Shown: piece by piece, positions 1 to 64,000 of the stretch | Numbering within the stretch: the first letter of the stretch is position 1 | Layout: every line of letters begins with the position of its first letter | Virus record (IMG/VR): IMGVR_UViG_2061766007_001347 | Length of the DNA stretch: 64,000 bases | Source: an uncultured virus (IMG/VR IMGVR_UViG_2061766007_001347) | Lineage: Duplodnaviria; Heunggongvirae; Uroviricota; Caudoviricetes | Reading direction: 5' to 3' (one strand) | Made by a program: the position numbers and the translations under genes | Notes under the pieces: model-generated | The model's database searches: none | What the model saw: the letters and a program-made list of their open reading frames with translations, nothing else | Told to the model about the DNA's origin: nothing

Positions 1-4
1 ATTC

Positions 5-206
5 CTAATAGAAGTTCTTCATGAAAGATTCTCTCTAATAGAAGTTCTTCATCTGAATTTACACAAAAAGAATATCCCATAGGATCTCAACTATCATCTT
101 AAGTAAATCCCTATGATTTCATAAATATGATAGTTTTGATGAGTTTCCTAATAGGAGTTCTTCGTCCAAATTCAGTATGAAATGAATTTTCTAATAAGAG
201 TTCTTC
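5..206. repeat. Four copies of a ~16-18 bp direct repeat CTAATA(G/A)(A/G)AGTTCTTC
   Basis: Copies at ~5, 35, 148 and 191; may continue beyond the window edge. Confidence 0.7.
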
Positions 207-589
207 AGAAAGTTCAGATACTTTTGAATGCTGTCATTGATTGATTGATCAGGCTCACTCTTTCGAATTTCCTTCTCAGCTTGTGAGCACTCTTTTGGTT
301 TACGTGAACCTGAGCATTTGACGTCTTCTATGAATTCTTGACACCAATCATCTGCAGTCGGTCTTTCGAAATAGTAAATCTTAACATTGGTCTGATATCG
401 TCTAACAAACTGCTCAGCTTTCATTTTACACTTTTCTAGTGTGTCAAAACCAGCGTGCACAAATAGTTTTCCTGCGTAATCAATGCAGATCGAGTACTCA
501 CTATGAGATAGACCAAACCTTAATTTTAGATGTTCTAAATTTATGCTGTTGAAGCATTTACCGTTACATGTTTCAAATATCATTGTCAT
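191..589 (-). CDS. Hypothetical phage protein
   Basis: 132-aa ORF, no recognised motif. Confidence 0.55.
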   Translation of the reverse strand: MTMIFETCNGKCFNSINLEHLKLRFGLSHSEYSICIDYAGKLFVHAGFDTLEKCKMKAEQFVRRYQTNVKIYYFERPTADDWCQEFIEDVKCSGSRKPKECSQAEKEIRKSEPDQSINDSIQKYLNFLKNSY

Positions 590-1610
590 ACCCGCTATGT
601 TTGTTAGACGATTCTCCGGCTATAATAAATGAATCTTACTATAGCCGGAGTGGTATAAAGAACATTGATGTGTCTATAATCTATGAGTTCTGCTCACGAT
701 CACCATCTATAATATAGATATTTGAATTGACCGCATAGCATTATTTGTGATTTTATCCCAATTTCTTTATGAGTTTCCAACTAACTTTAAAGAACCTATC
801 TAGCAATTCTCCAAGTATGATCGGAAGCATTACGAATAGTGCCGTTGCACTTACTACAAGCATTTCTTCTAACATATATGTATTTACTCCATTGTTTATG
901 AATCACACCAGAGATGAATTCTACACATCTCTTGCATTGTAATAGCTACCACTTTGAGCAGCTATTTTATTTTTAGATACCAACGTGACAAAAAGAAAGC
1001 AGGTATTCAAAGGTAATACCTGCTGACCAGAAATTCTATTTATTAGATCTTATTGATTCAGCAACCGATCTGCACCTTTTGATTAGACCCTTATTGCGTT
1101 CAATGACAGAATCAACAATATTGTCAGCATAATCTTTGTCTTTAACCACACCTTCAAGAAGATCACTCATATGATCTAGGTCTATAGCAAGTAAAGCTTT
1201 TTCTTGTTTTAGTTTGCCGATCATATCGTTGATTGCATGAATTCGTTCAAGTTTGTCTTCCATGAGACGTTTGTAGCTATCAGTAATTTCAACAACAAGC
1301 AGCATGTTCATAATCGTTCTCCTATGAAAGTTAAGAGAGGGTCAAACCCTCTCCAATGATTAGCGCTTCTTACCATTTTCATATGAGATTAAATGTGTTG
1401 CTTCAACCTCATAGAATAAACCACCAGAGTAGTACCCTCTGGTCTTATATAATGAAGCCGAGCAACCAGATGATTTCGACATCAACCGAGCAAATGCTGA
1501 AGCGGATCGTCTTTCATTCATCGGATAGCGCTTGCTGCTGTAAGAAGAGTTAGCGGATTCGGCATAAAGAACGCTGATGAGTTCGATCATTTTAAGTCTC
1601 CTTGAAGTTT

Positions 1611-1702
1611 ATTGGAAGGACCAGTTCCCTCCAATCTATGAGTACCTTATAAGCTTAGTTTGAGACTATGTAAAATAAAATCACCGAGTAATTCGGTGAT
1701 TT
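1611..1702 (-). promoter_or_regulatory. Type-A promoter + 5' leader hairpin, with upstream terminator-like inverted repeat
   Basis: Minus strand: GGTGATT box, TTTACA-N17-TATAAG, hairpin, then SD of ORF 1360-1590. Confidence 0.8.
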
Positions 1703-2636
1703 CGTTAAATTTTTGAAGTTGTCTATGAGTGTGCTTAGTTTTCAATATGATCCTTGCTTTTTGGTAAAGTGCTTACAAGATCGTCTAATGAATTACCCAT
1801 CCATAAGTGATAAGAGCTCATAAAGTCTTTCACTTTATTTGTAAGATTCTGAACAGTAGCTGAATCTATCTTAGATGCTGCAGAAAAGTTCTCTACATAG
1901 ATCAGCAAAGCGTTCAGCAAATCATCCAGTCTTCCATCACACTGTTCATGCAATTCTAAAATTGAATCTACGGCTTCTTTAGTAGACTTCTTCATTTGAG
2001 CACCTCTTAGTCAACGTGATTTCAAGAAGCTCATCTATTGCTTTCTTAGTTTTAGCTTTCATAGTCTTCTTCCAATGCATCTCTTAAGTCAGCACAGAAC
2101 TCATTTATGCAGAACAAAAGATTGTCTTCATCTACATTGCTCATTGGTCTGTTGCAGTAAACTTCAGACCAATCAGTAACTTCGCCATTTTCAGTTGCTG
2201 GGAAGATCATGCATTCATTTCCATACAGTGGCAGATCGGCAAGATCTGCGTAGTACCATTCTCCATCTTTTTCGAATAACGCTGAAATAGCTTTGCAGTG
2301 TCTTCCTGGCTTCTGTTCTAAGATCTTAATTTCCATGATTAAACCTCACTATCTATCCATGAATGTTCTTGTTTATGATTTCAACTAATTCGTCTACACC
2401 CTCAAGTGCTTCTCTGAAATCAGCTAGTGCTTTTTCGCTAACTCCATTTGAGAATGTTGCGTCAGTCATGATAGTTCTCAAATGAGCAGCATCTTTTTCC
2501 ATTCTGTGTGCGATCCCCTTCTTTTTCTTGTTGAGCTCTTCAATAAGAAAGTCAATATCTCCAATGTCTCTATAGTGAGAATTAAGAGATTCAGAAATAT
2601 GGTTTGCAAGTTCAATCATACTAGTGAGGTTCATAG

Positions 2637-3062
2637 CTAGTCTCCCAATTTCTGATCATCTTCGTCAGTTAAATGATGCGTGAGATCTATCTTGTTCGAG
2701 TCTTTACATACATAATCGATCAGATCATTATATGTAGCTACTTTATGGCAAAGATCCCATTCATACACGAAGTAAAGATCGCTGCCTCTAATCACGTAGG
2801 TGAATTCTACATCACCGTGAAGATTATTGTGGCTATTAAGATTAAACTTACTTTCGTCCTCATACCCATCATCGTTAGCAAGTTCTCCAATAAGAATTTC
2901 ATACACAGACATATCTTTAATGAGGCAGCTCATACCAATGGAGTAAACCAAATAGTTTCGAAGTTCTTCACCTACGCCTGAAAGATAGCCATCCCAGTGA
3001 TGATAAAACTGATGCGCCTTGTTGTCAGGTGTAACAAAAATAATGTTTGAACGTGTACTCAT
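2637..3062 (-). CDS. Conserved hypothetical phage protein (MSTRS...YxHxDGYxxxVG type)
   Basis: Motif recalled from many phage hypotheticals. Confidence 0.65.
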   Translation of the reverse strand: MSTRSNIIFVTPDNKAHQFYHHWDGYLSGVGEELRNYLVYSIGMSCLIKDMSVYEILIGELANDDGYEDESKFNLNSHNNLHGDVEFTYVIRGSDLYFVYEWDLCHKVATYNDLIDYVCKDSNKIDLTHHLTDEDDQKLGD

Positions 3063-3756
3063 AATTTAGTTCTCCTCATGCGAAACTTCAAAGTCTTTAA
3101 ACCACTCATCAAGACTAAGTAAAATACCACCAACTAAAACATTGCCTTCAAAGCGAACTTCTTTGTTCCAAAAAGGCTTAGCGTCTGACCCCATTCTTAT
3201 GGGCTTCTCATCATAGTTCATGTCTATCTTAATATCATATTCAACTTCAAGATCGAGTGATCTCATAAGAAATTCAAACATCTCTGTATAGTCCAGATCA
3301 TAGTTTGCAGCCCAAGCATCAATAAGATCTACATACTCATTGGTCATCGCCTCTTCTATGTCATCGTTGTCTATCCCGCAACCACCAAAGTATGACGATA
3401 GAAATTCTCGTAAAGTTGAATTCTCATATTGAGATTCAAGCTCTTCACGAACGCATCTATTTGCAAAGTCCTGATTAAGCATTTTCTAAAGCTCCTTTTG
3501 TTTATGTTTAGTGACTAGAGCAATGTCCAGTAAGATACGCAATAACATGGAAGTCTGTGAGTTCAATAACATATGCCCACAAACCGCAGTCTGAAGTTTC
3601 GACTGCATTTTCATACGCCTTGCTTCTATCCATGAAGCCCATGAAATCCAGTGTTGTGCTTGACTCTGGGCTAACTACACAATAATTAGCACCAGCTCTT
3701 TTCATCTTCATGAGTCTATCGTCGTTAATGAATGGATTCGTCATTTTAAGTTCTCC

Positions 3757-3939
3757 TTATAATTCAATGATTACGTCGCCAAACGGATCAATTTCTACGT
3801 TCTTTTTGCTGATGCTATATTCTATATAGTCATCTCCATCGCTCTTAGTAAGAATGCTAGTAATATCTGGAGCATGTAGAACAACTTCTTTGTGTGGATC
3901 CGCTTCTTTGAGAACTTCTATAAATTCAGCAACTGTCAT
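3757..3939 (-). CDS. MTVxELIExL small acidic protein family member
   Basis: MTVAEFIEVLKEADP; SD GGAG; first gene after a repeat promoter. Confidence 0.8.
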   Translation of the reverse strand: MTVAEFIEVLKEADPHKEVVLHAPDITSILTKSDGDDYIEYSISKKNVEIDPFGDVIIEL

Positions 3940-3956
3940 GGCTTTCTCCTATTAAA

Positions 3957-4052
3957 AGCTTGATGAACCCATTTCATCTAGCTTATGAGAGTCTTATAAA
4001 ACTAAGCAGAATTTGTGTAAATTAAAATCACCGAGTAATTCGGTGATTTTAA
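3957..4052 (-). promoter_or_regulatory. Type-A promoter + leader hairpin
   Basis: Same layout as 1611-1702. Confidence 0.75.
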
Positions 4053-4054
4053 TC

Positions 4055-4405
4055 TTAACCCCAAATCCATTCGCCACGTTTGATCTGCTTGATTTCGCCA
4101 TCGCTGATCTTCAGTTCAACGATCTGGCCAGCGTATTTGGCAACCATCTTTTTAACGCGGGCGATTTGTTTCACCGTCAGGAATCCTTTTTCGAGATACC
4201 ATTTGGCGAGTCCTGACCCCTTCTTTGCGTCCTGCGGTTTAAATCCGACGCCATTGCGATATTTGACGTCTTCATGGAGTTTCTCATCTTCAACTTGCTT
4301 GCCATATATAAAGGTTAAAGCGTGGATCGCGGTGGAGTCCTTGACCTCGATCTGGTTGCGAAGCTTGCTGATGATTTCCTGTTTGCTGCTGAATTTGACT
4401 GCCAT
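4055..4405 (-). CDS. Conserved phage protein; paralogue of 54258-54608 and 28647-29012
   Basis: Shared Q..DE...NGVGF...DA...KYAGQ motif. Confidence 0.85.
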   Translation of the reverse strand: MAVKFSSKQEIISKLRNQIEVKDSTAIHALTFIYGKQVEDEKLHEDVKYRNGVGFKPQDAKKGSGLAKWYLEKGFLTVKQIARVKKMVAKYAGQIVELKISDGEIKQIKRGEWIWG

Positions 4406-4425
4406 GATGTTTTCTCCTTGAGGTT

Positions 4426-4519
4426 ATTGGGTGGAACCATTCCATCCAATCTATGAGTACTATATAAGTCTAAACTCAGCTCATGTAAAATAAAATCACC
4501 GCATTACACGGTGATTTTA
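4426..4519 (-). promoter_or_regulatory. Type-A promoter + leader hairpin
   Basis: GGAACCATTCC apex and GTAAAATAAAATCACC box on + strand. Confidence 0.8.
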
Positions 4520-5640
4520 GTTAAACATTTGTGAAAAGCTACAGAAGTCTTATTAGACCTATCAATCGTCGTAATTGAATTTTTCTTTAAGCCATGTACG
4601 AGCATTCTTTTCAAGAAGCTTATCTGTTGATTCAACCATCTCTCTAAAAGAAGAGAATGTTTTATCACCAAGAATCTCACTAAGAATGTCTTCAGCTTCA
4701 CTGCAATATGAGCTAAGTCTTTCTAAGTGATCATGAACAACGCCAACTACTATAGAGGTATCAGTGAGCATCATCAGCTGTTCTTTATCCATCTTTAATC
4801 TCCTTGAGTGTGACTACTAAAAGTAGTTCTTAATGAAAGAAATGATCTTGTTTTCGTCAAATATGCAATCACCATTTTTATTTGTAAGAACGGTGATTCC
4901 CTTTTTGTAATTGCCATTGCAGTGCCATTCAAGGCTACCAGCGTTGTTGCTCTCAAAAAGGTCGAGGTATAGAACTATGCCAGTATTATCTAACTGAGAC
5001 CAGACATATTTACCACCACGATCCATAGCATATTTATGCCCAATAGCTTTGTTGATCGTGTTGATGATTTCTCCACCGTAGTAGTAAGTGTCATGTTCAT
5101 AGGCTCTCATGTCTACTTCTCCTTGTTGATGTCACTAATTTTAATGATCCGTGTTTCAATCTTAAATCTACTTACGTTCATTGCCCACAACTGAATGTTG
5201 GAAATTATTTTGCCGTAAGTAGAAGCTGCCCAAGCATGAATCCAAAATCTGTATGCCCTATAAGGCTTCCACTCATCTGAGTTAGTTCTCTTTACTTCAA
5301 CGATGTATTTCATATTAGCTCCTATAAGACTGGGTCTAATCCCAGTCTTACTATTAAATGTGAGCGATATCCTCAGCGCATTTGGTAACTTTACTATCAT
5401 CATCTAAAGTGTAGCCTTCCCACTTGGTTATCCAAGTGGTGAACAGCATATCTGTTAACCAGCTCTCACTGAGACATTGATTAACCTCCATAATAGCATT
5501 CAATGAAACTTCAGCATCGTGAAGTGTATCAAATGTAGAAGTAAAGCTGCCGTTGGAGTTTGAAGCTCTGACGATGTACTGGGTGATCATAGTGGATCTC
5601 CTATGAGAGATTGAATGGTGTTAACCATTCAATTGAAGAA

Positions 5641-5716
5641 GATTGAAAGGAACCATTCCCTTCAATCTATAAGAGCCTTATAAATCTACTTTAAGTCGGT
5701 GTAAACAAAAATCACC
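5641..5716 (-). promoter_or_regulatory. Type-A promoter + leader hairpin
   Basis: GATTGAAAGGAACCATTCCCTTCAATC...GTAAACAAAAATCACC. Confidence 0.8.
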
Positions 5717-6260
5717 AATCAGATTCATGAAGTATGAGATCTTTCTCAAAGTCAGTTTGATCTAATATGTCGCTGAACTTTTGGTATAACGTAATGGTCT
5801 TTCTAAATAGAAAAGCATCAGACTCTTCATAGACTTCACCGCATATTTCATCACATTTATCTTCAAGAGAATCGGTGAATACTCCGTTCTTTAGTGAAAT
5901 GCATTCATCAAGCCATTTTGTGTAGTCTCCCTCAAGCTTGATTCGATCAAGAGGTGAATGTTCAATTTCCCATCCATTCTCTTTGAGATACTTCTCAACC
6001 ATCATGATTGTCTTTTTAGCTTCATCACGAAGCTCTTCAATCTTCTCTTTAGGAACTTCTACATATCTCCCATAATTCTCGTCGGAATAATTGAGTCTTC
6101 CAAGAAGACTCCAAAACTTTCTAAAGTAAGCTACCTCATCCATTCTTATAGTGACATAATCATCCACTACATTATAGCCACTATCGTCAAGATTTTGCTT
6201 ATAGATTTCATAAGCGTTTCGTGAAGTACGAACAAAGTATGTGTCAAGTCCCATAGTCAT
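5712..6260 (-). CDS. Conserved phage hypothetical (MGLD...YFRK family); paralogue of 14157-14537
   Basis: MGLDTYF / VAYFRK, C-terminal W. Confidence 0.8.
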   Translation of the reverse strand: MTMGLDTYFVRTSRNAYEIYKQNLDDSGYNVVDDYVTIRMDEVAYFRKFWSLLGRLNYSDENYGRYVEVPKEKIEELRDEAKKTIMMVEKYLKENGWEIEHSPLDRIKLEGDYTKWLDECISLKNGVFTDSLEDKCDEICGEVYEESDAFLFRKTITLYQKFSDILDQTDFEKDLILHESDW

Positions 6261-6287
6261 CCCTCCGTTTCAAATTAGCATTTAAGT

Positions 6288-6358
6288 TCTAAGTAGAACC
6301 ACTCTACTTAGATTATGCTATTTAAAGCAAAACTAGACTTTCGTAAACAAAAATCACC
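6288..6358 (-). promoter_or_regulatory. Type-A promoter + leader hairpin (variant stem)
   Basis: TCTAAGTAGA-ACCAC-TCTACTTAGA perfect stem; GTAAACAAAAATCACC. Confidence 0.75.
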
Positions 6359-6416
6359 AGTCTATAGCATAAAAGTACCATCTCCAAAGATCTATTATAA
6401 ATGGGAGGTACTCATT

Positions 6417-6872
6417 ATGATTGTAGAAAAAGTAATACTTAAAAGTAAGCTCACCGGCTTAGAAGTTATTGCTCGCTACAGTAATTCATATGATTACAGA
6501 CTCAGTGTTGGAGAATCGTGTTATACTTCTATTGTAGAATATAATGGAATTGAGTACATTATATGCAGAAGCAAGGAGTATAAGCTAATCTACAACATCA
6601 CTGATTTAATGAGCAATCTTCTAAGCTATCCTGTTTTCGTTAACCGAGTAACAAGACTAATTGACGGGTACAACATTGCCAGATATTCTGTTAAAAGACT
6701 CTATGGTGGAGGTAGTACAGTTCAATGCTTCGACTTTGACCCATCTGTATTAGAAGAGAACCCATTTGATGCTTATGCATTAGATGATGACAATGACATG
6801 TGTCATATAGACTTCGAATTGACAGAGAGAAATTGGGGCAAAGACAAACATAAACCTGATAAAGAGCAATAG
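6417..6872 (+). CDS. Hypothetical protein; only convincing plus-strand gene
   Basis: GGGAGG SD before ATG 6417; followed by hairpin terminator. Confidence 0.7.
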   Translation: MIVEKVILKSKLTGLEVIARYSNSYDYRLSVGESCYTSIVEYNGIEYIICRSKEYKLIYNITDLMSNLLSYPVFVNRVTRLIDGYNIARYSVKRLYGGGSTVQCFDFDPSVLEENPFDAYALDDDNDMCHIDFELTERNWGKDKHKPDKEQ

Positions 6873-6888
6873 TAAGACTAAATATAAC

Positions 6889-6917
6889 AAAAGCGTCTAA
6901 GTTTCCTTAGACGCTTT
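6889..6917. terminator. Bidirectional intrinsic terminator
   Basis: AAAGCGTCTAAG-TTTC-CTTAGACGCTTT between convergent genes. Confidence 0.75.
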
Positions 6918-7951
6918 ATTTGTGTGAATTATTCTTCATCATTTATGATTTCTCTAAGCTTTGGGAGATGAGTTCTTTCTAACTTAAGAAGCAAATCAAG
7001 TTCAGTTCTACTTCTGCCTCTGTTTTGCAAATATATGATCATGTCGCATAAAGCTTCAGCAAGTTCTTTAATTCTTTCTTCATTTTCAGTGCTCATTATA
7101 CAGTCTCCTCACAGTGAACTATGTCTACACTCTCGACGTATCTTAAGACACGAAAATCCTTGATGTTGTTCTCATTAGCATAATGAAGAATCTCATCAAG
7201 AGAGCCTAATCGTAAATCACGTTTACGCTCATCTGACTCAGTAATCCAGATTGTTTGCTCGTTAAATTTATGCTTTGTTTGAAGCATGTACCATTCTGCA
7301 GAATGGTAATTTTTATTTGTCTTGTCTATCTTCGTGTTCATCTTTTTCTTTCTCTGCTTCAAGCTTTAGTTTGAGGTGATATGTGTATATATGAATAGCT
7401 AAAAAGAAAATAGCTATTCCAAGAAGTACGAGATACCTTGTCATGTGGTCGCTAATTGGTGCTACTAGCTCTTCTAATAATCGCTGATATGTGAACATGG
7501 TTTACTCCACAGCTTCATCGTATGTCACTCTGCGAATGATTCTTGTTTCATATAACTCAGCTTCTATTTTATAGAAGCAACTTCGTTGGCTACTGTATTC
7601 AACAGTTTCATCAAATGATTTAAACCACTTAATGTCTATCCATTTCCCAGTCTTTGAGCTTTTGCTTCTTTCTTGAAAAATGTAGAATTCTCTAATGTTC
7701 TCTTTCATTAGTCAAACACCGTCATCTGAAAACACACAGAATCGTATTCATCCGGAGCATCAATGTTGTCACTGCATAAAGCGTCTTCGTATAGATTATA
7801 AAGCCAAATACCGCACTTCGAGTCTTCTTTCTTAAGATTGTTGATGAAGTCTATAGCATCTGCTTCTCCATCAAACTGATACTTTGTTGTAAGCGTTTTA
7901 TGAGTAAATCTTGAGTATTCTTCTACTCTTACTTCCCACATAATGATTCTC

Positions 7952-8260
7952 CTATACGTCTTCTGTGTAAAACCCATTTATTGACACTGCCACAATTCGT
8001 TCATTATCTTTAGTGTCATCGAATAAATGAAGGCTCTTAACTTCTTCATTGCCAAGATCTTCTACAGGAACTACGTGATCATGTATAGTCTCAACCGCAT
8101 TATAGATATGAATATCAGATCCCATCACATAATCTAGTACTGAGCATATGTCATCTTCATCATAGTCTCCGGAATACTTATCATCCACGAAGACTACTTT
8201 ATCATTCTCATCAAATTCTTGAAGCTTTTTAATAAGCTCTCCAACTGTGATGCGTTTCAT
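7952..8260 (-). CDS. MTVxELIExL family member
   Basis: ITVGELIKKLQEFD. Confidence 0.75.
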   Translation of the reverse strand: MKRITVGELIKKLQEFDENDKVVFVDDKYSGDYDEDDICSVLDYVMGSDIHIYNAVETIHDHVVPVEDLGNEEVKSLHLFDDTKDNERIVAVSINGFYTEDV

Positions 8261-8953
8261 TGTAGCTTCTCCTCTTTATGATTTGTGTAAACAAAAATCA
8301 CGCGTTAAAAGCAACATTTTTGTTCTTCAGATCTATCACACATTTATCAATATTCACCCATAAGTCTTTATTGCAATCACTTCTTTTCCAGATTCCTTTT
8401 GAGATCTCTGAAGTCTTTGATAGATCAACATTGCCGTGCTCTGTCGGATCTATGGAATATGCTTCGTCTAATGAATCAGTGTAGAAGTCTATTAAGCTTG
8501 TCTTAAATTCTTGAGCAGTTCCAGGATTCATAGTAACAGCATTTCCACGAAACATAAATCTAACAAGATATTTCTTAGCGGACATAAAGTGTTCTCCTAT
8601 GGAGCGTAGACAGAGAAATGCCACATGCGATAATCGTAAGCTTCTTTCTTATTGTCTGAGAAAGCGGTGCTGTAAGAATTATAGTACTTCCAATGAATGG
8701 TGTTCTGTCTCACGCCATTTAATGTATACTCAGCTCTAAATTCATAATCGCCATCTTTGTTTATGCCAAAGCTTATCCATTCATCCCACATCTCATCTTT
8801 ACTTCGTGTCAAATAAAGATGATAGAACTGATGATTGCAAGATTTCTCATAAAGATTTCCACCAATTTTATAGCCTTCACTTATACGCTTGTCTACATAG
8901 TCGAATGACTTTTTCCTAAGTTCACTTAAGGTAGCAATCATCAGCCATTCTCC

Positions 8954-9337
8954 TTATACTACTCTAAGGTTCCAGAAATCTCTTTCAGCAAAGCCATAGT
9001 ACTTAGTAAGAATTTTTGTTACTAATGGAATGTCGAGTTCAATCGTTTCTCCAGTTTCACAGTCAGTCATTACAACAATAACGATACCATAAAGCGGATA
9101 AAAGCATCTATTATCCATGTAAGCCATATAGAACCTTTCATTTACTTTCGTTCCATCGATAGCTCCACAGTCACTTACAACAGCATCAATAGAGACTTTG
9201 TTATTTCTCCACAAACAACAGGTGTCTATACAGTCACAGCCAATTTCTTTGTAGTATGTTTCAAGTTCATTGCGCTCATCAAGGTCGATGGTACATGGTT
9301 TATTGTTGTGTGGAACTGGAATCATCAAAGCTTTCAT
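8954..9337 (-). CDS. Hypothetical phage protein (DUF3846-like)
   Basis: LETYYKEIGC...VNERF...LYG pattern; start revised to ATG after SD. Confidence 0.6.
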   Translation of the reverse strand: MKALMIPVPHNNKPCTIDLDERNELETYYKEIGCDCIDTCCLWRNNKVSIDAVVSDCGAIDGTKVNERFYMAYMDNRCFYPLYGIVIVVMTDCETGETIELDIPLVTKILTKYYGFAERDFWNLRVV

Positions 9338-9357
9338 TATACGTCTCCTTGAAGTAG

Positions 9358-9420
9358 TGAATGGAACCATTCCATTCATAAAAGCCTTCTATCATAAGTT
9401 TGTAGAGACGTAAACAAAAA
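9358..9420 (-). promoter_or_regulatory. Type-A promoter + leader hairpin
   Basis: TGAATGGAACCATTCCATTCA...GTAAACAAAAA. Confidence 0.7.
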
Positions 9421-9492
9421 TGTGACGTAGCAATCACAAAATAAAAGCTATAGAAAACTCTATAGCTTTACACAGCAATCACTATTTTGATC

Positions 9493-9747
9493 TTATGAAT
9501 CATCTCCGTAAAGATCAATGCAGAATTCTATTGCACACTTTGCAGAACAAAAATAGTGATAGCCATCTTCTTCGTATGAGTTCTCTAAACATGGTTTACC
9601 ACAATGATCACACTTAGTATGATTCATTTTGTATAACCCAAAATGACTTATCGCACATTCTTCACAAAAGTGCTTTTCGTCATCACACTCCGTAAATACG
9701 TATTCAGCGCTATTATCACAGCAATCACACTTCATAATACACCTCAA
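9493..9747 (-). CDS. Small Cys-rich Zn-finger protein
   Basis: Two CxxC...FCxxC units. Confidence 0.7.
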   Translation of the reverse strand: MRCIMKCDCCDNSAEYVFTECDDEKHFCEECAISHFGLYKMNHTKCDHCGKPCLENSYEEDGYHYFCSAKCAIEFCIDLYGDDS

Positions 9748-10615
9748 TCATTATGAACCATTGCAATACGATAGTCATAAAGCGATGCGTCATTATTCTT
9801 TCTAAACCAAATAGCTGGGCCATAGTCTCCATGCATTTCCATTAGTGAAACTTCTGTACAGCTATCATCAATGATATCTTGCAGAAGTTTATCCCATGTA
9901 AAACCTTCACCGTATGCAGACTGCCATCCAAATGTAAGATGATGAAATGGCATAAGTAGTCTATATAGATCTTGGTTACTACAAAGATCATCTACATACT
10001 TACATACTTTAGAGAATAAATAGATGTTACTTTGATTAAGCTTGCTTGGGAGCTTTTCAAATGCTTTATAAGCTAGTGTCTGAATGTCTTTAGAGGTGTT
10101 CATAGTGATTTTCCATATATTCTTTAAGCTGCTCATCAGTGTATGATAGAAGGTCAAATGGGAATGACAGACTAACAGTGTCTATCCAACAGCCTCTTGC
10201 AAAAATATCAGCTTCATTAAAAATATGAATTTGCTGGTTTGCTACGTCTTCTTCATCGCTATAGTCTAATTCCCAATCGTGATTAGTATTTTTGTAATCA
10301 CAATCATACTTTGCAAACATGCTAGCAATATGCTCACATCTCTTTTGAAATGCATCATATTGCTTTGCAAAGTTTATCAGCTCTTCTTTTGTAAAGTTCA
10401 TACTATTACCTCACACCGTCGCATAGACGATCATACATAGAAAACAAGTCAAACTTGAGGTCTGCTACTTTGTCTTTAAGATATTGAATATCACAAGGCA
10501 AAGATTCTGTTTCGCATTTGTGAAGATATGCATCAAGATCTCCTATATAATCCACAGCTGATGCTAAATCAAGTAAAAAGTTCTTGTCCATATTATTACC
10601 TCATCTGAGTTGTGC

Positions 10616-11836
10616 TTATTGAGCGTCAGAAGCCTTGAAGTTGTAGATCGGTTTAATTACTGTAACAATCTCGACGGTGTCTTTAACTGCTTCAATGATT
10701 TCCTGCGCATTTTTGTATGCCATCGGCGACTCATCCAATGTTCCCTCATCAACTGATGTTGTGTAAATACCAGCCATCGAATTTTTGAAGTCTTCCATTG
10801 AAATTGCCTGTTTGGCTTCTTTACGCGACATCAATCGACCAGCACCATGCGGACCAGAACAGTTCCAGTCTTCATTGCCTTTTCCGATTGCTAAGATTGA
10901 ACCATCACGCATGTTTAACGGAATTATTACTTCTTCACCTTTATTGCAACGGATTGAACCTTTGCGAATAATGTTATCGTCAAAGTCAATGTAGTTATGA
11001 ACAGTATGGAAAGATCGTTTTGCAACTAATCCAAATCGCTCATACATGAAGTCACAGATACGGCAAGCAATCTCTTCACGATTTTTTACTGCATATTCTT
11101 GACAAATTTTCATATCGTATAAATAAGCATCTCGTGATTCACCAGTTAAATAGCATAAATCTGTCGGTACTTTGTCTACGCATTTATATTCTTCACGCAA
11201 TTTTTCTATTGCAGACTGAATTTCTTTCTGCTGACCGTTTAATCGCATACGAGTAACTAATCCAGCAACTTTTGCTTTCAATTCAATAGAATTGTTATTG
11301 CATTCATCAATAGCAAGATTCTGATAGAATTTACAGACCTGCTGACCTAAGTTACGCGATCCAGTATGAATTACTAAATATAGTCCACTGTTTTCATCAT
11401 GATCTAATTCAATGAAATGGTTACCGCCACCCAATGAACCGACTGAGTGATGTAAGTGCTCAACATTTCGTAACTCACGTCGCATACGCAACTTGTCTAA
11501 ATCTTCAAAGCCCACTGAGTGATCAGCATCATTAGCATTCATACCAGACGGAATGTTTTCGTGAATAAAGCCATCTATTGCTGCCAATTGCAAATCAGAC
11601 AATGTGCACTGACCGAAGTACACTACATACATCCCGCAACCGATGTCTACGCCGACTAAGTTCGGCACAACTTTATCACCGAGGTTTGCAGTGAAGCCAA
11701 TCGTACATCCTTTTCCTGCGTGACAATCCGGCATAATGCGAATCTTTGCATCTTTGAACGCTTCCTGATGAGCAAGATTCATAACCTGTTCACGACAAGC
11801 ATCTTCTACAGTTTTTGCAAATATCTTCAGATCCAT
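10616..11836 (-). CDS. rtcB: RNA-splicing/repair ligase RtcB
   Basis: MPDCHAG, VGVDIGCG, LGGGNHF, HTGSR, HNY, HGAGR and DESPMAYK motifs. Confidence 0.97.
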   Translation of the reverse strand: MDLKIFAKTVEDACREQVMNLAHQEAFKDAKIRIMPDCHAGKGCTIGFTANLGDKVVPNLVGVDIGCGMYVVYFGQCTLSDLQLAAIDGFIHENIPSGMNANDADHSVGFEDLDKLRMRRELRNVEHLHHSVGSLGGGNHFIELDHDENSGLYLVIHTGSRNLGQQVCKFYQNLAIDECNNNSIELKAKVAGLVTRMRLNGQQKEIQSAIEKLREEYKCVDKVPTDLCYLTGESRDAYLYDMKICQEYAVKNREEIACRICDFMYERFGLVAKRSFHTVHNYIDFDDNIIRKGSIRCNKGEEVIIPLNMRDGSILAIGKGNEDWNCSGPHGAGRLMSRKEAKQAISMEDFKNSMAGIYTTSVDEGTLDESPMAYKNAQEIIEAVKDTVEIVTVIKPIYNFKASDAQ

Positions 11837-12141
11837 GATCGACCTCCAAACGTTATTTTACTCTACATCTTTCATATAAGCGAAAGCTACAACTTTAAGA
11901 CCAGTCTTGTCGAGCTCTTCATCATCCCAGATGTAATCTTCTCCCCACATTGATCTAAATCTCCACCCTTCAAAATCACGGTGATGATAATCAGTGTAGT
12001 CAAAAATCCAGTTAGCTGACCAAATTTCACCGTCACTCATTTTGACTAAGCAAGGGATTTCAGAGCGATCAAATGAGGATTCATTCCTAGGCTGATTTTC
12101 ACTATACTTCTCGTATTTATGCCAATTCATAACTGATTCTC

Positions 12142-12357
12142 CTACATATCGCGAGCTATGTCAAATATAACGGCCTCTGCGTTCTTTATAACAAAGCCAT
12201 CAAGTTGTTTGATTTGTTCTGTTGAAATATGAGAGTCTTCAAGGTCCATTTGGCCGTAATCTGCAGAACCATAGCCATCTACGTCAAGATAGCGTATAAT
12301 GACTTCATCTTCCTGATCTACTTTGCTAAGTATTTCCATTAAATCTTTTACTTTCAT
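12142..12357 (-). CDS. MTVxELIExL family member
   Basis: MKVKDLMEILSKVD; start revised. Confidence 0.75.
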   Translation of the reverse strand: MKVKDLMEILSKVDQEDEVIIRYLDVDGYGSADYGQMDLEDSHISTEQIKQLDGFVIKNAEAVIFDIARDM

Positions 12358-12376
12358 GGCTAGTGCTCCTTGGTTT

Positions 12377-12468
12377 ATTAAGTGGATCCATTCCACTTAA
12401 TCTAGTGGTCTTATAAGTTAAGCTGAGATACGTGTAAAATAAAATCACCGAATTACTCGGTGATTTTT
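12377..12468 (-). promoter_or_regulatory. Type-A promoter + leader hairpin + upstream inverted repeat
   Basis: ATTAAGTGGA-TCCAT-TCCACTTAAT. Confidence 0.8.
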
Positions 12469-12477
12469 GTAAGACAC

Positions 12478-12975
12478 TTAATTGTCAGGCTTATTTCTTA
12501 TTTTATCCACTTTCGACTGCTTATCAGAGTTTCGTTTTCTTATCTCTGCTTGCTTTCTTATGGTTATGAAGGCTTTCATCTCTTCTTGCATAGAGCAATC
12601 TTCTTCAACGAGATGAACTTCTCTATGAGCTTTTTCACATAACCAGATGAGGTTAGATGGGTGACAATTTAATGGATCATGATCTATATGGTGACATACC
12701 AACTCACCCTCACAGACATGATTCTCATCTTTACAACCACAGACCTTATGTAGACAGAGTTTTGCAATATCTCTAGATAGCTTTCTTGCAGCAACCAATA
12801 AAGCATCTACTTCTTTATCATCGCCGCGACGAACAGCGTTTATGTGCTTCATCTTTCTTCTACGAGCAGCTTTCTTTGCCCCAGACTTAGCACATTTATC
12901 AGAGCAATAAACCGTGTTCTTTGAATCAGATTCAAATGTTTTATTGCATATCTTGCACTTTTTGCTGTATTTCAT
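12478..12975 (-). CDS. Zn-finger + HNH-type nuclease-like protein
   Basis: N-terminal CxxC...YCSxxC; HHIDHDPLNCHPSNLIWLCEKAHREVH. Confidence 0.8.
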   Translation of the reverse strand: MKYSKKCKICNKTFESDSKNTVYCSDKCAKSGAKKAARRRKMKHINAVRRGDDKEVDALLVAARKLSRDIAKLCLHKVCGCKDENHVCEGELVCHHIDHDPLNCHPSNLIWLCEKAHREVHLVEEDCSMQEEMKAFITIRKQAEIRKRNSDKQSKVDKIRNKPDN

Positions 12976-13167
12976 TTTTACCTACTTTTACGTTCAGGTC
13001 TAATATGAATTGATCGCTCGTCTCCATCTATGTCTTCAACACAGATATCAGCATAGCTGTCTAATCGATCCGCTATAATATGAGCATAGTCTAAAGCTTC
13101 ATCTCTACTACCAAATGCATATTCTCGTGAACGATTGTTAGTGTCTACTATAAGGACTTTCCACATA

Positions 13168-14085
13168 TCAAACTTCCTTTATAAGTTTCCATGACCCATC
13201 TGGATTTTGTTCAGTGATTAAGTTTAGATACCCATCTCTACTGAACTTACCAGTGTTATAATAAACAAGCTCTTTGTTATTATCTTTAACAACAACTTTA
13301 ATTGGATCTTGATGCGTGTGACCACAAACTATAGTATGACATTCTGGGTGTTGTGATAATAACTTCAATGCACCGTTTGCAACACGTCTACACTCACTGT
13401 TCATTGTTTTGACGACAGCGTTTTCAGGATTCATTCTAATGCTGTTGTCAACACCATGATCGTTATAATAGCTTCTACCTCTAAGAAGATCTTCAAGATT
13501 AGGGCTACAGAAGTTCACAACTACATTTGATGCAAAGTCTCCCATAAGACCTAACATAGTTTTTCCTGAGCATAAGCAATCAAATTTGTTGCCGTGCTCA
13601 AGGATGATCCCGCCTTCTGAATAGAAGTAATCTTTCTTCGTTCTGTAGTCTATAGTCTCTACAACACTATTTCGTGGAAACTTAGCAACAGTTGAATAAA
13701 ACTTTGCTTCACGATCATGATTGCCTGGTACATATATTATATGCCCAGTGTAAATCCAAGGCTCTATTGTAGATTGTAGAAGCTTATATGCGCGTGAAGT
13801 ATAGCAGTCAGTGTAACCACATTCACCACCGTTTATGACATCACCTAATAAAATAAGTCTATGCTTTGTGTCATAGAAATGACCCATCTCGCCGCTTGCT
13901 TTTATCTTATTACAAAACTGCTGAAGCATATATGCTTCTCCAGATAAAGGTAAACCATCATCTGAAAACACATAGTCATTTCTCTTATCTTTATCACGCG
14001 CAATGTGAATGTCACTAACAATAGCAAATTCAATTTGATTATTCTTTAGTTCTAATGATGCTTTTGTGAATAAGCAATTATTCAT
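13168..14085 (-). CDS. Calcineurin-like metallophosphoesterase
   Basis: SDIH, LGDV, GNHD, HG and GHTH motifs. Confidence 0.9.
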   Translation of the reverse strand: MNNCLFTKASLELKNNQIEFAIVSDIHIARDKDKRNDYVFSDDGLPLSGEAYMLQQFCNKIKASGEMGHFYDTKHRLILLGDVINGGECGYTDCYTSRAYKLLQSTIEPWIYTGHIIYVPGNHDREAKFYSTVAKFPRNSVVETIDYRTKKDYFYSEGGIILEHGNKFDCLCSGKTMLGLMGDFASNVVVNFCSPNLEDLLRGRSYYNDHGVDNSIRMNPENAVVKTMNSECRRVANGALKLLSQHPECHTIVCGHTHQDPIKVVVKDNNKELVYYNTGKFSRDGYLNLITEQNPDGSWKLIKEV

Positions 14086-14156
14086 TTCTCAATTCTCCTT
14101 ATAAGCAAGGAAGTGAATGGAAACTCTATTATTCATTAGATACCAAGAAAATAATC

Positions 14157-14537
14157 TTACCACCATGCTACAACATAAAAGTTATCTTTCTCCCAATCGA
14201 TATCATTCACTACTTCACGCGCCCATTCATATGTGTATTCAATATCATGCCAATAGTAATCATCGTAGTCAAGTGAACCACCAAAGAAAACAGCTTTTGT
14301 TCTAAGTTTTTCATTCAGCGGCTCTGTAACTAATGGGTTGAAATTCCTACGATCGATCTCTATTCTAAGGTCTTCAATAAAGCGCTCAAACTTCTCTTTA
14401 GTGATATCAACTCTTGCGAGATTCTCATCTACATTGAAATAGTTCAGAATAAAGTTGACTTTTCTAAAATAGCCAACGTTTGTTTCATAACGAGAATCAG
14501 CTTTACTCTGTTTGTAAAAATTGATGTCGAGCCCCAT
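14157..14537 (-). CDS. MGLD...YFRK family phage protein
   Basis: MGLDINFYK, VGYFRK; start revised. Confidence 0.8.
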   Translation of the reverse strand: MGLDINFYKQSKADSRYETNVGYFRKVNFILNYFNVDENLARVDITKEKFERFIEDLRIEIDRRNFNPLVTEPLNEKLRTKAVFFGGSLDYDDYYWHDIEYTYEWAREVVNDIDWEKDNFYVVAWW

Positions 14538-14564
14538 GTTCGTATCTCCTATAATAAGTGGTGT

Positions 14565-14636
14565 AATCAATGGAACCACTCCATTGATTGTGAAGCTTTT
14601 ATAGTACACTTCAAAGCATGTGTAAACAAGAATCAC
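14565..14636 (-). promoter_or_regulatory. Type-A promoter + leader hairpin
   Basis: AATCAATGGA-ACCAC-TCCATTGATT. Confidence 0.8.
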
Positions 14637-15233
14637 ATATTTATTTACACTACTAGTCCCACATACTTAAATAGTATTTTGCAAGAAGAGAAAAAGCTTC
14701 TTGTCTACGACACTCAGCCTCGTCTATCTTCTTCTCTCTTTCTTCGTTTTGAAGATCATCAAAACATCCGTTAAGAATATCTCTTGCTTCAGCAAATGCA
14801 TTTCTTATCTTCTTTAATATGTCTTTCCATTCTTCTGGAGTCATACCATAAGTGTAACTCACACCATTCTCAATCCAGTGATCTAGTGCTGGGACCGCTG
14901 TCTCTGCAAGAGTTGATCCAAATTCCCAGCACCACATAGGCTCTGGCTTACCTTCAAGCGTATTATCTATGTGTGAAAGATACTGCCACTTTTCTACTTC
15001 TTGAAACGGGATATTTATACCATAGTCATAATCAACCCAGCAGTCTCTATCTAACACATAAGTCATAATAGTGGGGTAAGAATGTTCTCCATAAGTCTTT
15101 ACAAGACAGTCGACTTCATTCTTCTGTGGATCTATTAAAACTGATTCTTGCTTTTCTTTATCCCACTTTCTCTGATCTTTATGCAATGGTCTTCCAAATT
15201 CTTTAGTAAGATTCCACTTCATTGATGAGTCTC

Positions 15234-15410
15234 CTATTTAGCTACTACTTCAACAAAACTGATGATGACATTTTCTCTTATGTTAAAGTCATATTCAGAC
15301 CGCTTGGTTTCAACGAAATCTATATCAAACCATTCACCATAGCCTTCGATAAGAATTTCATGATTCTTAGGAAGCTTACTTAATTTCTCAATAGCTTCTT
15401 TTACTGTCAT
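15234..15410 (-). CDS. MTVxELIExL family member (not in ORF track, 58 aa)
   Basis: Hand translation MTVKEAIEKLSKLPKNHEI... Confidence 0.75.
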   Translation of the reverse strand: MTVKEAIEKLSKLPKNHEILIEGYGEWFDIDFVETKRSEYDFNIRENVIISFVEVVAK

Positions 15411-15413
15411 TAC

Positions 15414-15764
15414 CTAATCTCCCTCTATTAAAATCCAGTCTGAATCTTCTGGAGTTCGTACGTCTTCTGCGCCGTCATATTCTTCTATACGATACTGTCT
15501 ACCAGGTATGTGAGCTATAGCTAAATCAGCGCAATTTCCATTTGCTGCACTCCCAAGTGCTTCAACAACAGCAATAAGATCTTTGTGATGACGAGGTAAA
15601 TACCTGCATATCACGTGACCCAAATACATCTTTGGTGTGGACCGCTTTTCATCTTTGATAGCATCTATTAAAGCGCTATCACTTGCGTTCTTTTCAAGCC
15701 AATCGACGGCCTCAAGAGAAAGAGAAAATCCACCATAGCAGTTATTGAAAACAACTTTATGCAT
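15414..15764 (-). CDS. Conserved phage hypothetical protein
   Basis: NxCYGGFSLS...RH..L..VVE.LG...IEEYDG.E motif. Confidence 0.8.
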   Translation of the reverse strand: MHKVVFNNCYGGFSLSLEAVDWLEKNASDSALIDAIKDEKRSTPKMYLGHVICRYLPRHHKDLIAVVEALGSAANGNCADLAIAHIPGRQYRIEEYDGAEDVRTPEDSDWILIEGD

Positions 15765-16090
15765 AATGATCTCCTATTGATTATTGATGAATGATTTTAC
15801 AGTCAAGATCTGATCTATGTCTTCGATGTATGCCCAGTCAAGATTGATTATCTCTATCTGTGCATAACCAAGATCTTGATCACCTTCAAATGGAATCCAA
15901 TCTTCACATCGAGTGTAGATCATTTCATCACCACAAGCAAATCCGCGGTTTTCTAAATCTGGAACTCCAAGAAAGTATTGGTCGTAGCCATATTGTCCAC
16001 CAAAAGTTGCATGGATAAGACAAAGGTTTTCTTTTTCAGGAAGATTGTCTTTACGATTAAACCACTGCATGATGCTTTCTCCTATGTGTA

Positions 16091-16166
16091 ATTGAATGGA
16101 TCCATTCCATCCAATTTATGGTTTGCTTATAAACCAACTTTCAAATAGTGTAAACAAAAATCACCG
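16091..16166 (-). promoter_or_regulatory. Type-A promoter + leader hairpin
   Basis: TTTACA-N17-TATAAG; hairpin. Confidence 0.85.
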
Positions 16167-16167
16167 C

Positions 16168-16494
16168 TTAAATAGAACGTGCATCTATTTCAACTTCACC
16201 GTCTTTGTAATAGCCAACATAGAATGAGACAGTGTGATCATCCATAAGTCTTTTAATGCAATCAGACACTTCAGAAATGTCATAATAATCACCGAATGTA
16301 TCTTCAACCATGTCAAGAATATGATGAATTGTTGATGGTAAACTTGTCTCCCATGTAACCAACAGCTCATCATTGCAAGCATTGATAAAAATATCACATC
16401 CAACACTGTGAAGATATGAATCCCATTGATCTGCTAATGATCTATGTGTGTTATTTGTGAGACTATGATATCCTATTATACGAAGTGTTTTCAT
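16168..16494 (-). CDS. Hypothetical; homologue of 42793-43095
   Basis: RSLADxWDSYLxSVGC shared. Confidence 0.8.
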   Translation of the reverse strand: MKTLRIIGYHSLTNNTHRSLADQWDSYLHSVGCDIFINACNDELLVTWETSLPSTIHHILDMVEDTFGDYYDISEVSDCIKRLMDDHTVSFYVGYYKDGEVEIDARSI

Positions 16495-16748
16495 GTTGCA
16501 TCCCCTTAGTCTTCCCATAGATCATCGCACTTGAACCAGAGAAAGTCATTTATCTCTGTAATGTCAGGAAGCTCTTCTTCATTGTACTGGTAGATGTCTA
16601 ATAAAGTTTCCCACACCTTGCTACGAGTGTAGTCATTAGCGGAAAGCCAGAGTTCTTTAGCTCTACCCCAAAGAAGATCGTCAAGATCTGTAATTTCAAG
16701 TTCTCTTTTAATCGTCAAAGTGGACATGAGATTCTCCATTTGTGCTTT

Positions 16749-16822
16749 ATTGAATGGAACCGTTCCATCCAATCTGTAGACCTTATAAGCTAAGATCATA
16801 TTCACGTAAACAAAAATCACCG
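16749..16822 (-). promoter_or_regulatory. Type-A promoter + leader hairpin
   Basis: Consensus layout. Confidence 0.8.
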
Positions 16823-16829
16823 TAAAATA

Positions 16830-16855
16830 AAAGGCCCCAATATTGGGGCCTTTTT
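16830..16855. terminator. Intrinsic terminator
   Basis: AAAGGCCCCAATATTGGGGCCTTT. Confidence 0.75.
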
Positions 16856-17578
16856 ACTTATAGAAGCTATTATTCTTCTATTCTGCATAATCCAGATCAA
16901 ACCTGTATCTTAGATCTGTGCTAAATCTATCAGGAATCTCTCCATGAATATGTCCTCTATATTTTTCTTTGAATTGTTCCTCTGTTAAATCTGTATAGCC
17001 GAGTATTCCAATAAACTGATCATTGTGACATTTCGGGCAGTTCACATAACCATGAATTTCGTATGTAGTCTTATACCGCCAATCATCTTCATAATAAGAA
17101 TAGAGAATATCTTTTTGTGTGTACATCATATGAGTTCCACAACTTGTACAAACCGCTTCTTTTTCAGGCTCTATTACTCTCATAGTTATTCTACCTAAGT
17201 GTCATAATCCAAGTCGAATCTATAGTCGTGTGGTTCTGTAGCTAAAGTCTCTTTTTTGTCTGGTTCTATTACGCTCTTCAATTCTGGGAAAGATTTCACT
17301 GCATCAGAAATAAAAACTTCTTTTTGCGGTAATGGTAGAAAGCATAAAACTTCACTTATTCTAAAGTTATCTAGTGAAGGGCCCAATCCTGTATGTGAAA
17401 ATAAATTTCTCTCTTCTTGTGTTTTCCGGGCAGGAGCCTCATCAAAGTAAAAGTACACAGTACGAAAGAAATGAATTTCATTGCGTCTTTTTGCTATAAT
17501 ATAAACAGTGGACCCACTCTCTATCCCATAATCATGTGGGTTACCTCTAAGCCATTTCAGTTCCATAATATAACCCTA

Positions 17579-18760
17579 TCAGTGATATTTGAGAAGGAAG
17601 TTCGGAGATACACATTTGTAGTTTAGCTGACCATCTTGTGAGTACATAACAAATCCCTCAATCATTTCACCATCAATATCTGATTTGCAAGAATCGACAG
17701 TTTTAATGAGATCTTCAACCGTATCTGGAATAGTTAACATCCAATCAAATACATGAACTGCTGGGAGCTCAAGATCTTTACAGATTTCAAGCATACGCTT
17801 AATTTCTAGTCGTTTTCCATCCATCCAAATATGAAATACAGCCAAACGATGTTCTCCATTCTTTAAGCCATACTCTCGCTTCTGAATCCTGCTGCCATAA
17901 GTCTCTCCCTGGATCGCAACTGATTTAAGATTGTACTTCTTCTTTAGTTCTACAAGCTTTGTTCTGACGTCATATTTATCAGACATCTCAACCCAGACAT
18001 TCTTATCGACGTACTTGCTACCGTCAGCAATTTTTTCAGAATTCTTTACTTTATCAGAAAAGACGATCACATTATGTGAAGCTACCATATAGTTATTCTT
18101 TTCATCAAGAATAAAAGATGTGCTCATACCATCTACTTTTTCAGTAGCAATCCACTTAGTGTCATGATCTTTGAATAACACAGGGACATTCTGAACTCTT
18201 TCACTGTTAGTCTTTGGTAACCATACAGGCCAAGAAATCTTGTCTTTCTTGTGAACAAAGATTTTAGCAAACAACCACCTTGCAGCACTAAATCTCATTA
18301 AGAATTTCACTACAGGGTTGCCGAAGAATTTCTTATGACGATCCATTGCTTTCTGGAAAGCGCTTACTTTAGGCTTAGATTGATCTTGTTTATCGCATTG
18401 CTCTTCATATAAAGTGACACCTAATTTCTCAGTAACGAAGTCACCTTCTTTACAATTTTTTAATTCTGGGAAGTCAGACAAAGAAAGCACTAACCCCTGT
18501 GAAACTACTTTGCACATTTTCTGAGTCTTTACTCTGTAGTTTCGTTTTGCCATAAAAGAAAAGCGCTCGTCACTCTCTGGTAACACAGAGTCGATTTCGA
18601 AATAAATACCAAGGCTGTCTTTTTCAATGTCTTTAGAGGCAACGCACCACCATCCATTCACATGTACGTAATGTACACGATCATAGCCCTCAAGATCTTT
18701 AGTGTCTGAAATTCTAACAACATACGCCAATTCACGCTGATTGGTTTTTGGATTCAACAT
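17579..18760 (-). CDS. ATP-dependent RNA ligase, Rnl2/DRB0094-type with N-terminal OB-like domain
   Basis: Motif I TEKVDG, IQGETYG, EGFV, K..S..FLLK C-terminus. Confidence 0.88.
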   Translation of the reverse strand: MLNPKTNQRELAYVVRISDTKDLEGYDRVHYVHVNGWWCVASKDIEKDSLGIYFEIDSVLPESDERFSFMAKRNYRVKTQKMCKVVSQGLVLSLSDFPELKNCKEGDFVTEKLGVTLYEEQCDKQDQSKPKVSAFQKAMDRHKKFFGNPVVKFLMRFSAARWLFAKIFVHKKDKISWPVWLPKTNSERVQNVPVLFKDHDTKWIATEKVDGMSTSFILDEKNNYMVASHNVIVFSDKVKNSEKIADGSKYVDKNVWVEMSDKYDVRTKLVELKKKYNLKSVAIQGETYGSRIQKREYGLKNGEHRLAVFHIWMDGKRLEIKRMLEICKDLELPAVHVFDWMLTIPDTVEDLIKTVDSCKSDIDGEMIEGFVMYSQDGQLNYKCVSPNFLLKYH

Positions 18761-19016
18761 GGTAATTCTCCATAAGTTTAGAAGAGAGGCTTAAAGCCTC
18801 TCTATTTTTAGTCTTCGTCTTCTAATTCTTCAATGTCATAGTATTCGTCAAATGGCATCCCGATTTCGTCTTCCATAGATGCTTCGAAATCATCCGACAT
18901 TGAAAGGTAGCATTCTTCACATAATGCTAACGAAGAGTTGTGTGAAACATAAGCAGCTGGATTAAAGCAGCACATACAGGTTTTACGCTTCATGATGATC
19001 TCCTTGTGGTCTATTT

Positions 19017-19077
19017 ATTGGAAGGAACCATTCCCTCCAAACAAAAGCCTTATATTACAGTCTGCAAACTATGTAAA
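19017..19077 (-). promoter_or_regulatory. Promoter + leader hairpin
   Basis: TTGGAAGGAACCATTCCCTCCAA. Confidence 0.7.
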
Positions 19078-19083
19078 GGAATT

Positions 19084-19449
19084 TTATGCGATCGACAAAA
19101 CTTTTTTGAAATGGTCTACATTATAAAGTATGTCGCGAATCTCATTGTAGTCAATAGCTAATTTATTGTCTAGAAGGTAATCTATACCACTTCTAGTAAT
19201 GACCCATGATTGATCTGTAGTTCTATACTGAGCATAGCCAATACGATTTAATTCAGCCCACATAGCAGAATGATTTCCATGATCCGGACGCCAGCCCATC
19301 ATTCTATGAACATCAGACTTCTTGATCGATTTCTTTACGCTGAAAACATTGGCGTATAAAAGAATGTTTAGAACTTGCACATACTTGGTGCTTTTATTGC
19401 CACTATTAAAACGATAGCCATTACGTAAATTGTAGGGATTGTAGTACAT
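19084..19449 (-). CDS. Putative winged-helix protein; related to 53550-53879
   Basis: ...L.R.G...Y......W.IT..G...L pattern. Confidence 0.55.
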   Translation of the reverse strand: MYYNPYNLRNGYRFNSGNKSTKYVQVLNILLYANVFSVKKSIKKSDVHRMMGWRPDHGNHSAMWAELNRIGYAQYRTTDQSWVITRSGIDYLLDNKLAIDYNEIRDILYNVDHFKKVLSIA

Positions 19450-19466
19450 ATCGAACTCCTTTAGCT

Positions 19467-19559
19467 ATTGAATAGAACCATTCCATTCAATTTATGTAGT
19501 TCTTATAAATCAACTTTCAAGCCGTGTAAACAAAAATCACCGACTTAAGTCGGTGATTT
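19467..19559 (-). promoter_or_regulatory. Type-A promoter + leader hairpin + upstream inverted repeat
   Basis: Consensus layout. Confidence 0.8.
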
Positions 19560-20905
19560 ACTTATGTGTCCTGTATTCATTCTAGAATCACTAATGAGTT
19601 GACATGTAGTAAATTGTAGAAAGACCGAACAGAGTGAATAATGGTAGAAAAGCCCTGCCTAGCAATGGTACTAGCATAAGAATACCAAATGCTAGTATTG
19701 CTGATAGAAGTAAGAGAGCCACTAATGAAAGTATGTCAGTCTTGTTCATGACAGCTATCCCTTCTCATCAGAGTCTTCGCAAGCACTAAGGAACATCGAT
19801 TCCTTACTGAATTTATAGTCTTCCATATCATGGATGAAATTCTCAAGCCAACCTCTAAAGAGATCAGTACAGATTTCTTCTGGCAAGTCACTTGCCACTT
19901 CATCAAGAAGCTCGTTCAAGCAATAGCACATAGAATATACATGACAGACTGTCTGCATTTCTGTAAGATCTTTCTTTTTCATAGCTAGCTCCTTATGTAT
20001 TCTTGTTGAGTGCAATGACAATCTCTGAAACTCGAGCCCACCGTGTTACTTCAAACCTTAGACATTCTTTGTCATAAAACTCTTTGCCACTAAATGTGAG
20101 TGTTTGGTAACCATAATCTCCAGTATCACAGAAGACTTCTTCATCTTCATTAGGCAATTCGTCTTTTATGTAATGCCATGTAGGCTTAATAGGCTTAAAC
20201 TCTGTAATCAATTCATAGTTCATGTTATGGCCACTCATCTACATCAGTCCACAGCGGACAAACCTCTGTAACATAAGAACCTGAATATGAACGATAGAGA
20301 TCGCGATCTTCGTTCGATAAATTATCGAACTCTACAAACTTACCTTTCACATAAGCAGCGCATGGGAAATCATAATCATTTACTTTGTAAATAAATGCAA
20401 TGAAGTTTTCTCTGTCATACCACGGCGATGTGAAATAGTGAGTTGAATTTTTAATGCCTGCAATAGAATTGAATGTTTTACGGATATAGAACGTTTTATG
20501 GAAGTCAAGTACTTCACCAGCGTATGGATCATAATGTCCTGTAGCAATATCACGTTCGCGCTCTCTTTGTCTTTTGCCCGCTTTATCTGGTGTAAATCGA
20601 AACTTAACAACGAAGCCAGAATTTTTGCGAGGTTTGAAGATTGTGTTATTGTAGTCTGCCATGGTATTCTCTCCTTAGAATGTAAATAAACACTTTACAG
20701 AAGTGTATTCTGGAACGCCAATTCCCCAGTATGCTTTTGAATACTGCGCTTTACAAAGAGACCCGAAGTAGCCAAGACCAGACTTAATGTAAGCGTCTAC
20801 TGCAGCACGAGCTTCGTCCTCAGTTTCAAATGTGCTATAAACTGTCCTTCCGTCTTGTGTATAGACCGTAAGAAGATAATCTGTAAATACCATAATGACT
20901 CCTTT

Positions 20906-20982
20906 ATTGAATGGACCCATTCCATTCAATTTATGATTTACTTATAATACCTGAACTATAAAGTCGTAAACAAGAATCACCG
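20906..20982 (-). promoter_or_regulatory. Type-A promoter + leader hairpin
   Basis: Consensus layout. Confidence 0.8.
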
Positions 20983-21357
20983 ACTAAGCTGAAGCTTTTT
21001 GCATCATATCGCCAAAGATTATGGCTCCACTTTCAGTGAATGTAATTCGTCTTTTATTTGGTGACATGATCATACATCTACAAGGAACTAGTCCATTGGT
21101 TTTGATGTATGCTAAACAGTAGCTAAGTTCATCACCAGAGTATACTGGTTTATAGCATCCTTCTGAAATAATGTAGAGAGTAAACTGATTCATATGAAAC
21201 TCCAAGATTATCCAAGGTGAGTAAACAGGCAGTTAAGAAGTAAGCCAATAAGGTCAGCCAGCTCTTCGTGGTAGATGCAGCCAATAAGAATAAAAGGAAT
21301 AAGAGCGAATCCCTGAATATCTTCTTTCGTCATTTTGAACTCTCCGTTTAGAATCTA

Positions 21358-21455
21358 ATTAGAAGGAACCATTCCTTCCAATCTATGAATGCTCTTATAA
21401 ACCAGGCTGCGCTACGTGTAAAATAAAATCACCGATTTCTCGGTGATTTTATTTT
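21358..21455 (-). promoter_or_regulatory. Type-A promoter + leader hairpin + upstream inverted repeat
   Basis: Consensus layout. Confidence 0.8.
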
Positions 21456-22245
21456 AGATGAAGCTGTGCTTTCTTTTATGTTTTAGTCTATGCTTAATCT
21501 CTTTCTTTTCTTTACGTTCCTTATGCTCTTCTTTTTCTTTCTTTTTATCTTTGTCTTGCTCTTCAACACACCCAAGAAGATCAGTAAGAGAGATCACTTT
21601 TTCATCTTCATCGTCATCATGTCTAACTATTTCGTAACCCTTCTTTTCTCTTTTCTTTTTTGGAATCTTATCAAGAATCTCCTTAGGAATCTCTTCGTTT
21701 TTCTCTACGATAAATGGAGGTGAACACCCCTGGCAGGAGCTACAAGCGACATTCAGAGCATGCTTCATTCTTTCTTCAACAGATCTATATGGTGCTAATT
21801 CGTTAAGCACCTTAAATGCACCCAGAGCCACAGAACCACCAATACCGATTGCGTCACAATCATCAGCAGGTTCCAGAATTGAGAGATCCATCTGCATTCT
21901 ATAGATTCTATTACCTACAGCAATCAGCATCTCCCACATGTCGTCCTCGTCAAAGTCCTCTGTAATAGCTCTAATTACCGGAGTGAATTCTGTGACTAAG
22001 TACGACATGTCAATATCTTTTGTCGCAAGCTCTTCTTCTGGTGGAAAAATTCCAGGGACATGCTGCATTAAGTTTGGCATTCTAAATGATCCTGCGCAGC
22101 CAATAAGAATATCTCTACGTCCGACTGGATGAAACACTTTTGGGTTCTTTACAAGAGATTGGTTTATTGGGTCTGATGCGCAAGAATCGCCAGCCATAAA
22201 AGCAGTGTTTGTATTTTTGTCAGAATAAGCAAGAACAACTGTCAT
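21454..22245 (-). CDS. Ntn-hydrolase, HslV/proteasome-beta-like peptidase with Lys/Glu-rich tail
   Basis: Thr at position 2, AGDS, PKVF, IGCAGS, AIGIGG..ALGA. Confidence 0.7.
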   Translation of the reverse strand: MTVVLAYSDKNTNTAFMAGDSCASDPINQSLVKNPKVFHPVGRRDILIGCAGSFRMPNLMQHVPGIFPPEEELATKDIDMSYLVTEFTPVIRAITEDFDEDDMWEMLIAVGNRIYRMQMDLSILEPADDCDAIGIGGSVALGAFKVLNELAPYRSVEERMKHALNVACSSCQGCSPPFIVEKNEEIPKEILDKIPKKKREKKGYEIVRHDDDEDEKVISLTDLLGCVEEQDKDKKKEKEEHKERKEKKEIKHRLKHKRKHSFI

Positions 22246-23896
22246 ACTAAAGCTCCTCCCAAATAAGACAATGAATTACTCAACAAGTCTTATATACACT
22301 AATCTGATTACATATTAAAAAGATATCTGACAAGTGTGATCAATGAATCTTCAAGTTCATCTTCTTTCTTTGACTCTTCTTTATTGACAATCTTATTGTA
22401 GATATCTTCTTCACTGTCATCTGAATTTACTTTAATATGTTTGGCGCTATCGCTTTGCTCTTTGTTATTGATTTTAATTACATCGTCTAATCGTGTAAAT
22501 GCTGATGGACACTTACATTCATATTTGGTATTAGAATCTTTACATGTATGTTTTGCTTTGTTTGATTCTTTTTCATTCACATGGCTATAAACAGAAGTTG
22601 ATGAGCTGTAGGCTCTCTCTTCACTCCATTTAGTGTCTCCAACATACTCAACCTTATTATATGAATATGATTTATTTTTATCACTAGAGCCAGTCTCAGA
22701 CACTTTAATGATAGTCTTGCATTCAATGCCATCTACATCTTTTTTCAAAACAGCTTTAAAAGTGCAGTCTTTATCTTTGTTTGCATCAATCACTGATTCT
22801 TTCGCATCAATTCTATAACCATCTTGCAGACAAGAATGAATTGCGTTAGAAGCAAGAGTATTCATATCAGAGTTGTCTTTATGTAGCATTTCGAACATAG
22901 TTACTTGTTCTCCTTATAAACGTTTTCAAAGTCAGTAATGAACTTCTCTTCACTAGTATCTCCAGATAAACACCAGTCAAGAGAATGTAGTATTTGTCCA
23001 AGTTTACCAAGGTTTTCACAAATAAGTTTCATATATGTAAGTGTTCGCGCATCTTTTGGTTTATATGAGCTGTCAGTGCAGCCATACTCATATAGACCAA
23101 TTTCACGAGCAATCATATCTTGTATTTCAAACAAAATATTATCTTTATAATCAAATGCTCCGCCACTCATAAGATGCTCCTATTATCTTTCGTCATTGCA
23201 TTCAAGTATATAATGAGTGATAACTTTTAGTATCTCTACAAGACTTACCTGCTTCATCTCAGTATAGACTGAAGCTACTTCATACGCTTCTTCTATAGTA
23301 AAGAATTCGCGTTCAGCAATACAGATACCATCATTTCTTATAGCTCTTACAATATATGATCGAGCTTTATTTGAGATTGATTCATCATGTGCTTTATCAA
23401 CCATTAACCAACCCCATTCAGATACTTAGAGATATGAGCGGCAACTTTATCTGCCAAACTATAAATGCTATTCTCTACACTATCTAAACAAAGCACATTT
23501 GTGTAGTGTTTATTTCTTGCATCAAAAGCCTCTTCTTTTGAATCAGCATATATGTCATCATATGCATGATACCAGACTTTCTTTAATCTTATGACGTCTT
23601 CATTTGACATATAGCGAATGCAAGTAGGTGTAAGCAATCGTGTAAAAGTTCTCTTATGGTCGTCCTGAAATGTCTTAATAACAACCCATACGTTTGGGTT
23701 ATCATTATCCACAAGTTTAGCTATAAACACATATTTGTTTTCAGAGTAAACATCTGGGTCTATGTGATAGTTATTCTTGATGATTTCAGTAATGATATTG
23801 AGAATCTCGTTGTTAAGATCCGTCAGAGAATAAAGCGCCATAATTAAACTCCTTGCTATGATTATAAGCACGTTCTAGAAAAGTAAATTGATGACT

Positions 23897-24364
23897 TTAT
23901 TTCTTATCAGGCCAGAAAGAAGCATCATCTAGAACATCATCAGAGCAATCCCAATAATGGTTCTTGCATGAATCAAATCCCTCATAGGCTTCTACTTCAG
24001 ACTCTACGTCATCAACTGCATTATCGTACTCCCAGATCTCTTTCTTTCTATAAGATCCAGTCATATAATCATATACATCTTCTTCGTGATCTATTTCACT
24101 GTCATCATATCTTTCGCCGTCATCATCCCACAAAGAAGAATAATAGTCATCAAAGTCGTCTTCTACTTTCTCATCTCTAAATAGCTTATTGCATTCGTCA
24201 AGACGTTCTTTGCTTATTTCGATGATGTCGAAGTTGTAGTTCTTATTTATAGCTTCAGTGATATAGTCTTCAACTTCGTCGCTAGTGTAACCAGATTCCT
24301 GCAAAGCTGAAGATGTATAGGCTATAACATCAAACACATTATCCAAGCCACTGATATTGTACAT
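23897..24364 (-). CDS. Acidic-tail hypothetical; homologue of 44686-45240 and 29149-29364
   Basis: GLDNVFDVIAY; YYSSLWDDDGERY. Confidence 0.8.
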   Translation of the reverse strand: MYNISGLDNVFDVIAYTSSALQESGYTSDEVEDYITEAINKNYNFDIIEISKERLDECNKLFRDEKVEDDFDDYYSSLWDDDGERYDDSEIDHEEDVYDYMTGSYRKKEIWEYDNAVDDVESEVEAYEGFDSCKNHYWDCSDDVLDDASFWPDKK

Positions 24365-24389
24365 GATTTCTCCATTATAGCTTGATGCA

Positions 24390-24647
24390 TTAGATGAGAT
24401 CACAGAGCAATTTATCGAAAACAGAGCTGGTCATATTATCAGGCCATTCTGAGATACGACCATAACGATCGATTTCATGAAGGTTGCCATCGTCTGTACG
24501 AACTTTGTAGCCTTTCAGTGAGTTCTTTTTGATTTCACTGCGGATATAGAAAAAAGTGGTAATGTTGTTTGTGGTGATGAGCTCGCTGCCATCTGGATTG
24601 ATGATGGTGATCGTGGGCTCAACGGGAATGTTATTAAGATCGATCAT
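24390..24647 (-). CDS. Hypothetical; homologue of 46213-46470 and 46930-47193
   Basis: MIDLNNIPVEPT shared. Confidence 0.85.
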   Translation of the reverse strand: MIDLNNIPVEPTITIINPDGSELITTNNITTFFYIRSEIKKNSLKGYKVRTDDGNLHEIDRYGRISEWPDNMTSSVFDKLLCDLI

Positions 24648-24667
24648 TTTAGAATCTCCTGTGATCT

Positions 24668-24698
24668 ATTGAATGGAACCATTCCATCCAATTTATGA
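24668..24698 (-). repeat. Leader hairpin copy without its promoter
   Basis: ATTGAATGGAACCATTCCATCCAAT directly after stop of 24700-24966. Confidence 0.75.
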
Positions 24699-24987
24699 AT
24701 TATGCGAACCAGCTATTGACTTTAGCTTTGGAGAATTTGCGATAGCCCTTCATCCATTCTTTGTCGAACTTCTTTATAAGAGCTAATTCATTCGTAGGCT
24801 CTGAGGTCGGAACGAATTTCTTATACCGCTTACAAATGGTATTAGCGGCATCAATGCCAACAACTTCCAAATCTATTCCAGAGATGTAGTTGTCATCTTC
24901 CCGCGTTACGAAGATCTTACGATCGCGATCAAGATTGTGACTCGTATAATTAAACTCTCTTATCATAACTGACCTCCAAAGTTAAAG

Positions 24988-25080
24988 TTAAGTGGACCTA
25001 TTCCACTTAATCTAGTAGTCTTATAAACTAGACTGACTTCTGCGTAAAATAAAATCACCGAACTAATCGGTGATTTTATT
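24988..25080 (-). promoter_or_regulatory. Type-A promoter + leader hairpin + upstream inverted repeat
   Basis: TTAAGTGGA-CCTAT-TCCACTTAA. Confidence 0.8.
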
Positions 25081-25093
25081 AGAATGAAAAGCT

Positions 25094-25984
25094 CTATAGT
25101 TCGTCTTTATCTAAGTCAAACCTTTCACCACAGAATTCAGCCTCATCTTGTAAGAGACATACTATATGCATAAGAGTCTGCTTATAGAACTTATTGAATA
25201 TCTGATTACTGACAAGTTTGCTGGTCTTTGTGTTGTACATAATTCTAGAAAGCTCTTTCTTACCCAGATGATGAATAATAAATAGCTTTGCAATGTTGTA
25301 CTCACTCATTGGAATTTGCGTATTACCCGCCTTTAAGACTATGAAGTCAGAAGCCTCTTTGCTCATCTTACTTAGAATGAGACTTACTCTTTCTTTATAG
25401 TCAATACATGACGGATCAATTCCAGCTGCTGATATAAGATCAAGCATTGTAGTTCTTTCACCGGCAGTTTTACCACTGGTCCCATGCCCTACTGGAGCAT
25501 CAAGAATAACCATGTCATCTTCATGACCAGCTTTTTTGTATGACATCCACATAGCATTTCGTAACAGCCAGCAATGCATAGCGGGTTCGAGCTTGTAGTT
25601 TGCATCAAACCTTAAGATCCCATCATTGAGCATGACTTTATATGCACAGCTCTGATAGAAATCCTCAAATGTCATTCTTGACCGAAGCCTTGTCTGTGCT
25701 GGTTTGTAATAGATGCTAGAAGCTTTTCGTCTAAGAACGTCTAACACTTCATCTGTCGACATGACAAGATATTTAAGATTGATCCTTTCAATATCTGTCA
25801 TGTTTGCAAGATCGAACTTCTTTGTGTTTAGCATCAGATCTGAAAGTGTATGAATAGCTTTCTTTTTTCCATTACCTAAAGTTAGTAGATTTAATTGCTC
25901 TTTCGTACAAGTAGACAGGTTGATGTTGTACTTGTTTTCTATATCCTGAATAGACTGGGACTTTGAAGTAGATGTGTAAGTCAT
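25094..25984 (-). CDS. Putative divergent sigma-70-family factor
   Basis: FEDFYQ...ILRFD....LEPAMHCWLLRNA resembles region 2; ILDAPVG...TMLDLI resembles region 3.2. Confidence 0.55.
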   Translation of the reverse strand: MTYTSTSKSQSIQDIENKYNINLSTCTKEQLNLLTLGNGKKKAIHTLSDLMLNTKKFDLANMTDIERINLKYLVMSTDEVLDVLRRKASSIYYKPAQTRLRSRMTFEDFYQSCAYKVMLNDGILRFDANYKLEPAMHCWLLRNAMWMSYKKAGHEDDMVILDAPVGHGTSGKTAGERTTMLDLISAAGIDPSCIDYKERVSLILSKMSKEASDFIVLKAGNTQIPMSEYNIAKLFIIHHLGKKELSRIMYNTKTSKLVSNQIFNKFYKQTLMHIVCLLQDEAEFCGERFDLDKDEL

Positions 25985-26023
25985 AGCTGCTACTCCTCTA
26001 TTTAGCTATAGAACAATTGTTAC

Positions 26024-26593
26024 TTATTTACCTTCCCAGAAAGAAGAAGCCTGATCTGCGGTCTGAAGTTTCAGAACAAGCTTATAGAGAGAAAGAGCCT
26101 TTGAGATTGCAGGTCGTTCATATGTAGGCTCAAGAACGTATCCACCCATGTGCCAACGAATTGCGCAGATTTCTTCGTCAGTGAGCTTCATATATTTCAT
26201 AAGGATAATAACTGATTTTTCGCCATGCCCAATAGGAAGCTCTTCATCTTCTCTATAATCGTAATATGGAACCTGGATCCATTTGCCAGAGGCATCCTTT
26301 GTGTTACGCATAGAGACTTTGTATGTACCTACTTTGCAGAGATCGTGGAATAATGCTGCGATGGCGATTGTCTCGTCAGACTCAATTTCTTGGAAGTTCT
26401 TTAGATACTTATAAACACCGAGGCAATGAGCAACAAGACCACCTTCTTCTGCGCCATGGAATCTAGCTGACGAAGGAGCCGTATAGAAATCAGTCGTTTC
26501 AAGCCATGCCATAAGATCGGCAATACCCTCACGATGGATGTTCTTGTTAACGATTTCGATGAATTCTTTTTTGAGATCTGCGATGTTGTTCAT
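26024..26593 (-). CDS. HD-domain phosphohydrolase
   Basis: FYTAPSS..FHG...GGL..H, LFHDLCK, GHGEKS, AIRWHMG, AD. Confidence 0.9.
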   Translation of the reverse strand: MNNIADLKKEFIEIVNKNIHREGIADLMAWLETTDFYTAPSSARFHGAEEGGLVAHCLGVYKYLKNFQEIESDETIAIAALFHDLCKVGTYKVSMRNTKDASGKWIQVPYYDYREDEELPIGHGEKSVIILMKYMKLTDEEICAIRWHMGGYVLEPTYERPAISKALSLYKLVLKLQTADQASSFWEGK

Positions 26594-26619
26594 GATTATT
26601 CTCCGTTAAGTTATTGTGT

Positions 26620-26697
26620 AGCTAGATGGAACCTATTCCCATCTAGCTTGTGTAGTTCTTATAAACTATGTTTATTTTTATGTAAACAAAAATCACC
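26620..26697 (-). promoter_or_regulatory. Type-A promoter + leader hairpin
   Basis: AGCTAGATGG...CCATCTAGCT. Confidence 0.75.
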
Positions 26698-26701
26698 ATA
26701 G

Positions 26702-27919
26702 CTAAGCAATCATTTTTGCCATCTTCATAAGACCTTCTACAGACTCGTCGTTTTTGAAGATATCGCTTACTATAATGTCTTCCAATTTGAGCTTATCTAA
26801 TTCAGGCTGTGTACTGGATTTCTTTGATTCTTTCCACTTATCCATTGCGCTGTCTACAAACAGAGATTGAAGTTTAGCCCATAGGATAATCGTATTACTG
26901 TCAAGAGTCCCAGCCAATTGACGAAATTCAAGATGAAGATAATCAGACCCAGCTCTATAGTTTGTAACATTAAGCTTTCTAAACCGTTTGTCCATATAGC
27001 TTACACTAGCAGTTTTACAGTAACGGCCTCTATTTTCTCTACGAGACAATGGAACAAGTCTATCAAATAATGACGCTTCACTGTTCCGATACGATCTGAC
27101 GAAATGGCATAGAAATTCACATTCACGTAACGTATTATATGTATATACCATATCACGTCGATCTACAGGGAAAGACATATGAACGTGAGTTCCGCATGTT
27201 CTATTCGTATATCCATGCATTACAGTCTTTATAAGTTCGCATACTTTAGCCAACTCTTTAAGATCTTTTGCTGACGAAAGATTCAATATCGGAGATGTAA
27301 GTTCATAGCCTGTAACATACTCGTTGTAATTATCACCATCATCTCTTCTTGAATGTAGAGACCCGTCTGTGCCAAGTACCCATTTGCTACCGTCATTGTC
27401 ATAATATCTCATCGGAGCAATAAGTCTATCTCTACCTACAAGTTTACGGAGCTTAGCTTCAAAGTCCATGATTTGACTAGAATCACCAAGAAATTCAAGC
27501 TCAACACCAATACGCTTATCTTTAAGATTAAGCTTACGGTTCATCTTAGCTTTAGCTGATTCGACAAGAGAATCTAGAATTACATTATTGATTCTATATG
27601 TATGACCAGATTCTTTGAACAGAATACGCGATGTTTTCTGATTGTGTTTAACCACCTCAAATGCAAGCTCACCAGGCTTTCTCTCTTGATGAGTAGTGCT
27701 TATTCTCCGTGGCTGCCTCACCTTATTCTGTCTATAGAACAATAAGGCGAATAGTCGTTTCAGATAATTCTCGTACGTCTCAGAGTCTTTCTTCTCAAAT
27801 GTAGATGTACTGAACTGCGTTCTTAATAGATCCATAAATGCCCATGGATGATCGATAAGATCGGTGAGTTCAATTTCTGTATTGTTGACGGTGATTGTCT
27901 TGTTTACTCTAACTGACAT
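26702..27919 (-). CDS. Putative amidoligase (COOH-NH2 ligase type 2)
   Basis: IGVELEF, DGS, ELTSP, TCGTHVH, LEFRQ..GTL; start revised. Confidence 0.85.
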   Translation of the reverse strand: MSVRVNKTITVNNTEIELTDLIDHPWAFMDLLRTQFSTSTFEKKDSETYENYLKRLFALLFYRQNKVRQPRRISTTHQERKPGELAFEVVKHNQKTSRILFKESGHTYRINNVILDSLVESAKAKMNRKLNLKDKRIGVELEFLGDSSQIMDFEAKLRKLVGRDRLIAPMRYYDNDGSKWVLGTDGSLHSRRDDGDNYNEYVTGYELTSPILNLSSAKDLKELAKVCELIKTVMHGYTNRTCGTHVHMSFPVDRRDMVYTYNTLRECEFLCHFVRSYRNSEASLFDRLVPLSRRENRGRYCKTASVSYMDKRFRKLNVTNYRAGSDYLHLEFRQLAGTLDSNTIILWAKLQSLFVDSAMDKWKESKKSSTQPELDKLKLEDIIVSDIFKNDESVEGLMKMAKMIA

Positions 27920-27938
27920 GTTGTTTGCTCCAGGTAGT

Positions 27939-28043
27939 ATTGAATGGAACCACTCCATCCAATGATGGACTATCTATAAACCAAGACTTATCTCTATGTA
28001 AAATAGAATCACCGTGATCATAGCAAATCACGGTGATTCTATT
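27939..28043 (-). promoter_or_regulatory. Type-A promoter + leader hairpin + upstream inverted repeat
   Basis: Consensus layout. Confidence 0.8.
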
Positions 28044-28569
28044 TAGCATGCTGTATTAGATTTCATCTACAAAGCCGGCTGAATTATTAGCATACAAATC
28101 GTACTCATATATGCTGTATAACTCATCAAGCTCTTCTTCCGTCATGTCATAAAGACTGATGTAGTTTTCCATGACTACCCTCTCTGATATGAAACTCTTG
28201 TATGATTGTCTCTACTATGGTCAGACGAAGAACTGGACACCATGAAATCATAATAGTGTCTTAGTCCAGAAGTAAGTCTTCCACCGCAGTCATTGTTCGT
28301 AATCTTAAAAAGATCAGAGGTAGCAAGCTTAGTCTTTAAGTCCAATAAGTAATGAATGTTCTTAATGTCGTAAATAGAACCGTCAATAACACCAGCATCT
28401 TGTAGTGCTTTGGACAGAGAATTGATCGTCCAAATATAGCACCCAGCAGTACTATATGCTAAGCCACAACGATTCATAAGGTAGTTACGGAATTTCGAGC
28501 AAACGATACGATCATCGCCTAATGACATACTAAAGTCTCCTTAAATAGAACCTTCAGGTTCTTGATTAT

Positions 28570-28642
28570 GAGCGGAGAACTATTCTCCGCTCTATGCTTA
28601 GAGTATACCCGAACTCGATGTCTGGTTAAACCAGAATCACCG
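28570..28642 (-). promoter_or_regulatory. Type-A promoter + leader hairpin (GC-rich stem variant)
   Basis: GAGCGGAGA-ACTAT-TCTCCGCTC. Confidence 0.7.
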
Positions 28643-28646
28643 CGTT

Positions 28647-29012
28647 TTAGTTCCAGGTGTAGAATCCATTCTGTTTCGAAATGGCACCATTACGAATCTT
28701 GGTGTTCATAATCTGCCAGGCGTATTTTGTCATTCTGCGCTGAACTTCAACAGCCTGTTCGTCATTAAGATCTTTACCCTCAGATTTGTCCTTCGCGATC
28801 TGAGTAAGAACTTTAGCATCAGATTTGTTAAACCCTTTACGGTTCTTATAATAGGTAGAATTGGTGGCAACTTCATTCTCGAGCTGGTTGCCGAAAACAG
28901 TCATAAGACCATCGATCGCGTCATTGATATTGTGGGTGATTCCAGCTCTAATGTTATTGGCGAGATCGGTTTTGTTGCGAAGGGTGATGTTGCTGTTGAT
29001 TGTGATTGTCAT
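28647..29012 (-). CDS. Distant paralogue of 4055-4405
   Basis: NQL.NE...N.KGF...DA...KYAWQI. Confidence 0.75.
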   Translation of the reverse strand: MTITINSNITLRNKTDLANNIRAGITHNINDAIDGLMTVFGNQLENEVATNSTYYKNRKGFNKSDAKVLTQIAKDKSEGKDLNDEQAVEVQRRMTKYAWQIMNTKIRNGAISKQNGFYTWN

Positions 29013-29055
29013 ATCTAAGTCTCCTTAGTTTAGAACCGCTAGGTTCTTGTTGCTT

Positions 29056-29146
29056 AGCTAAGGAACCATTCCTTAGCTTTATGAGTTACTTATAATCTCA
29101 GTTCGTAGTTAAGTAAACTAAAATCACCACAATAAACGGTGATTTT
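29056..29146 (-). promoter_or_regulatory. Type-A promoter + leader hairpin
   Basis: AGCTAAGGA-ACCAT-TCCTTAGCT. Confidence 0.8.
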
Positions 29147-29148
29147 TC

Positions 29149-29364
29149 TTATAGCTTATTGACAAGCATTTCGTCTGCAATTTCGTTGCATTTGTCGATC
29201 ATTCCAACGCTTACGCAAAGAAGGTGATCGTAGTCACTGGATGTAGCATCCTTATAATAAGCCTCTCTATCGGCTTTTGAGAATTTGCATTCTCTCATCG
29301 CGTTCACTACATAAGCCATAACGCAGAATGCATTTCCATCGATTCCAACGAGATCATATTTCAT
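29149..29364 (-). CDS. Conserved small phage protein (GIDGNAF..M)
   Basis: LVGIDGNAFCVMAYV...SSDYDHLL. Confidence 0.8.
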   Translation of the reverse strand: MKYDLVGIDGNAFCVMAYVVNAMRECKFSKADREAYYKDATSSDYDHLLCVSVGMIDKCNEIADEMLVNKL

Positions 29365-29386
29365 TGTAACTCTCCTCTATGGTTCC

Positions 29387-29462
29387 AAGCTAAGGACCCA
29401 TTCCCTAGCTTTGATGAATCCCTTATAAGCTCAGAAAACTTTTGTGTAAACAAAAATCACCG
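29387..29462 (-). promoter_or_regulatory. Type-A promoter + leader hairpin
   Basis: Consensus layout. Confidence 0.8.
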
Positions 29463-29702
29463 AGCTTATAGCTTCTATTATTGACGTTTGCCGTCATTGT
29501 AGCGGCATACATAAGTTGAAGTTGATTCCAGGAACCGGCCACAGAAATCATAGCAGCCATTTACTTTGTAGACCATTGAATAGCCGCCTTTGGAGATCTT
29601 ACGAGCGAAGTTCGTAGCATCGCGTTTGCTGTCGAATTTCTGGGAGATGCCGTTTGAGTAAACCGAAAAGATCGTCATCATTTTAAGCTCCTGTTTAGTT
29701 CC

Positions 29703-29795
29703 AGCCAGGGACCCATTCCCTTAGCTTGTTGAGTACTTTATAAACCAAGTTTGAGAATGTGTAAAATAAAATCACCGTTATAGTCGGTGATTTTT
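29703..29795 (-). promoter_or_regulatory. Type-A promoter + leader hairpin + upstream inverted repeat
   Basis: Consensus layout. Confidence 0.75.
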
Positions 29796-29884
29796 AATCC
29801 TGTAGAGCTTCACTAAAATTCAACAATATCACAGAATTCAGATTTCGTAAACAAAATTCACGTGCAACTTTTCACCAGTTAGCG

Positions 29885-29925
29885 CGGTGATTTTTATTTA
29901 CGTCGTCCATAAACTGACTTATAAT
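29885..29925 (+). promoter_or_regulatory. Plus-strand type-A promoter without leader hairpin
   Basis: CGGTGATTTTTA-TTTACG-N17-TATAAT. Confidence 0.7.
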
Positions 29926-29929
29926 ATAA

Positions 29930-30392
29930 TTGAGGGAAGCCGCCACGGGTCGTGACTCTCTAAGAGTAAATGAGAAGTTCACTACTTTTTGGAGCCCAAT
30001 ATCTATTAAAAATAGACAGGCTGAATAGCGTTGAAATTATGCTTCGACTATGATCTATTAGATCTACTCTGTTTTACTTCTCCGGGTGAAGGGCTGACTT
30101 GGACGTGCCCGTTATTCAAGCTAAGGAGACTAACAATTTGTAATGCACCCAACCAGTCACATTAAGTGCTAACAAAGTGGTAAAGCTAATTTAAGGTTGA
30201 ACGACTATAGATTGATTCATTGTTTAAGAGCTATCTGCTCTGTTTATTTTTAGAACAATTTAATTGACGTTTATGAGCTGAAGTGACTTTGATGTTTTCG
30301 ACGGCCTGTTTTGTTGTACGCAGTCTATTCCAAAAATGTAAACAAGAATCACGCAAAATAATATCCGCTATAGAATAATCTCTATAGCGGAT
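29930..30392 (+). ncRNA. Candidate ~450-nt non-coding transcript
   Basis: Promoter upstream, no ORF >=60 aa, hairpin terminator at ~30363-30392. Confidence 0.35.
30363..30392. terminator. Intrinsic terminator hairpin
   Basis: ATCCGCTATAGA...TCTATAGCGGAT. Confidence 0.7.
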
Positions 30393-30400
30393 GAGCTGTC

Positions 30401-32623
30401 TTAGATCTTTGTTATTAGAATTATTGCATTGTCAAGAGCATCTTCTCCGTTTACTGATATTACTGCTCTTTTTGAGTAAATCCAATCTGTGTCTATAGAT
30501 GTCTCATCGTCAGCGTTGAATAGATCCATATACATTAGACCGCGAAGTGTATGCTCTGATTCATCACTACTATATTCAATAATAGGTAGAAGAGCGGTTC
30601 TACAGATATTGTAGTGATTGTTTGCAATATGATCTCCCATTATAATTGGAGATGATTTATCTTCAGTGATCAGCATATCAGATACGCTGTAGAATGTATT
30701 ATCATTCAAATGCTCTGGTCTTGGTTTTACGTAGAAGCATCTTTCATATTTGTAACCTTCAGTTCCGTAGATGTTCCTATAGTGAACTGTGAGACAAGCT
30801 TTATCCATGAATGATTTTGCAAGCTCTTCAGAAGACTTATCTGTTCCATCTATAGCATAGAATCCAATCTTGTAGTAAGCGTTTGTAACATCATAGCCGT
30901 CATTATTACTTGGAGTAGTTATTGTGAACGTCTCTGTTCTATGGCTATATTCTGGTTTGTTCTTTGGCTTACTTAATTCTATGAATGCTGTAAGTCCCAT
31001 ATTATATGGCTGTACGTCAGTAACATCATCTCCAGTTAAAGAAGTTATCTGTATTCTAGCAGGAACGCTGATATCTGGATTGCTCTTTTCTAATACTGAA
31101 AAGTATCTGTCCCACGGCCGTCTATTGAATATGTGAATTCCAGAGTCTATCTCTTTCTCGAGATCTTTTGTGCTAACCATAGCAAGTGTATCTGTAAGAT
31201 CATGAATTGTTAAATGATTATCAGCTTTCTTTTCAAAGTTAAGCGCTAGTGTATTGCCGTCTTCTAGATCGAGTAAGAAATGCCCTATAGCTCCATTATA
31301 GTTGTACAATTCTGCAATCTCTGAAAACGCAGCATTATTGTTTATTATCGTTTCACCATCTTCTTTGTATAGTGTCATTCTTACTTTAGAGTTTTCTAAT
31401 CTGTCTCTATTGAACGCAACTAATGCTGCAGTAGCAGGCCAGATACTATCATTATTGATGCTTACAAGTTCTTTACTTCCGCCAGAAGCTCCAGCTCTAA
31501 ATACATCATTGAGATAGAATTTAATGTCTGTTCTTGGCTTATCATCTCCAATATCTACCTTTTCCATCTCAAGTCTGACTTGATCTGTATCAAGATTTCC
31601 AAGCTTAAGATTGCAGAATCTAACTCCAATTGAATGTTCTTTATCTGCAGCAGCATACCATAATGGTTTATTCTCTGTTTTATACTTTCCATTCTTCTGC
31701 AATGGGATCTGCAAATTGTAACCAGATATATATGAAACATACTTCTGAGCTATAGTTCCATAACGATCACCTTCGTTCAGATTCACAAACGTATAGACTG
31801 TCAAGTCTGCAGAATCAAATTCTTTGTCAGACTTTATTACTAGTTTGTAAGATTCATCATCTACTTTCTGTAGATTAAACATCTCCATGTCTATATCAAG
31901 AGATTCTCCAGTCTCAGAATTACTAATACTACCCATCACAATACTTACATTGTCTTCAGTGATAGGAACTTTCCCACCAGCTAAAGTAAGTTCAAGTTTG
32001 TTTGATGAATCTCCAAGAGCCTCTATATCAAAGCTATCTCCGCTGAGCGTTATATAGTCTTTTATCTTTAGTACTGGAGTGATGTAATCATCTGAAACAA
32101 AGTCTTCATTTATCAATAACGGTTCAAAGTCTTTGAGATTGTTTACATCTATTCCGTCAGGCAATCCAGCTGGAAACATTTCAGCTAACTTCTCTGAAGT
32201 CCATCTTGACTTGTTGACTAAATAACTGAAAATGTATTTTGAATTAGCAGCAGCTGTTGCATTATTGTATAGTCTAATGCAGATGTTACCATCGCTGTGA
32301 TTATATATCTGAACAATATAACCATCGTATTTATCATCAGCACAGTTAAATCTTACGCTTGTATTAAATTCAAATGTCTCATCAGATTCATGGTCTGCAG
32401 TTGGATATGTGCCATTCACTTCATCGTCAATTACAAATTCGTAGTTATTACCTTCATGAGAAGATATACTACTAAATGAATTTGTTCTCCAGTTGATTAT
32501 ATTATTATTGCAAGACAGACAAAGTTCTGCATTGCTCATAAAATAATTGATGAAATTTTTTGTAGCTTTTGAAGACAAATTGTACCGATCAAACATTACT
32601 CTGAGTCGAGCTTGATTATTCAT
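30401..32623 (-). CDS. Large hypothetical protein (possibly virion-associated)
   Basis: 740 aa, GGAGG SD, beta-rich composition, no catalytic motif seen. Confidence 0.75.
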   Translation of the reverse strand: MNNQARLRVMFDRYNLSSKATKNFINYFMSNAELCLSCNNNIINWRTNSFSSISSHEGNNYEFVIDDEVNGTYPTADHESDETFEFNTSVRFNCADDKYDGYIVQIYNHSDGNICIRLYNNATAAANSKYIFSYLVNKSRWTSEKLAEMFPAGLPDGIDVNNLKDFEPLLINEDFVSDDYITPVLKIKDYITLSGDSFDIEALGDSSNKLELTLAGGKVPITEDNVSIVMGSISNSETGESLDIDMEMFNLQKVDDESYKLVIKSDKEFDSADLTVYTFVNLNEGDRYGTIAQKYVSYISGYNLQIPLQKNGKYKTENKPLWYAAADKEHSIGVRFCNLKLGNLDTDQVRLEMEKVDIGDDKPRTDIKFYLNDVFRAGASGGSKELVSINNDSIWPATAALVAFNRDRLENSKVRMTLYKEDGETIINNNAAFSEIAELYNYNGAIGHFLLDLEDGNTLALNFEKKADNHLTIHDLTDTLAMVSTKDLEKEIDSGIHIFNRRPWDRYFSVLEKSNPDISVPARIQITSLTGDDVTDVQPYNMGLTAFIELSKPKNKPEYSHRTETFTITTPSNNDGYDVTNAYYKIGFYAIDGTDKSSEELAKSFMDKACLTVHYRNIYGTEGYKYERCFYVKPRPEHLNDNTFYSVSDMLITEDKSSPIIMGDHIANNHYNICRTALLPIIEYSSDESEHTLRGLMYMDLFNADDETSIDTDWIYSKRAVISVNGEDALDNAIILITKI

Positions 32624-32956
32624 AGTGTATCTGACCTCCAGCAGATTGTGTCATAGAAGTGTCGTATCGAATGTAACTAACTTGTATCTAGAGCTGAGCT
32701 CTTGTATCATAAAACTGAAACTATTTCGATAATCTCTGAGTATTTCAGAGAAAGTCTGAGAAATCGACTATAGATGACTCTGATATCTATAATAGTTAGA
32801 TATTCTGAACAAGTCTGAAATAATCTGAGATAGTACTCTATTGAAGTTGAGTCGTTGCAGAAAGTCTTGGAATATATGGTCGAAGTCATATTTTCGAACC
32901 TCCCAAAACCGCCATATAAATACACGGAATTTTAGCTTCGACTAAATACAAATATA

Positions 32957-32998
32957 CCCATCTAGGAAGTTATGATTTGAGCTTCTTAGATGGGTTTT
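32957..32998. terminator. Long hairpin / terminator
   Basis: ACCCATCTAGGAAGTT...AGCTTCTTAGATGGGT. Confidence 0.6.
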
Positions 32999-33014
32999 AT
33001 TTTGCGAAGATGAA

Positions 33015-33085
33015 GATCTATGAGCTCTACTTTTTTGTAGAGATGACAGTCTCTACTTTTTTGTAGAGATCTATGAGCTCTACTT
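33015..33085. repeat. Nested direct/inverted repeats
   Basis: CTCTACTTTTTTGTAGAG x2 and AGATCTATGAGCTCTACTT x2. Confidence 0.7.
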
Positions 33086-33104
33086 CAAGACAATGAATTG
33101 AAGT

Positions 33105-33587
33105 TTACTTCAAGACTGTAATTCGATCTGCAGTTTTTACGATTCGTTTTGGAACTGATTCAAAAGCAAGTTCTCTTTTTGTATCTCCACAGCTATAGGT
33201 GAAGAATGTATCTATATGTTCTACTTTGAATAGATCTGCTATTGCATCATAAAAGGCTTCTAGTTTGTAGTCTGGATTTATTGTCTCAAAATCAAATTCA
33301 TCTATTACCAGACATCTTGGTTTGTCATTTGAGCATTGAGATATATAGAGGCTTAACAGATAAGAAGCAAAGTCTTTTGGTGTGTTATTGTTATCTGTGA
33401 TATTGAACTGCTTATCTGTATTACTTATTGCGAAGAGGAGATCTGATTCGTCTTTCCAATAGATATTTTTACATACTCTATTTGTGAGAATCATTGAATG
33501 TTCGCTGTGATCAATTCTGGAATCTACTATCCCACGAATATAAGTTGTCTTTCCTGTACCAGTAGATCCGCATACTAGTTCGTTCAT
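33105..33587 (-). CDS. Small P-loop NTPase
   Basis: GSTGTGKT Walker A, LVIDE Walker B. Confidence 0.75.
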   Translation of the reverse strand: MNELVCGSTGTGKTTYIRGIVDSRIDHSEHSMILTNRVCKNIYWKDESDLLFAISNTDKQFNITDNNNTPKDFASYLLSLYISQCSNDKPRCLVIDEFDFETINPDYKLEAFYDAIADLFKVEHIDTFFTYSCGDTKRELAFESVPKRIVKTADRITVLK

Positions 33588-33601
33588 AGTTCTTGTTGCT
33601 C

Positions 33602-34558
33602 CTATAGTAAAAGATTTCTTCCGTCGTATTGACGAGTTATTATTCCAGCTTCTTTGAATAATTTACGTGAAGCGATATATGAAGATTCATCGTGATGTTT
33701 GTCTGATAAATATATTACCTCTGAGATGTTTTTCTGTATGATTGCTTTTGCACATTCACAACAGGGAAATAGAGTGCAATAGATCTTAGAGTTTGAGAGA
33801 TCAAATACAGACGTATTGAGGATTGCGTTTAATTCTGCATGTGTTACGTAAGCGTACTTTGTTTCATGAAGTTTGCCTTCTCTTGTAGTAGGGAATTTGG
33901 ATTCATCGATATGAGAGGGTAGTCCATTGTAGCCCATTCCGATTAGACGATTGTTCTTGTCTACTATTACCGCTCCGACTTTCGTGGATTCATCTTTTGA
34001 ACGAAGGGAAGCCAGGACTGCTATGTTCATGAAGTATTCATCCCAAGAGAGACGATCTTTTATCTTATCTGTTACAGATTTCTGTTTTGAACTTTTATTT
34101 TCTTCTTCGAATAACTTTAAGTTCCCAGCCTTCTCGAAATTGAACGCTGTGTTTAATTCTCCCACATATTTGTTTGAGATATTGTATGCATAGATGTCAT
34201 CTGTGCTGAATTCAGTGGGAAAGATATCATAGACTTCGAACTGTTTTGTAAGATTACCAGAATCATCATATTCTGAAACTATCCCATCTGTCTTTCCTAA
34301 CATATATTTGTCATCAACATAAATCAGACGAATCCATCTATCAACTAAAGAAAGAATAGCCTTTTCTGATTTTTTGTAGTATTGACAAATATGAATCGAT
34401 CCGGGTGTAGTACATATTGCTCGACCAAGACCAAAGTAGTGGGGTTCAGCGCTGTACTGTGGACACTCTATACGGCTCACATCAAATCTTACAGGAAGAC
34501 TCCCAGTGTATTCTAGTTCTTTTGGGAGTTTGTAGATTAAAAGTTCAAGATGTTTCAT
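33602..34558 (-). CDS. dCMP deaminase with unknown ~165-aa N-terminal domain
   Basis: WDEYFM, RSKD.ST.VGA, GYNG, HAELNA, TLFPCCEC. Confidence 0.92.
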   Translation of the reverse strand: MKHLELLIYKLPKELEYTGSLPVRFDVSRIECPQYSAEPHYFGLGRAICTTPGSIHICQYYKKSEKAILSLVDRWIRLIYVDDKYMLGKTDGIVSEYDDSGNLTKQFEVYDIFPTEFSTDDIYAYNISNKYVGELNTAFNFEKAGNLKLFEEENKSSKQKSVTDKIKDRLSWDEYFMNIAVLASLRSKDESTKVGAVIVDKNNRLIGMGYNGLPSHIDESKFPTTREGKLHETKYAYVTHAELNAILNTSVFDLSNSKIYCTLFPCCECAKAIIQKNISEVIYLSDKHHDESSYIASRKLFKEAGIITRQYDGRNLLL

Positions 34559-34780
34559 GAGATCAAATCCTCTCTTCTTTGTTCTGTTTTGGTCTATCTA
34601 TATCATTGAACGAGCACCAGGCAAATACTTCATCATCGTGAAGACATGAAGACCATCGATATTGGAACCAGATATTGTCTCCTCTGTATTCAGCTTCAGA
34701 CAAATTTCCAAAGTGATTGATAATTAAATAGCTCCCGGAATGTGTATCTTTCGGGAGCTCGTCTTTACATAAATGCCATT

Positions 34781-35494
34781 TCATTTTTTATTACTACCTT
34801 CTATATCCATCCAAAGCTGATCTAGATCTCTAAACACTTGAATGAATTTCTGTGACGCTTTGTCATATCCTCTGACAAGACCGAGGATATTTTCAATGAA
34901 TGAATCATCTTTAGTCTCCTCGTACTTTTTACATAAGTATTCGATATGTGATGCGCATGTCTTAAAGAAAGACATCTTGCCTCTACCATCATCGATTATC
35001 TTGTAGAGCCTTTTAGCTATTTCCTTCTTTTCTATATCGTGTTCTTTTGCCTCTCGTTTGATGATATTCCCTTTTACCATATATAACTGGTTATTATGTT
35101 CGTCACAACAGCAGACAATGAATTCATCATCTTTTACGAGGTTTGAACTGAACACTGATATCTTGTAGTCGATTGATCCAATGAACTTTAGTTCTATCTC
35201 GTCACTATTGTTGCTGTTTTCTGCAAATCGAGGTTTACCACACTGACTCAACATTTTCAAGCCGTCTTTTCCAATTAAAGCAAAGTCGCCAAATTTGCAT
35301 CTCTTTTCAAAGATCATGCTTGCTGCTTTATACAGAATCATAATGAATTCATCACATAACTCAGCGTAAGAATACTCTTCATATTCTTTGTTATTTTCAT
35401 CGAACGTGATATCGTATTCACTCAATGAATGAGTCTCTCTTTTTAGAACAGATGTAGCTATAGAGTCTAAAACAATTCTTGATTCAATCGACAT
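34781..35494 (-). CDS. Hypothetical with possible gp23-like capsid C-terminal fragment
   Basis: KAASMIFEK...GDFALIG...FIGSIDYKISVF...DEFIV resembles T4-type MCP C-terminus by eye. Confidence 0.4.
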   Translation of the reverse strand: MSIESRIVLDSIATSVLKRETHSLSEYDITFDENNKEYEEYSYAELCDEFIMILYKAASMIFEKRCKFGDFALIGKDGLKMLSQCGKPRFAENSNNSDEIELKFIGSIDYKISVFSSNLVKDDEFIVCCCDEHNNQLYMVKGNIIKREAKEHDIEKKEIAKRLYKIIDDGRGKMSFFKTCASHIEYLCKKYEETKDDSFIENILGLVRGYDKASQKFIQVFRDLDQLWMDIEGSNKK

Positions 35495-36783
35495 AACACA
35501 ATCTCCTACTTATTAGCTTTCTTTGGGCAATATGATATCATGGTGAATTCTTCATATTCTTCTGCATGACAGTAGCAGCAACAATCTTCAGAATATACAT
35601 TGTCACCATGACCGTAATCATACCCAGTGATTCCGACATAGCCGTCATCGCACTTGAATATCATAGTCGCTTCTGTGTACCAGCGATGAACTTCACCCGG
35701 TAGCTTTAAGACGCATTCACCAAGTTCTAAGTTGATGTCATTCTCTTCAAGAACGTCTTCATCTGTTAAATGCCACAGATCAACAAAGACTTCCCTATTG
35801 TTATTCACTATGTCAATCACTTCTTGTACTTTCATTTGCTTGTCTCTTTGTCTATTTCAGAAATGCTAATCCACTTTACTACATCGTGTAATGATGCTAC
35901 TTGTTTATCACCCCAGCTGTCATACCAAGCACCACTCTTAGTGTCATACCATAACACTTCATATGTTTTACTCAAATCACACAGACAACCGCATGACTCT
36001 TTAGGAACATCAAGTTCTTTTACATAATGCCATTTCATAAATAAGTAATCCCTTCTTTTGTCACAACTGCTGACTTTAATGATTCAACAAACTTATTAGA
36101 ATCAACTTTAGATAGTTGCTTAATAAATTCGTCTTTTTCATACTGTTTTAGAGCATAGCATAATTCTTGAAATCGTAATGATGCTCTTATGAAATTTTCT
36201 ATGCACTCAACACCGCCATCAAATACGCTTGCAAGATCTTTAACTCTGTCAAGTTCCATTATGTCTATATTGCTTGCTGTGTTATATAACACGGCGTAAT
36301 CATCATACTTTGACTTCATGACTATATCTCCTACTGTCTACCGGAAATGCTAATTACTGCATAGCTATCATCGGCAGCACGTGCTATCTTAACCTCATCT
36401 AATATACACGTTTTTGCACACCAATGAACTTCACCATTATCATTATATGGACAACCGAGTTCTACCTCTCTAGCTCTAATAGAGGTGCTGTCTCTCACAG
36501 GGCGAATCATGCTCTCTATATTGAAAAGAACATCATCAAAGTTTTTATAGTCTTCTTTATATAGAGAAAAGCTCACACTTGGCCAAAGTGATCTATTCTT
36601 AATTTCACTCATTTCTTTACTGAATTCAATACATGCATTCCCTGTGCTGCAGTTAAAAGCAAACTTGAGATCTTTCTCTCTTATTTCTTCTGGTTTTACT
36701 CTCATGATGATGCTCCATAGTTTGATGTTAAATATGACCGTCTAGTATAAATGAAAGTTCAACAGCTTTACCATATACAAAAA

Positions 36784-36812
36784 AGCTCCCTAGATAAATA
36801 TACACTAGGGAG
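36784..36812 (-). terminator. Intrinsic terminator
   Basis: GCTCCCTAG...CTAGGGAGC with U-tract on minus strand. Confidence 0.7.
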
Positions 36813-36839
36813 CGTCTTCAACTTAATCAAAAGTTGGTT

Positions 36840-37244
36840 TTACACAAGATAATCTTTGTCGAATTTCTTTGCAATACGAAGCATCTCTTTAAGATTCTTT
36901 CCTGCTGCCTTAAGCTTTTCACTCTGTTTTGTTACGTTTGTAATCATCTCAGTAACGAGGTCTGTAGCAGATGTGTAGCCAGATTTCTCAAGATTTCTTC
37001 TAATGCGTGCTACATCTTTAGCATCCATCTCATCACCCATCTCATCTTCATCATAAGAATCCATTAGGCTTGATAAGAGATTTACAGCAGATGACCATCT
37101 GAAGTTCCCATTGTCGAGCTGGTTTGAGCTGTTCAATCCTGATAGAGCTTCCATTGCATCTTCTAGTTCTGGGAGACTCATTGCTTCATTCTTCATAAGA
37201 AGACTTTCTAATTTCGCAATACGACGTTCTAGACTTTCATTCAT
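36840..37244 (-). CDS. Hypothetical with LExRIAxLE...KNE leader
   Basis: GGAGG SD before MNESLERRIAKLE; start revised. Confidence 0.7.
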   Translation of the reverse strand: MNESLERRIAKLESLLMKNEAMSLPELEDAMEALSGLNSSNQLDNGNFRWSSAVNLLSSLMDSYDEDEMGDEMDAKDVARIRRNLEKSGYTSATDLVTEMITNVTKQSEKLKAAGKNLKEMLRIAKKFDKDYLV

Positions 37245-37490
37245 ATTTTTACATCCTCCAAGTATGCAAAGTAAAACTAACAATAGATTTGATATCAGTG
37301 AATGATGATGACGTTTGCATCTTGAAGAGACACTTCTTTTTGCTTCAGTGGCGGGAAGCATTTCTTTTCATGATCAATTAGTAACCCATCAAGAATGATT
37401 GGCCAATAATCTTCTTTGTTGAAATTTCTGCATTCCCAGTTGATGATGTCTGCTTCGTGGTTGCATTGTTCAAGTTCTTTTATCAGATCT

Positions 37491-38252
37491 TTAACTTTCA
37501 TGTTGTTCGTCACTGCACTTTTCAGCATATTCTTTTATACGAGCGACGTACTCATAATCAGCAAGTTCTTTTAATCGAGTTACTGCATTTACAGCATCAC
37601 TGATACATTTTTCTACAGTCTCTTTATCAATGACTTTTGCATAATCTCTAAGCTTATCACAGAATCTTATGAACCCATCAATGGGATCTCCAATCTGTGT
37701 AAGTCTTATCAACTGAGAATCACTATGTGGGTAGAATGAATAAATGCTGCGCCCGTCATTGTCATCTTTACTTTTGTGCTCAACTATATCATAGTTACAG
37801 TTTAGCCATGCGCTCGCTTTGGCAGCTTCTTTTTTGAAGTCTTCATAAAGTGAGTACTTCATCGGAATAACTAAATAACGTTTACCGTTGATCTCAGTCT
37901 CCATCGTGTAGTAATGAGAATTCTTTTTAATGAATTCATCAACGACTTCTGAGTTCTTTGATTTGCTCATCAGTGCGGTGAATTTCTCTGCCATTTCATC
38001 ATTGAACTTTTCATCAGCTGGAAGTTCTGCATCAGGGACGTACGGCTTGCAATCTTTATCACGAGTGATAATTTCTTCAATCATCTTCGCGTCTACTGGT
38101 GGATATTCATAAACCCATCCACTAGCATTTTGATAGCCATCCGCATACGGATCCTGATACCAGTGCTGACCAATCGGTCTTTGTCTACTATACTTAGATC
38201 TCACATAATCAAGAACGCTCATAATAAATCTCCCTATATATGACCATCCCAA
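37491..38252 (-). CDS. Hypothetical phage protein
   Basis: 253-aa ORF; true start probably ~38222. Confidence 0.7.
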   Translation of the reverse strand: MGWSYIGRFIMSVLDYVRSKYSRQRPIGQHWYQDPYADGYQNASGWVYEYPPVDAKMIEEIITRDKDCKPYVPDAELPADEKFNDEMAEKFTALMSKSKNSEVVDEFIKKNSHYYTMETEINGKRYLVIPMKYSLYEDFKKEAAKASAWLNCNYDIVEHKSKDDNDGRSIYSFYPHSDSQLIRLTQIGDPIDGFIRFCDKLRDYAKVIDKETVEKCISDAVNAVTRLKELADYEYVARIKEYAEKCSDEQHES

Positions 38253-38428
38253 TAGAAGTTGAGATAGACTACTTTTTCGCCAGTCTCATCACCGTCTTCA
38301 TCATACACGTCATTTTCCCACAGACTATGAAGCTCACCATGCCCTGCTTCATCATAATCTGCAAATGATGTAACTTTCATATCTGGCTTAAATTTTTGAA
38401 GCTCACTTATCAATTCAGCTACTGTCAT
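38234..38428 (-). CDS. MTVxELIExL family member
   Basis: MTVAELISELQKFKPD. Confidence 0.8.
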   Translation of the reverse strand: MTVAELISELQKFKPDMKVTSFADYDEAGHGELHSLWENDVYDEDGDETGEKVVYLNFYWDGHI

Positions 38429-39978
38429 TGCTATACCTCAACCCATGTGAGTCTGTTCTCTAGAACGTATTCTTTTGCAGTGCAGACATATTCGCAATCT
38501 TCATCATCAACACTTTCCATGAAATTGTAGTAAAGTCCATTTATGCCAACTACTCCATCATCACACTGATATAAAATAGTAGCTGACACAAAATATGCCT
38601 CATCATGTAAGACGACGTCAATTAAATGTTGGACACTATCATCAGTTCTATACAAAGGTTTTAGAACTTCATCATAGTTGTCCATGAGGTATTCATCTAC
38701 ACTGTCAATTGAGTAGAATAAATTGCTTGTGACAAGTTCAATAAGGTCTTTAGCTTTCATAGCTATGATTCCTATTCAGCATCTCAACTCAGGATTCAGT
38801 TCTTCAATAACAACATCTAGAACTTTGTCAGCTGATATCTTTTCAGTTAGTTTCATAAAGCATTCTTCACAGACTTCTTTATGAACTAAAACGTTGCCGT
38901 CATCATCTGTCAAATCAAGATTAAGATCTGAAGTGTTGCCGCACATATAGCATTTGTTCTCCATAGTCAACCTCATTTATTTGAAGATCTCGTCGTACCC
39001 ATCTTCACTGTACTCGAGACATCTTACTTTCAAATGTTCTGTAATGCATTCAAGTGAACAGAACTTCTTTCCATTATAAATATACACCTCAGAGCCGTAC
39101 TTTATAATTTCACTACAAGTCTCACACGTGGGATTGTGTAGCTCAAATTCTGGAGTGAAATGTTTTGTGCATGTCTCAATAGCTTCAGCCTCAATAGAGA
39201 ACTTCACTTTTCTAATCACCAAAGTATAAGGCGTGAAAGTCTTATTTGCCTCACAGTGTAGTGTGTGGTGGTTAACTATTTTCTGAATCCGATCAGACAG
39301 TTTATCATCGTTCAGTGTATCGTCAAGAGTAACACAGAACTGATTATCTTGGTGACCGTCGTCATACACACATACACTATATAGACCATATAATGTTTTC
39401 GTGTCTTTGTCTTTACTAACATCTAGCTCTGGAATTCTATTCGGTACACTGCTCATTATCATCTCCTGTTATTCCCAAATGTATTCTTGTACTGCACATG
39501 CATTAAAGTTATAGACATTGTTCACAACTTCAAATGGAACCTGCGTCCAAAAGATAGTGGCATTTCTGCATATCGCATCTATGTCATAGAACATGTTTTC
39601 ACTTTCTGATATGTATTCAAATTTAACGCTGCTACTCATTGTTTTAAGTCCTCCATTAGTGCATCGTTCTGAAGAACGACTTTTTCAAAGTTGCCATCAT
39701 AATATGGACTATCTTCATCAAACTTACGCATAAACCTTACAAACCATTTTTTCCAATAAGTGTAGTCGTCATAGTTATCATTATCGTGAATCTCTACTAG
39801 ACCTCTTAAATATTGAAAATATAGAAAAATATTTTCTTTCGTCTGCTGTGATAATGAGCCCCACTTTTTTCTAACAGACGAATCCTCAGCAGCAAGTAAA
39901 TGAAACCTACTAAATGAAAGTGTATGTTGCTTTCTATCAATTAGTGTGAATGTTGTATCTTTCATTTATACCTCGCTT

Positions 39979-40539
39979 CTATTGCTTTATACATTCCATG
40001 ATTTCATCTAATGATATTGGCTTATAGCCGGTTCTTTCAACACATACACATCTTGAAGTAGATGTGTCTCTGTATCGTTCATCACTATGAACATGTCCAT
40101 ATAGATTGAAGTACGGAGTAGTCTCTGTGAGCTGTAATGGGTAGTGTGAAAGAATAAAGAAGTTGTTGAATATAATAGGATAAGGTGATACAAAATTAAA
40201 CCCTGATTCTACATATTCTTCTGGAGCTCTTGTATCATGATTGCCCATAATGAGATTCACCTTCCCATTCAACAATGCTCTAATATGTCTACACTGATCA
40301 AGCTCTCTATTACATCGTTCAATGTTTGGGTAATACTTCTTTTGGTCAGTCCAATCGGGAACATAGAAAAAGAAAAAGTCACCAAGGACCCAAACCTCAT
40401 CTTCAACATCAACCACACTATTCCAATTATCAATAAGCTGATTTGTCTGATCATCTACATCTTTGAATGGACGATCGCAGTATTTGATTATATTAGCATG
40501 GTTAAAGTGTGTATCAGCTGTAAAGAATGTTCTTTTCAT
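39979..40539 (-). CDS. Calcineurin-like metallophosphoesterase (phage type)
   Basis: ADTHFNH, LGDF, GNHD, SHYP, GHVH. Confidence 0.92.
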   Translation of the reverse strand: MKRTFFTADTHFNHANIIKYCDRPFKDVDDQTNQLIDNWNSVVDVEDEVWVLGDFFFFYVPDWTDQKKYYPNIERCNRELDQCRHIRALLNGKVNLIMGNHDTRAPEEYVESGFNFVSPYPIIFNNFFILSHYPLQLTETTPYFNLYGHVHSDERYRDTSTSRCVCVERTGYKPISLDEIMECIKQ

Positions 40540-40748
40540 TCGTCTTCATAATCCCATCTATTATCGTATGGAACGCAGCCTGTAATTCTTATGCAGAGAG
40601 GGAATTCTTGAATATGAGCATACTCAATTTCTGTACTACATGTTTCATCATAATCAAACTGATTATCAACCCATGCTGTATAAAGATTGACTTTCTTTGA
40701 TTTATCCTCAACTTTCTGGAGAATGTCAATTAGCTCTTGCACTGTCAT
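40536..40748 (-). CDS. MTVxELIExL family member
   Basis: MTVQELIDILQKVED. Confidence 0.8.
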   Translation of the reverse strand: MTVQELIDILQKVEDKSKKVNLYTAWVDNQFDYDETCSTEIEYAHIQEFPLCIRITGCVPYDNRWDYEDE

Positions 40749-41610
40749 CGCTCTAGTCCTTATGAATGTTATACTCTATATTGCATAGAGTGATTTGCAA
40801 CTCATTTGCCAAATCTTCTACGACTTCTTTAGCAGCTGTTGATTTATCATAAAGATCTTTCCCTATGAAATTCTGACTGCTTGTTGTACGGAATCTTAAA
40901 AGTGCAGATAATAGATCATTGCACAATCTTCTTGATTCCATTAAACAAGCAATCTCATAAGCGTCATGCATAAGATTCTTATCCATTGCTGTACTCCACA
41001 TCAGTCAATTAGTGTTACTTTGACTCGTTTAACTGTACATTCCTGACCGTCACTACCATAACCAATTCTTGACTTTGCACCTTTTTCAGTAGAGAATAAA
41101 TGTGCTTTGTCGAAACTGTCATATCCGTAACATGAAGAGATACNNNNNNNNNNAATAAAAATCATTCATTTCATTTCCGCTAATAATATGAAACACTGCA
41201 CCATCTTTCAAACCACAAATGCCATCAAGGTACTTTGCATAATCATCGAGACTATCAAGATCTAGTCCTTCAAGTGTCAATGCTGAATTATTATAAAGTT
41301 CATCAAAAATGGACTCATTGACATTATCGTTAACAGTGTAATTCATACTATCTCCTATGTGTTTAATGGAGGAACCATTTCCATCCATCATGTGATTTAT
41401 ATTATAATCATTTTCTTTTGAAAGTCAATGGATTATTTTGATTTATTTTCTTTTTCTTTCATTTCAATAATATCGCGTGCCGTAATAACTCTTGGAGATT
41501 TGCTTGAACGCTTTCGCGATATGTATGCACCAAGCTCATAAGCGACAACGATAAGTATTGCTATCATGGATGCTACAAACAAAATGTCTATCATTTGTGA
41601 ACCTCCTGTT

Positions 41611-41675
41611 ATGAATGGATCCATTTCCATTCATTTTATGAGACTATAATAACATAGTTCAGAATGAATGTCAAT
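41611..41675 (-). promoter_or_regulatory. Type-B promoter (TTGACA) + leader hairpin
   Basis: TTGACA-N17-TATTAT then ATGAATGGA..TCCATTCAT. Confidence 0.75.
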
Positions 41676-43112
41676 GGTTATTTTAGATAGTCAGCATATT
41701 TTTCTCTAAATGCTTTTTCGTCTTTTGAATTATATGCTTCACACTCAAGCACATGCTCAATGCTAGGGAATCTCAACGTTATGTACTCATCGCATTGTAC
41801 CGTCTTTTCTTCAAAACAATGCAATTCGATGGCTACACATTCACGGTTAAATTTACAGTCAACTTCAATCTTTTCTAACGCTCTATACAAATATAGAATT
41901 TTTGCTTTCTCATAATGAACTTTGTGAACTACTGTTTTCAGTGCATCACGGATTTGCATTTCATCAGAATTGAACAGAGAATAAATCCATCCAATCAAAG
42001 GAAGTGTGCGTTTCGCGTATGTACCTGCAACAGTGTTCAACTTAATGCTCATTGCTAGAATCCTGCACGTTCGAGAACATCGTTCAAATCGGCCCACATG
42101 TCAATGTCTTCAACATCAATGAGATCGCCAGATTCAATGCCGTAATACTTTCCATTCGCACAATAATGCACTGTTATGTATCCTTTATAATCTACGTAGC
42201 ACAGCATATTGCAATCTGATGTAGGAAACTCTTTGTCTTTTGTATAATGCCAAATACGATTCATACTATCACCAATTGTTAATGACGTCAGTTAGTTCAT
42301 CAACGGTCTCTTGTGTTATACGATACTCAATACATGGCAAATATTTGAAGTTCTCATCAAAGCCGTCATGCAAATCACCCTGAACTTCATTAAAGAATTT
42401 AAGATTAAACAGTTTCTTAAATAGAGCATCTTTGTACAATGTCGGGCATCTCAATAGCCACTCCCAATCTATTCCTTGACTAGAATTTTCATGTGGCTTT
42501 CCATGAGGACCTAATATATCACCGTTGCGGTCCCAGGCATTAACACAAATGCTACCATAATAAGTGCCGTTATTTTTACGTTTACATAACGTCACAATGA
42601 AAGTAACTTTATCTTTTGGTCTGCAACTAATTAGTGGAATATTTTCGTAAGTGAATAAAGCCTGACAGATAGTATCATTCCAATGAGGAAGTTTAGTTTC
42701 AGAGTTAACAGTAATTTCCTTTGTGTAAGCTGACATATTCGTATCTCCTTTTTACAAAGAAAGTGTACCACTTAACAGTAACTTATTGTTTGTTACAGAG
42801 TTCTAATTTCAACATCCCCACAATCAGAATCAAAAATTACAGCATGATCATCTTTAAGACGTTTAATAGCTTTCGCTAATTCAAAGATATCCCATACATC
42901 ACCGAACGCGTCATCTACAAAGTCAAGAATGTGATTAATTGTAGATGGTGCTGAAGTCTCCCATGAAATAATCATTCTGTCATAAACTGCCTGAATGTAA
43001 ATCTCACATCCCACACTAGTAAGATACGAATCCCAGTCATCAGCGAGTGATCTTGCATCAGCAGAATTTATATTTGAGATCCAAAGTTCACTCATAGTGA
43101 CCTCCTATATGT

Positions 43113-43176
43113 AATGAATGGATCCGTTCCATTCATTTTATGGTTATGTTATATCACAGATTTAATCTGTTGTCAA
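43113..43176 (-). promoter_or_regulatory. Type-B promoter + leader hairpin
   Basis: TTGACA-N17-TATAAC. Confidence 0.8.
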
Positions 43177-43221
43177 TAAGAATTTTATTATTTTAATGGA
43201 GTTCTTTTTGACGAACTGTAA

Positions 43222-43395
43222 CTAATCAACTCCGATGGTTACACCATAATAAGTGTCAATGGTAACATCATCCTCGTCAAACCCATATTCTTTATATTCG
43301 TCATCAGTGTATGGACAAGTATCAGGAGCAACGATTGTAACCTCCATATCAGGATCTGCATCCTTAAGAATTACCATTAATTCTTTAACTGTCAT
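43222..43395 (-). CDS. MTVxELIExL family member (not in ORF track)
   Basis: Hand translation MTVKELMVILKDADPDMEV. Confidence 0.8.
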   Translation of the reverse strand: MTVKELMVILKDADPDMEVTIVAPDTCPYTDDEYKEYGFDEDDVTIDTYYGVTIGVD

Positions 43396-43904
43396 TGCTG
43401 GTACTCCTTAACAGTTGTATGCTTTAATGCAATCTTCAACCAAATCAGCAAGTTCATAAGCAGCAATTTCCACATCCTCAAAACAAGAAGAATGATGATC
43501 AGCATCTGCCTTGCAAACAATCTTCTTTGCAATGTTTGTACCGAAGAGATACTCAGTAGCAATATCGTCCTCAAGATTTGCNNNNNNNNNNATTGTCAAC
43601 GACATCATCAAACCATCTGCCACCAAAACTAAACCGTTTCATTACAATGGCACTAGGATTCACAAGATCATCTAATTTAATTGCAACAATATGTAAGTCA
43701 TCAGGATATTCAGCTTTTCCAGATAAGCAATAAAAATCATTCATTTCATTTCCACTAATAATATGAAACACTGCACCATCTTTCAAACCACAAATACCAT
43801 CAAGGTATTTTGCATAATCATCGAGACTATCAAGATCTAGTCCTTCAAGTGTCAATGCNNNNNNNNNNAAGCTTAACAAGATATTCTTTCATGGCAGTTA
43901 CTCC

Positions 43905-44075
43905 TTAACCAACACCAATTGTCAACACACCACACATATTGTCAATGTCTTTCTCACTGAATCCGTACTCGCCGTATTCAGTTTCATAATAGTCGCTGGC
44001 AATAGGTGCTTCAATGTGAACTTCCATGTCAGGATCTTGTTTTGAGAGGATTTCAATCAATTCTTTCACTGTCAT
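43905..44075 (-). CDS. MTVxELIExL family member (not in ORF track)
   Basis: Hand translation MTVKELIEILSKQDPDMEV. Confidence 0.8.
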   Translation of the reverse strand: MTVKELIEILSKQDPDMEVHIEAPIASDYYETEYGEYGFSEKDIDNMCGVLTIGVG

Positions 44076-44095
44076 GTCAGTATCTCCGTTGGTAT

Positions 44096-44385
44096 AATGA
44101 ATGGATCCATTCCATTCATTTTATGGTTATGTTATATCATGGTTCCTATAATCTGTCAACAAGTTTTTTCTTATTTTTAACAGATTTTCAAAGAACCTCA
44201 AATGGATCCATTCCATCCATTTGATAGACACATAATAACATGGAACTGACAGTATGTCAAATAGAAAATTCAAGAAAAATAGTGTCAGACTGTATCTGAT
44301 ATATTTCTGATACAATTCACAGTTTGTATCAGAAAATTTTACTCATAATTATAACACAAATACGTATGGTCTGTCAATAGAAAAA
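44096..44385 (-). promoter_or_regulatory. Composite block: tandem type-B hairpin promoters + TGTATCAGA motifs
   Basis: Hairpins at ~44096 and ~44198; further TTGACA at ~44377. Confidence 0.7.
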
Positions 44386-44685
44386 TTCAAGAATTTTCAG
44401 GAAATAATAATGTTATATAATCTTGACAATATATTGCCTCGTTGTCAATATATACATCCAAAAGTATATTGCATACATTCGGATTATATAAAGTATCAAC
44501 TTCTATCTCATTTCCATTCTTTGTTAAATATATATTCTTGCATTTGAAGTATCGTACAATAGGTGCAATTTTTGTGATAGACTCGTTTGCTTCATTTTCT
44601 GATATACTGAAATATATCTTCATCAAATCCACAAACTGTCTAGCACGTTTTGCATTATTGCTTCGCTTGCCAGTTAACCTCATAA

Positions 44686-45240
44686 TTAAAAGTCATCCAT
44701 GGTTTCNNNNNNNNNNAACTTGCTTCCTAATTTCCAATCATCGAGGTCGTCATCGTCGTCAACTGTGCAATCCCACCTATGATTCTTGCACGAAGAAAAT
44801 CCTTCGTATGCTTCCTCGTCGTCATCTTTAAGATCATTAAACACATTATCATCATCCCATATATTGTGGGACTTTTTATTTCCTGTTAAATAATCATCAT
44901 CGTCATCATCCCATTTGGATTTACTATATCGCTCGCCGTCATCATCCCATTTGGATTTACTATATCGCTCGCCGTCATCATCCCATAACGATGAATAATA
45001 GTGATCTCGCCATGTATCTTCAAACCAATCTCTTTCAGGCTCAACTTCTACTTCAAACGATTTGTTGCATTCCTCCAAATGTTCTTTACTTACTTCAATG
45101 CAAACCAAATTGCAATTATCTTTAACAGCATCGTAAATGTAATCTTCTATTTCACCAGGCATAAATCCTGATTGCTTCATTGCAGCAACAGTATATGCCA
45201 TGACATCAAACACAGTATCGAGTCCTTGAATACTATACAT
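44686..45240 (-). CDS. Acidic-tail hypothetical with 36-bp tandem duplication (3' end gapped)
   Basis: WDDDGERYSKSK x2; homologue of 23897-24364. Confidence 0.75.
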   Translation of the reverse strand: MYSIQGLDTVFDVMAYTVAAMKQSGFMPGEIEDYIYDAVKDNCNLVCIEVSKEHLEECNKSFEVEVEPERDWFEDTWRDHYYSSLWDDDGERYSKSKWDDDGERYSKSKWDDDDDDYLTGNKKSHNIWDDDNVFNDLKDDDEEAYEGFSSCKNHRWDCTVDDDDDLDDWKLGSKXXXXETMDDF

Positions 45241-45445
45241 GAGGTTACCTCCTATTGTATAAGATTGTCATTAGGATCGTAAATCTCGAATCTGAACCGA
45301 CCGTCAGGATCTTCCAAATCAGAAGGATAATTCAACTCTAAATAATTGTATAGTTCATCTTTCGTTTTGAAATAATGATCTACATACCAACGAGCATCTT
45401 CATAAGAATCAGGATGGCATAGTGTTATTTTTAGAGTATACATAG

Positions 45446-45724
45446 TTAACCTCGATTGTTTAAGAATGTGATGCGGTCAGCAATAATAGCATCGCCAGAT
45501 GAGTTATACTTTCCTTCTACACAACACAAAGAGCCAACATGCAAATGCTGTTTACAGATACTTGCTTGTTTCCCACGTGAAATAATTAGATGCTGTAAAG
45601 TCGTATCATTATTTGTATCTGACAATCTGAATGTGGTAATCCTGTCGGCACCTTTACATTCAAAATGAGGTTCTGTTATAACACGTCCAACAACGATAGG
45701 ATTTGAAAAGCTACCATTATTCAT
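45446..45724 (-). CDS. Minimal SSB/PriB-like OB-fold protein
   Basis: N...VGR...EP, TFRL, GKQA....L..GSL..VEG, IIADRITFL; no acidic tail. Confidence 0.7.
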   Translation of the reverse strand: MNNGSFSNPIVVGRVITEPHFECKGADRITTFRLSDTNNDTTLQHLIISRGKQASICKQHLHVGSLCCVEGKYNSSGDAIIADRITFLNNRG

Positions 45725-47432
45725 GTTACCTCCTTACATTTTGTAGCGAACCACGTACACCCTGTAGCGGTTCCATTTATAATTGTCAAAAACTTTATGA
45801 AGAATCTTTGACATGTCAACAAGTTTGAGATAAGTGTCTTCATCAATAGTAGCAATAAATGTATCTTTCTTATAATCTACAACACTATGTGAAATATCAG
45901 GATCGCAATAATTTGAAACAAATTCTTTGTTCACATTCTCATAACCATCAATAGCTGCATCAATGTGTTTAAGAATTGACTTTATAGAAAGAACATCAAG
46001 CTTAACTTTGCCAGTGCTTTCATATACAGAGTGCAATTCTGCAATAAAGAATCTGTCAAGAATATCAGCAAAGTCAGTCCAATCACCGGTACGATAAATA
46101 ACCTTTGGAAGTCTATCAAGATGAAATTCATTATAGGCTTCAAAACAGATTTCGTGTTCCATATCTGGTAAAAGAAAAACTTTGCTGTCCATAACTATAC
46201 CTCCAAGTATGGTTAAAGTAAATCACGAAGAAGTTTATCGAAAACAGCACAAGTCATGTTTTCAGGCCATGTATCGATTTTGCCGTTGCTCCTAATGTCC
46301 CAGAGTTCACCATCATCAGTGCGAACTTTGTAACCTTTCAAAGAATTCTTTTTAATCTCGCTACGGATATAAAAGAACGTAGTAATATTGTTTGTTGTTA
46401 TAACATCGTTGCCATTCGGATCAACAATTGTTACTGTCGGTTCAACAGGAATGTTATTGAGATCTATCATGTTCTTATGCCTTTATGTATTAAACTTTAG
46501 GGCGACGGTATTTCTTCCATGCCGCTAATTGATACAAGCCATCATAAATATCATCTTCCCATGAAGCAATACCTGTTCTTGGATCAACCGCACCTTCAGC
46601 ACCGTAATCTTCTTCATCATCTGCATTCCAATACGGATTATCATCATTCAATGATCTCCAAACCATTGCACTATCAAGTGACGGAACAAAGCTTACTGTT
46701 TCGTAATGGTTATCAGTTTCATCAAATGAAAACACAAACACTGAATCAGGATCATCTTCAGGGAAATTTTCTAACTTATCAATGTAACCATAATAAGGAC
46801 TGTCAATATAGAAGTGATTAAACTTTAATTCAATACCTGTCAATGCAGTAAACTTCTGTGCCATTTTATCAGCTTTTGCACGGGCACCATCGAGATTAAG
46901 ATTCTTTTCAAACTTCATATTATTGCTCCTTATAAAAGTTCACAAAGAAGGGATTCGGCAACATCTCCAGGGATATCACCTTGTGGCCAATCATTGATTC
47001 TGCCATAATGATCTATTTCACAAATGAACCCACTGGCAGTTCGAATTTTGTAACCAGTCCATTTGTGATGGCGGATTTCAACCCTTGCAAACAAAATTGC
47101 AATAGGATTGTTGGTAGTGATGAGATCTTTGCCATCAGGTGTTATAAGTGTTACAGTCGGTTCAACAGGCAGATTGTCAAAGTTGATTGTCATGGCAAGA
47201 CCTCCTTATCTTTTTAAGATTTAGCGAATGATGCGACCGTCATCACCGATCGGCTGCTGTTTTGCCATTTTGTGGCAGAAGTTACGATTAACATAATCAC
47301 TGCCCCAACCTTTCATTTTCTCAACCTCGGCAAAGGAATCGTTATGCTTTGTGAAACGGTATTCTTTGCGATGTTCCTTTCCGTATTTGATTGCTTTGTG
47401 CATGCTCATGTGTCAGTTCCTTATCAGTTCAT

Positions 47433-47785
47433 TGAATGGATCCATTCCATTCATTTTATGAGTTATTTATAACATAATTTGTGGATCTTGTAAATGGATT
47501 TTTTCTTTTCCATTCATTTTTTCCACATTGTCAAAGAACCATCAAATGGATCCATTCCATCCATTTGATAGCAATATAGTATCACATTTGCTATGTGCTG
47601 TAAATAGAAAAATGCTCAAAAATAAAAATATTTTTCGTCAAAATCTGGCATGGGGTTTGCATAGGAAAAAACTGTGCCAGACTGATNNNNNNNNNNNNNN
47701 NNNNNNNNNNNTTTCTAAATTTTTCTATTGACAGATTAGTGAAAACTGTGTTATAATAAATCAGGTGGTCTGTGCAATTGTTGAC
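47433..47785 (-). promoter_or_regulatory. Composite block: tandem hairpin promoters + divergent plus-strand sigma70 promoter
   Basis: Hairpins at ~47433 and ~47541; TTGACA..TATAAT on + at ~47728-47756. Confidence 0.7.
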
Positions 47786-47849
47786 CAATATATACAAACA
47801 ACTTTAGGGATAGAATATATTATTACATTCTATCCCTATAATTGTATAA

Positions 47850-47877
47850 ACCGGAGAGTGTATACACTCTCCGGTTT
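47850..47877. terminator. Intrinsic terminator
   Basis: AACCGGAGAGTGTATACACTCTCCGGTT palindrome. Confidence 0.7.
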
Positions 47878-47883
47878 AATATG

Positions 47884-49092
47884 TTATGCTATTGCTCTAA
47901 CCATTGAACTCATTTCCATCAATTCTTCAACCATACCTTCATCAAACTCATCACTGACAATAACATCCTCAAGTTGAATTGGGTACGGGGTTTTTGTTTC
48001 ATTTTCATTATTCCAACTTTCCATTGTCAGCTCAACAAACAGTTTCTGCAATTTGCACCATGCCATAATCTTATCATAGTCAAGAGTGCCATCTAATTGA
48101 CGGAACTCGAGGTGCATACTTTTGCTGTTCTTTTTCACATTGCAGAAATTAAGTTTACGGTAACGATCCCAAATATAACGTTCACTTACTGTATGAGAAT
48201 AACGAGCACGATTGCCACGACGGCGGAGTGGAACCACTTTATCAAAACAGGAATCCTCAGATTTGCGATACCAACGAGCAAAGTGTTGGCACAATTCATC
48301 AGTTGCAGAATCAACTGCAAATGACATGTGAATGTGAGTACCACATGAAGTATTTACACAACCGTCTAATTCTTTTTTGACTAATTCACAGACCTTCTTT
48401 AATTCAGTCATATCCTTTTTGTTGCCAAGTGTATATATTGGCGAAGTCAATTCAAATCCTTTGAAACTTTCAGGTTGTGGGGATCTACGATGTACAGAGC
48501 AATCCCTTCCCAATTCCCATTGATTGCCATTATTCTTATGATAACTCATAACCGGATCATAACGATCAACACCTACGAGTTTATTCATTGCTTTGTTAAA
48601 GTTTGCAAGTTTAGCAGGATTGCCAATGAACTCTAATTCAACACCAATCTTAATTGGGCCAACTGAATCACGGTCAAACGTTGTGTTCTTTTTGACAGAA
48701 TCAATCAGTGCATTTATTGCTTCACGTTTCATCCGATACTTATGACCTGAACGCTTAAATATAACATTCAGACTGCATGGATTTGTCTTTGTGATTTCAA
48801 TACCCATTGCATTGATAATGTTTATTGCTTCATCAGACAGCGCAGTATTACGTGCACGTGCACGACGGGTAGGCACAGCTGTTGCATTTACAACCATACC
48901 TGCACGGTTGCAAAGTAAACCAAACAATCTACGGAGATATTTTTCTTTGTCCTCATTTGCCTTTTGAGCAAATACACGATCAGTAAATAAAGGCTTCATT
49001 AGAGGAAGGTACTTATTCGGATTTACAACCAATGCATTGAAACTAAAAGTTTTTTCTCCGATTGTAATTTTTGTGCTATTCACGAAAGGCAT
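47884..49092 (-). CDS. Putative amidoligase; homologue of 26702-27919
   Basis: IGVELEF, ELTSP, SCGTHIH, LEFRQLDGTL. Confidence 0.85.
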   Translation of the reverse strand: MPFVNSTKITIGEKTFSFNALVVNPNKYLPLMKPLFTDRVFAQKANEDKEKYLRRLFGLLCNRAGMVVNATAVPTRRARARNTALSDEAINIINAMGIEITKTNPCSLNVIFKRSGHKYRMKREAINALIDSVKKNTTFDRDSVGPIKIGVELEFIGNPAKLANFNKAMNKLVGVDRYDPVMSYHKNNGNQWELGRDCSVHRRSPQPESFKGFELTSPIYTLGNKKDMTELKKVCELVKKELDGCVNTSCGTHIHMSFAVDSATDELCQHFARWYRKSEDSCFDKVVPLRRRGNRARYSHTVSERYIWDRYRKLNFCNVKKNSKSMHLEFRQLDGTLDYDKIMAWCKLQKLFVELTMESWNNENETKTPYPIQLEDVIVSDEFDEGMVEELMEMSSMVRAIA

Positions 49093-49383
49093 GAAGATTT
49101 CTCCTTAAAGTTCAGTTCAATGGATGGACCATTCNNNNNNNNNNNNNNNNNNNNNNNNNNNNACTGTCAAATAGAAATTCTGTCTGAAATTATTTCAGTC
49201 TGTATCATCTGTGCAATCTAGGTCTCTTATGCAACCGTCATCACCTCCATCACAAATGCAATACTCATCGAGACATCTGTAACAGCAGAACACCAGTGGA
49301 TGCTCATCGTAATCGCAAACAATCACGGCATCCACATTGTGACCGCAATTAGCACAGACAGGGTGGCTATTCACGTTCATTGC

Positions 49384-50061
49384 TTAACCTATATAAATGT
49401 AACCAGATTTGCCATTGAATGAATAATGGACCTGAGCTTTCAAATCATAGTGGTATTTGTTATATGAGTAACGGTACCGTCGTTCTTTGTACAAACTAAC
49501 ATCCTTAATACACGTGGCACTTGCACGCTTGAACCCACGGATTCGATTAATCTTCGCCATAATGTTGTCAATGAAATTTTCAGGCAATTTCTCAATTGGT
49601 AAAGAACGACGGTAATTATCATCGTCATAAGACATATCAGGTTTTACTGATTTTGCATTATATCTGTTATTACGTTTACGATTTATTTCACAGGCTTCTT
49701 CAATACTATCTGTATAAGCCTTTCCTGATTTAATTATGTAGAATACTTTTTCTGAAATAGTTTCACCATCATCAGGCCACAGAGTTCTTGGGTGCCGTTT
49801 GTCGTAGTCGTATCTCTTAACTTTAATATTCATAGTGTCAGCATAAGAATAACGACATGAATCATCAAGTTGAGCACTACCTCTCACAATCCAAACACGA
49901 TACACATGCTTTTTATCTTTAGGATCAACAATATCCATGTGTGCTTCAGAATTAGAGAAAGAACCACCTTGCGTAAAAGGAGAGAGTTCAAATCCTTTGC
50001 TAAGGTATTCAGCAATAACTTTGTTGAATTGGCTGTTAAGTTTACAAATACCGAAAGACAT
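49384..50061 (-). CDS. Hypothetical; paralogue of 52841-53500
   Basis: SKG...SPFT..GS.S; RGFKRA.A.CI; FNGK.G. Confidence 0.8.
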   Translation of the reverse strand: MSFGICKLNSQFNKVIAEYLSKGFELSPFTQGGSFSNSEAHMDIVDPKDKKHVYRVWIVRGSAQLDDSCRYSYADTMNIKVKRYDYDKRHPRTLWPDDGETISEKVFYIIKSGKAYTDSIEEACEINRKRNNRYNAKSVKPDMSYDDDNYRRSLPIEKLPENFIDNIMAKINRIRGFKRASATCIKDVSLYKERRYRYSYNKYHYDLKAQVHYSFNGKSGYIYIG

Positions 50062-50177
50062 ATTTACCTCTCCTTCATGTGTATCGTGAATGGAATCCAA
50101 TTCCCATTCAATTTATGCGATTATTGTAATATAACATGGAATGAATGTCAAGGGATATTTTCTATCCCTTGATTTTC

Positions 50178-50654
50178 TTACGCCATCTTCATGGCTTTAT
50201 AGACTTTGTGTGCATCACAGGCACGAATCTCATTGTCATAGTTGTCATAGTCAGACATATAGTCGAGTGCAACCTCACATTTAGCAGTACATTTAATTCC
50301 GCGGGTCGGATAATCTTTTGCATTTTCACGAACAACCGCTTGAATCTTTTTGGCGAAATAATCTTTAATGCGGTCAACATCCATTCTTAAATCACAGAGG
50401 AAACCATTCGTATAACCCCATGCGTTGCGACCAGTTCCATAATGTTTGCTATACTCTTTGCTTATCACGAGACAGACATTTCCGTCAATCATTTCAGCAT
50501 CGGCAAACGGCCAATACCGTTCGGCTTTACGGCTGTTTTCCCACATACCATCTGACAACTGACCAAGAGTGCTTTTGAGAACATTCAGACTAGCGGAATC
50601 AGTGAGACCAGTATTGATGACGACGATGTTTTCTTTGTTTGCAAGCTTTGTCAT
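50178..50654 (-). CDS. Hypothetical phage protein
   Basis: GQLSDGMWEN; start revised to ATG after SD. Confidence 0.75.
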   Translation of the reverse strand: MTKLANKENIVVINTGLTDSASLNVLKSTLGQLSDGMWENSRKAERYWPFADAEMIDGNVCLVISKEYSKHYGTGRNAWGYTNGFLCDLRMDVDRIKDYFAKKIQAVVRENAKDYPTRGIKCTAKCEVALDYMSDYDNYDNEIRACDAHKVYKAMKMA

Positions 50655-50676
50655 GTCAGTATCTCCTATGAAGTTC

Positions 50677-51045
50677 AATGAATGGATCCATTCCATTCAT
50701 TTTATGAGTTATTTATAACACACATTGTGGAATCTGTCAATAAGAATTTTCTTATTTTTGACAGATTTTCAAGGAACCATGAATGGAATCCATTTGTTCC
50801 ATTCATTTTATGAGTATATAGTATCATAGTTCAGTTATTCCGTCAATAGAAAAATTCAGAAAAATAGCTAAAAATTTTTTAGAAAATAGGCAATTTTCTT
50901 GTTGACAGACTAATTTTTCTGTGGTATAATTGCACAGTTTAGACCAGATTTTATCCTAGATTGCACAGCTAATTCCGCCCAATTTATTATATCACAGATT
51001 TTTAGCCTTGTAAATAGAAAAATAAAGAAAAAGTGTATCAGATTT
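50677..51045 (-). promoter_or_regulatory. Composite block: tandem hairpin promoters + divergent promoter + ATTGCACAG motifs
   Basis: Hairpins at ~50677 and ~50779; TTGACA..TATAAT on + at ~50902-50930. Confidence 0.7.
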
Positions 51046-52351
51046 AATCAGAAAAACTGACATANNNNNNNNNNNNNNNNNNNNNNNNNNNNNNNNNNNN
51101 NNNNNNNNNNNNNNNNNNNNNNNNNNNNNNNNNNNNNNNNNNNNNNNNNNNNNTTATATTATTTGGCAACTTCAATAATGTATGACCTATTTTATGACTT
51201 CTAAATGATGTACTAATTACACTGAAATCTGCAATATCATGGAGTGACATTTCAATAGCATCTATAATTGCTAATTTATCAACTTTGTTTATTTCCGCCC
51301 AATAATTTATAAGACCATACAAATCGACATCTTCAACAAGACAACTCATTATATGTTCAGGCTTGCAAACAATATATTGTGTAAATATATATTCAACAGT
51401 TGTGTCGTGCTCAAATCGTTTGAGATTCTCTAAATACATATTAAGATTCCCTTCCTATGTCACCAATGATTGCAAGCAAAAGAAATGCAACTATACATAT
51501 AACAAAGAACAGAATAATCCTCATTCTAATCTCCGTTATGCTTTTCTAATCGTTTCTTTTCGATGAATGTGTAATGCACAAAGTATGCTATCTTTGTTAG
51601 AATTATTCCTATACCAATTCCGAGCAATAGATATATCATGGTGTATCGCTCCTTAAAGTTTTTCGGAGATCTATAAGCCACATAGCATACCGCCAATTGC
51701 ACTTTGCAGGGAATCCTTGACGGTTGTCTATATTACAATAATCCATATATGGCTTTGATGTGTAGACAGGATAGAGGCTTCCATCTTTCAACCTTATCAC
51801 CTTATATAAATATACAGAGTTTGACCTCCTAAAGCATCTTTTTGACAAACCATTTAGAAGTCTGTTAATACGGTCCGCTGCTAATGAATATCTGTGTTTG
51901 AATGTAAGTTTCTTCATGTCTAATTCCTTTTTACTTTTCCTGATAAAGGTGATACGTGAATGACAGTACCATCAATGGATGTGAAATATGATTCTACTGA
52001 TTTGCATTTATATTCAGCAGCAAGTGACCACAATTGTTTAATAGCAGAAGACTCATTCTTTTCACTTCCAATTACAGTACTGAAATTCCCATCGTCGTTC
52101 ATATATGTAAATTTCCATGTTACAGAATGAGTCTTCATAATCTATTCCTTTCTGGTTGATTTAATTATCCGTGTAACTGTAAGGACTTCTTTTACTTCGT
52201 ACCAATCTCGTGAATCTCTATGAGCCTCCATCTCTGCAGCAGCTGCAAACAGTGCAACACCGTAATCGTCATAAGTCTCAATATGTGTACCACCACCTTT
52301 GAAATGATAGGTAACAATGTATTCTGTTTTGGATGTTGAATCACTCATTGG

Positions 52352-52531
52352 CTAATCCTCACATCTATTTCCATGCTCGTCCCATATAGAGAGGCACACA
52401 GCATCATCTTCAAACCGAACACAGTCTTTATGTAAACCTGTCCACCCCTCAGCATCTTCAAGATAAACCTCAAGGTTCTCATCAAAAGTATCGAGTAAAT
52501 GAATAAGTTCTTTAACTGTTAAGATATTCAT
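52352..52531 (-). CDS. MTVxELIExL family member (not in ORF track)
   Basis: Hand translation MNILTVKELIHLLDTFDE. Confidence 0.75.
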   Translation of the reverse strand: MNILTVKELIHLLDTFDENLEVYLEDAEGWTGLHKDCVRFEDDAVCLSIWDEHGNRCED

Positions 52532-52840
52532 ACAGCGTTCTCCACTGGACAGTATTTATCTGACATAATATGTAGTTCATAGACATCATCATAAACGTCA
52601 GAAATGTCAAAGCAGTCATTTTCATCAGGTTTAAGTGAAGCAATCTCATCAATAAGCTCATCAATGAGAGTAGCAATACGGATTCCTTTTCGTTTATTTT
52701 CGGACATGGTTCAACTCCATTTGTCAACTGCAAAGAAAAGAGCAACAAGAACTGCAACAAGAATAACTATTGCAACAATTTGTGCTACCATGTTTATCAC
52801 TCCTTAACAACTCTATAAATTGTTAGCGGTCTGTGCAATC

Positions 52841-53500
52841 CTACTTGAGTGAAATGATTCCTGTCTTGCCATTGAACTTGTATTTAACATTTGCTTTCAA
52901 CTTTGAATCGTATTTGTAAATTTCAACAGTGTCAATACAAGATGCAGTAGCACGTTTGAATCCACGGTTACTATTGATCCGTTTCATAATTCCATCAATA
53001 AATGCAGCGGGCAATTTTTCCTTTGCTACTAATCTGCCATAATTGAAAGGATTGGCAACAGGTTGATTCATCATACGGTCAAGTGCTAAATTTACAAGAC
53101 GGGTTGCTTCTTCAAGATCATCAGAGAATATCTTATTGCTATTTCTTTCTTTAAACATGTAGAACAACTTCTCATAAACGACCTCACCATAATCAGGCCA
53201 TAGAGTCTGTTCTTTGCTTATCTTACCATCATATCCTACACCTGCTAAATACTTTTTAGCACGAGGACCCATTACATCAACCTTCTGCCACCAATCTTTT
53301 CCAACCTTTACAGATTCTTCAACCATCCAAATGCGGATTATATGTGAATTATCTCCAGGTTTAATCATATCAACATGGGTCTTTGTCTTCGAGTAGGATC
53401 CGTTCTCTGTAAAAGGAGAAACAATATATCCCTTACTCATGAAATCCATGATGGCGGCATTGAATTGACGCGCAACTTCACTAGCGGTTACAACTGTCAT
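52841..53500 (-). CDS. Hypothetical; paralogue of 49384-50061
   Basis: Shared motifs. Confidence 0.8.
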   Translation of the reverse strand: MTVVTASEVARQFNAAIMDFMSKGYIVSPFTENGSYSKTKTHVDMIKPGDNSHIIRIWMVEESVKVGKDWWQKVDVMGPRAKKYLAGVGYDGKISKEQTLWPDYGEVVYEKLFYMFKERNSNKIFSDDLEEATRLVNLALDRMMNQPVANPFNYGRLVAKEKLPAAFIDGIMKRINSNRGFKRATASCIDTVEIYKYDSKLKANVKYKFNGKTGIISLK

Positions 53501-53549
53501 GTTACTTTCTCCTTATGTATTGAAAGGACCCATTCCTATTCAAGTATAA

Positions 53550-53879
53550 TTAGTTCCAATGCAAATCTGCAAACTTTCTTCCCCATGCAGCCTTTGCATT
53601 TTCTAGTATCCGTTTTCCTTTTTCAGTGATTGACCACTTCTGTGAATATCTGTCATAACTTGCAATACCTTTGCGGTGCATTGCAGAAAACGTAGTTGAC
53701 ATGTGACCTCTCCACATATCGGGATCATAGGCATTCTTCACATGCCACACCTTTTCAAGTATTGTACGTTTTGAAGTAGGGCCTTCTCTATCAAGCAGAG
53801 ACAGAACTGACAAATAACGTGTAGGTTTACCTGATTTATGTAACGGACAAACGAATGAGTATGAATCCCATGCTGGCAT
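53550..53879 (-). CDS. Putative winged-helix protein
   Basis: VLSLLDREGP.SK...WSITEKG. Confidence 0.6.
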   Translation of the reverse strand: MPAWDSYSFVCPLHKSGKPTRYLSVLSLLDREGPTSKRTILEKVWHVKNAYDPDMWRGHMSTTFSAMHRKGIASYDRYSQKWSITEKGKRILENAKAAWGRKFADLHWN

Positions 53880-53900
53880 AATTTAATCCTTTATGTGTTT

Positions 53901-53965
53901 AATGAATGAATCCATTTCCATTCATTTTATGAGTATGTTATATCACGGTTCACGTTTTCTGTCAA
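53901..53965 (-). promoter_or_regulatory. Type-B promoter + leader hairpin
   Basis: Consensus layout. Confidence 0.75.
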
Positions 53966-54183
53966 TAAGAATTTTTGCTTATTGACATTTTGCAGTTTCC
54001 AAATGAATATACATCCATTCAATTGAGTTGTGAAAAGATTTCTTCATATCCTCAATAAAAGCAATTGCTTGATCTACCGTCGGAAATGGAGCAATCATTG
54101 GAGATTCTGTGTACGCTCTTGTGCCTTGTTTGAACATATATTCCACAACACAGTTCATAGTAATACCTCTTTTCGTTATCTCC

Positions 54184-54246
54184 ATGAATGGATCCATTCC
54201 ATTCATTTTATGGTTATGTTATATCACAGAACGGAATTGTTGTCAA
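54184..54246 (-). promoter_or_regulatory. Type-B promoter + leader hairpin
   Basis: Consensus layout. Confidence 0.8.
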
Positions 54247-54257
54247 TAGGAATTTTA

Positions 54258-54608
54258 CTATCCCCAAATCCATGAACCACGTTCAAGTTGACGAATCTCA
54301 CCTTCACAGATTTTCGCTTCGACAACCTGTCCTGCATATTTAGCAACCATCCGTTTCACAGCAGTTAACTGTTTTGTAGTGAAGAATCCTTTGTCCTGGT
54401 ACCATTTTGCAAAGGATGAACCTAATTTTGCATCCTGCGGTTTAAACCCTACACCGTTGTGATACTTAACAGTTTCCTGACGTTGCTCATCGGCAACCTG
54501 ACGATCGTACACAAACATAAGGGTATGAATTGCAGTGGAGTCTTTGTCAGCAATCTGTTTACGAAGTTTTTCGACGATTTCTTTTTTGCTTGTGAACTGA
54601 ATTGCCAT
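54258..54608 (-). CDS. Close homologue of 4055-4405
   Basis: Both 116 aa; NGVGFKPQDAK identical. Confidence 0.85.
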   Translation of the reverse strand: MAIQFTSKKEIVEKLRKQIADKDSTAIHTLMFVYDRQVADEQRQETVKYHNGVGFKPQDAKLGSSFAKWYQDKGFFTTKQLTAVKRMVAKYAGQVVEAKICEGEIRQLERGSWIWG

Positions 54609-54627
54609 GTCAAATCTCCTTATCCTT

Positions 54628-54945
54628 AATGAAGGGATCTATTCCATTCATTTTATGAGTTATTTATATCACAGATTAAATCTGTTGTCAATAAGAATTT
54701 TCTTATTTTTGACAGATTTTTCAAAGAGGATTGAATGGATCCATTGTTTCCATTCAATTTATGAGTATATTGTAACACAGTTTTTGGCTGCTGTAAATAG
54801 AAAAATGCTGAATTTTTGACGAAAATTGTATCAGATTGTATCAGAAATTTATCAGATTTCTGATACAATTTTCTGAAATTTTTCTATTGACAGATGGTTA
54901 AAAATGAGTTATAATTATAACAGGTGGACTGTGCAATCTTTTGAG
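54628..54945 (-). promoter_or_regulatory. Composite block: tandem hairpin promoters, TGTATCAGA motifs, divergent promoter
   Basis: Hairpins at ~54628 and ~54730; TTGACA..TATAAT on + at ~54887-54915. Confidence 0.7.
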
Positions 54946-54952
54946 ACAACTA

Positions 54953-54992
54953 AACCCATTATAATTATTTTATAGAATAATTATAATGGGTT
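54953..54992 (-). terminator. Hairpin closing the tRNA operon
   Basis: AACCCATTATAATTATT...AATAATTATAATGGGTT. Confidence 0.65.
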
Positions 54993-55002
54993 AAATTATA
55001 TA

Positions 55003-55076
55003 TTCCACCTGCACGATTTGAACGTACATTGTAGGAGTCAGAATCCTATGTCCTAACCAATTGAACGAAGACGGAT
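55003..55076 (-). tRNA. tRNA-Gln(CUG)
   Basis: Cloverleaf; TAGGA-TT-CTG-AC-TCCTA. Confidence 0.85.
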
Positions 55077-55094
55077 TAAATACAATCGTATAAA

Positions 55095-55186
55095 TGGACG
55101 CGGCAGGACTCGAACCTGCTATTCCGAATTCAAATGTGATTTGCATTCCTCGCGAGAGGTGTTTTACCTCGATAAACTACACGCCC
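55095..55186 (-). ncRNA. Atypical tRNA-like RNA with Ala-type G3.U70 acceptor and non-canonical anticodon region
   Basis: GGGCGTG/CGCGTCC-A, D and T arms; two short hairpins replace the anticodon/variable arms. Confidence 0.7.
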
Positions 55187-55192
55187 ATAAGA

Positions 55193-55263
55193 TGTGCCCA
55201 CAAGGACTTGAACCTTGATAGACGGATTAAAAGTCCGCTATTCTACCTTTGAATTATAGGCAC
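55193..55263 (-). tRNA. tRNA-Lys(UUU)
   Basis: GCGGA-CT-TTT-AA-TCCGT. Confidence 0.9.
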
Positions 55264-55282
55264 ACAAAATGCTCCAAGAAAA

Positions 55283-55356
55283 TAGATGTAGGAGGACTTG
55301 AACCTTCAACCTACGGCTTCGTAGGCCGTTGCTCTATCCAGTTGAGCTATACATCC
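55283..55356 (-). tRNA. tRNA-Arg(ACG)
   Basis: ACGGC-CT-ACG-AA-GCCGT. Confidence 0.92.
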
Positions 55357-55361
55357 ATAAA

Positions 55362-55433
55362 TAGGGAATAACAGATTTGAACTGTTCTTACCACATTATC
55401 AGTGTGGCGTCCTCACCTCTAGACGAATTCCCT
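55362..55433 (-). tRNA. tRNA-Ile(GAU)
   Basis: CCACA-CT-GAT-AA-TGTGG. Confidence 0.85.
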
Positions 55434-55443
55434 ATAATAAATA

Positions 55444-55540
55444 TTTGGCTGCTGGGATTCGAACCCATAACCTCTGATCCCTTAAATTTAAGGTGACTAT
55501 CTCATCAGTGTTCTGTTACCATGTTTTAAACTACAGCCCA
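55444..55540 (-). ncRNA. tRNA-like RNA with a 25-nt expanded anticodon loop
   Basis: CTGAT/ATCAG stem encloses GAGATAGTCACCTTAAATTTAAGGG; T arm TGGG-TTCGAAT-CCCA. Confidence 0.7.
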
Positions 55541-55545
55541 TAAGA

Positions 55546-55619
55546 TGGTAGCGGGTCCGGGAATTGAACCCGGTCTATAAGGTTATGAGCCTTATGTGCT
55601 TCCGTTACACTCACCCGCA
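55546..55619 (-). tRNA. tRNA-Met(CAU) (Met or Ile2 class), CCA encoded
   Basis: TAAGG-CT-CAT-AA-CCTTA; 1:72 mismatch. Confidence 0.85.
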
Positions 55620-55623
55620 ATAA

Positions 55624-55796
55624 AACCATGTGTAGGAATTGAACCTACTCCTTTCATGGCATCTAATATGATTCCTATAATTGTGTTGATCCTGAACTTA
55701 TAGAGAAATGATTCTCTACTCGGGAATTGAACCCGACCAATTATAGGTATTAGTTTATAGCTACATGAATGTTCATTCCAATTGAACTTACATGGT
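55624..55796 (-). ncRNA. Double-headed tRNA-like RNA (outer tRNA + nested circularly permuted tRNA elbow)
   Basis: Two T arms, two D-like arms and two 7-bp acceptor-like stems joined by a long helix. Confidence 0.8.
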
Positions 55797-55799
55797 AAA

Positions 55800-55875
55800 T
55801 AGCAGTGGAGGGATTTGAACCCCCGACCAAGAGTTTATAAGACTCCTGCTCATAACCAGACTGAGCTACACTGCT
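55800..55875 (-). tRNA. tRNA-Ile(UAU)
   Basis: GGAGT-CT-TAT-AA-ACTCT. Confidence 0.88.
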
Positions 55876-55880
55876 ACAAA

Positions 55881-55954
55881 TCTAGGTGGCAAGATTCGAA
55901 CTTGCGACATCCTGGATCCTAACCAGGAACTCTACCAGACTGAGCTACACCTAG
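55881..55954 (-). tRNA. tRNA-Pro(AGG)
   Basis: CCTGG-TT-AGG-AT-CCAGG. Confidence 0.88.
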
Positions 55955-55958
55955 AAAA

Positions 55959-56032
55959 TCTAGACGGGTGGATTTGGACCACCGACCTCCTGAATCCAAA
56001 TCAGGCGCGCTACCAGACTGCGCTACGCCTAG
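55959..56032 (-). tRNA. tRNA-Pro(UGG)
   Basis: CCTGA-TT-TGG-AT-TCAGG. Confidence 0.88.
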
Positions 56033-56037
56033 AAAAT

Positions 56038-56130
56038 AACATAATTCAATTGGCACGGCTCTCACGTACTGCCAAGCTCCTCCATAATTAATACAAATTA
56101 TGTGGTTCCGCCAAGCAATTGAATTATGTT
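56038..56130 (-). ncRNA. Candidate structured RNA between tRNAs
   Basis: Perfect 15-bp closing stem AACATAATTCAATTG/CAATTGAATTATGTT. Confidence 0.55.
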
Positions 56131-56133
56131 AAA

Positions 56134-56205
56134 TACTCCCAGTTGGAATCGAACCAACATCTAGGGTTTAGAAGACCCTTGTTCTATCCTTTGAACTATG
56201 GGAGC
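56134..56205 (-). tRNA. tRNA-Arg(UCU)
   Basis: AGGGT-CT-TCT-AA-ACCCT. Confidence 0.92.
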
Positions 56206-56317
56206 AAAAGACGCAGGTGTTATTTAGATAGCAGTTCTATTTCAACTACAGGGCACACACCTCAAACCTCTTTGTTGGTTAGCCTCGCCAGCATTGCCCG
56301 ATTTGAACGGGACTTAA

Positions 56318-56388
56318 CGGGAAATGAAAGAATCGAACTTTCATACATCGGTTAACAGCCGATTGCTTTACCTTTAAGCTAATTTCCC
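56318..56388 (-). tRNA. tRNA-Asn(GUU)
   Basis: ATCGG-CT-GTT-AA-CCGAT; G discriminator. Confidence 0.9.
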
Positions 56389-56394
56389 AAAAAG

Positions 56395-56573
56395 TGCTCC
56401 AAGAAGGAATCGAACCTCCAACTTCCTGATTACAAATCAGGCGTNNNNNNNNNNTATGAAGAGATGCTTTGATGTTTCCAGTAAAATTTACTGTCAGCTC
56501 TCTGAATGACGTACATTATTCTTTCTTCCATGACAGATGCTCCNNNNNNNNNNACCAATTGAACTATTAGAGC
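56395..56573 (-). tRNA. tRNA-Thr(UGU), split by assembly gaps (halves 56395-56444 and 56554-56573)
   Basis: CCTGA-TT-TGT-AA-TCAGG; acceptor halves on either side of an N-flanked insert. Confidence 0.75.
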
Positions 56574-56577
56574 ATAG

Positions 56578-56650
56578 CATCCTCAACAGGAATTGAACCT
56601 GTGTTGTTTATACCATAGTATAACCGTCCTAACCACTAGACGATAAGGAT
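56578..56650 (-). ncRNA. Glu/Asp-like tRNA body with non-canonical anticodon loop
   Basis: TCGTCTAGTGGTTAGGAC D arm; TTATAC-TATG-GTATAA instead of a 5-bp stem with 7-nt loop. Confidence 0.65.
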
Positions 56651-56661
56651 ATAAAGATAAA

Positions 56662-56733
56662 CGTCCTCGACGAGATTCGAACTCATATTATGTGCGTGAA
56701 AGGCACATGACCTAACCCTTAGTCGACAAGGAC
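56662..56733 (-). tRNA. tRNA-Glu(UUC)
   Basis: TGTGC-CT-TTC-AC-GCACA. Confidence 0.9.
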
Positions 56734-56736
56734 AAA

Positions 56737-56879
56737 ACAAATCATTTCCATTACCATACGCTAGGACTTTTTCAGGCTCTACGTTTGTTACCCTAATCCC
56801 TCCACTCTCTAGCTATGTACACTTGTTAGATCGTTTCAGTCTTTACTCTCACAACTCGCTCTTCGTAGCAATGATTTGT
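56737..56879 (-). ncRNA. Candidate ~143-nt structured RNA between tRNAs
   Basis: 10-bp closing stem ACAAATCATT/AATGATTTGT. Confidence 0.45.
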
Positions 56880-56881
56880 AA

Positions 56882-56958
56882 TGGAAAATGAAAGATTCAA
56901 ACTTTCATCTAACGACCCCAACAAAGGCCGGTTGTTTTATCAGTTAAACTAATTTCCC
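56882..56958 (-). ncRNA. Atypical or pseudo tRNA resembling the tRNA-Asn body, with G3.U70
   Basis: GGGAAAT/ATTTTCC-A; irregular anticodon arm; T loop TTTGAAT. Confidence 0.6.
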
Positions 56959-56962
56959 ATAA

Positions 56963-57046
56963 TGGGCAGGGATGGACTCGAACCACCAATAGCTTTCGCC
57001 GCCTGATTTACAGTCAGGTGTCTTAACCAATTCGACGCACCTGCCC
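56963..57046 (-). tRNA. tRNA-Tyr(GUA)
   Basis: CCTGA-CT-GTA-AA-TCAGG; long variable arm. Confidence 0.92.
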
Positions 57047-57060
57047 AAATCTTTTGGATA

Positions 57061-57133
57061 TGATGAGGAGTGGAGTTGAACCACTGACGCAGAGATTTTC
57101 AGTCTCTCGCTCTACCGACTGAGCTACCCCACC
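57061..57133 (-). tRNA. tRNA-Phe(GAA)
   Basis: AGAGA-CT-GAA-AA-TCTCT. Confidence 0.92.
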
Positions 57134-57150
57134 AAATTGATACTTTCTTT

Positions 57151-57170
57151 TATTCAATTGTCAAAGATGT
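57151..57170 (-). promoter_or_regulatory. boxA-like antitermination signal
   Basis: ACATCTTTGACAATTGAATA in the tRNA operon leader. Confidence 0.5.
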
Positions 57171-57188
57171 TTTCCAATGACAGTAATT

Positions 57189-57217
57189 ATTATACATTGG
57201 AATGTTTTGAATGTCAA
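57189..57217 (-). promoter_or_regulatory. Consensus sigma70 promoter of the tRNA operon
   Basis: TTGACA-N17-TATAAT exact. Confidence 0.9.
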
Positions 57218-57460
57218 CTAAACTTTACACTCTTTTTCCTGAATCACGGAAATTTTGTTGTCTACGCTATTGCATAGACGATCATACATGGAGTTCAAAT
57301 CAAACTTGATGTCCACTACTTTGTCTTTAAGATATTGAATATCGCAAGGTAAAGATTCTGTTTCACACTTTTGAAGATAAGCATCAAGATCTCCTACATA
57401 ATCAATTGCCGATGCTAGATCAAGGACAGAATGTTCAGCCCATTTATTATAATCTACCAT
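57218..57460 (-). CDS. Hypothetical; close homologue of 10406-10591
   Basis: LDLASA.DY.GDLDAYL.KCETESLPCDIQYLKDKV. Confidence 0.8.
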   Translation of the reverse strand: MVDYNKWAEHSVLDLASAIDYVGDLDAYLQKCETESLPCDIQYLKDKVVDIKFDLNSMYDRLCNSVDNKISVIQEKECKV

Positions 57461-57690
57461 GACAACTCTCCTTAATCAACCAATGTTACTTTAACTCGTT
57501 TGATTTTACATTCCTGTCCTTCACTACCAATACCTAGTCTTGTCTTTGCACCTTTTTCAGTAACGAATAAATGTGCTTTGTCGAAACTGTCATATCCGTA
57601 ACATGAAGAGATACTTAAATGCTTCCAGTAAAATTTACCATCAGCTCTCTGAATGACGTACATTATTCTTTCTTCCATGACAGATGCTCC

Positions 57691-57858
57691 TTATCCTACA
57701 CTGATGTAAAACTTACCATGTTCTTCACCGACATCTTTCTTATCAACGTCATACTCAATAAACTCATCAGTATAATACCCAGAGTCAGGAGCGCAAACAG
57801 TAACTTCCATATCAGGGTCTGCTTCCTTAAGAATTTCAATCAATTCTTTTACTGTCAT
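57691..57858 (-). CDS. MTVxELIExL family member (not in ORF track)
   Basis: Hand translation MTVKELIEILKEADPDMEV. Confidence 0.8.
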   Translation of the reverse strand: MTVKELIEILKEADPDMEVTVCAPDSGYYTDEFIEYDVDKKDVGEEHGKFYISVG

Positions 57859-57877
57859 GTCATTTTCTCCCTATGTT

Positions 57878-57942
57878 TAATGAAAGGATCCATTCCATTC
57901 ATTTTATGAGTTATTTATAACACAGATTCAAATGAATGTCAA
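57878..57942 (-). promoter_or_regulatory. Type-B promoter + leader hairpin
   Basis: TTGACA-N17-TATAAA. Confidence 0.75.
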
Positions 57943-57956
57943 CAGGAATTCTCTAT

Positions 57957-58133
57957 TTATTTATCAGAAATGTCAAGAATGACTGTGTGGCCATTTACTT
58001 TAACGTCACACTCATCAAAGTCCTCAATGTCTTTCCAACATGACCCATAGAGATCACCTTTCATAAACCGAACGAGAACCTGTGCTCCAAGATCACATGA
58101 CGATAATTTTTCAATCAGTTCTTCCACTGTCAT
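57957..58133 (-). CDS. MTVxELIExL family member (not in ORF track)
   Basis: Hand translation MTVEELIEKLSSCD. Confidence 0.75.
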   Translation of the reverse strand: MTVEELIEKLSSCDLGAQVLVRFMKGDLYGSCWKDIEDFDECDVKVNGHTVILDISDK

Positions 58134-58156
58134 GACGTTTTCTCCTTTATGGTTTA

Positions 58157-58321
58157 TTACCGATTACCTTTGGAATCCCATTGGGAAATAAGAACATCAC
58201 CATCTTCATCTGTACGAATATATTCTTTCTGTATTCCATTTGGTCCCTCACAATCTTCTGTGTAAACTGTCAGATTCTGATCAAATGTTTTCAAGATTTC
58301 AATCAATTCTTTTACTGTCAT
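58157..58321 (-). CDS. MTVxELIExL family member (not in ORF track)
   Basis: Hand translation MTVKELIEILKTFDQN. Confidence 0.75.
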   Translation of the reverse strand: MTVKELIEILKTFDQNLTVYTEDCEGPNGIQKEYIRTDEDGDVLISQWDSKGNR

Positions 58322-58341
58322 GGTGTATTCTCCATTGATTC

Positions 58342-58890
58342 ATTGAAACGGTCCATCCGTTTCAATTTATGAGTTATTTATAACATAGTTTGTGGAACAT
58401 GTCAACAAGAATTTTCTTATTTTTGACATTTTCCATCAAATTTTCAAAGATTCAATGAATGGATTATCTGTTTCCATTCATTTTATGAGCATATAATAAC
58501 CAATTTTCTATGGTTTGTCAACCAAATTTTTAAGGAATTTTCTGAAATTTCAAAGAATTTCAATGAATGGATCCAGTGTTCCATTCATTATGGCACTATA
58601 ATAACATAGAAAATGGTGGCTGTCAAATAAATTTTTAAGAAAATTAGTGTCAAAATGTATCAGATTTTGACGAAAGTGTGTCTTGGATTGCACAGATTCT
58701 GCCTCCCCAGCATAATTTTATCACAGATTTTAGTCTTTGTCAACGGAAAAATTCAAGAAAATTAGCTTATTTTTACCAAAAATTTAGGTGAAATTTTACT
58801 AAATTTTCTATTGACAGACTGAATTTTCTGTGATATAATACACATTTTCAGCAGAAAAAGTCCTAGATTGCACAGCTTCTGATACATTTT
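58342..58890 (-). promoter_or_regulatory. Composite block: three tandem hairpin promoters + divergent promoter
   Basis: Hairpins at ~58342, 58454 and 58562; TTGACA..TATAAT on + at ~58811-58839. Confidence 0.7.
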
Positions 58891-58941
58891 NNNNNNNNNN
58901 CATCAATTCTTTTACAGTCATAGCGTTTTCTCCTTGTAGTC

Positions 58942-59002
58942 TAATCAAGGAACCATTCCTTGATTATGTGGTAACTATATTACAGTTTACTGCACGTGTA
59001 AA
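58942..59002 (-). promoter_or_regulatory. Promoter + leader hairpin
   Basis: AATCAAGGA-ACCAT-TCCTTGATT. Confidence 0.75.
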
Positions 59003-59232
59003 TAGTTTATTTCATATTTTATGATGACTTCAATAGCTGCCTATACTTACAAAGTTAAAAATAAGCGTTTCTCTATTCTCTTTGTCATAGGTAAACTTCA
59101 TGAGTACTCCTGGCTCTAATAACCATGTTCCACCATCAGCACTATATTCTTCAAATTCAAATTCTATTTCCAAATCAGAATCAAATTCTGACAGCTTATC
59201 AATCAGCTCTTTTACTTTCATACCTTGTTCTC

Positions 59233-59397
59233 CTATGTTGGCCATCCACACATAGGCTTCTTAACAGATAAGCATAGATACTCAGAATCATCATAGTTCT
59301 TGTCAAGATAGTATTCCCAGCCATGAACATTGACATAGATCTCTTTATCTTTATCGTCAATATTGTTCAGAAGCTCTATTAGCTCATTCACTGTCAT
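59233..59397 (-). CDS. MTVxELIExL family member (not in ORF track)
   Basis: Hand translation MTVNELIELLNNID. Confidence 0.75.
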   Translation of the reverse strand: MTVNELIELLNNIDDKDKEIYVNVHGWEYYLDKNYDDSEYLCLSVKKPMCGWPT

Positions 59398-59727
59398 GAT
59401 GAAGTCTCCTTCCTAATTATGGGCTAGCGACCATTATCAGCGTCTTTCTGTATAAGATAATCAACAACTTGCTGAATCGTATCAAATTTTTCTACATAAT
59501 ACTCGTCTTCAACTTCATAGCCACCATCTTCATTTGGCGTAATTGTAAAGTTGTCATAACAGTAGTCACAGTAAAATGAAACTTCTACATCATTGCTGTA
59601 TGCTTTGACTTCATAAGCTGAGAGATCGTGCGTTGAAAGTTTGTACGCTTTAAGTAATGAGTCAAGATGCGTAGCAAGATTAGTTAGCTGTTCTTTTTCT
59701 ACCATAATAAAGTCTCCTTCTAAGTTT

Positions 59728-59802
59728 ATTGAATGGAACCATTCCATTCAATTTATGAGATTCTTATAAACCGCTATGAAGTGATTGTAAACAAAAATCA
59801 CC
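59728..59802 (-). promoter_or_regulatory. Type-A promoter + leader hairpin
   Basis: ATTGAATGGA-ACCAT-TCCATTCAAT. Confidence 0.8.
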
Positions 59803-60098
59803 AGTCTTAAGCTACAAATTATAGACATCAGACACAGGGTCAGATAAGAATCGCCAAGGACCCCAGATACCCTTCCTATCAGTTACACGACGCTGAAATT
59901 CCATGATTGGAGCATTGTCGTAGTCTATGAAGTTGTATTTGCCATCAGCCTCAAGCAAGCAGTCGAACCAAGCTTTGTTAAAATCATGATCAAATTTATC
60001 ATTGCCAGGAAATACTTCAGACTCATATTCAACGTCAATTACATTATCATAATCATCTAATTGAACTAGTCTGAACTGCTGCATATCTGTATCTCCTA

Positions 60099-60338
60099 TT
60101 AGCTACGACACTTCCACCAACAAGAACGTTCCCAATCACGACGATCAGGCATACACCCTGACTTAATCACTAACGCGTTATACTTAGCGTCAACTTCAAA
60201 GGTGTCTTCATTTACATCATCAATGTCTATATCTTCTGAGTAAGCATCACAATCAAAGGCAGTAGCAGGAACCGCATTAACAACTTCCAAATTGCCATCG
60301 AAGTTCTTAAGAAGTTCAATCAATTCCTTAACTGTCAT
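60099..60338 (-). CDS. MTVxELIExL family member
   Basis: MTVKELIELLKNFD. Confidence 0.8.
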   Translation of the reverse strand: MTVKELIELLKNFDGNLEVVNAVPATAFDCDAYSEDIDIDDVNEDTFEVDAKYNALVIKSGCMPDRRDWERSCWWKCRS

Positions 60339-60356
60339 CGTTCTTTCTCCTGTAAA

Positions 60357-60551
60357 TTAGTAACCGTAACAAATGTAAGTAATGTCAATGACTAAATTTC
60401 CATCTTTATCTAAAGACCAGACGCATTCATTATCTTGGTCTTCATCATTAAGATCGGTATAATAGTCATCCCGGTCACTTCCAGCATGAACGTAGACGTT
60501 AGTGGTCTGATTGTATTTCTGAAGCTTCTTGATTAAATCAGCAATTGTCAT
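60357..60551 (-). CDS. MTVxELIExL family member
   Basis: MTIADLIKKLQKYN. Confidence 0.75.
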   Translation of the reverse strand: MTIADLIKKLQKYNQTTNVYVHAGSDRDDYYTDLNDEDQDNECVWSLDKDGNLVIDITYICYGY

Positions 60552-60583
60552 GATGAAATCTCCTTTCAGTTTGTCGTAAAAGA

Positions 60584-60742
60584 CTAACCAACGTAAAGCG
60601 TAAAACTCTTTGAGTCTATCTCAACATCATCTTTAGAAATTTCATCATATGTTGAATCGAATCCACCGTCCGGTGCTTTAACAACAAACGTCAAGTCAGA
60701 ATCAACGTTCTTCAAAATTTCAATCAATTCTTTCACTGTCAT
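60584..60742 (-). CDS. MTVxELIExL family member
   Basis: MTVKELIEILKNVDS; start revised. Confidence 0.8.
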   Translation of the reverse strand: MTVKELIEILKNVDSDLTFVVKAPDGGFDSTYDEISKDDVEIDSKSFTLYVG

Positions 60743-60763
60743 GATATTTTCTCCTTTTGGTTT

Positions 60764-60836
60764 ATTGAATGGATCCATTCCATCCAATCTAGAGTCCTTA
60801 TAAGCTAAACTGAGAAATATGTAAACAAAAATCACC
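60764..60836 (-). promoter_or_regulatory. Type-A promoter + leader hairpin
   Basis: Consensus layout. Confidence 0.8.
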
Positions 60837-62564
60837 GAACTAAATGCTTGGTGTGTACCAATCTAGCTTTTCTTCTGAGATGTTTTCAAGATTTTTTATG
60901 CATAGCTTTAGAAAGTCTAGATCATGCTGATCCCTGTCTGTAATGGAATCAGTGCCATCCATAAACTCATTCATCGCTGTGATCCATCTAGAAAATCGTA
61001 ACCGAAACTCTATTTGGAGAGTTCGTACTTTCTCAGGCGTCTGCCGGTTGCAGTACCCATAAGCTAAAGTTTTGCCGTCAATGATCTGATTTACAGCAAG
61101 AAGCATACTCCCAAACGTTAGATCCATTCTATTTCTCCTCACTAAAATAACTCAATCCAAAGTACTCGGTTGCATGTTCATACTTTTTTATGTGATTGAA
61201 TTCTTCAAAGCATTCTACTGAGCAAAACACCCAGTCATTTCCAAAGTCATAGTTGTCAGCTACTATAATTGGATCATCGCTCTTTATCTCTTTACAGCAT
61301 TCATCACATGTAAGTTTCATAAGTCAACCTCTTGTCAAAGTCACCAGTTTTTGCTAGCATATAGGATATACATAGATATTGAGCTACTGTGAATTACATA
61401 CGACAAAGCCCGCATAGAACTTACGCGGGCTCAGGCTATTCTTCTTCAACAACTTCTACTATCTTAGTGTATTTGACTATTCTATATTGGTATGAATCAC
61501 CAAGCTCTGACTTCAACTGTGATAGTCTGCTTCTTGCTTCATCAATCTTTCGATACTGTCTATCAAAGTACCAAGCACCAATGCTCTTTTTCAAACACTC
61601 GACTCTATAGGTTGTGCCAGTATTTGGGATATGAGAATAGCTAGTCATCGTAGTCCTCACAGTCATCATCTATATTAGCTATACCTGGAATATCATCCTT
61701 ATCATGATACAGTTCCAGTTTAACTTTTGTACCGTCTTTGAAGTAGTCGAACAGAGTATCAACACCAAAAGCATTAGCATTCAAATACACTGATTTGTTT
61801 TCAACGACTTTGACATCACATACAAATCTATCTTTATCTCTGTCTCTGACTATAGACTCAATAGTTCCAGTTATGATGTCATCTTCTTCGTCTTCATCAT
61901 TGGATTCACCAGACAGCCAATCACAAATTTCGTCTAGTGGAACAAACTCAATCTTAAACTTATCTTCATAAATGTAATCAGCTATATGAAGTTGGATCTC
62001 ATGATCAAAGTTGTCTTTGAAGTATAGAATGTCCTTGTATCTTCCTGTGAAAGTTCCTATGAAGTATTTGCAGTCATACTCAGATCGATAGGCATGAACT
62101 AAGTAAATCTCATCAGCTTTCATATAGTCATCCTTCCAGTTATGCCACTTTCTCATTCGTCTTCTCCATCAGCTTTATCTTTGTCTTTGTTGACAATCAT
62201 TTCAATAAACCTCGCTAACTGTTCACGAGTAGAATTATCTTCATTAGCTGGAATACAACCATAGCTTGGTTTGAACGTCATAGAACTATCGTCCCTGCTT
62301 GTCACACAGCCATAAATGCATGCGATTTTATCATCAATCATTATAGTACACTCCATCAATCTTTTCTAGTGATTGCTTTGTCATATAGTTACAATAGTCC
62401 TGATAGCTATCAAACATTTCTGGAAGTAAGCTATCTTTATTGAACTCTTCTTCAGTCAGGAGCTTTACTTTTCTTTTACCCATACGTCACCTCCATAGTG
62501 AGTCTACATAATCAATATACACACCACTGTAGTTTTACTTAACTGAAGCATAAACACAAATAAA

Positions 62565-62588
62565 CCCCTAATGGATTCCATTAGGGGC
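62565..62588. terminator. Hairpin / terminator
   Basis: CCCCTAATGGA-T-TCCATTAGGGG. Confidence 0.6.
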
Positions 62589-62638
62589 TGTGCTGTATTT
62601 AGCCTTGTTTTCTTATGGAGAATTTCTAAGCTCTTCGC

Positions 62639-62890
62639 TTACATTGCGTTATACATTCTATATAGCTTCATAACAGCTGCATGAGCCATGTCATACTGTT
62701 TCTCAAATGCTTCATTGTCTGCAAGTGAATCATCAGAGTAGTACCAGTTATCCATGAAATTTTCAAGACCAATTAGTATGTAATTGATAGCCTCGAGTCC
62801 TGATTCTTTATGGTCGTCTTCATTTTTAACTCGTCTATTTTCTAATGCCTTTTCAAGACGAGCGATTCTCGCTTCTAATTTTTTATCCAT
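62639..62890 (-). CDS. Hypothetical with LExRIAxLE...KNE leader
   Basis: MDKKLEARIARLEKALENRRVKNE. Confidence 0.7.
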   Translation of the reverse strand: MDKKLEARIARLEKALENRRVKNEDDHKESGLEAINYILIGLENFMDNWYYSDDSLADNEAFEKQYDMAHAAVMKLYRMYNAM

Positions 62891-63234
62891 AATGATTGCC
62901 CAAAATTAGTCTACTTTAAAGTCTTTAAACATTTCGCCAACTTTCTCACCAGCTTCACCAAGTTGAGTAAGAGCATCAACCTTTTCAGAATTGTCGTTCA
63001 CTGTATCGCCCTCAAGAGCTTTAATGAAATCTGGAAGAACACTGAGAATTAGTGGAAGATTTTTAAGAATCACTGGAATAGCTTTAGCGACAATTGGAGC
63101 AATCTCATTAGTCACCTGCTTTTCGTTCTTAGCACCAAGCTTTCTATCAAGCGCTTCTTCAATACGATCCAATTTGCTATTTAATAATAAGTACTTTTCG
63201 CTTTTCATATTGCACTGTCCTTATAAAATTTGGC

Positions 63235-63687
63235 TCACTCTTCATTTGAGCTGTTTTCACTAATGATTCTATCAATGATGTCTGACAAATACTCATTTGT
63301 CTTCAGCGTATAATGAGCTTTTGCTTTATCATTTTCTTTAAGCTTTTTTAGAATTGGCTTCCATAAATCTTTTATGCGGTGCCCTAGAATAATAGACTTT
63401 CGTTCTCTATTTCTTCTATACCATTCTTCTTTACATTCATCAGTGTCTTCTGGATAAACAAGTACATACTCACATTTATTTTTATCCAAGACATCAATAG
63501 CACGATCATGTGCTGTTACTAATAATACATCAGCAGTGCCATTGTCTTTAAGACGCTTTGCATAATCAACAATTGATCTATGGTAATCTTCATCAAGACC
63601 AGTTATTTTTACATTCTTTTCACAGTGATTTAATAAGTATGATTTGCCACAGCAAGGGAATGCTGCTATTATTATTTGCTTACTCAT
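63235..63687 (-). CDS. P-loop kinase-like phage protein
   Basis: IIIAAFPCCGKS Walker A-like; R...R lid. Confidence 0.7.
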   Translation of the reverse strand: MSKQIIIAAFPCCGKSYLLNHCEKNVKITGLDEDYHRSIVDYAKRLKDNGTADVLLVTAHDRAIDVLDKNKCEYVLVYPEDTDECKEEWYRRNRERKSIILGHRIKDLWKPILKKLKENDKAKAHYTLKTNEYLSDIIDRIISENSSNEE

Positions 63688-64000
63688 ATTTTATTCTCCA
63701 TTTAAGAATTACCAATTATCATCAATCTTGCCAATACCACTATGTAATCTTACATTAGATATTGCTGGTGACTGAGTAAATCCGCCATTTAACATGCTTG
63801 TCTTAAATGCAAGCATTATGTTATTTATATTGTAGTAATCATCTTCACTCTCTGGTATACGATACATTATATCTTCACGCGTAGCTTCTACTGTATATGG
63901 AGTACCATCTGTATTACAGAGTTTGAAGTAAGCAAATCCAATTAGTCTCTCATTTGATAGTGTTGTGCCTTCCTTACCACCGCTTGAGTAGTCACCAGTC

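Follow-up and report, generated by a model that had tools for sequence, protein, structure and literature searches.

Cassettes of promoter and leader hairpin

About 45 small early genes of an uncultured giant (jumbo) T4-type phage from the cattle gut are headed by a common plug-in unit, in which a predicted host-type promoter is followed immediately by a short RNA hairpin. The units were found on the minus strand of the window, the whole stretch of 64,000 nucleotides that was analysed. They are a variation on known phage cassettes, the PeSL promoter/stem-loop cassettes described for T4-type phages (PMC2839356, PMC4122927), and the hairpin variant itself is probably new. The initial annotation had recognised no described motif; no Rfam family is matched by the hairpin, but the kinship of the units with the PeSL kind had been missed. 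We tentatively read the hairpin as a 5'-terminal leader of early mRNAs that would act as a stabiliser, with its loop read by a putative factor.

The hairpin family is real. A covariance model (R1) was built from an alignment (A1) of 25 regular copies, pre-selected for at least four flanking pairs, and searched with filters off at cut-offs of E ≤ 1 and E ≤ 0.01. It recovered 41 of the 45 copies listed in the initial annotation at the first cut-off and 39 at the second, and the minus-strand layout described there is present at all 45 places. Three of the copies not recovered (26620, 28570 and 50087) are variant-apex hairpins of −17.8, −17.0 and −10.9 kcal/mol, respectively, and in the fourth (49118) an N run hides part of the sequence. 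Seven diverse copies have fold energies of −11.4 to −17.5 kcal/mol and z-scores of −3.0 to −5.4. There are 23 minus-strand occurrences of GGAATGGNTCC and none on the plus strand (0.02 expected from Markov shuffles). Two extra minus-strand R1 matches (47801 and 47485) are not family members. The cassettes are as follows, with hairpin spans in brackets; each is an R1 match unless noted otherwise.

1607..1674, minus, cassette TTTACA-17-TATAAG (1607-1641)
3954..4021, minus, cassette TTTACA-17-TATAAG (3954-3988, variant apex)
4422..4489, minus, cassette TTTACA-17-TATATA (4422-4456)
5638..5705, minus, cassette TTTACA-17-TATAAG (5638-5672)
6284..6347, minus, cassette with weaker promoter (6284-6318, stem TCTAAGT, apex AGAGUGGUUCU)
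9352..9414, minus, cassette TTTACG-17-TAGAAG (9352-9386)
12373..12438, minus, cassette TTTACA-17-TATAAG (12373-12407, stem TTAAGT)
14561..14626, minus, cassette TTTACA-17-TATAAA (14561-14595, stem AATCAA)
16087..16154, minus, cassette (16087-16121)
16745..16810, minus, cassette (16745-16779)
19013..19077, minus, cassette (19013-19047)
19463..19576, minus, cassette with upstream terminator (19463-19497)
20902..20970, minus, cassette (20902-20936)
21354..21422, minus, cassette (21354-21388)
24664..24698, minus, hairpin, no convincing upstream promoter (best score 8)
24983..25048, minus, cassette (24983-25017, stem TTAAGT, loop AUAGG)
26616..26686, minus, cassette (12-bp hairpin 26620-26648, apex GGGAAUAGGUUCC), missed by R1
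27935..28002, minus, cassette (27935-27969)
28566..28630, minus, cassette (28570-28592, stem GAGCGG, apex variant), missed by R1
29051..29117, minus, cassette (29051-29085, stem AGCTAA)
29383..29450, minus, cassette (29383-29417)
29698..29765, minus, cassette (29698-29733), weak R1 match, E 0.53
41361..41428, minus, cassette TTGACT-16-TATAAT (41361-41395), weak R1 match, E 0.27
41606..41674, minus, cassette TTGACA-17-TATTAT (41606-41641)
43109..43176, minus, cassette TTGACA-17-TATAAC (43109-43143)
44092..44159, minus, cassette, downstream unit of tandem pair (44092-44126)
44193..44260, minus, cassette, upstream unit of tandem pair (44193-44227)
47427..47494, minus, cassette, tandem, downstream (47427-47461)
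47537..47604, minus, cassette, tandem, upstream (47537-47571)
49115..49170, minus, cassette, N-masked at 49135-49162, TTGACA and 3' arm visible, missed by R1
50083..50151, minus, cassette (50087-50110, apex GGGAAUUGGAUUCC), missed by R1
50673..50740, minus, cassette, tandem, downstream (50673-50707)
50774..50846, minus, cassette, tandem, upstream (50774-50813, longer loop)
53516..53573, minus, hairpin with weak promoter (53516-53549)
53897..53965, minus, cassette (53897-53932)
54179..54246, minus, cassette (54179-54213)
54624..54691, minus, cassette, tandem, downstream (54624-54658)
54726..54797, minus, cassette, tandem, upstream (54726-54764, longer loop)
57875..57942, minus, cassette (57875-57909)
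58338..58405, minus, cassette, third of three tandem units (58338-58372, apex ACGGAUGGACCGU)
58450..58521, minus, cassette (58450-58488, loop without AUGG)
58558..58626, minus, cassette (58558-58595)
58938..59002, minus, cassette (58938-58972, stem AATCAA)
59724..59791, minus, cassette (59724-59758), best R1 score, 50.9 bits
60760..60825, minus, cassette (60760-60794)

A second palindromic hairpin (5604-5637) lies directly after hairpin 5638-5672. No ORF is present between the tandem units 44092..44159 and 44193..44260.

Pairing of the stems and conservation of the apex

Comparisons of the stems showed that they differ yet stay paired, as had been claimed. In A1, 96.0% of the cells are paired and 7 of the 10 pairs have both-sided changes; in the 90 R1 matches from five genomes, whose alignment was fitted to R1 itself, 96.4% are paired and all 10 pairs are compensatory. 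Because the copies are paralogs homogenised per genome, these cell counts greatly overstate the number of independent compensatory events. The covariation score of A1 was reached by 0 of 500 shuffles, bearing out the expected covariation. The stem mismatches are also mostly G.U on the transcribed strand, as first noticed for the type-A copies: 84 distinct copies contain 770 Watson-Crick pairs, 38 G.U, 6 A.C and 26 other combinations (binomial p ~1e-6 for G.U versus A.C, calculated over paralogs that are not independent). Fold stability is higher for the sense strand in 46 copies and for the antisense strand in 35, with 4 equal, and the energy gap is modest (mean 1.25 kcal/mol; Wilcoxon p = 2e-4, sign test p = 0.27). 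The asymmetric loop is in the sense orientation in every copy, and the strand of the hairpins tracks the genes, changing in genome G002 where gene orientation does. The covariation, the excess of G.U over A.C and the strand behaviour in G002 support selection for the structure that the element forms on the transcribed strand.

The information content of 39 colinear units is 1.75 bits for GGA, 1.43 bits for the loop and 1.66 bits for TCC, compared with 0.40 bits for the nearly random promoter spacer and 0.36 bits for the 3' flank. Conservation of the apex is similar to that of the −35 hexamer (1.7 vs. 1.8 bits), and orthologous genes of different phages have the same apex on different stems. 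The apex, whose conservation had been reported, is conserved independently of the cassette, and these comparisons support its selection in its own right. Apex values far above that of the promoter spacer fit a putative sequence-specific reader.

Promoter geometry and proposed role of the hairpin

In the window, a hairpin follows 35 of the 40 strong minus-strand promoters but none of the 11 plus-strand ones. Among the five genomes, a promoter is located upstream of 83 of 85 hairpins at a fixed distance, with 10 nt between the −10 end and the first stem base in 63 of 83 cases and 7–11 nt in 81. The hairpin spans the two promoter dialects that had been distinguished, with 29 TTTACA-like and 15 TTGACA-like −35 hexamers. 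Hairpins 24664 and 53516 have no well-placed promoter; the weak promoter of the latter abuts the stem, and the predicted start would be within the stem. A Shine-Dalgarno sequence and an ORF are present downstream of 78 of the 85 hairpins, the median distance between stem end and start codon being 20 nt (14–27 nt in 61 of 78). The strong promoters that lack a hairpin lie ahead of a tRNA cluster (57188) or of another non-coding motif (58714 and 50985), and the hairpin is specific to the predicted mRNA units. The type-A units are each set apart by an intrinsic terminator (9 full copies). The hairpins themselves were rejected as intrinsic terminators, since at least five T among the first 9 nt past the stem are found in only 3 of 85 copies.

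The units may be modular early-gene expression cassettes. Each would combine a host sigma-70-type promoter, with or without an intrinsic terminator upstream, with the leader hairpin and the ribosome-binding site of the small gene that follows, in most cases an ORFan. Transcription by host RNA polymerase is predicted to initiate at the A of the conserved CATAA, ~7 nt past the −10 hexamer, and this geometry would place the first stem pair at ~+5 and the hairpin at the transcript start. The mRNA would begin with 3–4 unpaired bases followed by a 10–11 bp hairpin, whose end, ~20 nt upstream of the start codon, would lie just short of the ribosome-binding site. The stem could then act post-transcriptionally as a 5'-terminal stabiliser hindering 5'-end-dependent decay, by RppH and RNase E/G or by RNase J according to the host. 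Messages of E. coli and B. subtilis are stabilised by 5'-terminal stem-loops, and RppH needs unpaired 5' nucleotides, of which the B. subtilis enzyme requires at least two and prefers three or more (PMC3997798); an unpaired leader of 3–4 nt may therefore still leave the mRNA open to RppH, and protection is not guaranteed here. The T4 gene 32 mRNA is likewise stabilised by a 5' hairpin (PMC8948821). A loop-reading factor must be invoked because a plain stabiliser needs no conserved loop, and it is a weakness of this reading that the domain searches of window and G002 ORFs given below yielded no candidate. The invariant GGA/UCC platform and A-UGG-N loop may be a common handle for one such putative trans-acting factor, allowing coordinated control of the whole early regulon. 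We infer the folding in vivo, the stabilising effect and the existence of the factor from the sequence. The 5'-terminal RNA tag proposed initially survives as RNA-level selection with a conserved apex, but not in its boxB-like and CsrA-like specifics.

It is unlikely that the nascent hairpin instead binds the transcribing polymerase, alone like the HK022 put RNA or with an N-like protein like lambda boxB, so that elongation resists pausing or termination across the early-region terminators. The boxB loop consensus is a GNRA-like GAAAA/GACAA pentaloop, whereas the loop here is A-UGG-N and no boxA-like word is found near the hairpins; the hairpin is not a boxB, and boxB-like antitermination is not supported. 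The put RNA is a two-stem structure, in contrast to the single ~30 nt hairpin. As a cis-acting phage RNA, put is still a precedent (PMC9378689), the hairpin position is fixed right behind the promoter, and conservation of the pentaloop in the hairpin hints at specific contact. Regulated read-through would also have a target, since intrinsic terminators separate the type-A units. However, promoters of the tRNA cluster and of putative non-coding RNAs lack the hairpin, which is odd for a general polymerase modifier, and the tight start-codon distance suggests the mRNA rather than the polymerase.

Similarly doubtful is a translational operator, in which a CsrA-like host repressor or a phage repressor like RegA, which silences early mRNAs in T4, would bind the loop, perhaps with the nearby Shine-Dalgarno sequence, for joint shut-off of the early genes at the switch to later expression. 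The conserved loop, the short distance of the hairpin to the Shine-Dalgarno sequence and its restriction to protein-coding units are consistent with such an operator, and T4 silences early mRNAs via RegB (PMC3014915). However, the Shine-Dalgarno sequence and start codon lie outside the hairpin, and the GGA required by CsrA is present in only 38 of 84 loops, so that the hairpin is not a CsrA site and the suggested CsrA-like control is not supported. Domain searches of 148 window ORFs and 248 of 257 G002 ORFs, most of which have no Pfam family at all, revealed no RNA-binding, RegA, RegB, CsrA or sigma domains.

Recurrence and exchange of the cassettes

The family recurs in related phages, with copies in four related viral contigs. 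All matches in G002 are located at 113–176 kb, with none in the structural and replication block at 0–113 kb. Orthologous genes have different hairpin classes and unrelated genes of one genome share the same class, indicating exchange or homogenisation of cassettes. Strains differ in the presence of one entire cassette: unit 19463-19576 (114 bp) is wholly missing in a related strain, which joins 19462 to 19577.

These exchanges, the dyad of the GGA-N5-TCC core and the proposal that PeSL stem-loops are recombination sites (PMC2839356) would suit a DNA-level palindrome, either a hot spot for cassette shuffling or a dimeric-repressor operator, with incidental RNA folding. This is quite improbable: an operator is expected to keep its letters, but all 10 pairs change on both sides, the G.U excess is confined to the sense strand, the asymmetric loop is always oriented with transcription, and the promoter spacer of the same cassette is not homogenised. 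There is equally little to recommend a self-mark, by which a shut-off imposed by the phage on host mRNA or translation would spare, or a phage factor favour, messages with the leader hairpin: one apex is conserved on ~45 messages with two promoter dialects, is retained in five related phage genomes and is lacking in non-coding transcripts, but the domain searches of window and G002 ORFs found no nuclease or shut-off gene, and later phage messages would be unprotected because the hairpin is confined to the early region. The element was also found in 46 metagenome loci.

A hairpin family downstream of early promoters

The roughly 45 units proposed in the initial annotation are present as described: at every proposed place the minus strand reads, in order, a -35 hexamer, a -10 hexamer, a start region, the leader hairpin, a Shine-Dalgarno sequence (SD) and ATG. 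The start region is short and conserved, mostly TCATAA or TCATAG, and GGAATGGNTCC is found 23 times on the minus strand but is absent from the plus strand, compared with 0.02 expected. R1, a covariance model built from 25 regular copies, recovers 41 of the 45 proposed hairpins with filters off. The misses at 26620, 28570 and 50087 are variant-apex hairpins, and the one at 49118 is mostly covered by a run of N. Ten such runs (10-89 bases) in 41144-58900 mask parts of the region of the type-B units, which have a TTGACA-like -35 hexamer. Each minus-strand match scores far above its plus-strand mirror, and seven diverse copies fold with energies of -11.4 to -17.5 kcal/mol (z-scores of -3.0 to -5.4). 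In metagenome relatives, R1 gave 67 matches in 46 loci, several of them about 100 nt apart in tandem as in the window. The related viral contigs listed here were found through the hairpin motif itself.

Related viral contigs
G001, 35.5 kb
G002, 204 kb, 95% complete
G003, 91 kb
G004, 156 kb

Selection on RNA structure, also proposed initially, is borne out by the stems. In the seed alignment of the 25 copies, which were chosen beforehand for at least four flanking pairs, 96.0% of the cells are paired and 7 of 10 pairs changed on both sides; none of 500 shuffles scored as high. An alignment of 90 matches from five genomes, fitted to R1 and containing 5 opposite-strand duplicates, has 96.4% of its cells paired and compensatory changes in all 10 pairs, and pairing drops to 19-61% in slid controls. 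The 84 distinct copies left after removal of duplicates hold 770 Watson-Crick, 38 G.U, 6 A.C and 26 other pairs, the excess of G.U over A.C being the asymmetry expected of the transcribed strand. The copies are paralogs that have visibly been homogenised genome by genome (in G004, for example, the favoured stem has a GGAAAAUGGAUUCC apex), so the independent events are far fewer than these cell counts. Fold energy favours the sense strand in 46 copies and the antisense strand in 35 (Wilcoxon p=2e-4, sign test p=0.27), a small and weak difference that is not the main evidence. On these sequence comparisons, the hairpin element is real, strongly non-random and structurally selected.

Conservation of the apex

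Information content was calculated for 39 strictly colinear units from five genomes.

Information content along the unit
-35 hexamer, 1.81 bits
promoter spacer, 0.40 bits
-10 hexamer, 1.43 bits
start region, 1.05 bits
outer stem, 1.1-1.4 bits
apex GGA, 1.75 bits
apex loop, 1.43 bits
apex TCC, 1.66 bits
3' flank, 0.36 bits

Homogenisation alone is insufficient to account for the conserved apex, because it would have kept the spacer too. As far as sequence conservation can tell, the apex is selected separately from the rest of the cassette. The loops are mainly AUGGA (23) and AUGGU (20), followed by AAAUGGAU (5) and rarer forms, a few of them without AUGG. Comparisons of 21 reciprocal-best downstream gene pairs across genomes showed that the stems are often wholly different while the apex is kept. 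For example, the genes behind the hairpins at 29383 in the window and at L127:15894 (a locus of G004) encode proteins of 70% identity, and these hairpins share the apex with different stems. The AUG of the loop as the start of a mini-ORF was rejected by eye, as it has no SD, a variable frame and lengths from 3 codons up.

Linkage to promoters and messages

Near-consensus promoters are found in 44 window units. The family hairpin follows within 12 nt after 35 of the 40 strong minus-strand promoters, compared with 0 of 11 on the plus strand. Across five genomes, 83 of 85 hairpins have a promoter upstream, and the distance from the -10 hexamer to the first stem base is 10 nt in 63 of these 83 and 7-11 nt in 81. 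If transcription starts about 7 nt past the -10 hexamer, as the promoter geometry predicts, three to four unpaired nucleotides would precede the stem. In the same direction, 78 of the 85 hairpins precede an SD and an ORF of 30 codons or more, with a median of 20 nt from the stem end to the start codon (14-27 nt in 61 of 78).

Strong promoters without the leader hairpin, and the tRNA cluster
about 57188-57220, minus strand, perfect TTGACA-17-TATAAT heading the tRNA cluster
58714, minus strand, followed by a repeated motif containing CTGTGCAAT
50985, minus strand, followed by the same repeated motif
44347, minus strand, followed by an unrelated hairpin
22470, minus strand, intragenic
55003-57134, minus strand, tRNA cluster of 15 genes (ARAGORN) or 16 (Rfam)

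Thus, the hairpin accompanies protein-coding messages rather than promoters as such. A plus-strand consensus promoter at 54916 points antisense into the tRNA cluster. On both strands, several copies of the CTGTGCAAT(C) motif lie 12-25 nt past consensus promoters that have no leader hairpin, for example the convergent pair at 50985 (minus) and 50931 (plus). The copies may represent small RNAs, either non-coding or antisense, or else a site in the DNA.

Nine copies of the CTGTGCAAT(C) motif
44763, plus strand
47770, plus strand
49209, plus strand
50937, minus strand
50968, minus strand
52831, plus strand
54929, plus strand
58695, minus strand
58875, minus strand

In G002, the matches follow gene direction, on the minus strand at 113-137 kb among minus-strand genes and on the plus strand at 137-165 kb among plus-strand genes. 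The structural and replication block of G002 (0-113 kb) has no hairpin matches.

Cassette architecture and mobility

The type-A units, which have a TTTACA-like -35 hexamer, carry a sequence-conserved terminator, TCACCG..CGGTGATTTT, directly upstream, with nine full copies in the window. The 3' half of this terminator runs into the -35 hexamer; the joint pattern GTGATTYT-N2-4-TTTAC has 23 occurrences on the minus strand compared with a single one on the plus strand. The 3' half may double as an upstream promoter element.

Upstream terminators of type-A units
1677-1699, minus strand
4024-4046, minus strand
4492-4514, minus strand
12441-12463, minus strand
19533-19556, minus strand
21425-21446, minus strand
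25051-25073, minus strand
29120-29142, minus strand
29768-29790, minus strand

The type-B units, with a TG-extended -10 hexamer, are often in tandem with no intervening ORF. In a contig of one metagenome DNA run (X3), positions 19463-19576 of the window, one exact terminator-promoter-hairpin unit, are replaced by 11 letters. The other joints that end at a hairpin, with sides of just 24-32 letters, could be artefacts of repeats. In some units another small hairpin separates the leader hairpin from the SD.

Second small hairpins
5604-5637, minus strand, perfect palindrome ATTGAATGGTTAACACCATTCAAT
about 28540-28556, minus strand, AAGAACC-loop-GGTTCT
about 29030-29046, minus strand, AAGAACC-loop-GGTTCT in the neighbouring unit

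Comparison with described families

The initial annotation did not recognise the hairpin as a described motif, and Rfam 15 contains no match to it at gathering thresholds, where the matches are 16 tRNAs only. When 57500-61000, a stretch with 8 copies, was searched permissively, it gave only two chance-level matches (E>=4), neither on a hairpin. Literature searches and the available parts of six main texts describe no family of promoter-proximal, transcribed hairpins with a conserved loop (PMC2839356, PMC4122927, PMC8948821, PMC11512511, PMC10914365, PMC3606486).

The closest likeness in cassette logic is to the promoter-early stem-loops (PeSLs) of T4-type phages. In the portions available of two reports (Arbiol et al. 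2010, PMC2839356; Comeau et al. 2014, PMC4122927), these are composites of a strong sigma-70-like promoter and a stem-loop placed before ORFans; the stem-loops are G/C-rich terminators whose place varies (upstream of the promoter, within it, overlapping it or immediately ahead of the start site), and the cassettes mediate gene shuffling and are gained or lost between close relatives. As far as those portions go, both systems have a repeated sigma-70-like promoter with a stem-loop before small ORFans in plastic early regions, and both tolerate G-T pairs in their stems. The phage here is also T4-like (gp23, gp20, gp19 and gp25 in G002), and one of its cassettes is a strain indel. However, the terminator of the window units is a separate, conserved hairpin upstream, whereas the leader hairpin has a fixed place after the predicted start, A/U-rich covarying stems and the GGA-AUGGN-UCC apex. 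The window units combine PeSL-type cassette logic with an added fixed-position hairpin that has a conserved loop and is predicted to be transcribed. If the hairpin works as predicted, the PeSL idea would be widened from a promoter with a terminator to a promoter with a leader, which suggests that post-transcriptional signals accompany the transcriptional ones in early-gene cassettes of large phages.

Another family of repeated hairpins, the intergenic (X)nCUUCGG(Y)n hairpins of T4 (Tuerk et al. 1988), is cited in the part available of PMC8948821. These resemble the leader hairpins in having many copies in a T4-type genome, a loop that is fixed and stems that vary freely yet remain complementary. 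However, their loop is a UUCG-type tetraloop and they mostly occupy other intergenic places, in contrast to the fixed post-promoter position here.

The phage and its host

The window has a G+C content of 36% and nearly all of its genes are on the minus strand. The Pfam families in it include RtcB, RNA ligase, metallophosphoesterases, dCMP deaminase and two amidoligases, and nearly all of 128 additional ORFs are without a Pfam family, as are most of the genes downstream of the cassettes. The phage collection holds no near-identical record. G002 carries the T4-type families of capsid gp23, portal gp20, tail tube gp19, gp25 and baseplate, together with a UvsX-like RecA, NrdD and a family-A polymerase. 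No sigma factor or RNA polymerase family was found by Pfam in 248 of its 257 ORFs. The terminase and polymerase of G002 share only 25-28% identity with their counterparts in cultured phages (28% for the best terminase match, about 26% for the polymerase), so distant that cultured relatives name no host. Together, the T4-type genes, the lack of sigma and RNA polymerase families and the distant relatives indicate an uncultured T4-type jumbo myovirus that must use the host RNA polymerase.

The window stretch is present in DNA runs labelled bovine gut or gut metagenome, with no RNA run among those listed; for an 18-kb piece of it, all 30 bins are covered by contigs of four runs from four studies, with differences of a few percent. 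A hairpin pattern scan of binned genome contigs gave 0 matches and no host hint. The clues to host type conflict. Extended -10 elements of the TRTG or TGn form are typical of Gram-positive promoters, and the type-B promoters have TGn in 12 of 13 and TRTG in 9 of 13, whereas a match to the Rz1-like LysC spanin family in G002 suggests a diderm host.

Possible roles of the leader hairpin

The reading that we favour, tentatively and at slightly less than an even chance, is post-transcriptional: as a 5'-terminal leader, the hairpin would protect early messages against 5'-end-dependent decay, while the apex would be the handle for a putative factor. The available parts of two reports describe 5'-terminal stabilising stem-loops of E. 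coli ompA and papA, B. subtilis aprE and the T4 gene 32 leader (PMC3997798, PMC8948821). Like these, the leader hairpin is a few nucleotides from the (here predicted) mRNA 5' end and upstream of the ribosome-binding site, which is left free. However, those are single-gene elements without a shared loop, whereas here about 45 messages are headed by members of one family whose apex is invariant. RppH may still get in past 3-4 free nucleotides, according to the part available of one of these reports (PMC3997798). No RNA-binding, RegA, RegB, CsrA, S1 or sigma Pfam family that could supply a binder was found among 148 window ORFs and 248 of the 257 G002 ORFs, the other nine crossing locus borders.

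A nascent-RNA element that modifies the polymerase is an improbable alternative, and here the lambda boxB/nut and HK022 put sites offer the nearest comparison. The boxB loop of lambda is a GNRA-like pentaloop (GAAAA or GACAA) on a short stem, with boxA as its partner. Both systems have small nascent-RNA hairpins near early promoters, and boxB likewise has a pentaloop. However, the lambda and HK022 sites number two per genome, compared with 45 copies here, and have another loop consensus, and put has two stems rather than a single one. The suggestion of boxB-like sites was not upheld, as the AUGGA and AUGGU loops are not GNRA-like and no boxA-like words are linked to the hairpins.

A translational operator is likewise unlikely. 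The hairpin stands shortly before the SD and start codon of most units, and CsrA-like control had been considered initially for its resemblance to the loop variants. GGA is present in 38 of the 84 distinct loops and absent from 46, which argues against that proposal, and Pfam found no CsrA family in the ORFs of the window or G002.

A recombination or operator site acting in DNA is very unlikely: the absence of one exact cassette from a related strain fits it, and the pairing asymmetry of the stems is that of a transcribed strand. Similarly remote is a self-mark against shut-off, an idea of the initial annotation, although the same apex is carried by about 45 messages of both promoter types. 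In a wider form, which we consider doubtful, the hairpin would be a virus-wide 5' leader tag whose A-UGG-N loop on GGA/UCC is read by a dedicated phage protein, marking early messages as 'self' for exemption from phage-induced mRNA decay or for ribosome priority. Such a tag would be the counterpart in a bacterial virus of the common 5' leader of coronavirus mRNAs.

Two further candidates were rejected. An intrinsic terminator would need a G/C-rich stem followed by a U tract, but the 9 nt past the stem contain 5 or more T in just 3 of 85 copies, the usual 3' flank being AAUAAAC. An N4-type promoter is a DNA hairpin upstream of the start, read by a virion RNA polymerase; the window hairpin, by contrast, comes after a -10 hexamer of sigma-70 type, and no phage RNA polymerase family was found in the scanned G002 ORFs.

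If the favoured leader works as predicted, one small RNA element would govern the fate of most early messages in an uncultured rumen jumbo phage lineage. The element is compact and portable (about 30 nt), and its logic is clear and easily tested, the stem needing pairing and the loop needing sequence. More than 80 natural variants form an allelic series usable for mutational design. A dedicated reader of the loop, if there is one, is probably encoded by one of the many ORFans.

Associated genes

The window encodes an RNA-repair-like set made up of RtcB, an Rnl-type RNA ligase (PHA02142 OB domain), two metallophosphoesterases and an HD-domain protein, suggesting a counter to host tRNA or RNA nucleases.

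RNA-repair-like genes
10616-11836, minus strand
17579-18760, minus strand
13168-14085, minus strand
39979-40539, minus strand
26024-26593, minus strand

A family of small paralogous proteins has at least 10 members of about 55-80 aa, mostly starting with MTVKELIEILK...DP..EV. No member matches a Pfam family, and most are headed by a cassette of their own.

Small paralogous proteins
3757-3939, minus strand
15234-15410, minus strand
43222-43395, minus strand
43905-44075, minus strand
52352-52531, minus strand
57691-57858, minus strand
58157-58321, minus strand
60099-60338, minus strand
60584-60835, minus strand
16506-16820, minus strand

Two amidoligase paralogs (PF12224) are also encoded.

Amidoligase paralogs
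26702-27958, minus strand
47884-49092, minus strand

G002 likewise has two amidoligases, beside a class-II glutamine amidotransferase. In its loci L114-L124, NrdD has an intein-like insert, an IS605 OrfB/TnpB-like gene adjoins a serine resolvase, and SHMT, ThyX, HU, thioredoxin and at least 10 ankyrin-repeat proteins are encoded.

Follow-up and report, generated by a model that had tools for sequence, protein, structure and literature searches.

The locus and its tRNA array

The window, meaning the whole stretch of 64,000 nucleotides that was analysed, carries on its minus strand a tRNA array (55003-57134) with 15 tRNA calls by ARAGORN and 16 tRNA matches by Rfam. Within this array the gap between tRNA-Ile(tat) at 55799-55876 and tRNA-Met at 55546-55619 is filled by an RNA gene of 173 nt, here called the element, which occupies exactly 55624-55796 on the minus strand (element position p being 55797 minus the window coordinate) and is set apart from tRNA-Ile by 2 nt and from tRNA-Met by 4 nt. 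No ORF of at least 50 aa overlaps the element in the window. A sigma-70-type promoter sequence upstream of the first tRNA of the array (Table 1), a call that consists in the consensus match only, as the total count of such sites does not rise above that in shuffled sequences, likely drives the array as one polycistronic precursor.

The surrounding DNA has a GC content of 0.35-0.38 (36% for the window), with almost every ORF on the minus strand and open under genetic code 11. Most of the ORFs could be assigned to no family when all 113 of them were scanned for domains; the named ones include an RtcB and an RNA ligase, which lie 37-45 kb from the element, and furthermore phosphoesterases, an HD hydrolase, a dCMP deaminase and two amidoligases. 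The window appears to be a section of a large, uncultured rumen phage genome. The labels of the sequencing runs in which this sequence occurs read bovine gut, bovine or gut metagenome, and half or more of its words are found in eight runs, two of which may be its source. Searches of the GenBank phages by blastn, megablast and tblastn gave no match to the element, to a 5-kb stretch or to two proteins, and blastn of the element against 50,697 phage records was equally without a match; the phage group is uncharacterised. A related phage is represented by a contig of 35.5 kb that is rated 17% complete, from which a genome size near 200 kb follows; neither RtcB nor RNA ligase was found on this fragment, which is uninformative at such a degree of completeness.

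Table 1. Features of the window and of the element, given in window coordinates, with the basis of each assignment
Feature	Coordinates	Strand	Remarks
RtcB	10616-11836		Window ORF
RNA ligase	17579-18760		Window ORF
Sigma-70-type promoter, TTGACA-17-TATAAT	57189..57217	minus	12/12 consensus; precedes the first tRNA of the array
Outer acceptor stem, 5' strand ACCATGT	55790..55796	minus	Pairs with 55625-55631
Outer D arm GTTC-AATTGGAAT-GAAC	55771..55787	minus	Pair probabilities 0.97; relatives show G-U changes only
Stalk, 5' strand: helix a (6), 10-nt internal loop TAGCTATAAA, helix b (6), helix c (10)	55738..55769	minus	Fold
Inner T arm TCGGG-TTCAATT-CCCGA	55720..55736	minus	Pair probabilities 0.74-0.94; invariant; T-loop motif 55723-55733
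Closed acceptor-like hairpin GTAGAGA/TCTCTAT	55700..55719	minus	Stem invariant; pair probabilities 0.94-1.0
Cap loop of the closed hairpin, 6 nt	55707-55712	minus	5 of 6 columns variable
AA linker before the inner D-like arm	55698-55699	minus	
Inner D-like arm GTT-CAGGATC-AAC	55685..55697	minus	Read from the sequence; pair probability about 0.2; in L004 one G-C pair is G-U
Stalk, 3' strand: helix c (10), 5-nt bulge AATCA, helix b (6), ATGC, helix a (6)	55653..55683	minus	Fold
Variable region AGGA, 4 nt, 5' of the outer T arm	55649-55652	minus	
Outer T arm GTAGG-TTCAATT-CCTAC	55632..55648	minus	Pair probabilities 0.83; T-loop motif 55635-55645
Outer acceptor stem, 3' strand ACATGGT, and discriminator T	55624..55631	minus	CCA not encoded
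RNA-library contig X15 record 1	55615-55882		Spans the inner module unspliced
RNA-library contig X16 record 5	55624-55774		151 nt; spans the inner module unspliced

Fold of the element

The element is a tRNA-shaped RNA in which the anticodon end has been replaced by a long stalk and a second, back-to-front tRNA-like head, and it does not read codons. Its minimum free energy fold reaches -49.3 kcal/mol (z -4.73), with none of 200 shuffled sequences folding equally well, and comprises the outer acceptor stem of 7 bp with the outer D and T arms, the stalk as three helices (a, b and c; 6, 6 and 10 bp) and, in the inner head, T arm and closed hairpin; an identical structure is returned by RNAalifold for five sequences. 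The parse of the minus strand from which the analysis set out, the preliminary description, reads exactly as given with respect to boundaries and order of parts, and its outer acceptor, D and T arms of normal shape, its stalk of 6+6+10 bp and its inner T arm and 7-bp closed stem were all recovered by folding of the single sequence and of the alignment. Its inner module of T arm, closed stem and D arm stands in part: the T arm and the hairpin are recovered, while the D arm (GTT/AAC with the loop CAGGATC) can be read in the sequence in the order described and is missing from the minimum free energy and the RNAalifold folds, with pair probabilities of 0.19-0.22 for its stem as compared to 0.55-1.0 in every other helix.

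The tRNA character of the outer head is evident from its dimensions, with stems of 7, 4 and 5 bp for acceptor, D and T arm and linkers of 2, 1, 4 and 0 nt as in a canonical tRNA. In the window the T-loop motif GGTTCRANYCC has 14 occurrences, compared to 0.18 expected by chance; 13 of the 14 lie on the minus strand of the tRNA array and two of those within the element, one in each head (Table 1). As had been proposed, there is no anticodon: an anticodon loop with a 5-bp stem, a 7-nt loop and U33 was not found in the sequence of the element, and ARAGORN at default settings makes no call. The Rfam scan at gathering threshold calls no family at the element; the tRNA model RF00005 gives a partial alignment of 16.3 bits where the threshold is 29. 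Each half of the element follows the linear order of a tRNA, namely acceptor 5' strand, D arm, middle, T arm and acceptor 3' strand. A canonical inner elbow is, however, not assured, since the inner module departs from positions conserved in tRNA and in the bacterial Y RNA YrlA: the linker is AA and not UA, and the 'variable region' consists of a single G.

Copies in other contigs and allele comparison

The element is real DNA and a conserved gene, and not a misassembly. The concern about a misassembly that accompanied the preliminary description is answered by an independent DNA contig (run X3, record 11; one DNA run was compared), which is colinear over 55400-55953 with a single difference, and by four other colinear contigs. 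These four public contigs, retrieved by scans with exact and R/Y-degenerate patterns, are the IMG/VR contig L001 and the metagenome contigs L003, L004 and L005; all of them show the same architecture. At all five loci the element resides inside a tRNA array on the strand of the tRNAs; the spacers measure 2-4 nt. With model R1 the five copies reach 203-212 bits (212 for the window), and the next-best matches are ordinary tRNAs of at most 41 bits. Further pattern scans of viral contigs recovered only the same IMG/VR contig and those of genome contigs gave no match; a search for related loci via a neighbouring protein of 109 aa found none, and via a protein of 88 aa three, with the element present only in the already known contig. 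A relative with a small tRNA array (L006) is without the element. The family is tiny and encompasses five genomic copies and the variants in two RNA-library contigs.

These two RNA-library contigs, which stem from different studies and from libraries that may contain DNA, span the whole inner module without a joint (Table 1). Contig X16 record 5 begins exactly at the predicted 3' end of the element, an observation to which no weight was given as it concerns a contig of read length from a single study.

Comparison of the five copies reveals two alleles of the outer body, one with the acceptor strands ACCATGT/ACATGGT (window, L003 and L004) and the other with GGGAAAT/ATTTCTC (L001; GTGAAAT in L005). 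Between the alleles five of the seven acceptor pairs differ on both sides with pairing kept, apart from one U.U mismatch in L005, so that the outer helix is under selection to pair; with two alleles, the swap counts as effectively one event. Over the whole alignment standard pairs fill 98.9% of 265 pair cells, compared to 38-51.5% when the partners are slid by one to three columns. The inner helices are invariant across the five sequences and the comparison therefore offers no covariation for or against the inner fold. The 5' strand of the stalk is invariant except at columns 34 and 57, and the changes observed in the inner D stem (L004) and in helix c (L003) convert G-C or A-U to G-U; one further change in L004 creates a G.A mismatch in helix c. 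The most variable spot of the molecule is the cap loop of the closed hairpin.

The two parts of the molecule evolve in a very different manner. Identity between the alleles amounts to 63-65% in the outer 51 nt and to 93-98% in the stalk and inner module (122 nt), or 95.7-99.1% if the cap loop is left out (116 nt). In comparison, tRNAs with the same anticodon are 63-80% identical between the window and L008, the wider locus of the contig of L001 (8 pairs), and 59-85% identical between the window and L003 (9 pairs), with orthology not assured in either set, and the shared neighbouring proteins of the loci have 30-80% identity. The contrast between an outer body at 63% and a stalk and inner module at 96-99% suggests that the working part under constraint is the latter, and that the tRNA body serves as a handle for processing. 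Alternatively, phages may have exchanged the element recently, and the core would then be nearly identical for this reason and not through selection.

Relatives in design

A two-headed tRNA-like design has precedents, namely RNA2 of phage T5 and the tRNA introns of the Lak megaphages, so that the statement of the preliminary description that no such module had been reported is wrong in part: the idea is not new, while the exact full design was not found in print. In open-access papers and preprints no description of the full four-way inner module on a stalk of 22 bp was encountered.

T5 RNA2 (misc_RNA rna2, AY543070 32959-33083) is annotated as 'tRNA-like stable RNA with unknown functions' and has 125 nt compared to the 173 nt of the element. 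Like the element, it is located in a phage tRNA cluster on the strand of the tRNAs and folds into a tRNA body with acceptor, D and T arms that harbours a second T-arm-like hairpin inside the anticodon arm. The inner part consists of the hairpin CUCG-UUCGAUU-CGAG and a G-rich single strand that replace the anticodon loop; in contrast to the element, the stalk is short and the inner part lacks a closed acceptor-like hairpin as well as a D stem. The likeness does not extend to the sequence. Model R1 scores T5 RNA2 at 15.5 bits. Of the eight T5 tRNAs annotated within the same 3 kb, seven score higher (24.4-33.4 bits) and tRNA-Leu lower (10.9 bits), and neither R1 nor blastn against the phage records detected any sequence or profile kinship. 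The T5 record likewise annotates RNA2H, RNAIV and RNA3, in the tRNA cluster beside RNA2, as stable RNAs with unknown functions; open-access papers and preprints on the stable RNAs of T4 and T5 yielded nothing on RNA2.

The parallel to YrlA drawn in the preliminary description is well founded with respect to the order of parts, as the Rfam consensus of YrlA (RF02553) displays the same permuted domain of T arm, closed acceptor-like stem-loop, 2-nt linker and D arm on a stalk with internal loops. Of the conserved nucleotides of tertiary contacts, TTCAATT in the T loop and GG in the D-like loop are retained. The 7-bp length of the closed stem is shared with the YrlA of Mycobacterium smegmatis, the sole YrlA with such a stem, which is cut by RNase P and receives CCA (Chen et al. 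2014, PMC4201824). The differences concern the linker (AA versus UA), the 'variable region' of one nucleotide (G) where YrlA has about 4 nt ending in a pyrimidine (10.1101/312249), and the D arm, which has 3 bp and a 7-nt loop compared to 4 bp and 9 nt. The terminal stem that binds Ro60 in YrlA is replaced by a complete tRNA body. An origin of YrlA from dimeric tRNA transcripts has been proposed (Sim and Wolin 2018, as conveyed by preprint 10.1101/312249), and the layout envisaged there is nearly exactly that of the element, which in addition keeps the outer tRNA body.

Some tRNAs of Lak megaphages are reported to carry 'enigmatic', highly conserved introns, and it is said of one intron that it 'itself may encode a tRNA' (Devoto et al. 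2019, PMC6784885). By this published description, the Lak case and the element have in common that gut phages with large tRNA sets carry a tRNA-shaped gene with a tRNA-like insert, the Lak insert being nearly identical across cohorts. The two differ in that Lak phages have about 26% GC and an alternative genetic code, as opposed to 36% GC and code 11 in the window; furthermore the authors read their case as an intron in a decoding tRNA-Thr(TGT), whereas the element is without a usable anticodon loop. Equally related in layout is the engineered 'tRNA scaffold' of Ponchon and Dardel, in which, as outlined in PMC3753655, acceptor, T and D arms are kept and a hairpin-shaped insert replaces the anticodon stem-loop, giving chimeras that are recognised by cellular factors, precisely processed and stable in Escherichia coli. 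The scaffold is man-made; the element is natural and its insert is itself tRNA-like.

Interpretation and alternative readings

The probable reading is that a large uncultured rumen phage carries here a real RNA gene of tRNA descent, which does not decode and acts as a tRNA mimic; the structural core of this reading can be held with high confidence. The tRNA 'handle' consists of the outer acceptor, D and T arms, and in place of its anticodon arm stands the 22-bp stalk with its two conserved asymmetric loops. The array would be transcribed as a single precursor from the consensus promoter, from which RNase P and a 3' nuclease would free the element RNA as they do the neighbouring tRNAs, a release that is proposed because the outer acceptor/T stack of 7+5 bp and the spacers of 2-4 nt are ordinary. 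By analogy with the engineered scaffold the tRNA body may confer stability, and the sequence-constrained stalk together with the second head may bind a partner that reads sequence. As to the role, the mimic might compete with tRNA for an enzyme that binds tRNA, divert it as a decoy or tether it, in a conflict between tRNA cleavage and repair; this functional guess is tentative and, on balance, doubtful. The decoy or scaffold proposed in the preliminary description likewise has the standing of an inference. A partner from tRNA cleavage or repair was chosen because the phage encodes RtcB, RNA ligase, phosphoesterases and more than 16 tRNAs, which is genomic context only.

Compatible with the tRNA mimic, though unlikely, is a two-piece 'Siamese' tRNA, in which RNase P and a 3' nuclease would process the inner closed hairpin like a junction between two tRNAs. 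The hairpin, with its 7 bp on the 5-bp T stem and its variable, spacer-like cap, might be opened by RNase P as well, and the product would be a heterodimer of 84 nt and 83 nt joined by 36 base pairs, without an anticodon and with CCA on both of its free acceptor ends. The 7 bp of the hairpin and the 5 bp of the inner T stem add up to a stack of 12 bp, and a 12-bp acceptor/T stack is what RNase P measures. Both halves of the element follow the linear tRNA order, which is consistent with such a product, and the processing of the 7-bp M. smegmatis YrlA, as reported in PMC4201824, points in the same direction. The variability of the cap loop, which is as long as a discriminator and one of the spacers between the tRNAs of this array together, might be read likewise, but a variable loop is equally expected of a passive cap. 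Against cleavage speaks that the two RNA-library contigs continue through the cap loop, which indicates that uncut molecules (or DNA) exist, and that T5 RNA2 has its second T arm without an acceptor-like hairpin.

An extension of this idea, speculative and quite unlikely to be correct as a whole, views the element as a natural domain-swapped tRNA dimer. One tRNA would have contributed its 5' part and another its 3' part to the outer head; the inner head would consist of what remained of both and of the spacer, and the stalk of two anticodon arms merged into one. Such a molecule would be a living intermediate on the proposed route from dimeric tRNAs to Y RNAs, and would be matured at both acceptor ends to a two-piece, double-CCA, anticodon-less bivalent tRNA mimic directed against host defences that target tRNA.

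Improbable is that the element is an intron-containing or split tRNA precursor, from which stalk and inner module would be excised by an endonuclease and the exons joined by the RtcB or RNA ligase of the phage into a decoding tRNA, possibly with circularisation of the excised piece into a permuted second tRNA. Both joining enzymes are encoded in the window, and conserved tRNA introns, of which one may contain a tRNA of its own, are reported from the Lak megaphages (PMC6784885). If introns are allowed and the threshold is lowered (-i0,200 -ps90), ARAGORN reports a 'tRNA-His(atg)' with a 100-nt intron; its splice point is, however, non-canonical and leaves the loop GUAUGCC with a C at position 37, and the base that would be position 33 (column 34) is T in three and A in two of the five sequences. 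Two unpaired stretches on opposite strands flank helix b in a loose bulge-helix-bulge topology, but with a helix of 6 bp and unpaired stretches of 10/4 and 5 nt the dimensions deviate from the 3-4-3 arrangement, and a search by eye for cut sites yielding two anticodon loops of 7 nt with U33 was without success. Equally, no group I intron or other Rfam match was found and no tRNA-intron endonuclease domain among the 113 ORFs of the window. The supposed intron is 96-99% conserved as compared to 63% for the supposed exons, the reverse of the usual pattern. No joint across the insert appears in contigs from three RNA-library runs, contigs that drop rare forms and may derive from DNA. The suggestion in the preliminary description that a precursor is cut and religated into two RNAs is not borne out by these results, which include the failure to find a bulge-helix-bulge motif, the lack of conservation at U33, the missing endonuclease domain and the colinear RNA-library contigs.

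Very improbable is, furthermore, a true Ro60-binding Y RNA, i.e. a YrlA orthologue with the Ro60 gene located outside the window. The order of T arm, closed hairpin and D arm on an internal-loop stalk equals the YrlA consensus, some phages have Y RNAs and Ro60, and RtcB, which is often linked to rsr, is present in the window. However, membership in the YrlA family is not supported by the covariance model, as RF02553, which has a gathering threshold of 69 bits, gives no match on the element at E<=10 in searches of 2.6 kb and of 191 nt, while the model is functional in this region with 30.6 bits on a nearby tRNA-Pro/tRNA-Pro junction. The Ro60-binding motif GNCGAAN0-1G, expected near the 5' end according to PMC4201824, is absent and CGAA is found nowhere in the 173 nt. 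The same source places published YrlA genes within 4 kb of rsr. A look for Ro60/Rsr, as suggested at the outset, detected no TROVE domain (PF05731) among the 113 window ORFs or on the 35.5-kb contig of the relative, and a full tRNA body stands where YrlA has its Ro60-binding terminal stem.

A functionless by-product of recombination among the tRNA genes of the array, i.e. a decaying chimera, is hardly credible: tRNA arrays do recombine and the relative with the small array is without the element, but the element is kept in five arrays whose proteins share 30-80% identity, the changes in the acceptor stem are compensated, the core is 96-99% identical, and the 65 ARAGORN tRNAs of the window, L008 and L003-L006 include no convincing donor for either head.

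Implications

For decades phage tRNA clusters have been recognised as sites of stable RNAs without an assigned function. Among these the element is the most complete two-headed form documented here, a full tRNA that passes through its anticodon arm into a complete permuted tRNA-like module. The contrast between the alleles sets a tRNA handle that drifts freely apart from a stalk and second head that are almost frozen, and delivers a concrete target for a partner search. If the partner turned out to be a host tRNA nuclease, repair or processing enzyme, an RNA-based player would be added to the tRNA conflict between phage and host. The match of its layout to the dimeric-tRNA origin proposed for bacterial Y RNAs could furthermore make the element suitable to test that origin. 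In annotation, tRNA finders skip genes of this kind or, with introns allowed, mislabel them as intron-bearing tRNAs.

A second tRNA look-alike within the array

The array that harbours the 173-nt element, the two-headed tRNA mimic without an anticodon, contains a second anticodon-less tRNA look-alike, here termed element B. With 28.6 bits element B remains narrowly under the threshold of 29 of the Rfam tRNA model, and ARAGORN makes no call at default settings. Where an anticodon loop would be expected, the anticodon stem (CTGAT/ATCAG) instead bounds a hairpin and an asymmetric loop of 10 nt, GAGATAGTCA. Mean column identity amounts to 91% in an alignment of four rows from three contigs, whereby the hairpin shows one compensatory change, A-T to G-C, in the metagenome contig L003 and is shorter by 4 nt in the window copy.

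Coordinates of features in and around the tRNA array, with the phage T5 RNA used for comparison
Feature	Position	Strand	Remark
Element B, tRNA-shaped gene	55444-55540	-	97 nt; same array as the 173-nt element
Structured RNA	56034-56132	-	99 nt; between tRNA-Pro and tRNA-Arg
Non-tRNA gaps kept in relatives	56735-56881; 56207-56316	-	identity to L001/L005
tRNA-Thr(TGT)-like gene	56390-56576	-	tRNA arms read in the sequence; partial Rfam tRNA match
Three odd tRNAs	56882-56958; 55094-55187; 56577-56650	-	Rfam and/or ARAGORN
TTGACA-17-TATAAT	54887-54915	+	perfect consensus; second such match in the window
Intergenic repeat family	~41607-41659; 43093-43186; 54627-54777; 57839-57928; 58302-58608; 60723-60795; others		
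phrog_21015 paralogues (three; function unknown)	4055-4405; 28647-29012; 54258-54608	-	E 2e-15; 3e-11; 1e-15
T5 RNA2H, annotated stable RNA of unknown function	L011 (AY543070) 309-480	-	172 nt

Comparison with phage T5 RNA2H

RNA2H, encoded in the tRNA-bearing stretch of phage T5, is almost equal in length to the 173-nt element, but its fold has three hairpin arms on a closing stem of 10 bp and is devoid of tRNA-like arms (z -3.02). Model R1, which scores the five copies of the element at 203-212 bits, gives only 5.3 bits (E 1.2) at L011:476-543, touching just the 5' end of RNA2H.

Other unusual components of the array

The 99-nt RNA possesses a 15-bp closing stem and a fold of -30.6 kcal/mol equalled by none of 200 shuffles (z -4.23); it is 95% identical to L003:1854-1956, and a search of Rfam was without match. 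Among the other gaps, 56736-56962 shares 77-78% identity with the IMG/VR contig L001 and the metagenome contig L005, with a closing stem in the fold of 56735-56881 (z -2.48). The stretch 56206-56338 is 94.7% identical to L001:278-410, with a fold no better than shuffles (z -0.06).

In the tRNA-Thr(TGT)-like gene the acceptor reads GCTCTAA/TTGGAGC and the anticodon arm CCTGA-TTTGTAA-TCAGG, and the T arm is normal. Once the D loop has begun, an insert of approximately 110 nt follows, in which two stretches of 10 bases are N in the window sequence; the partial Rfam match (56402-56457) reaches 25.2 bits. A tRNA-Thr(TGT) with an insert has been reported from Lak megaphages (Devoto et al., 2019; PMC6784885). 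Three further genes are good tRNAs apart from their odd anticodon loops: one, missed by ARAGORN, is recognized by Rfam only (45.5 bits), while the other two are ARAGORN tRNA-??? calls with the two-base 'anticodons' gc and at, one of them 94 nt long.

Surroundings of the array

The plus-strand promoter match is located immediately past the array end and directed antisense into the tRNA array. Dispersed among small minus-strand open reading frames of the window are members of an intergenic repeat family, 50-250 nt long and 70-90% identical to L003:470-670 and L003:5802-6054, which may represent repeats of a promoter or leader region. The phrog_21015 paralogue at 54258-54608 adjoins the array on its downstream side.
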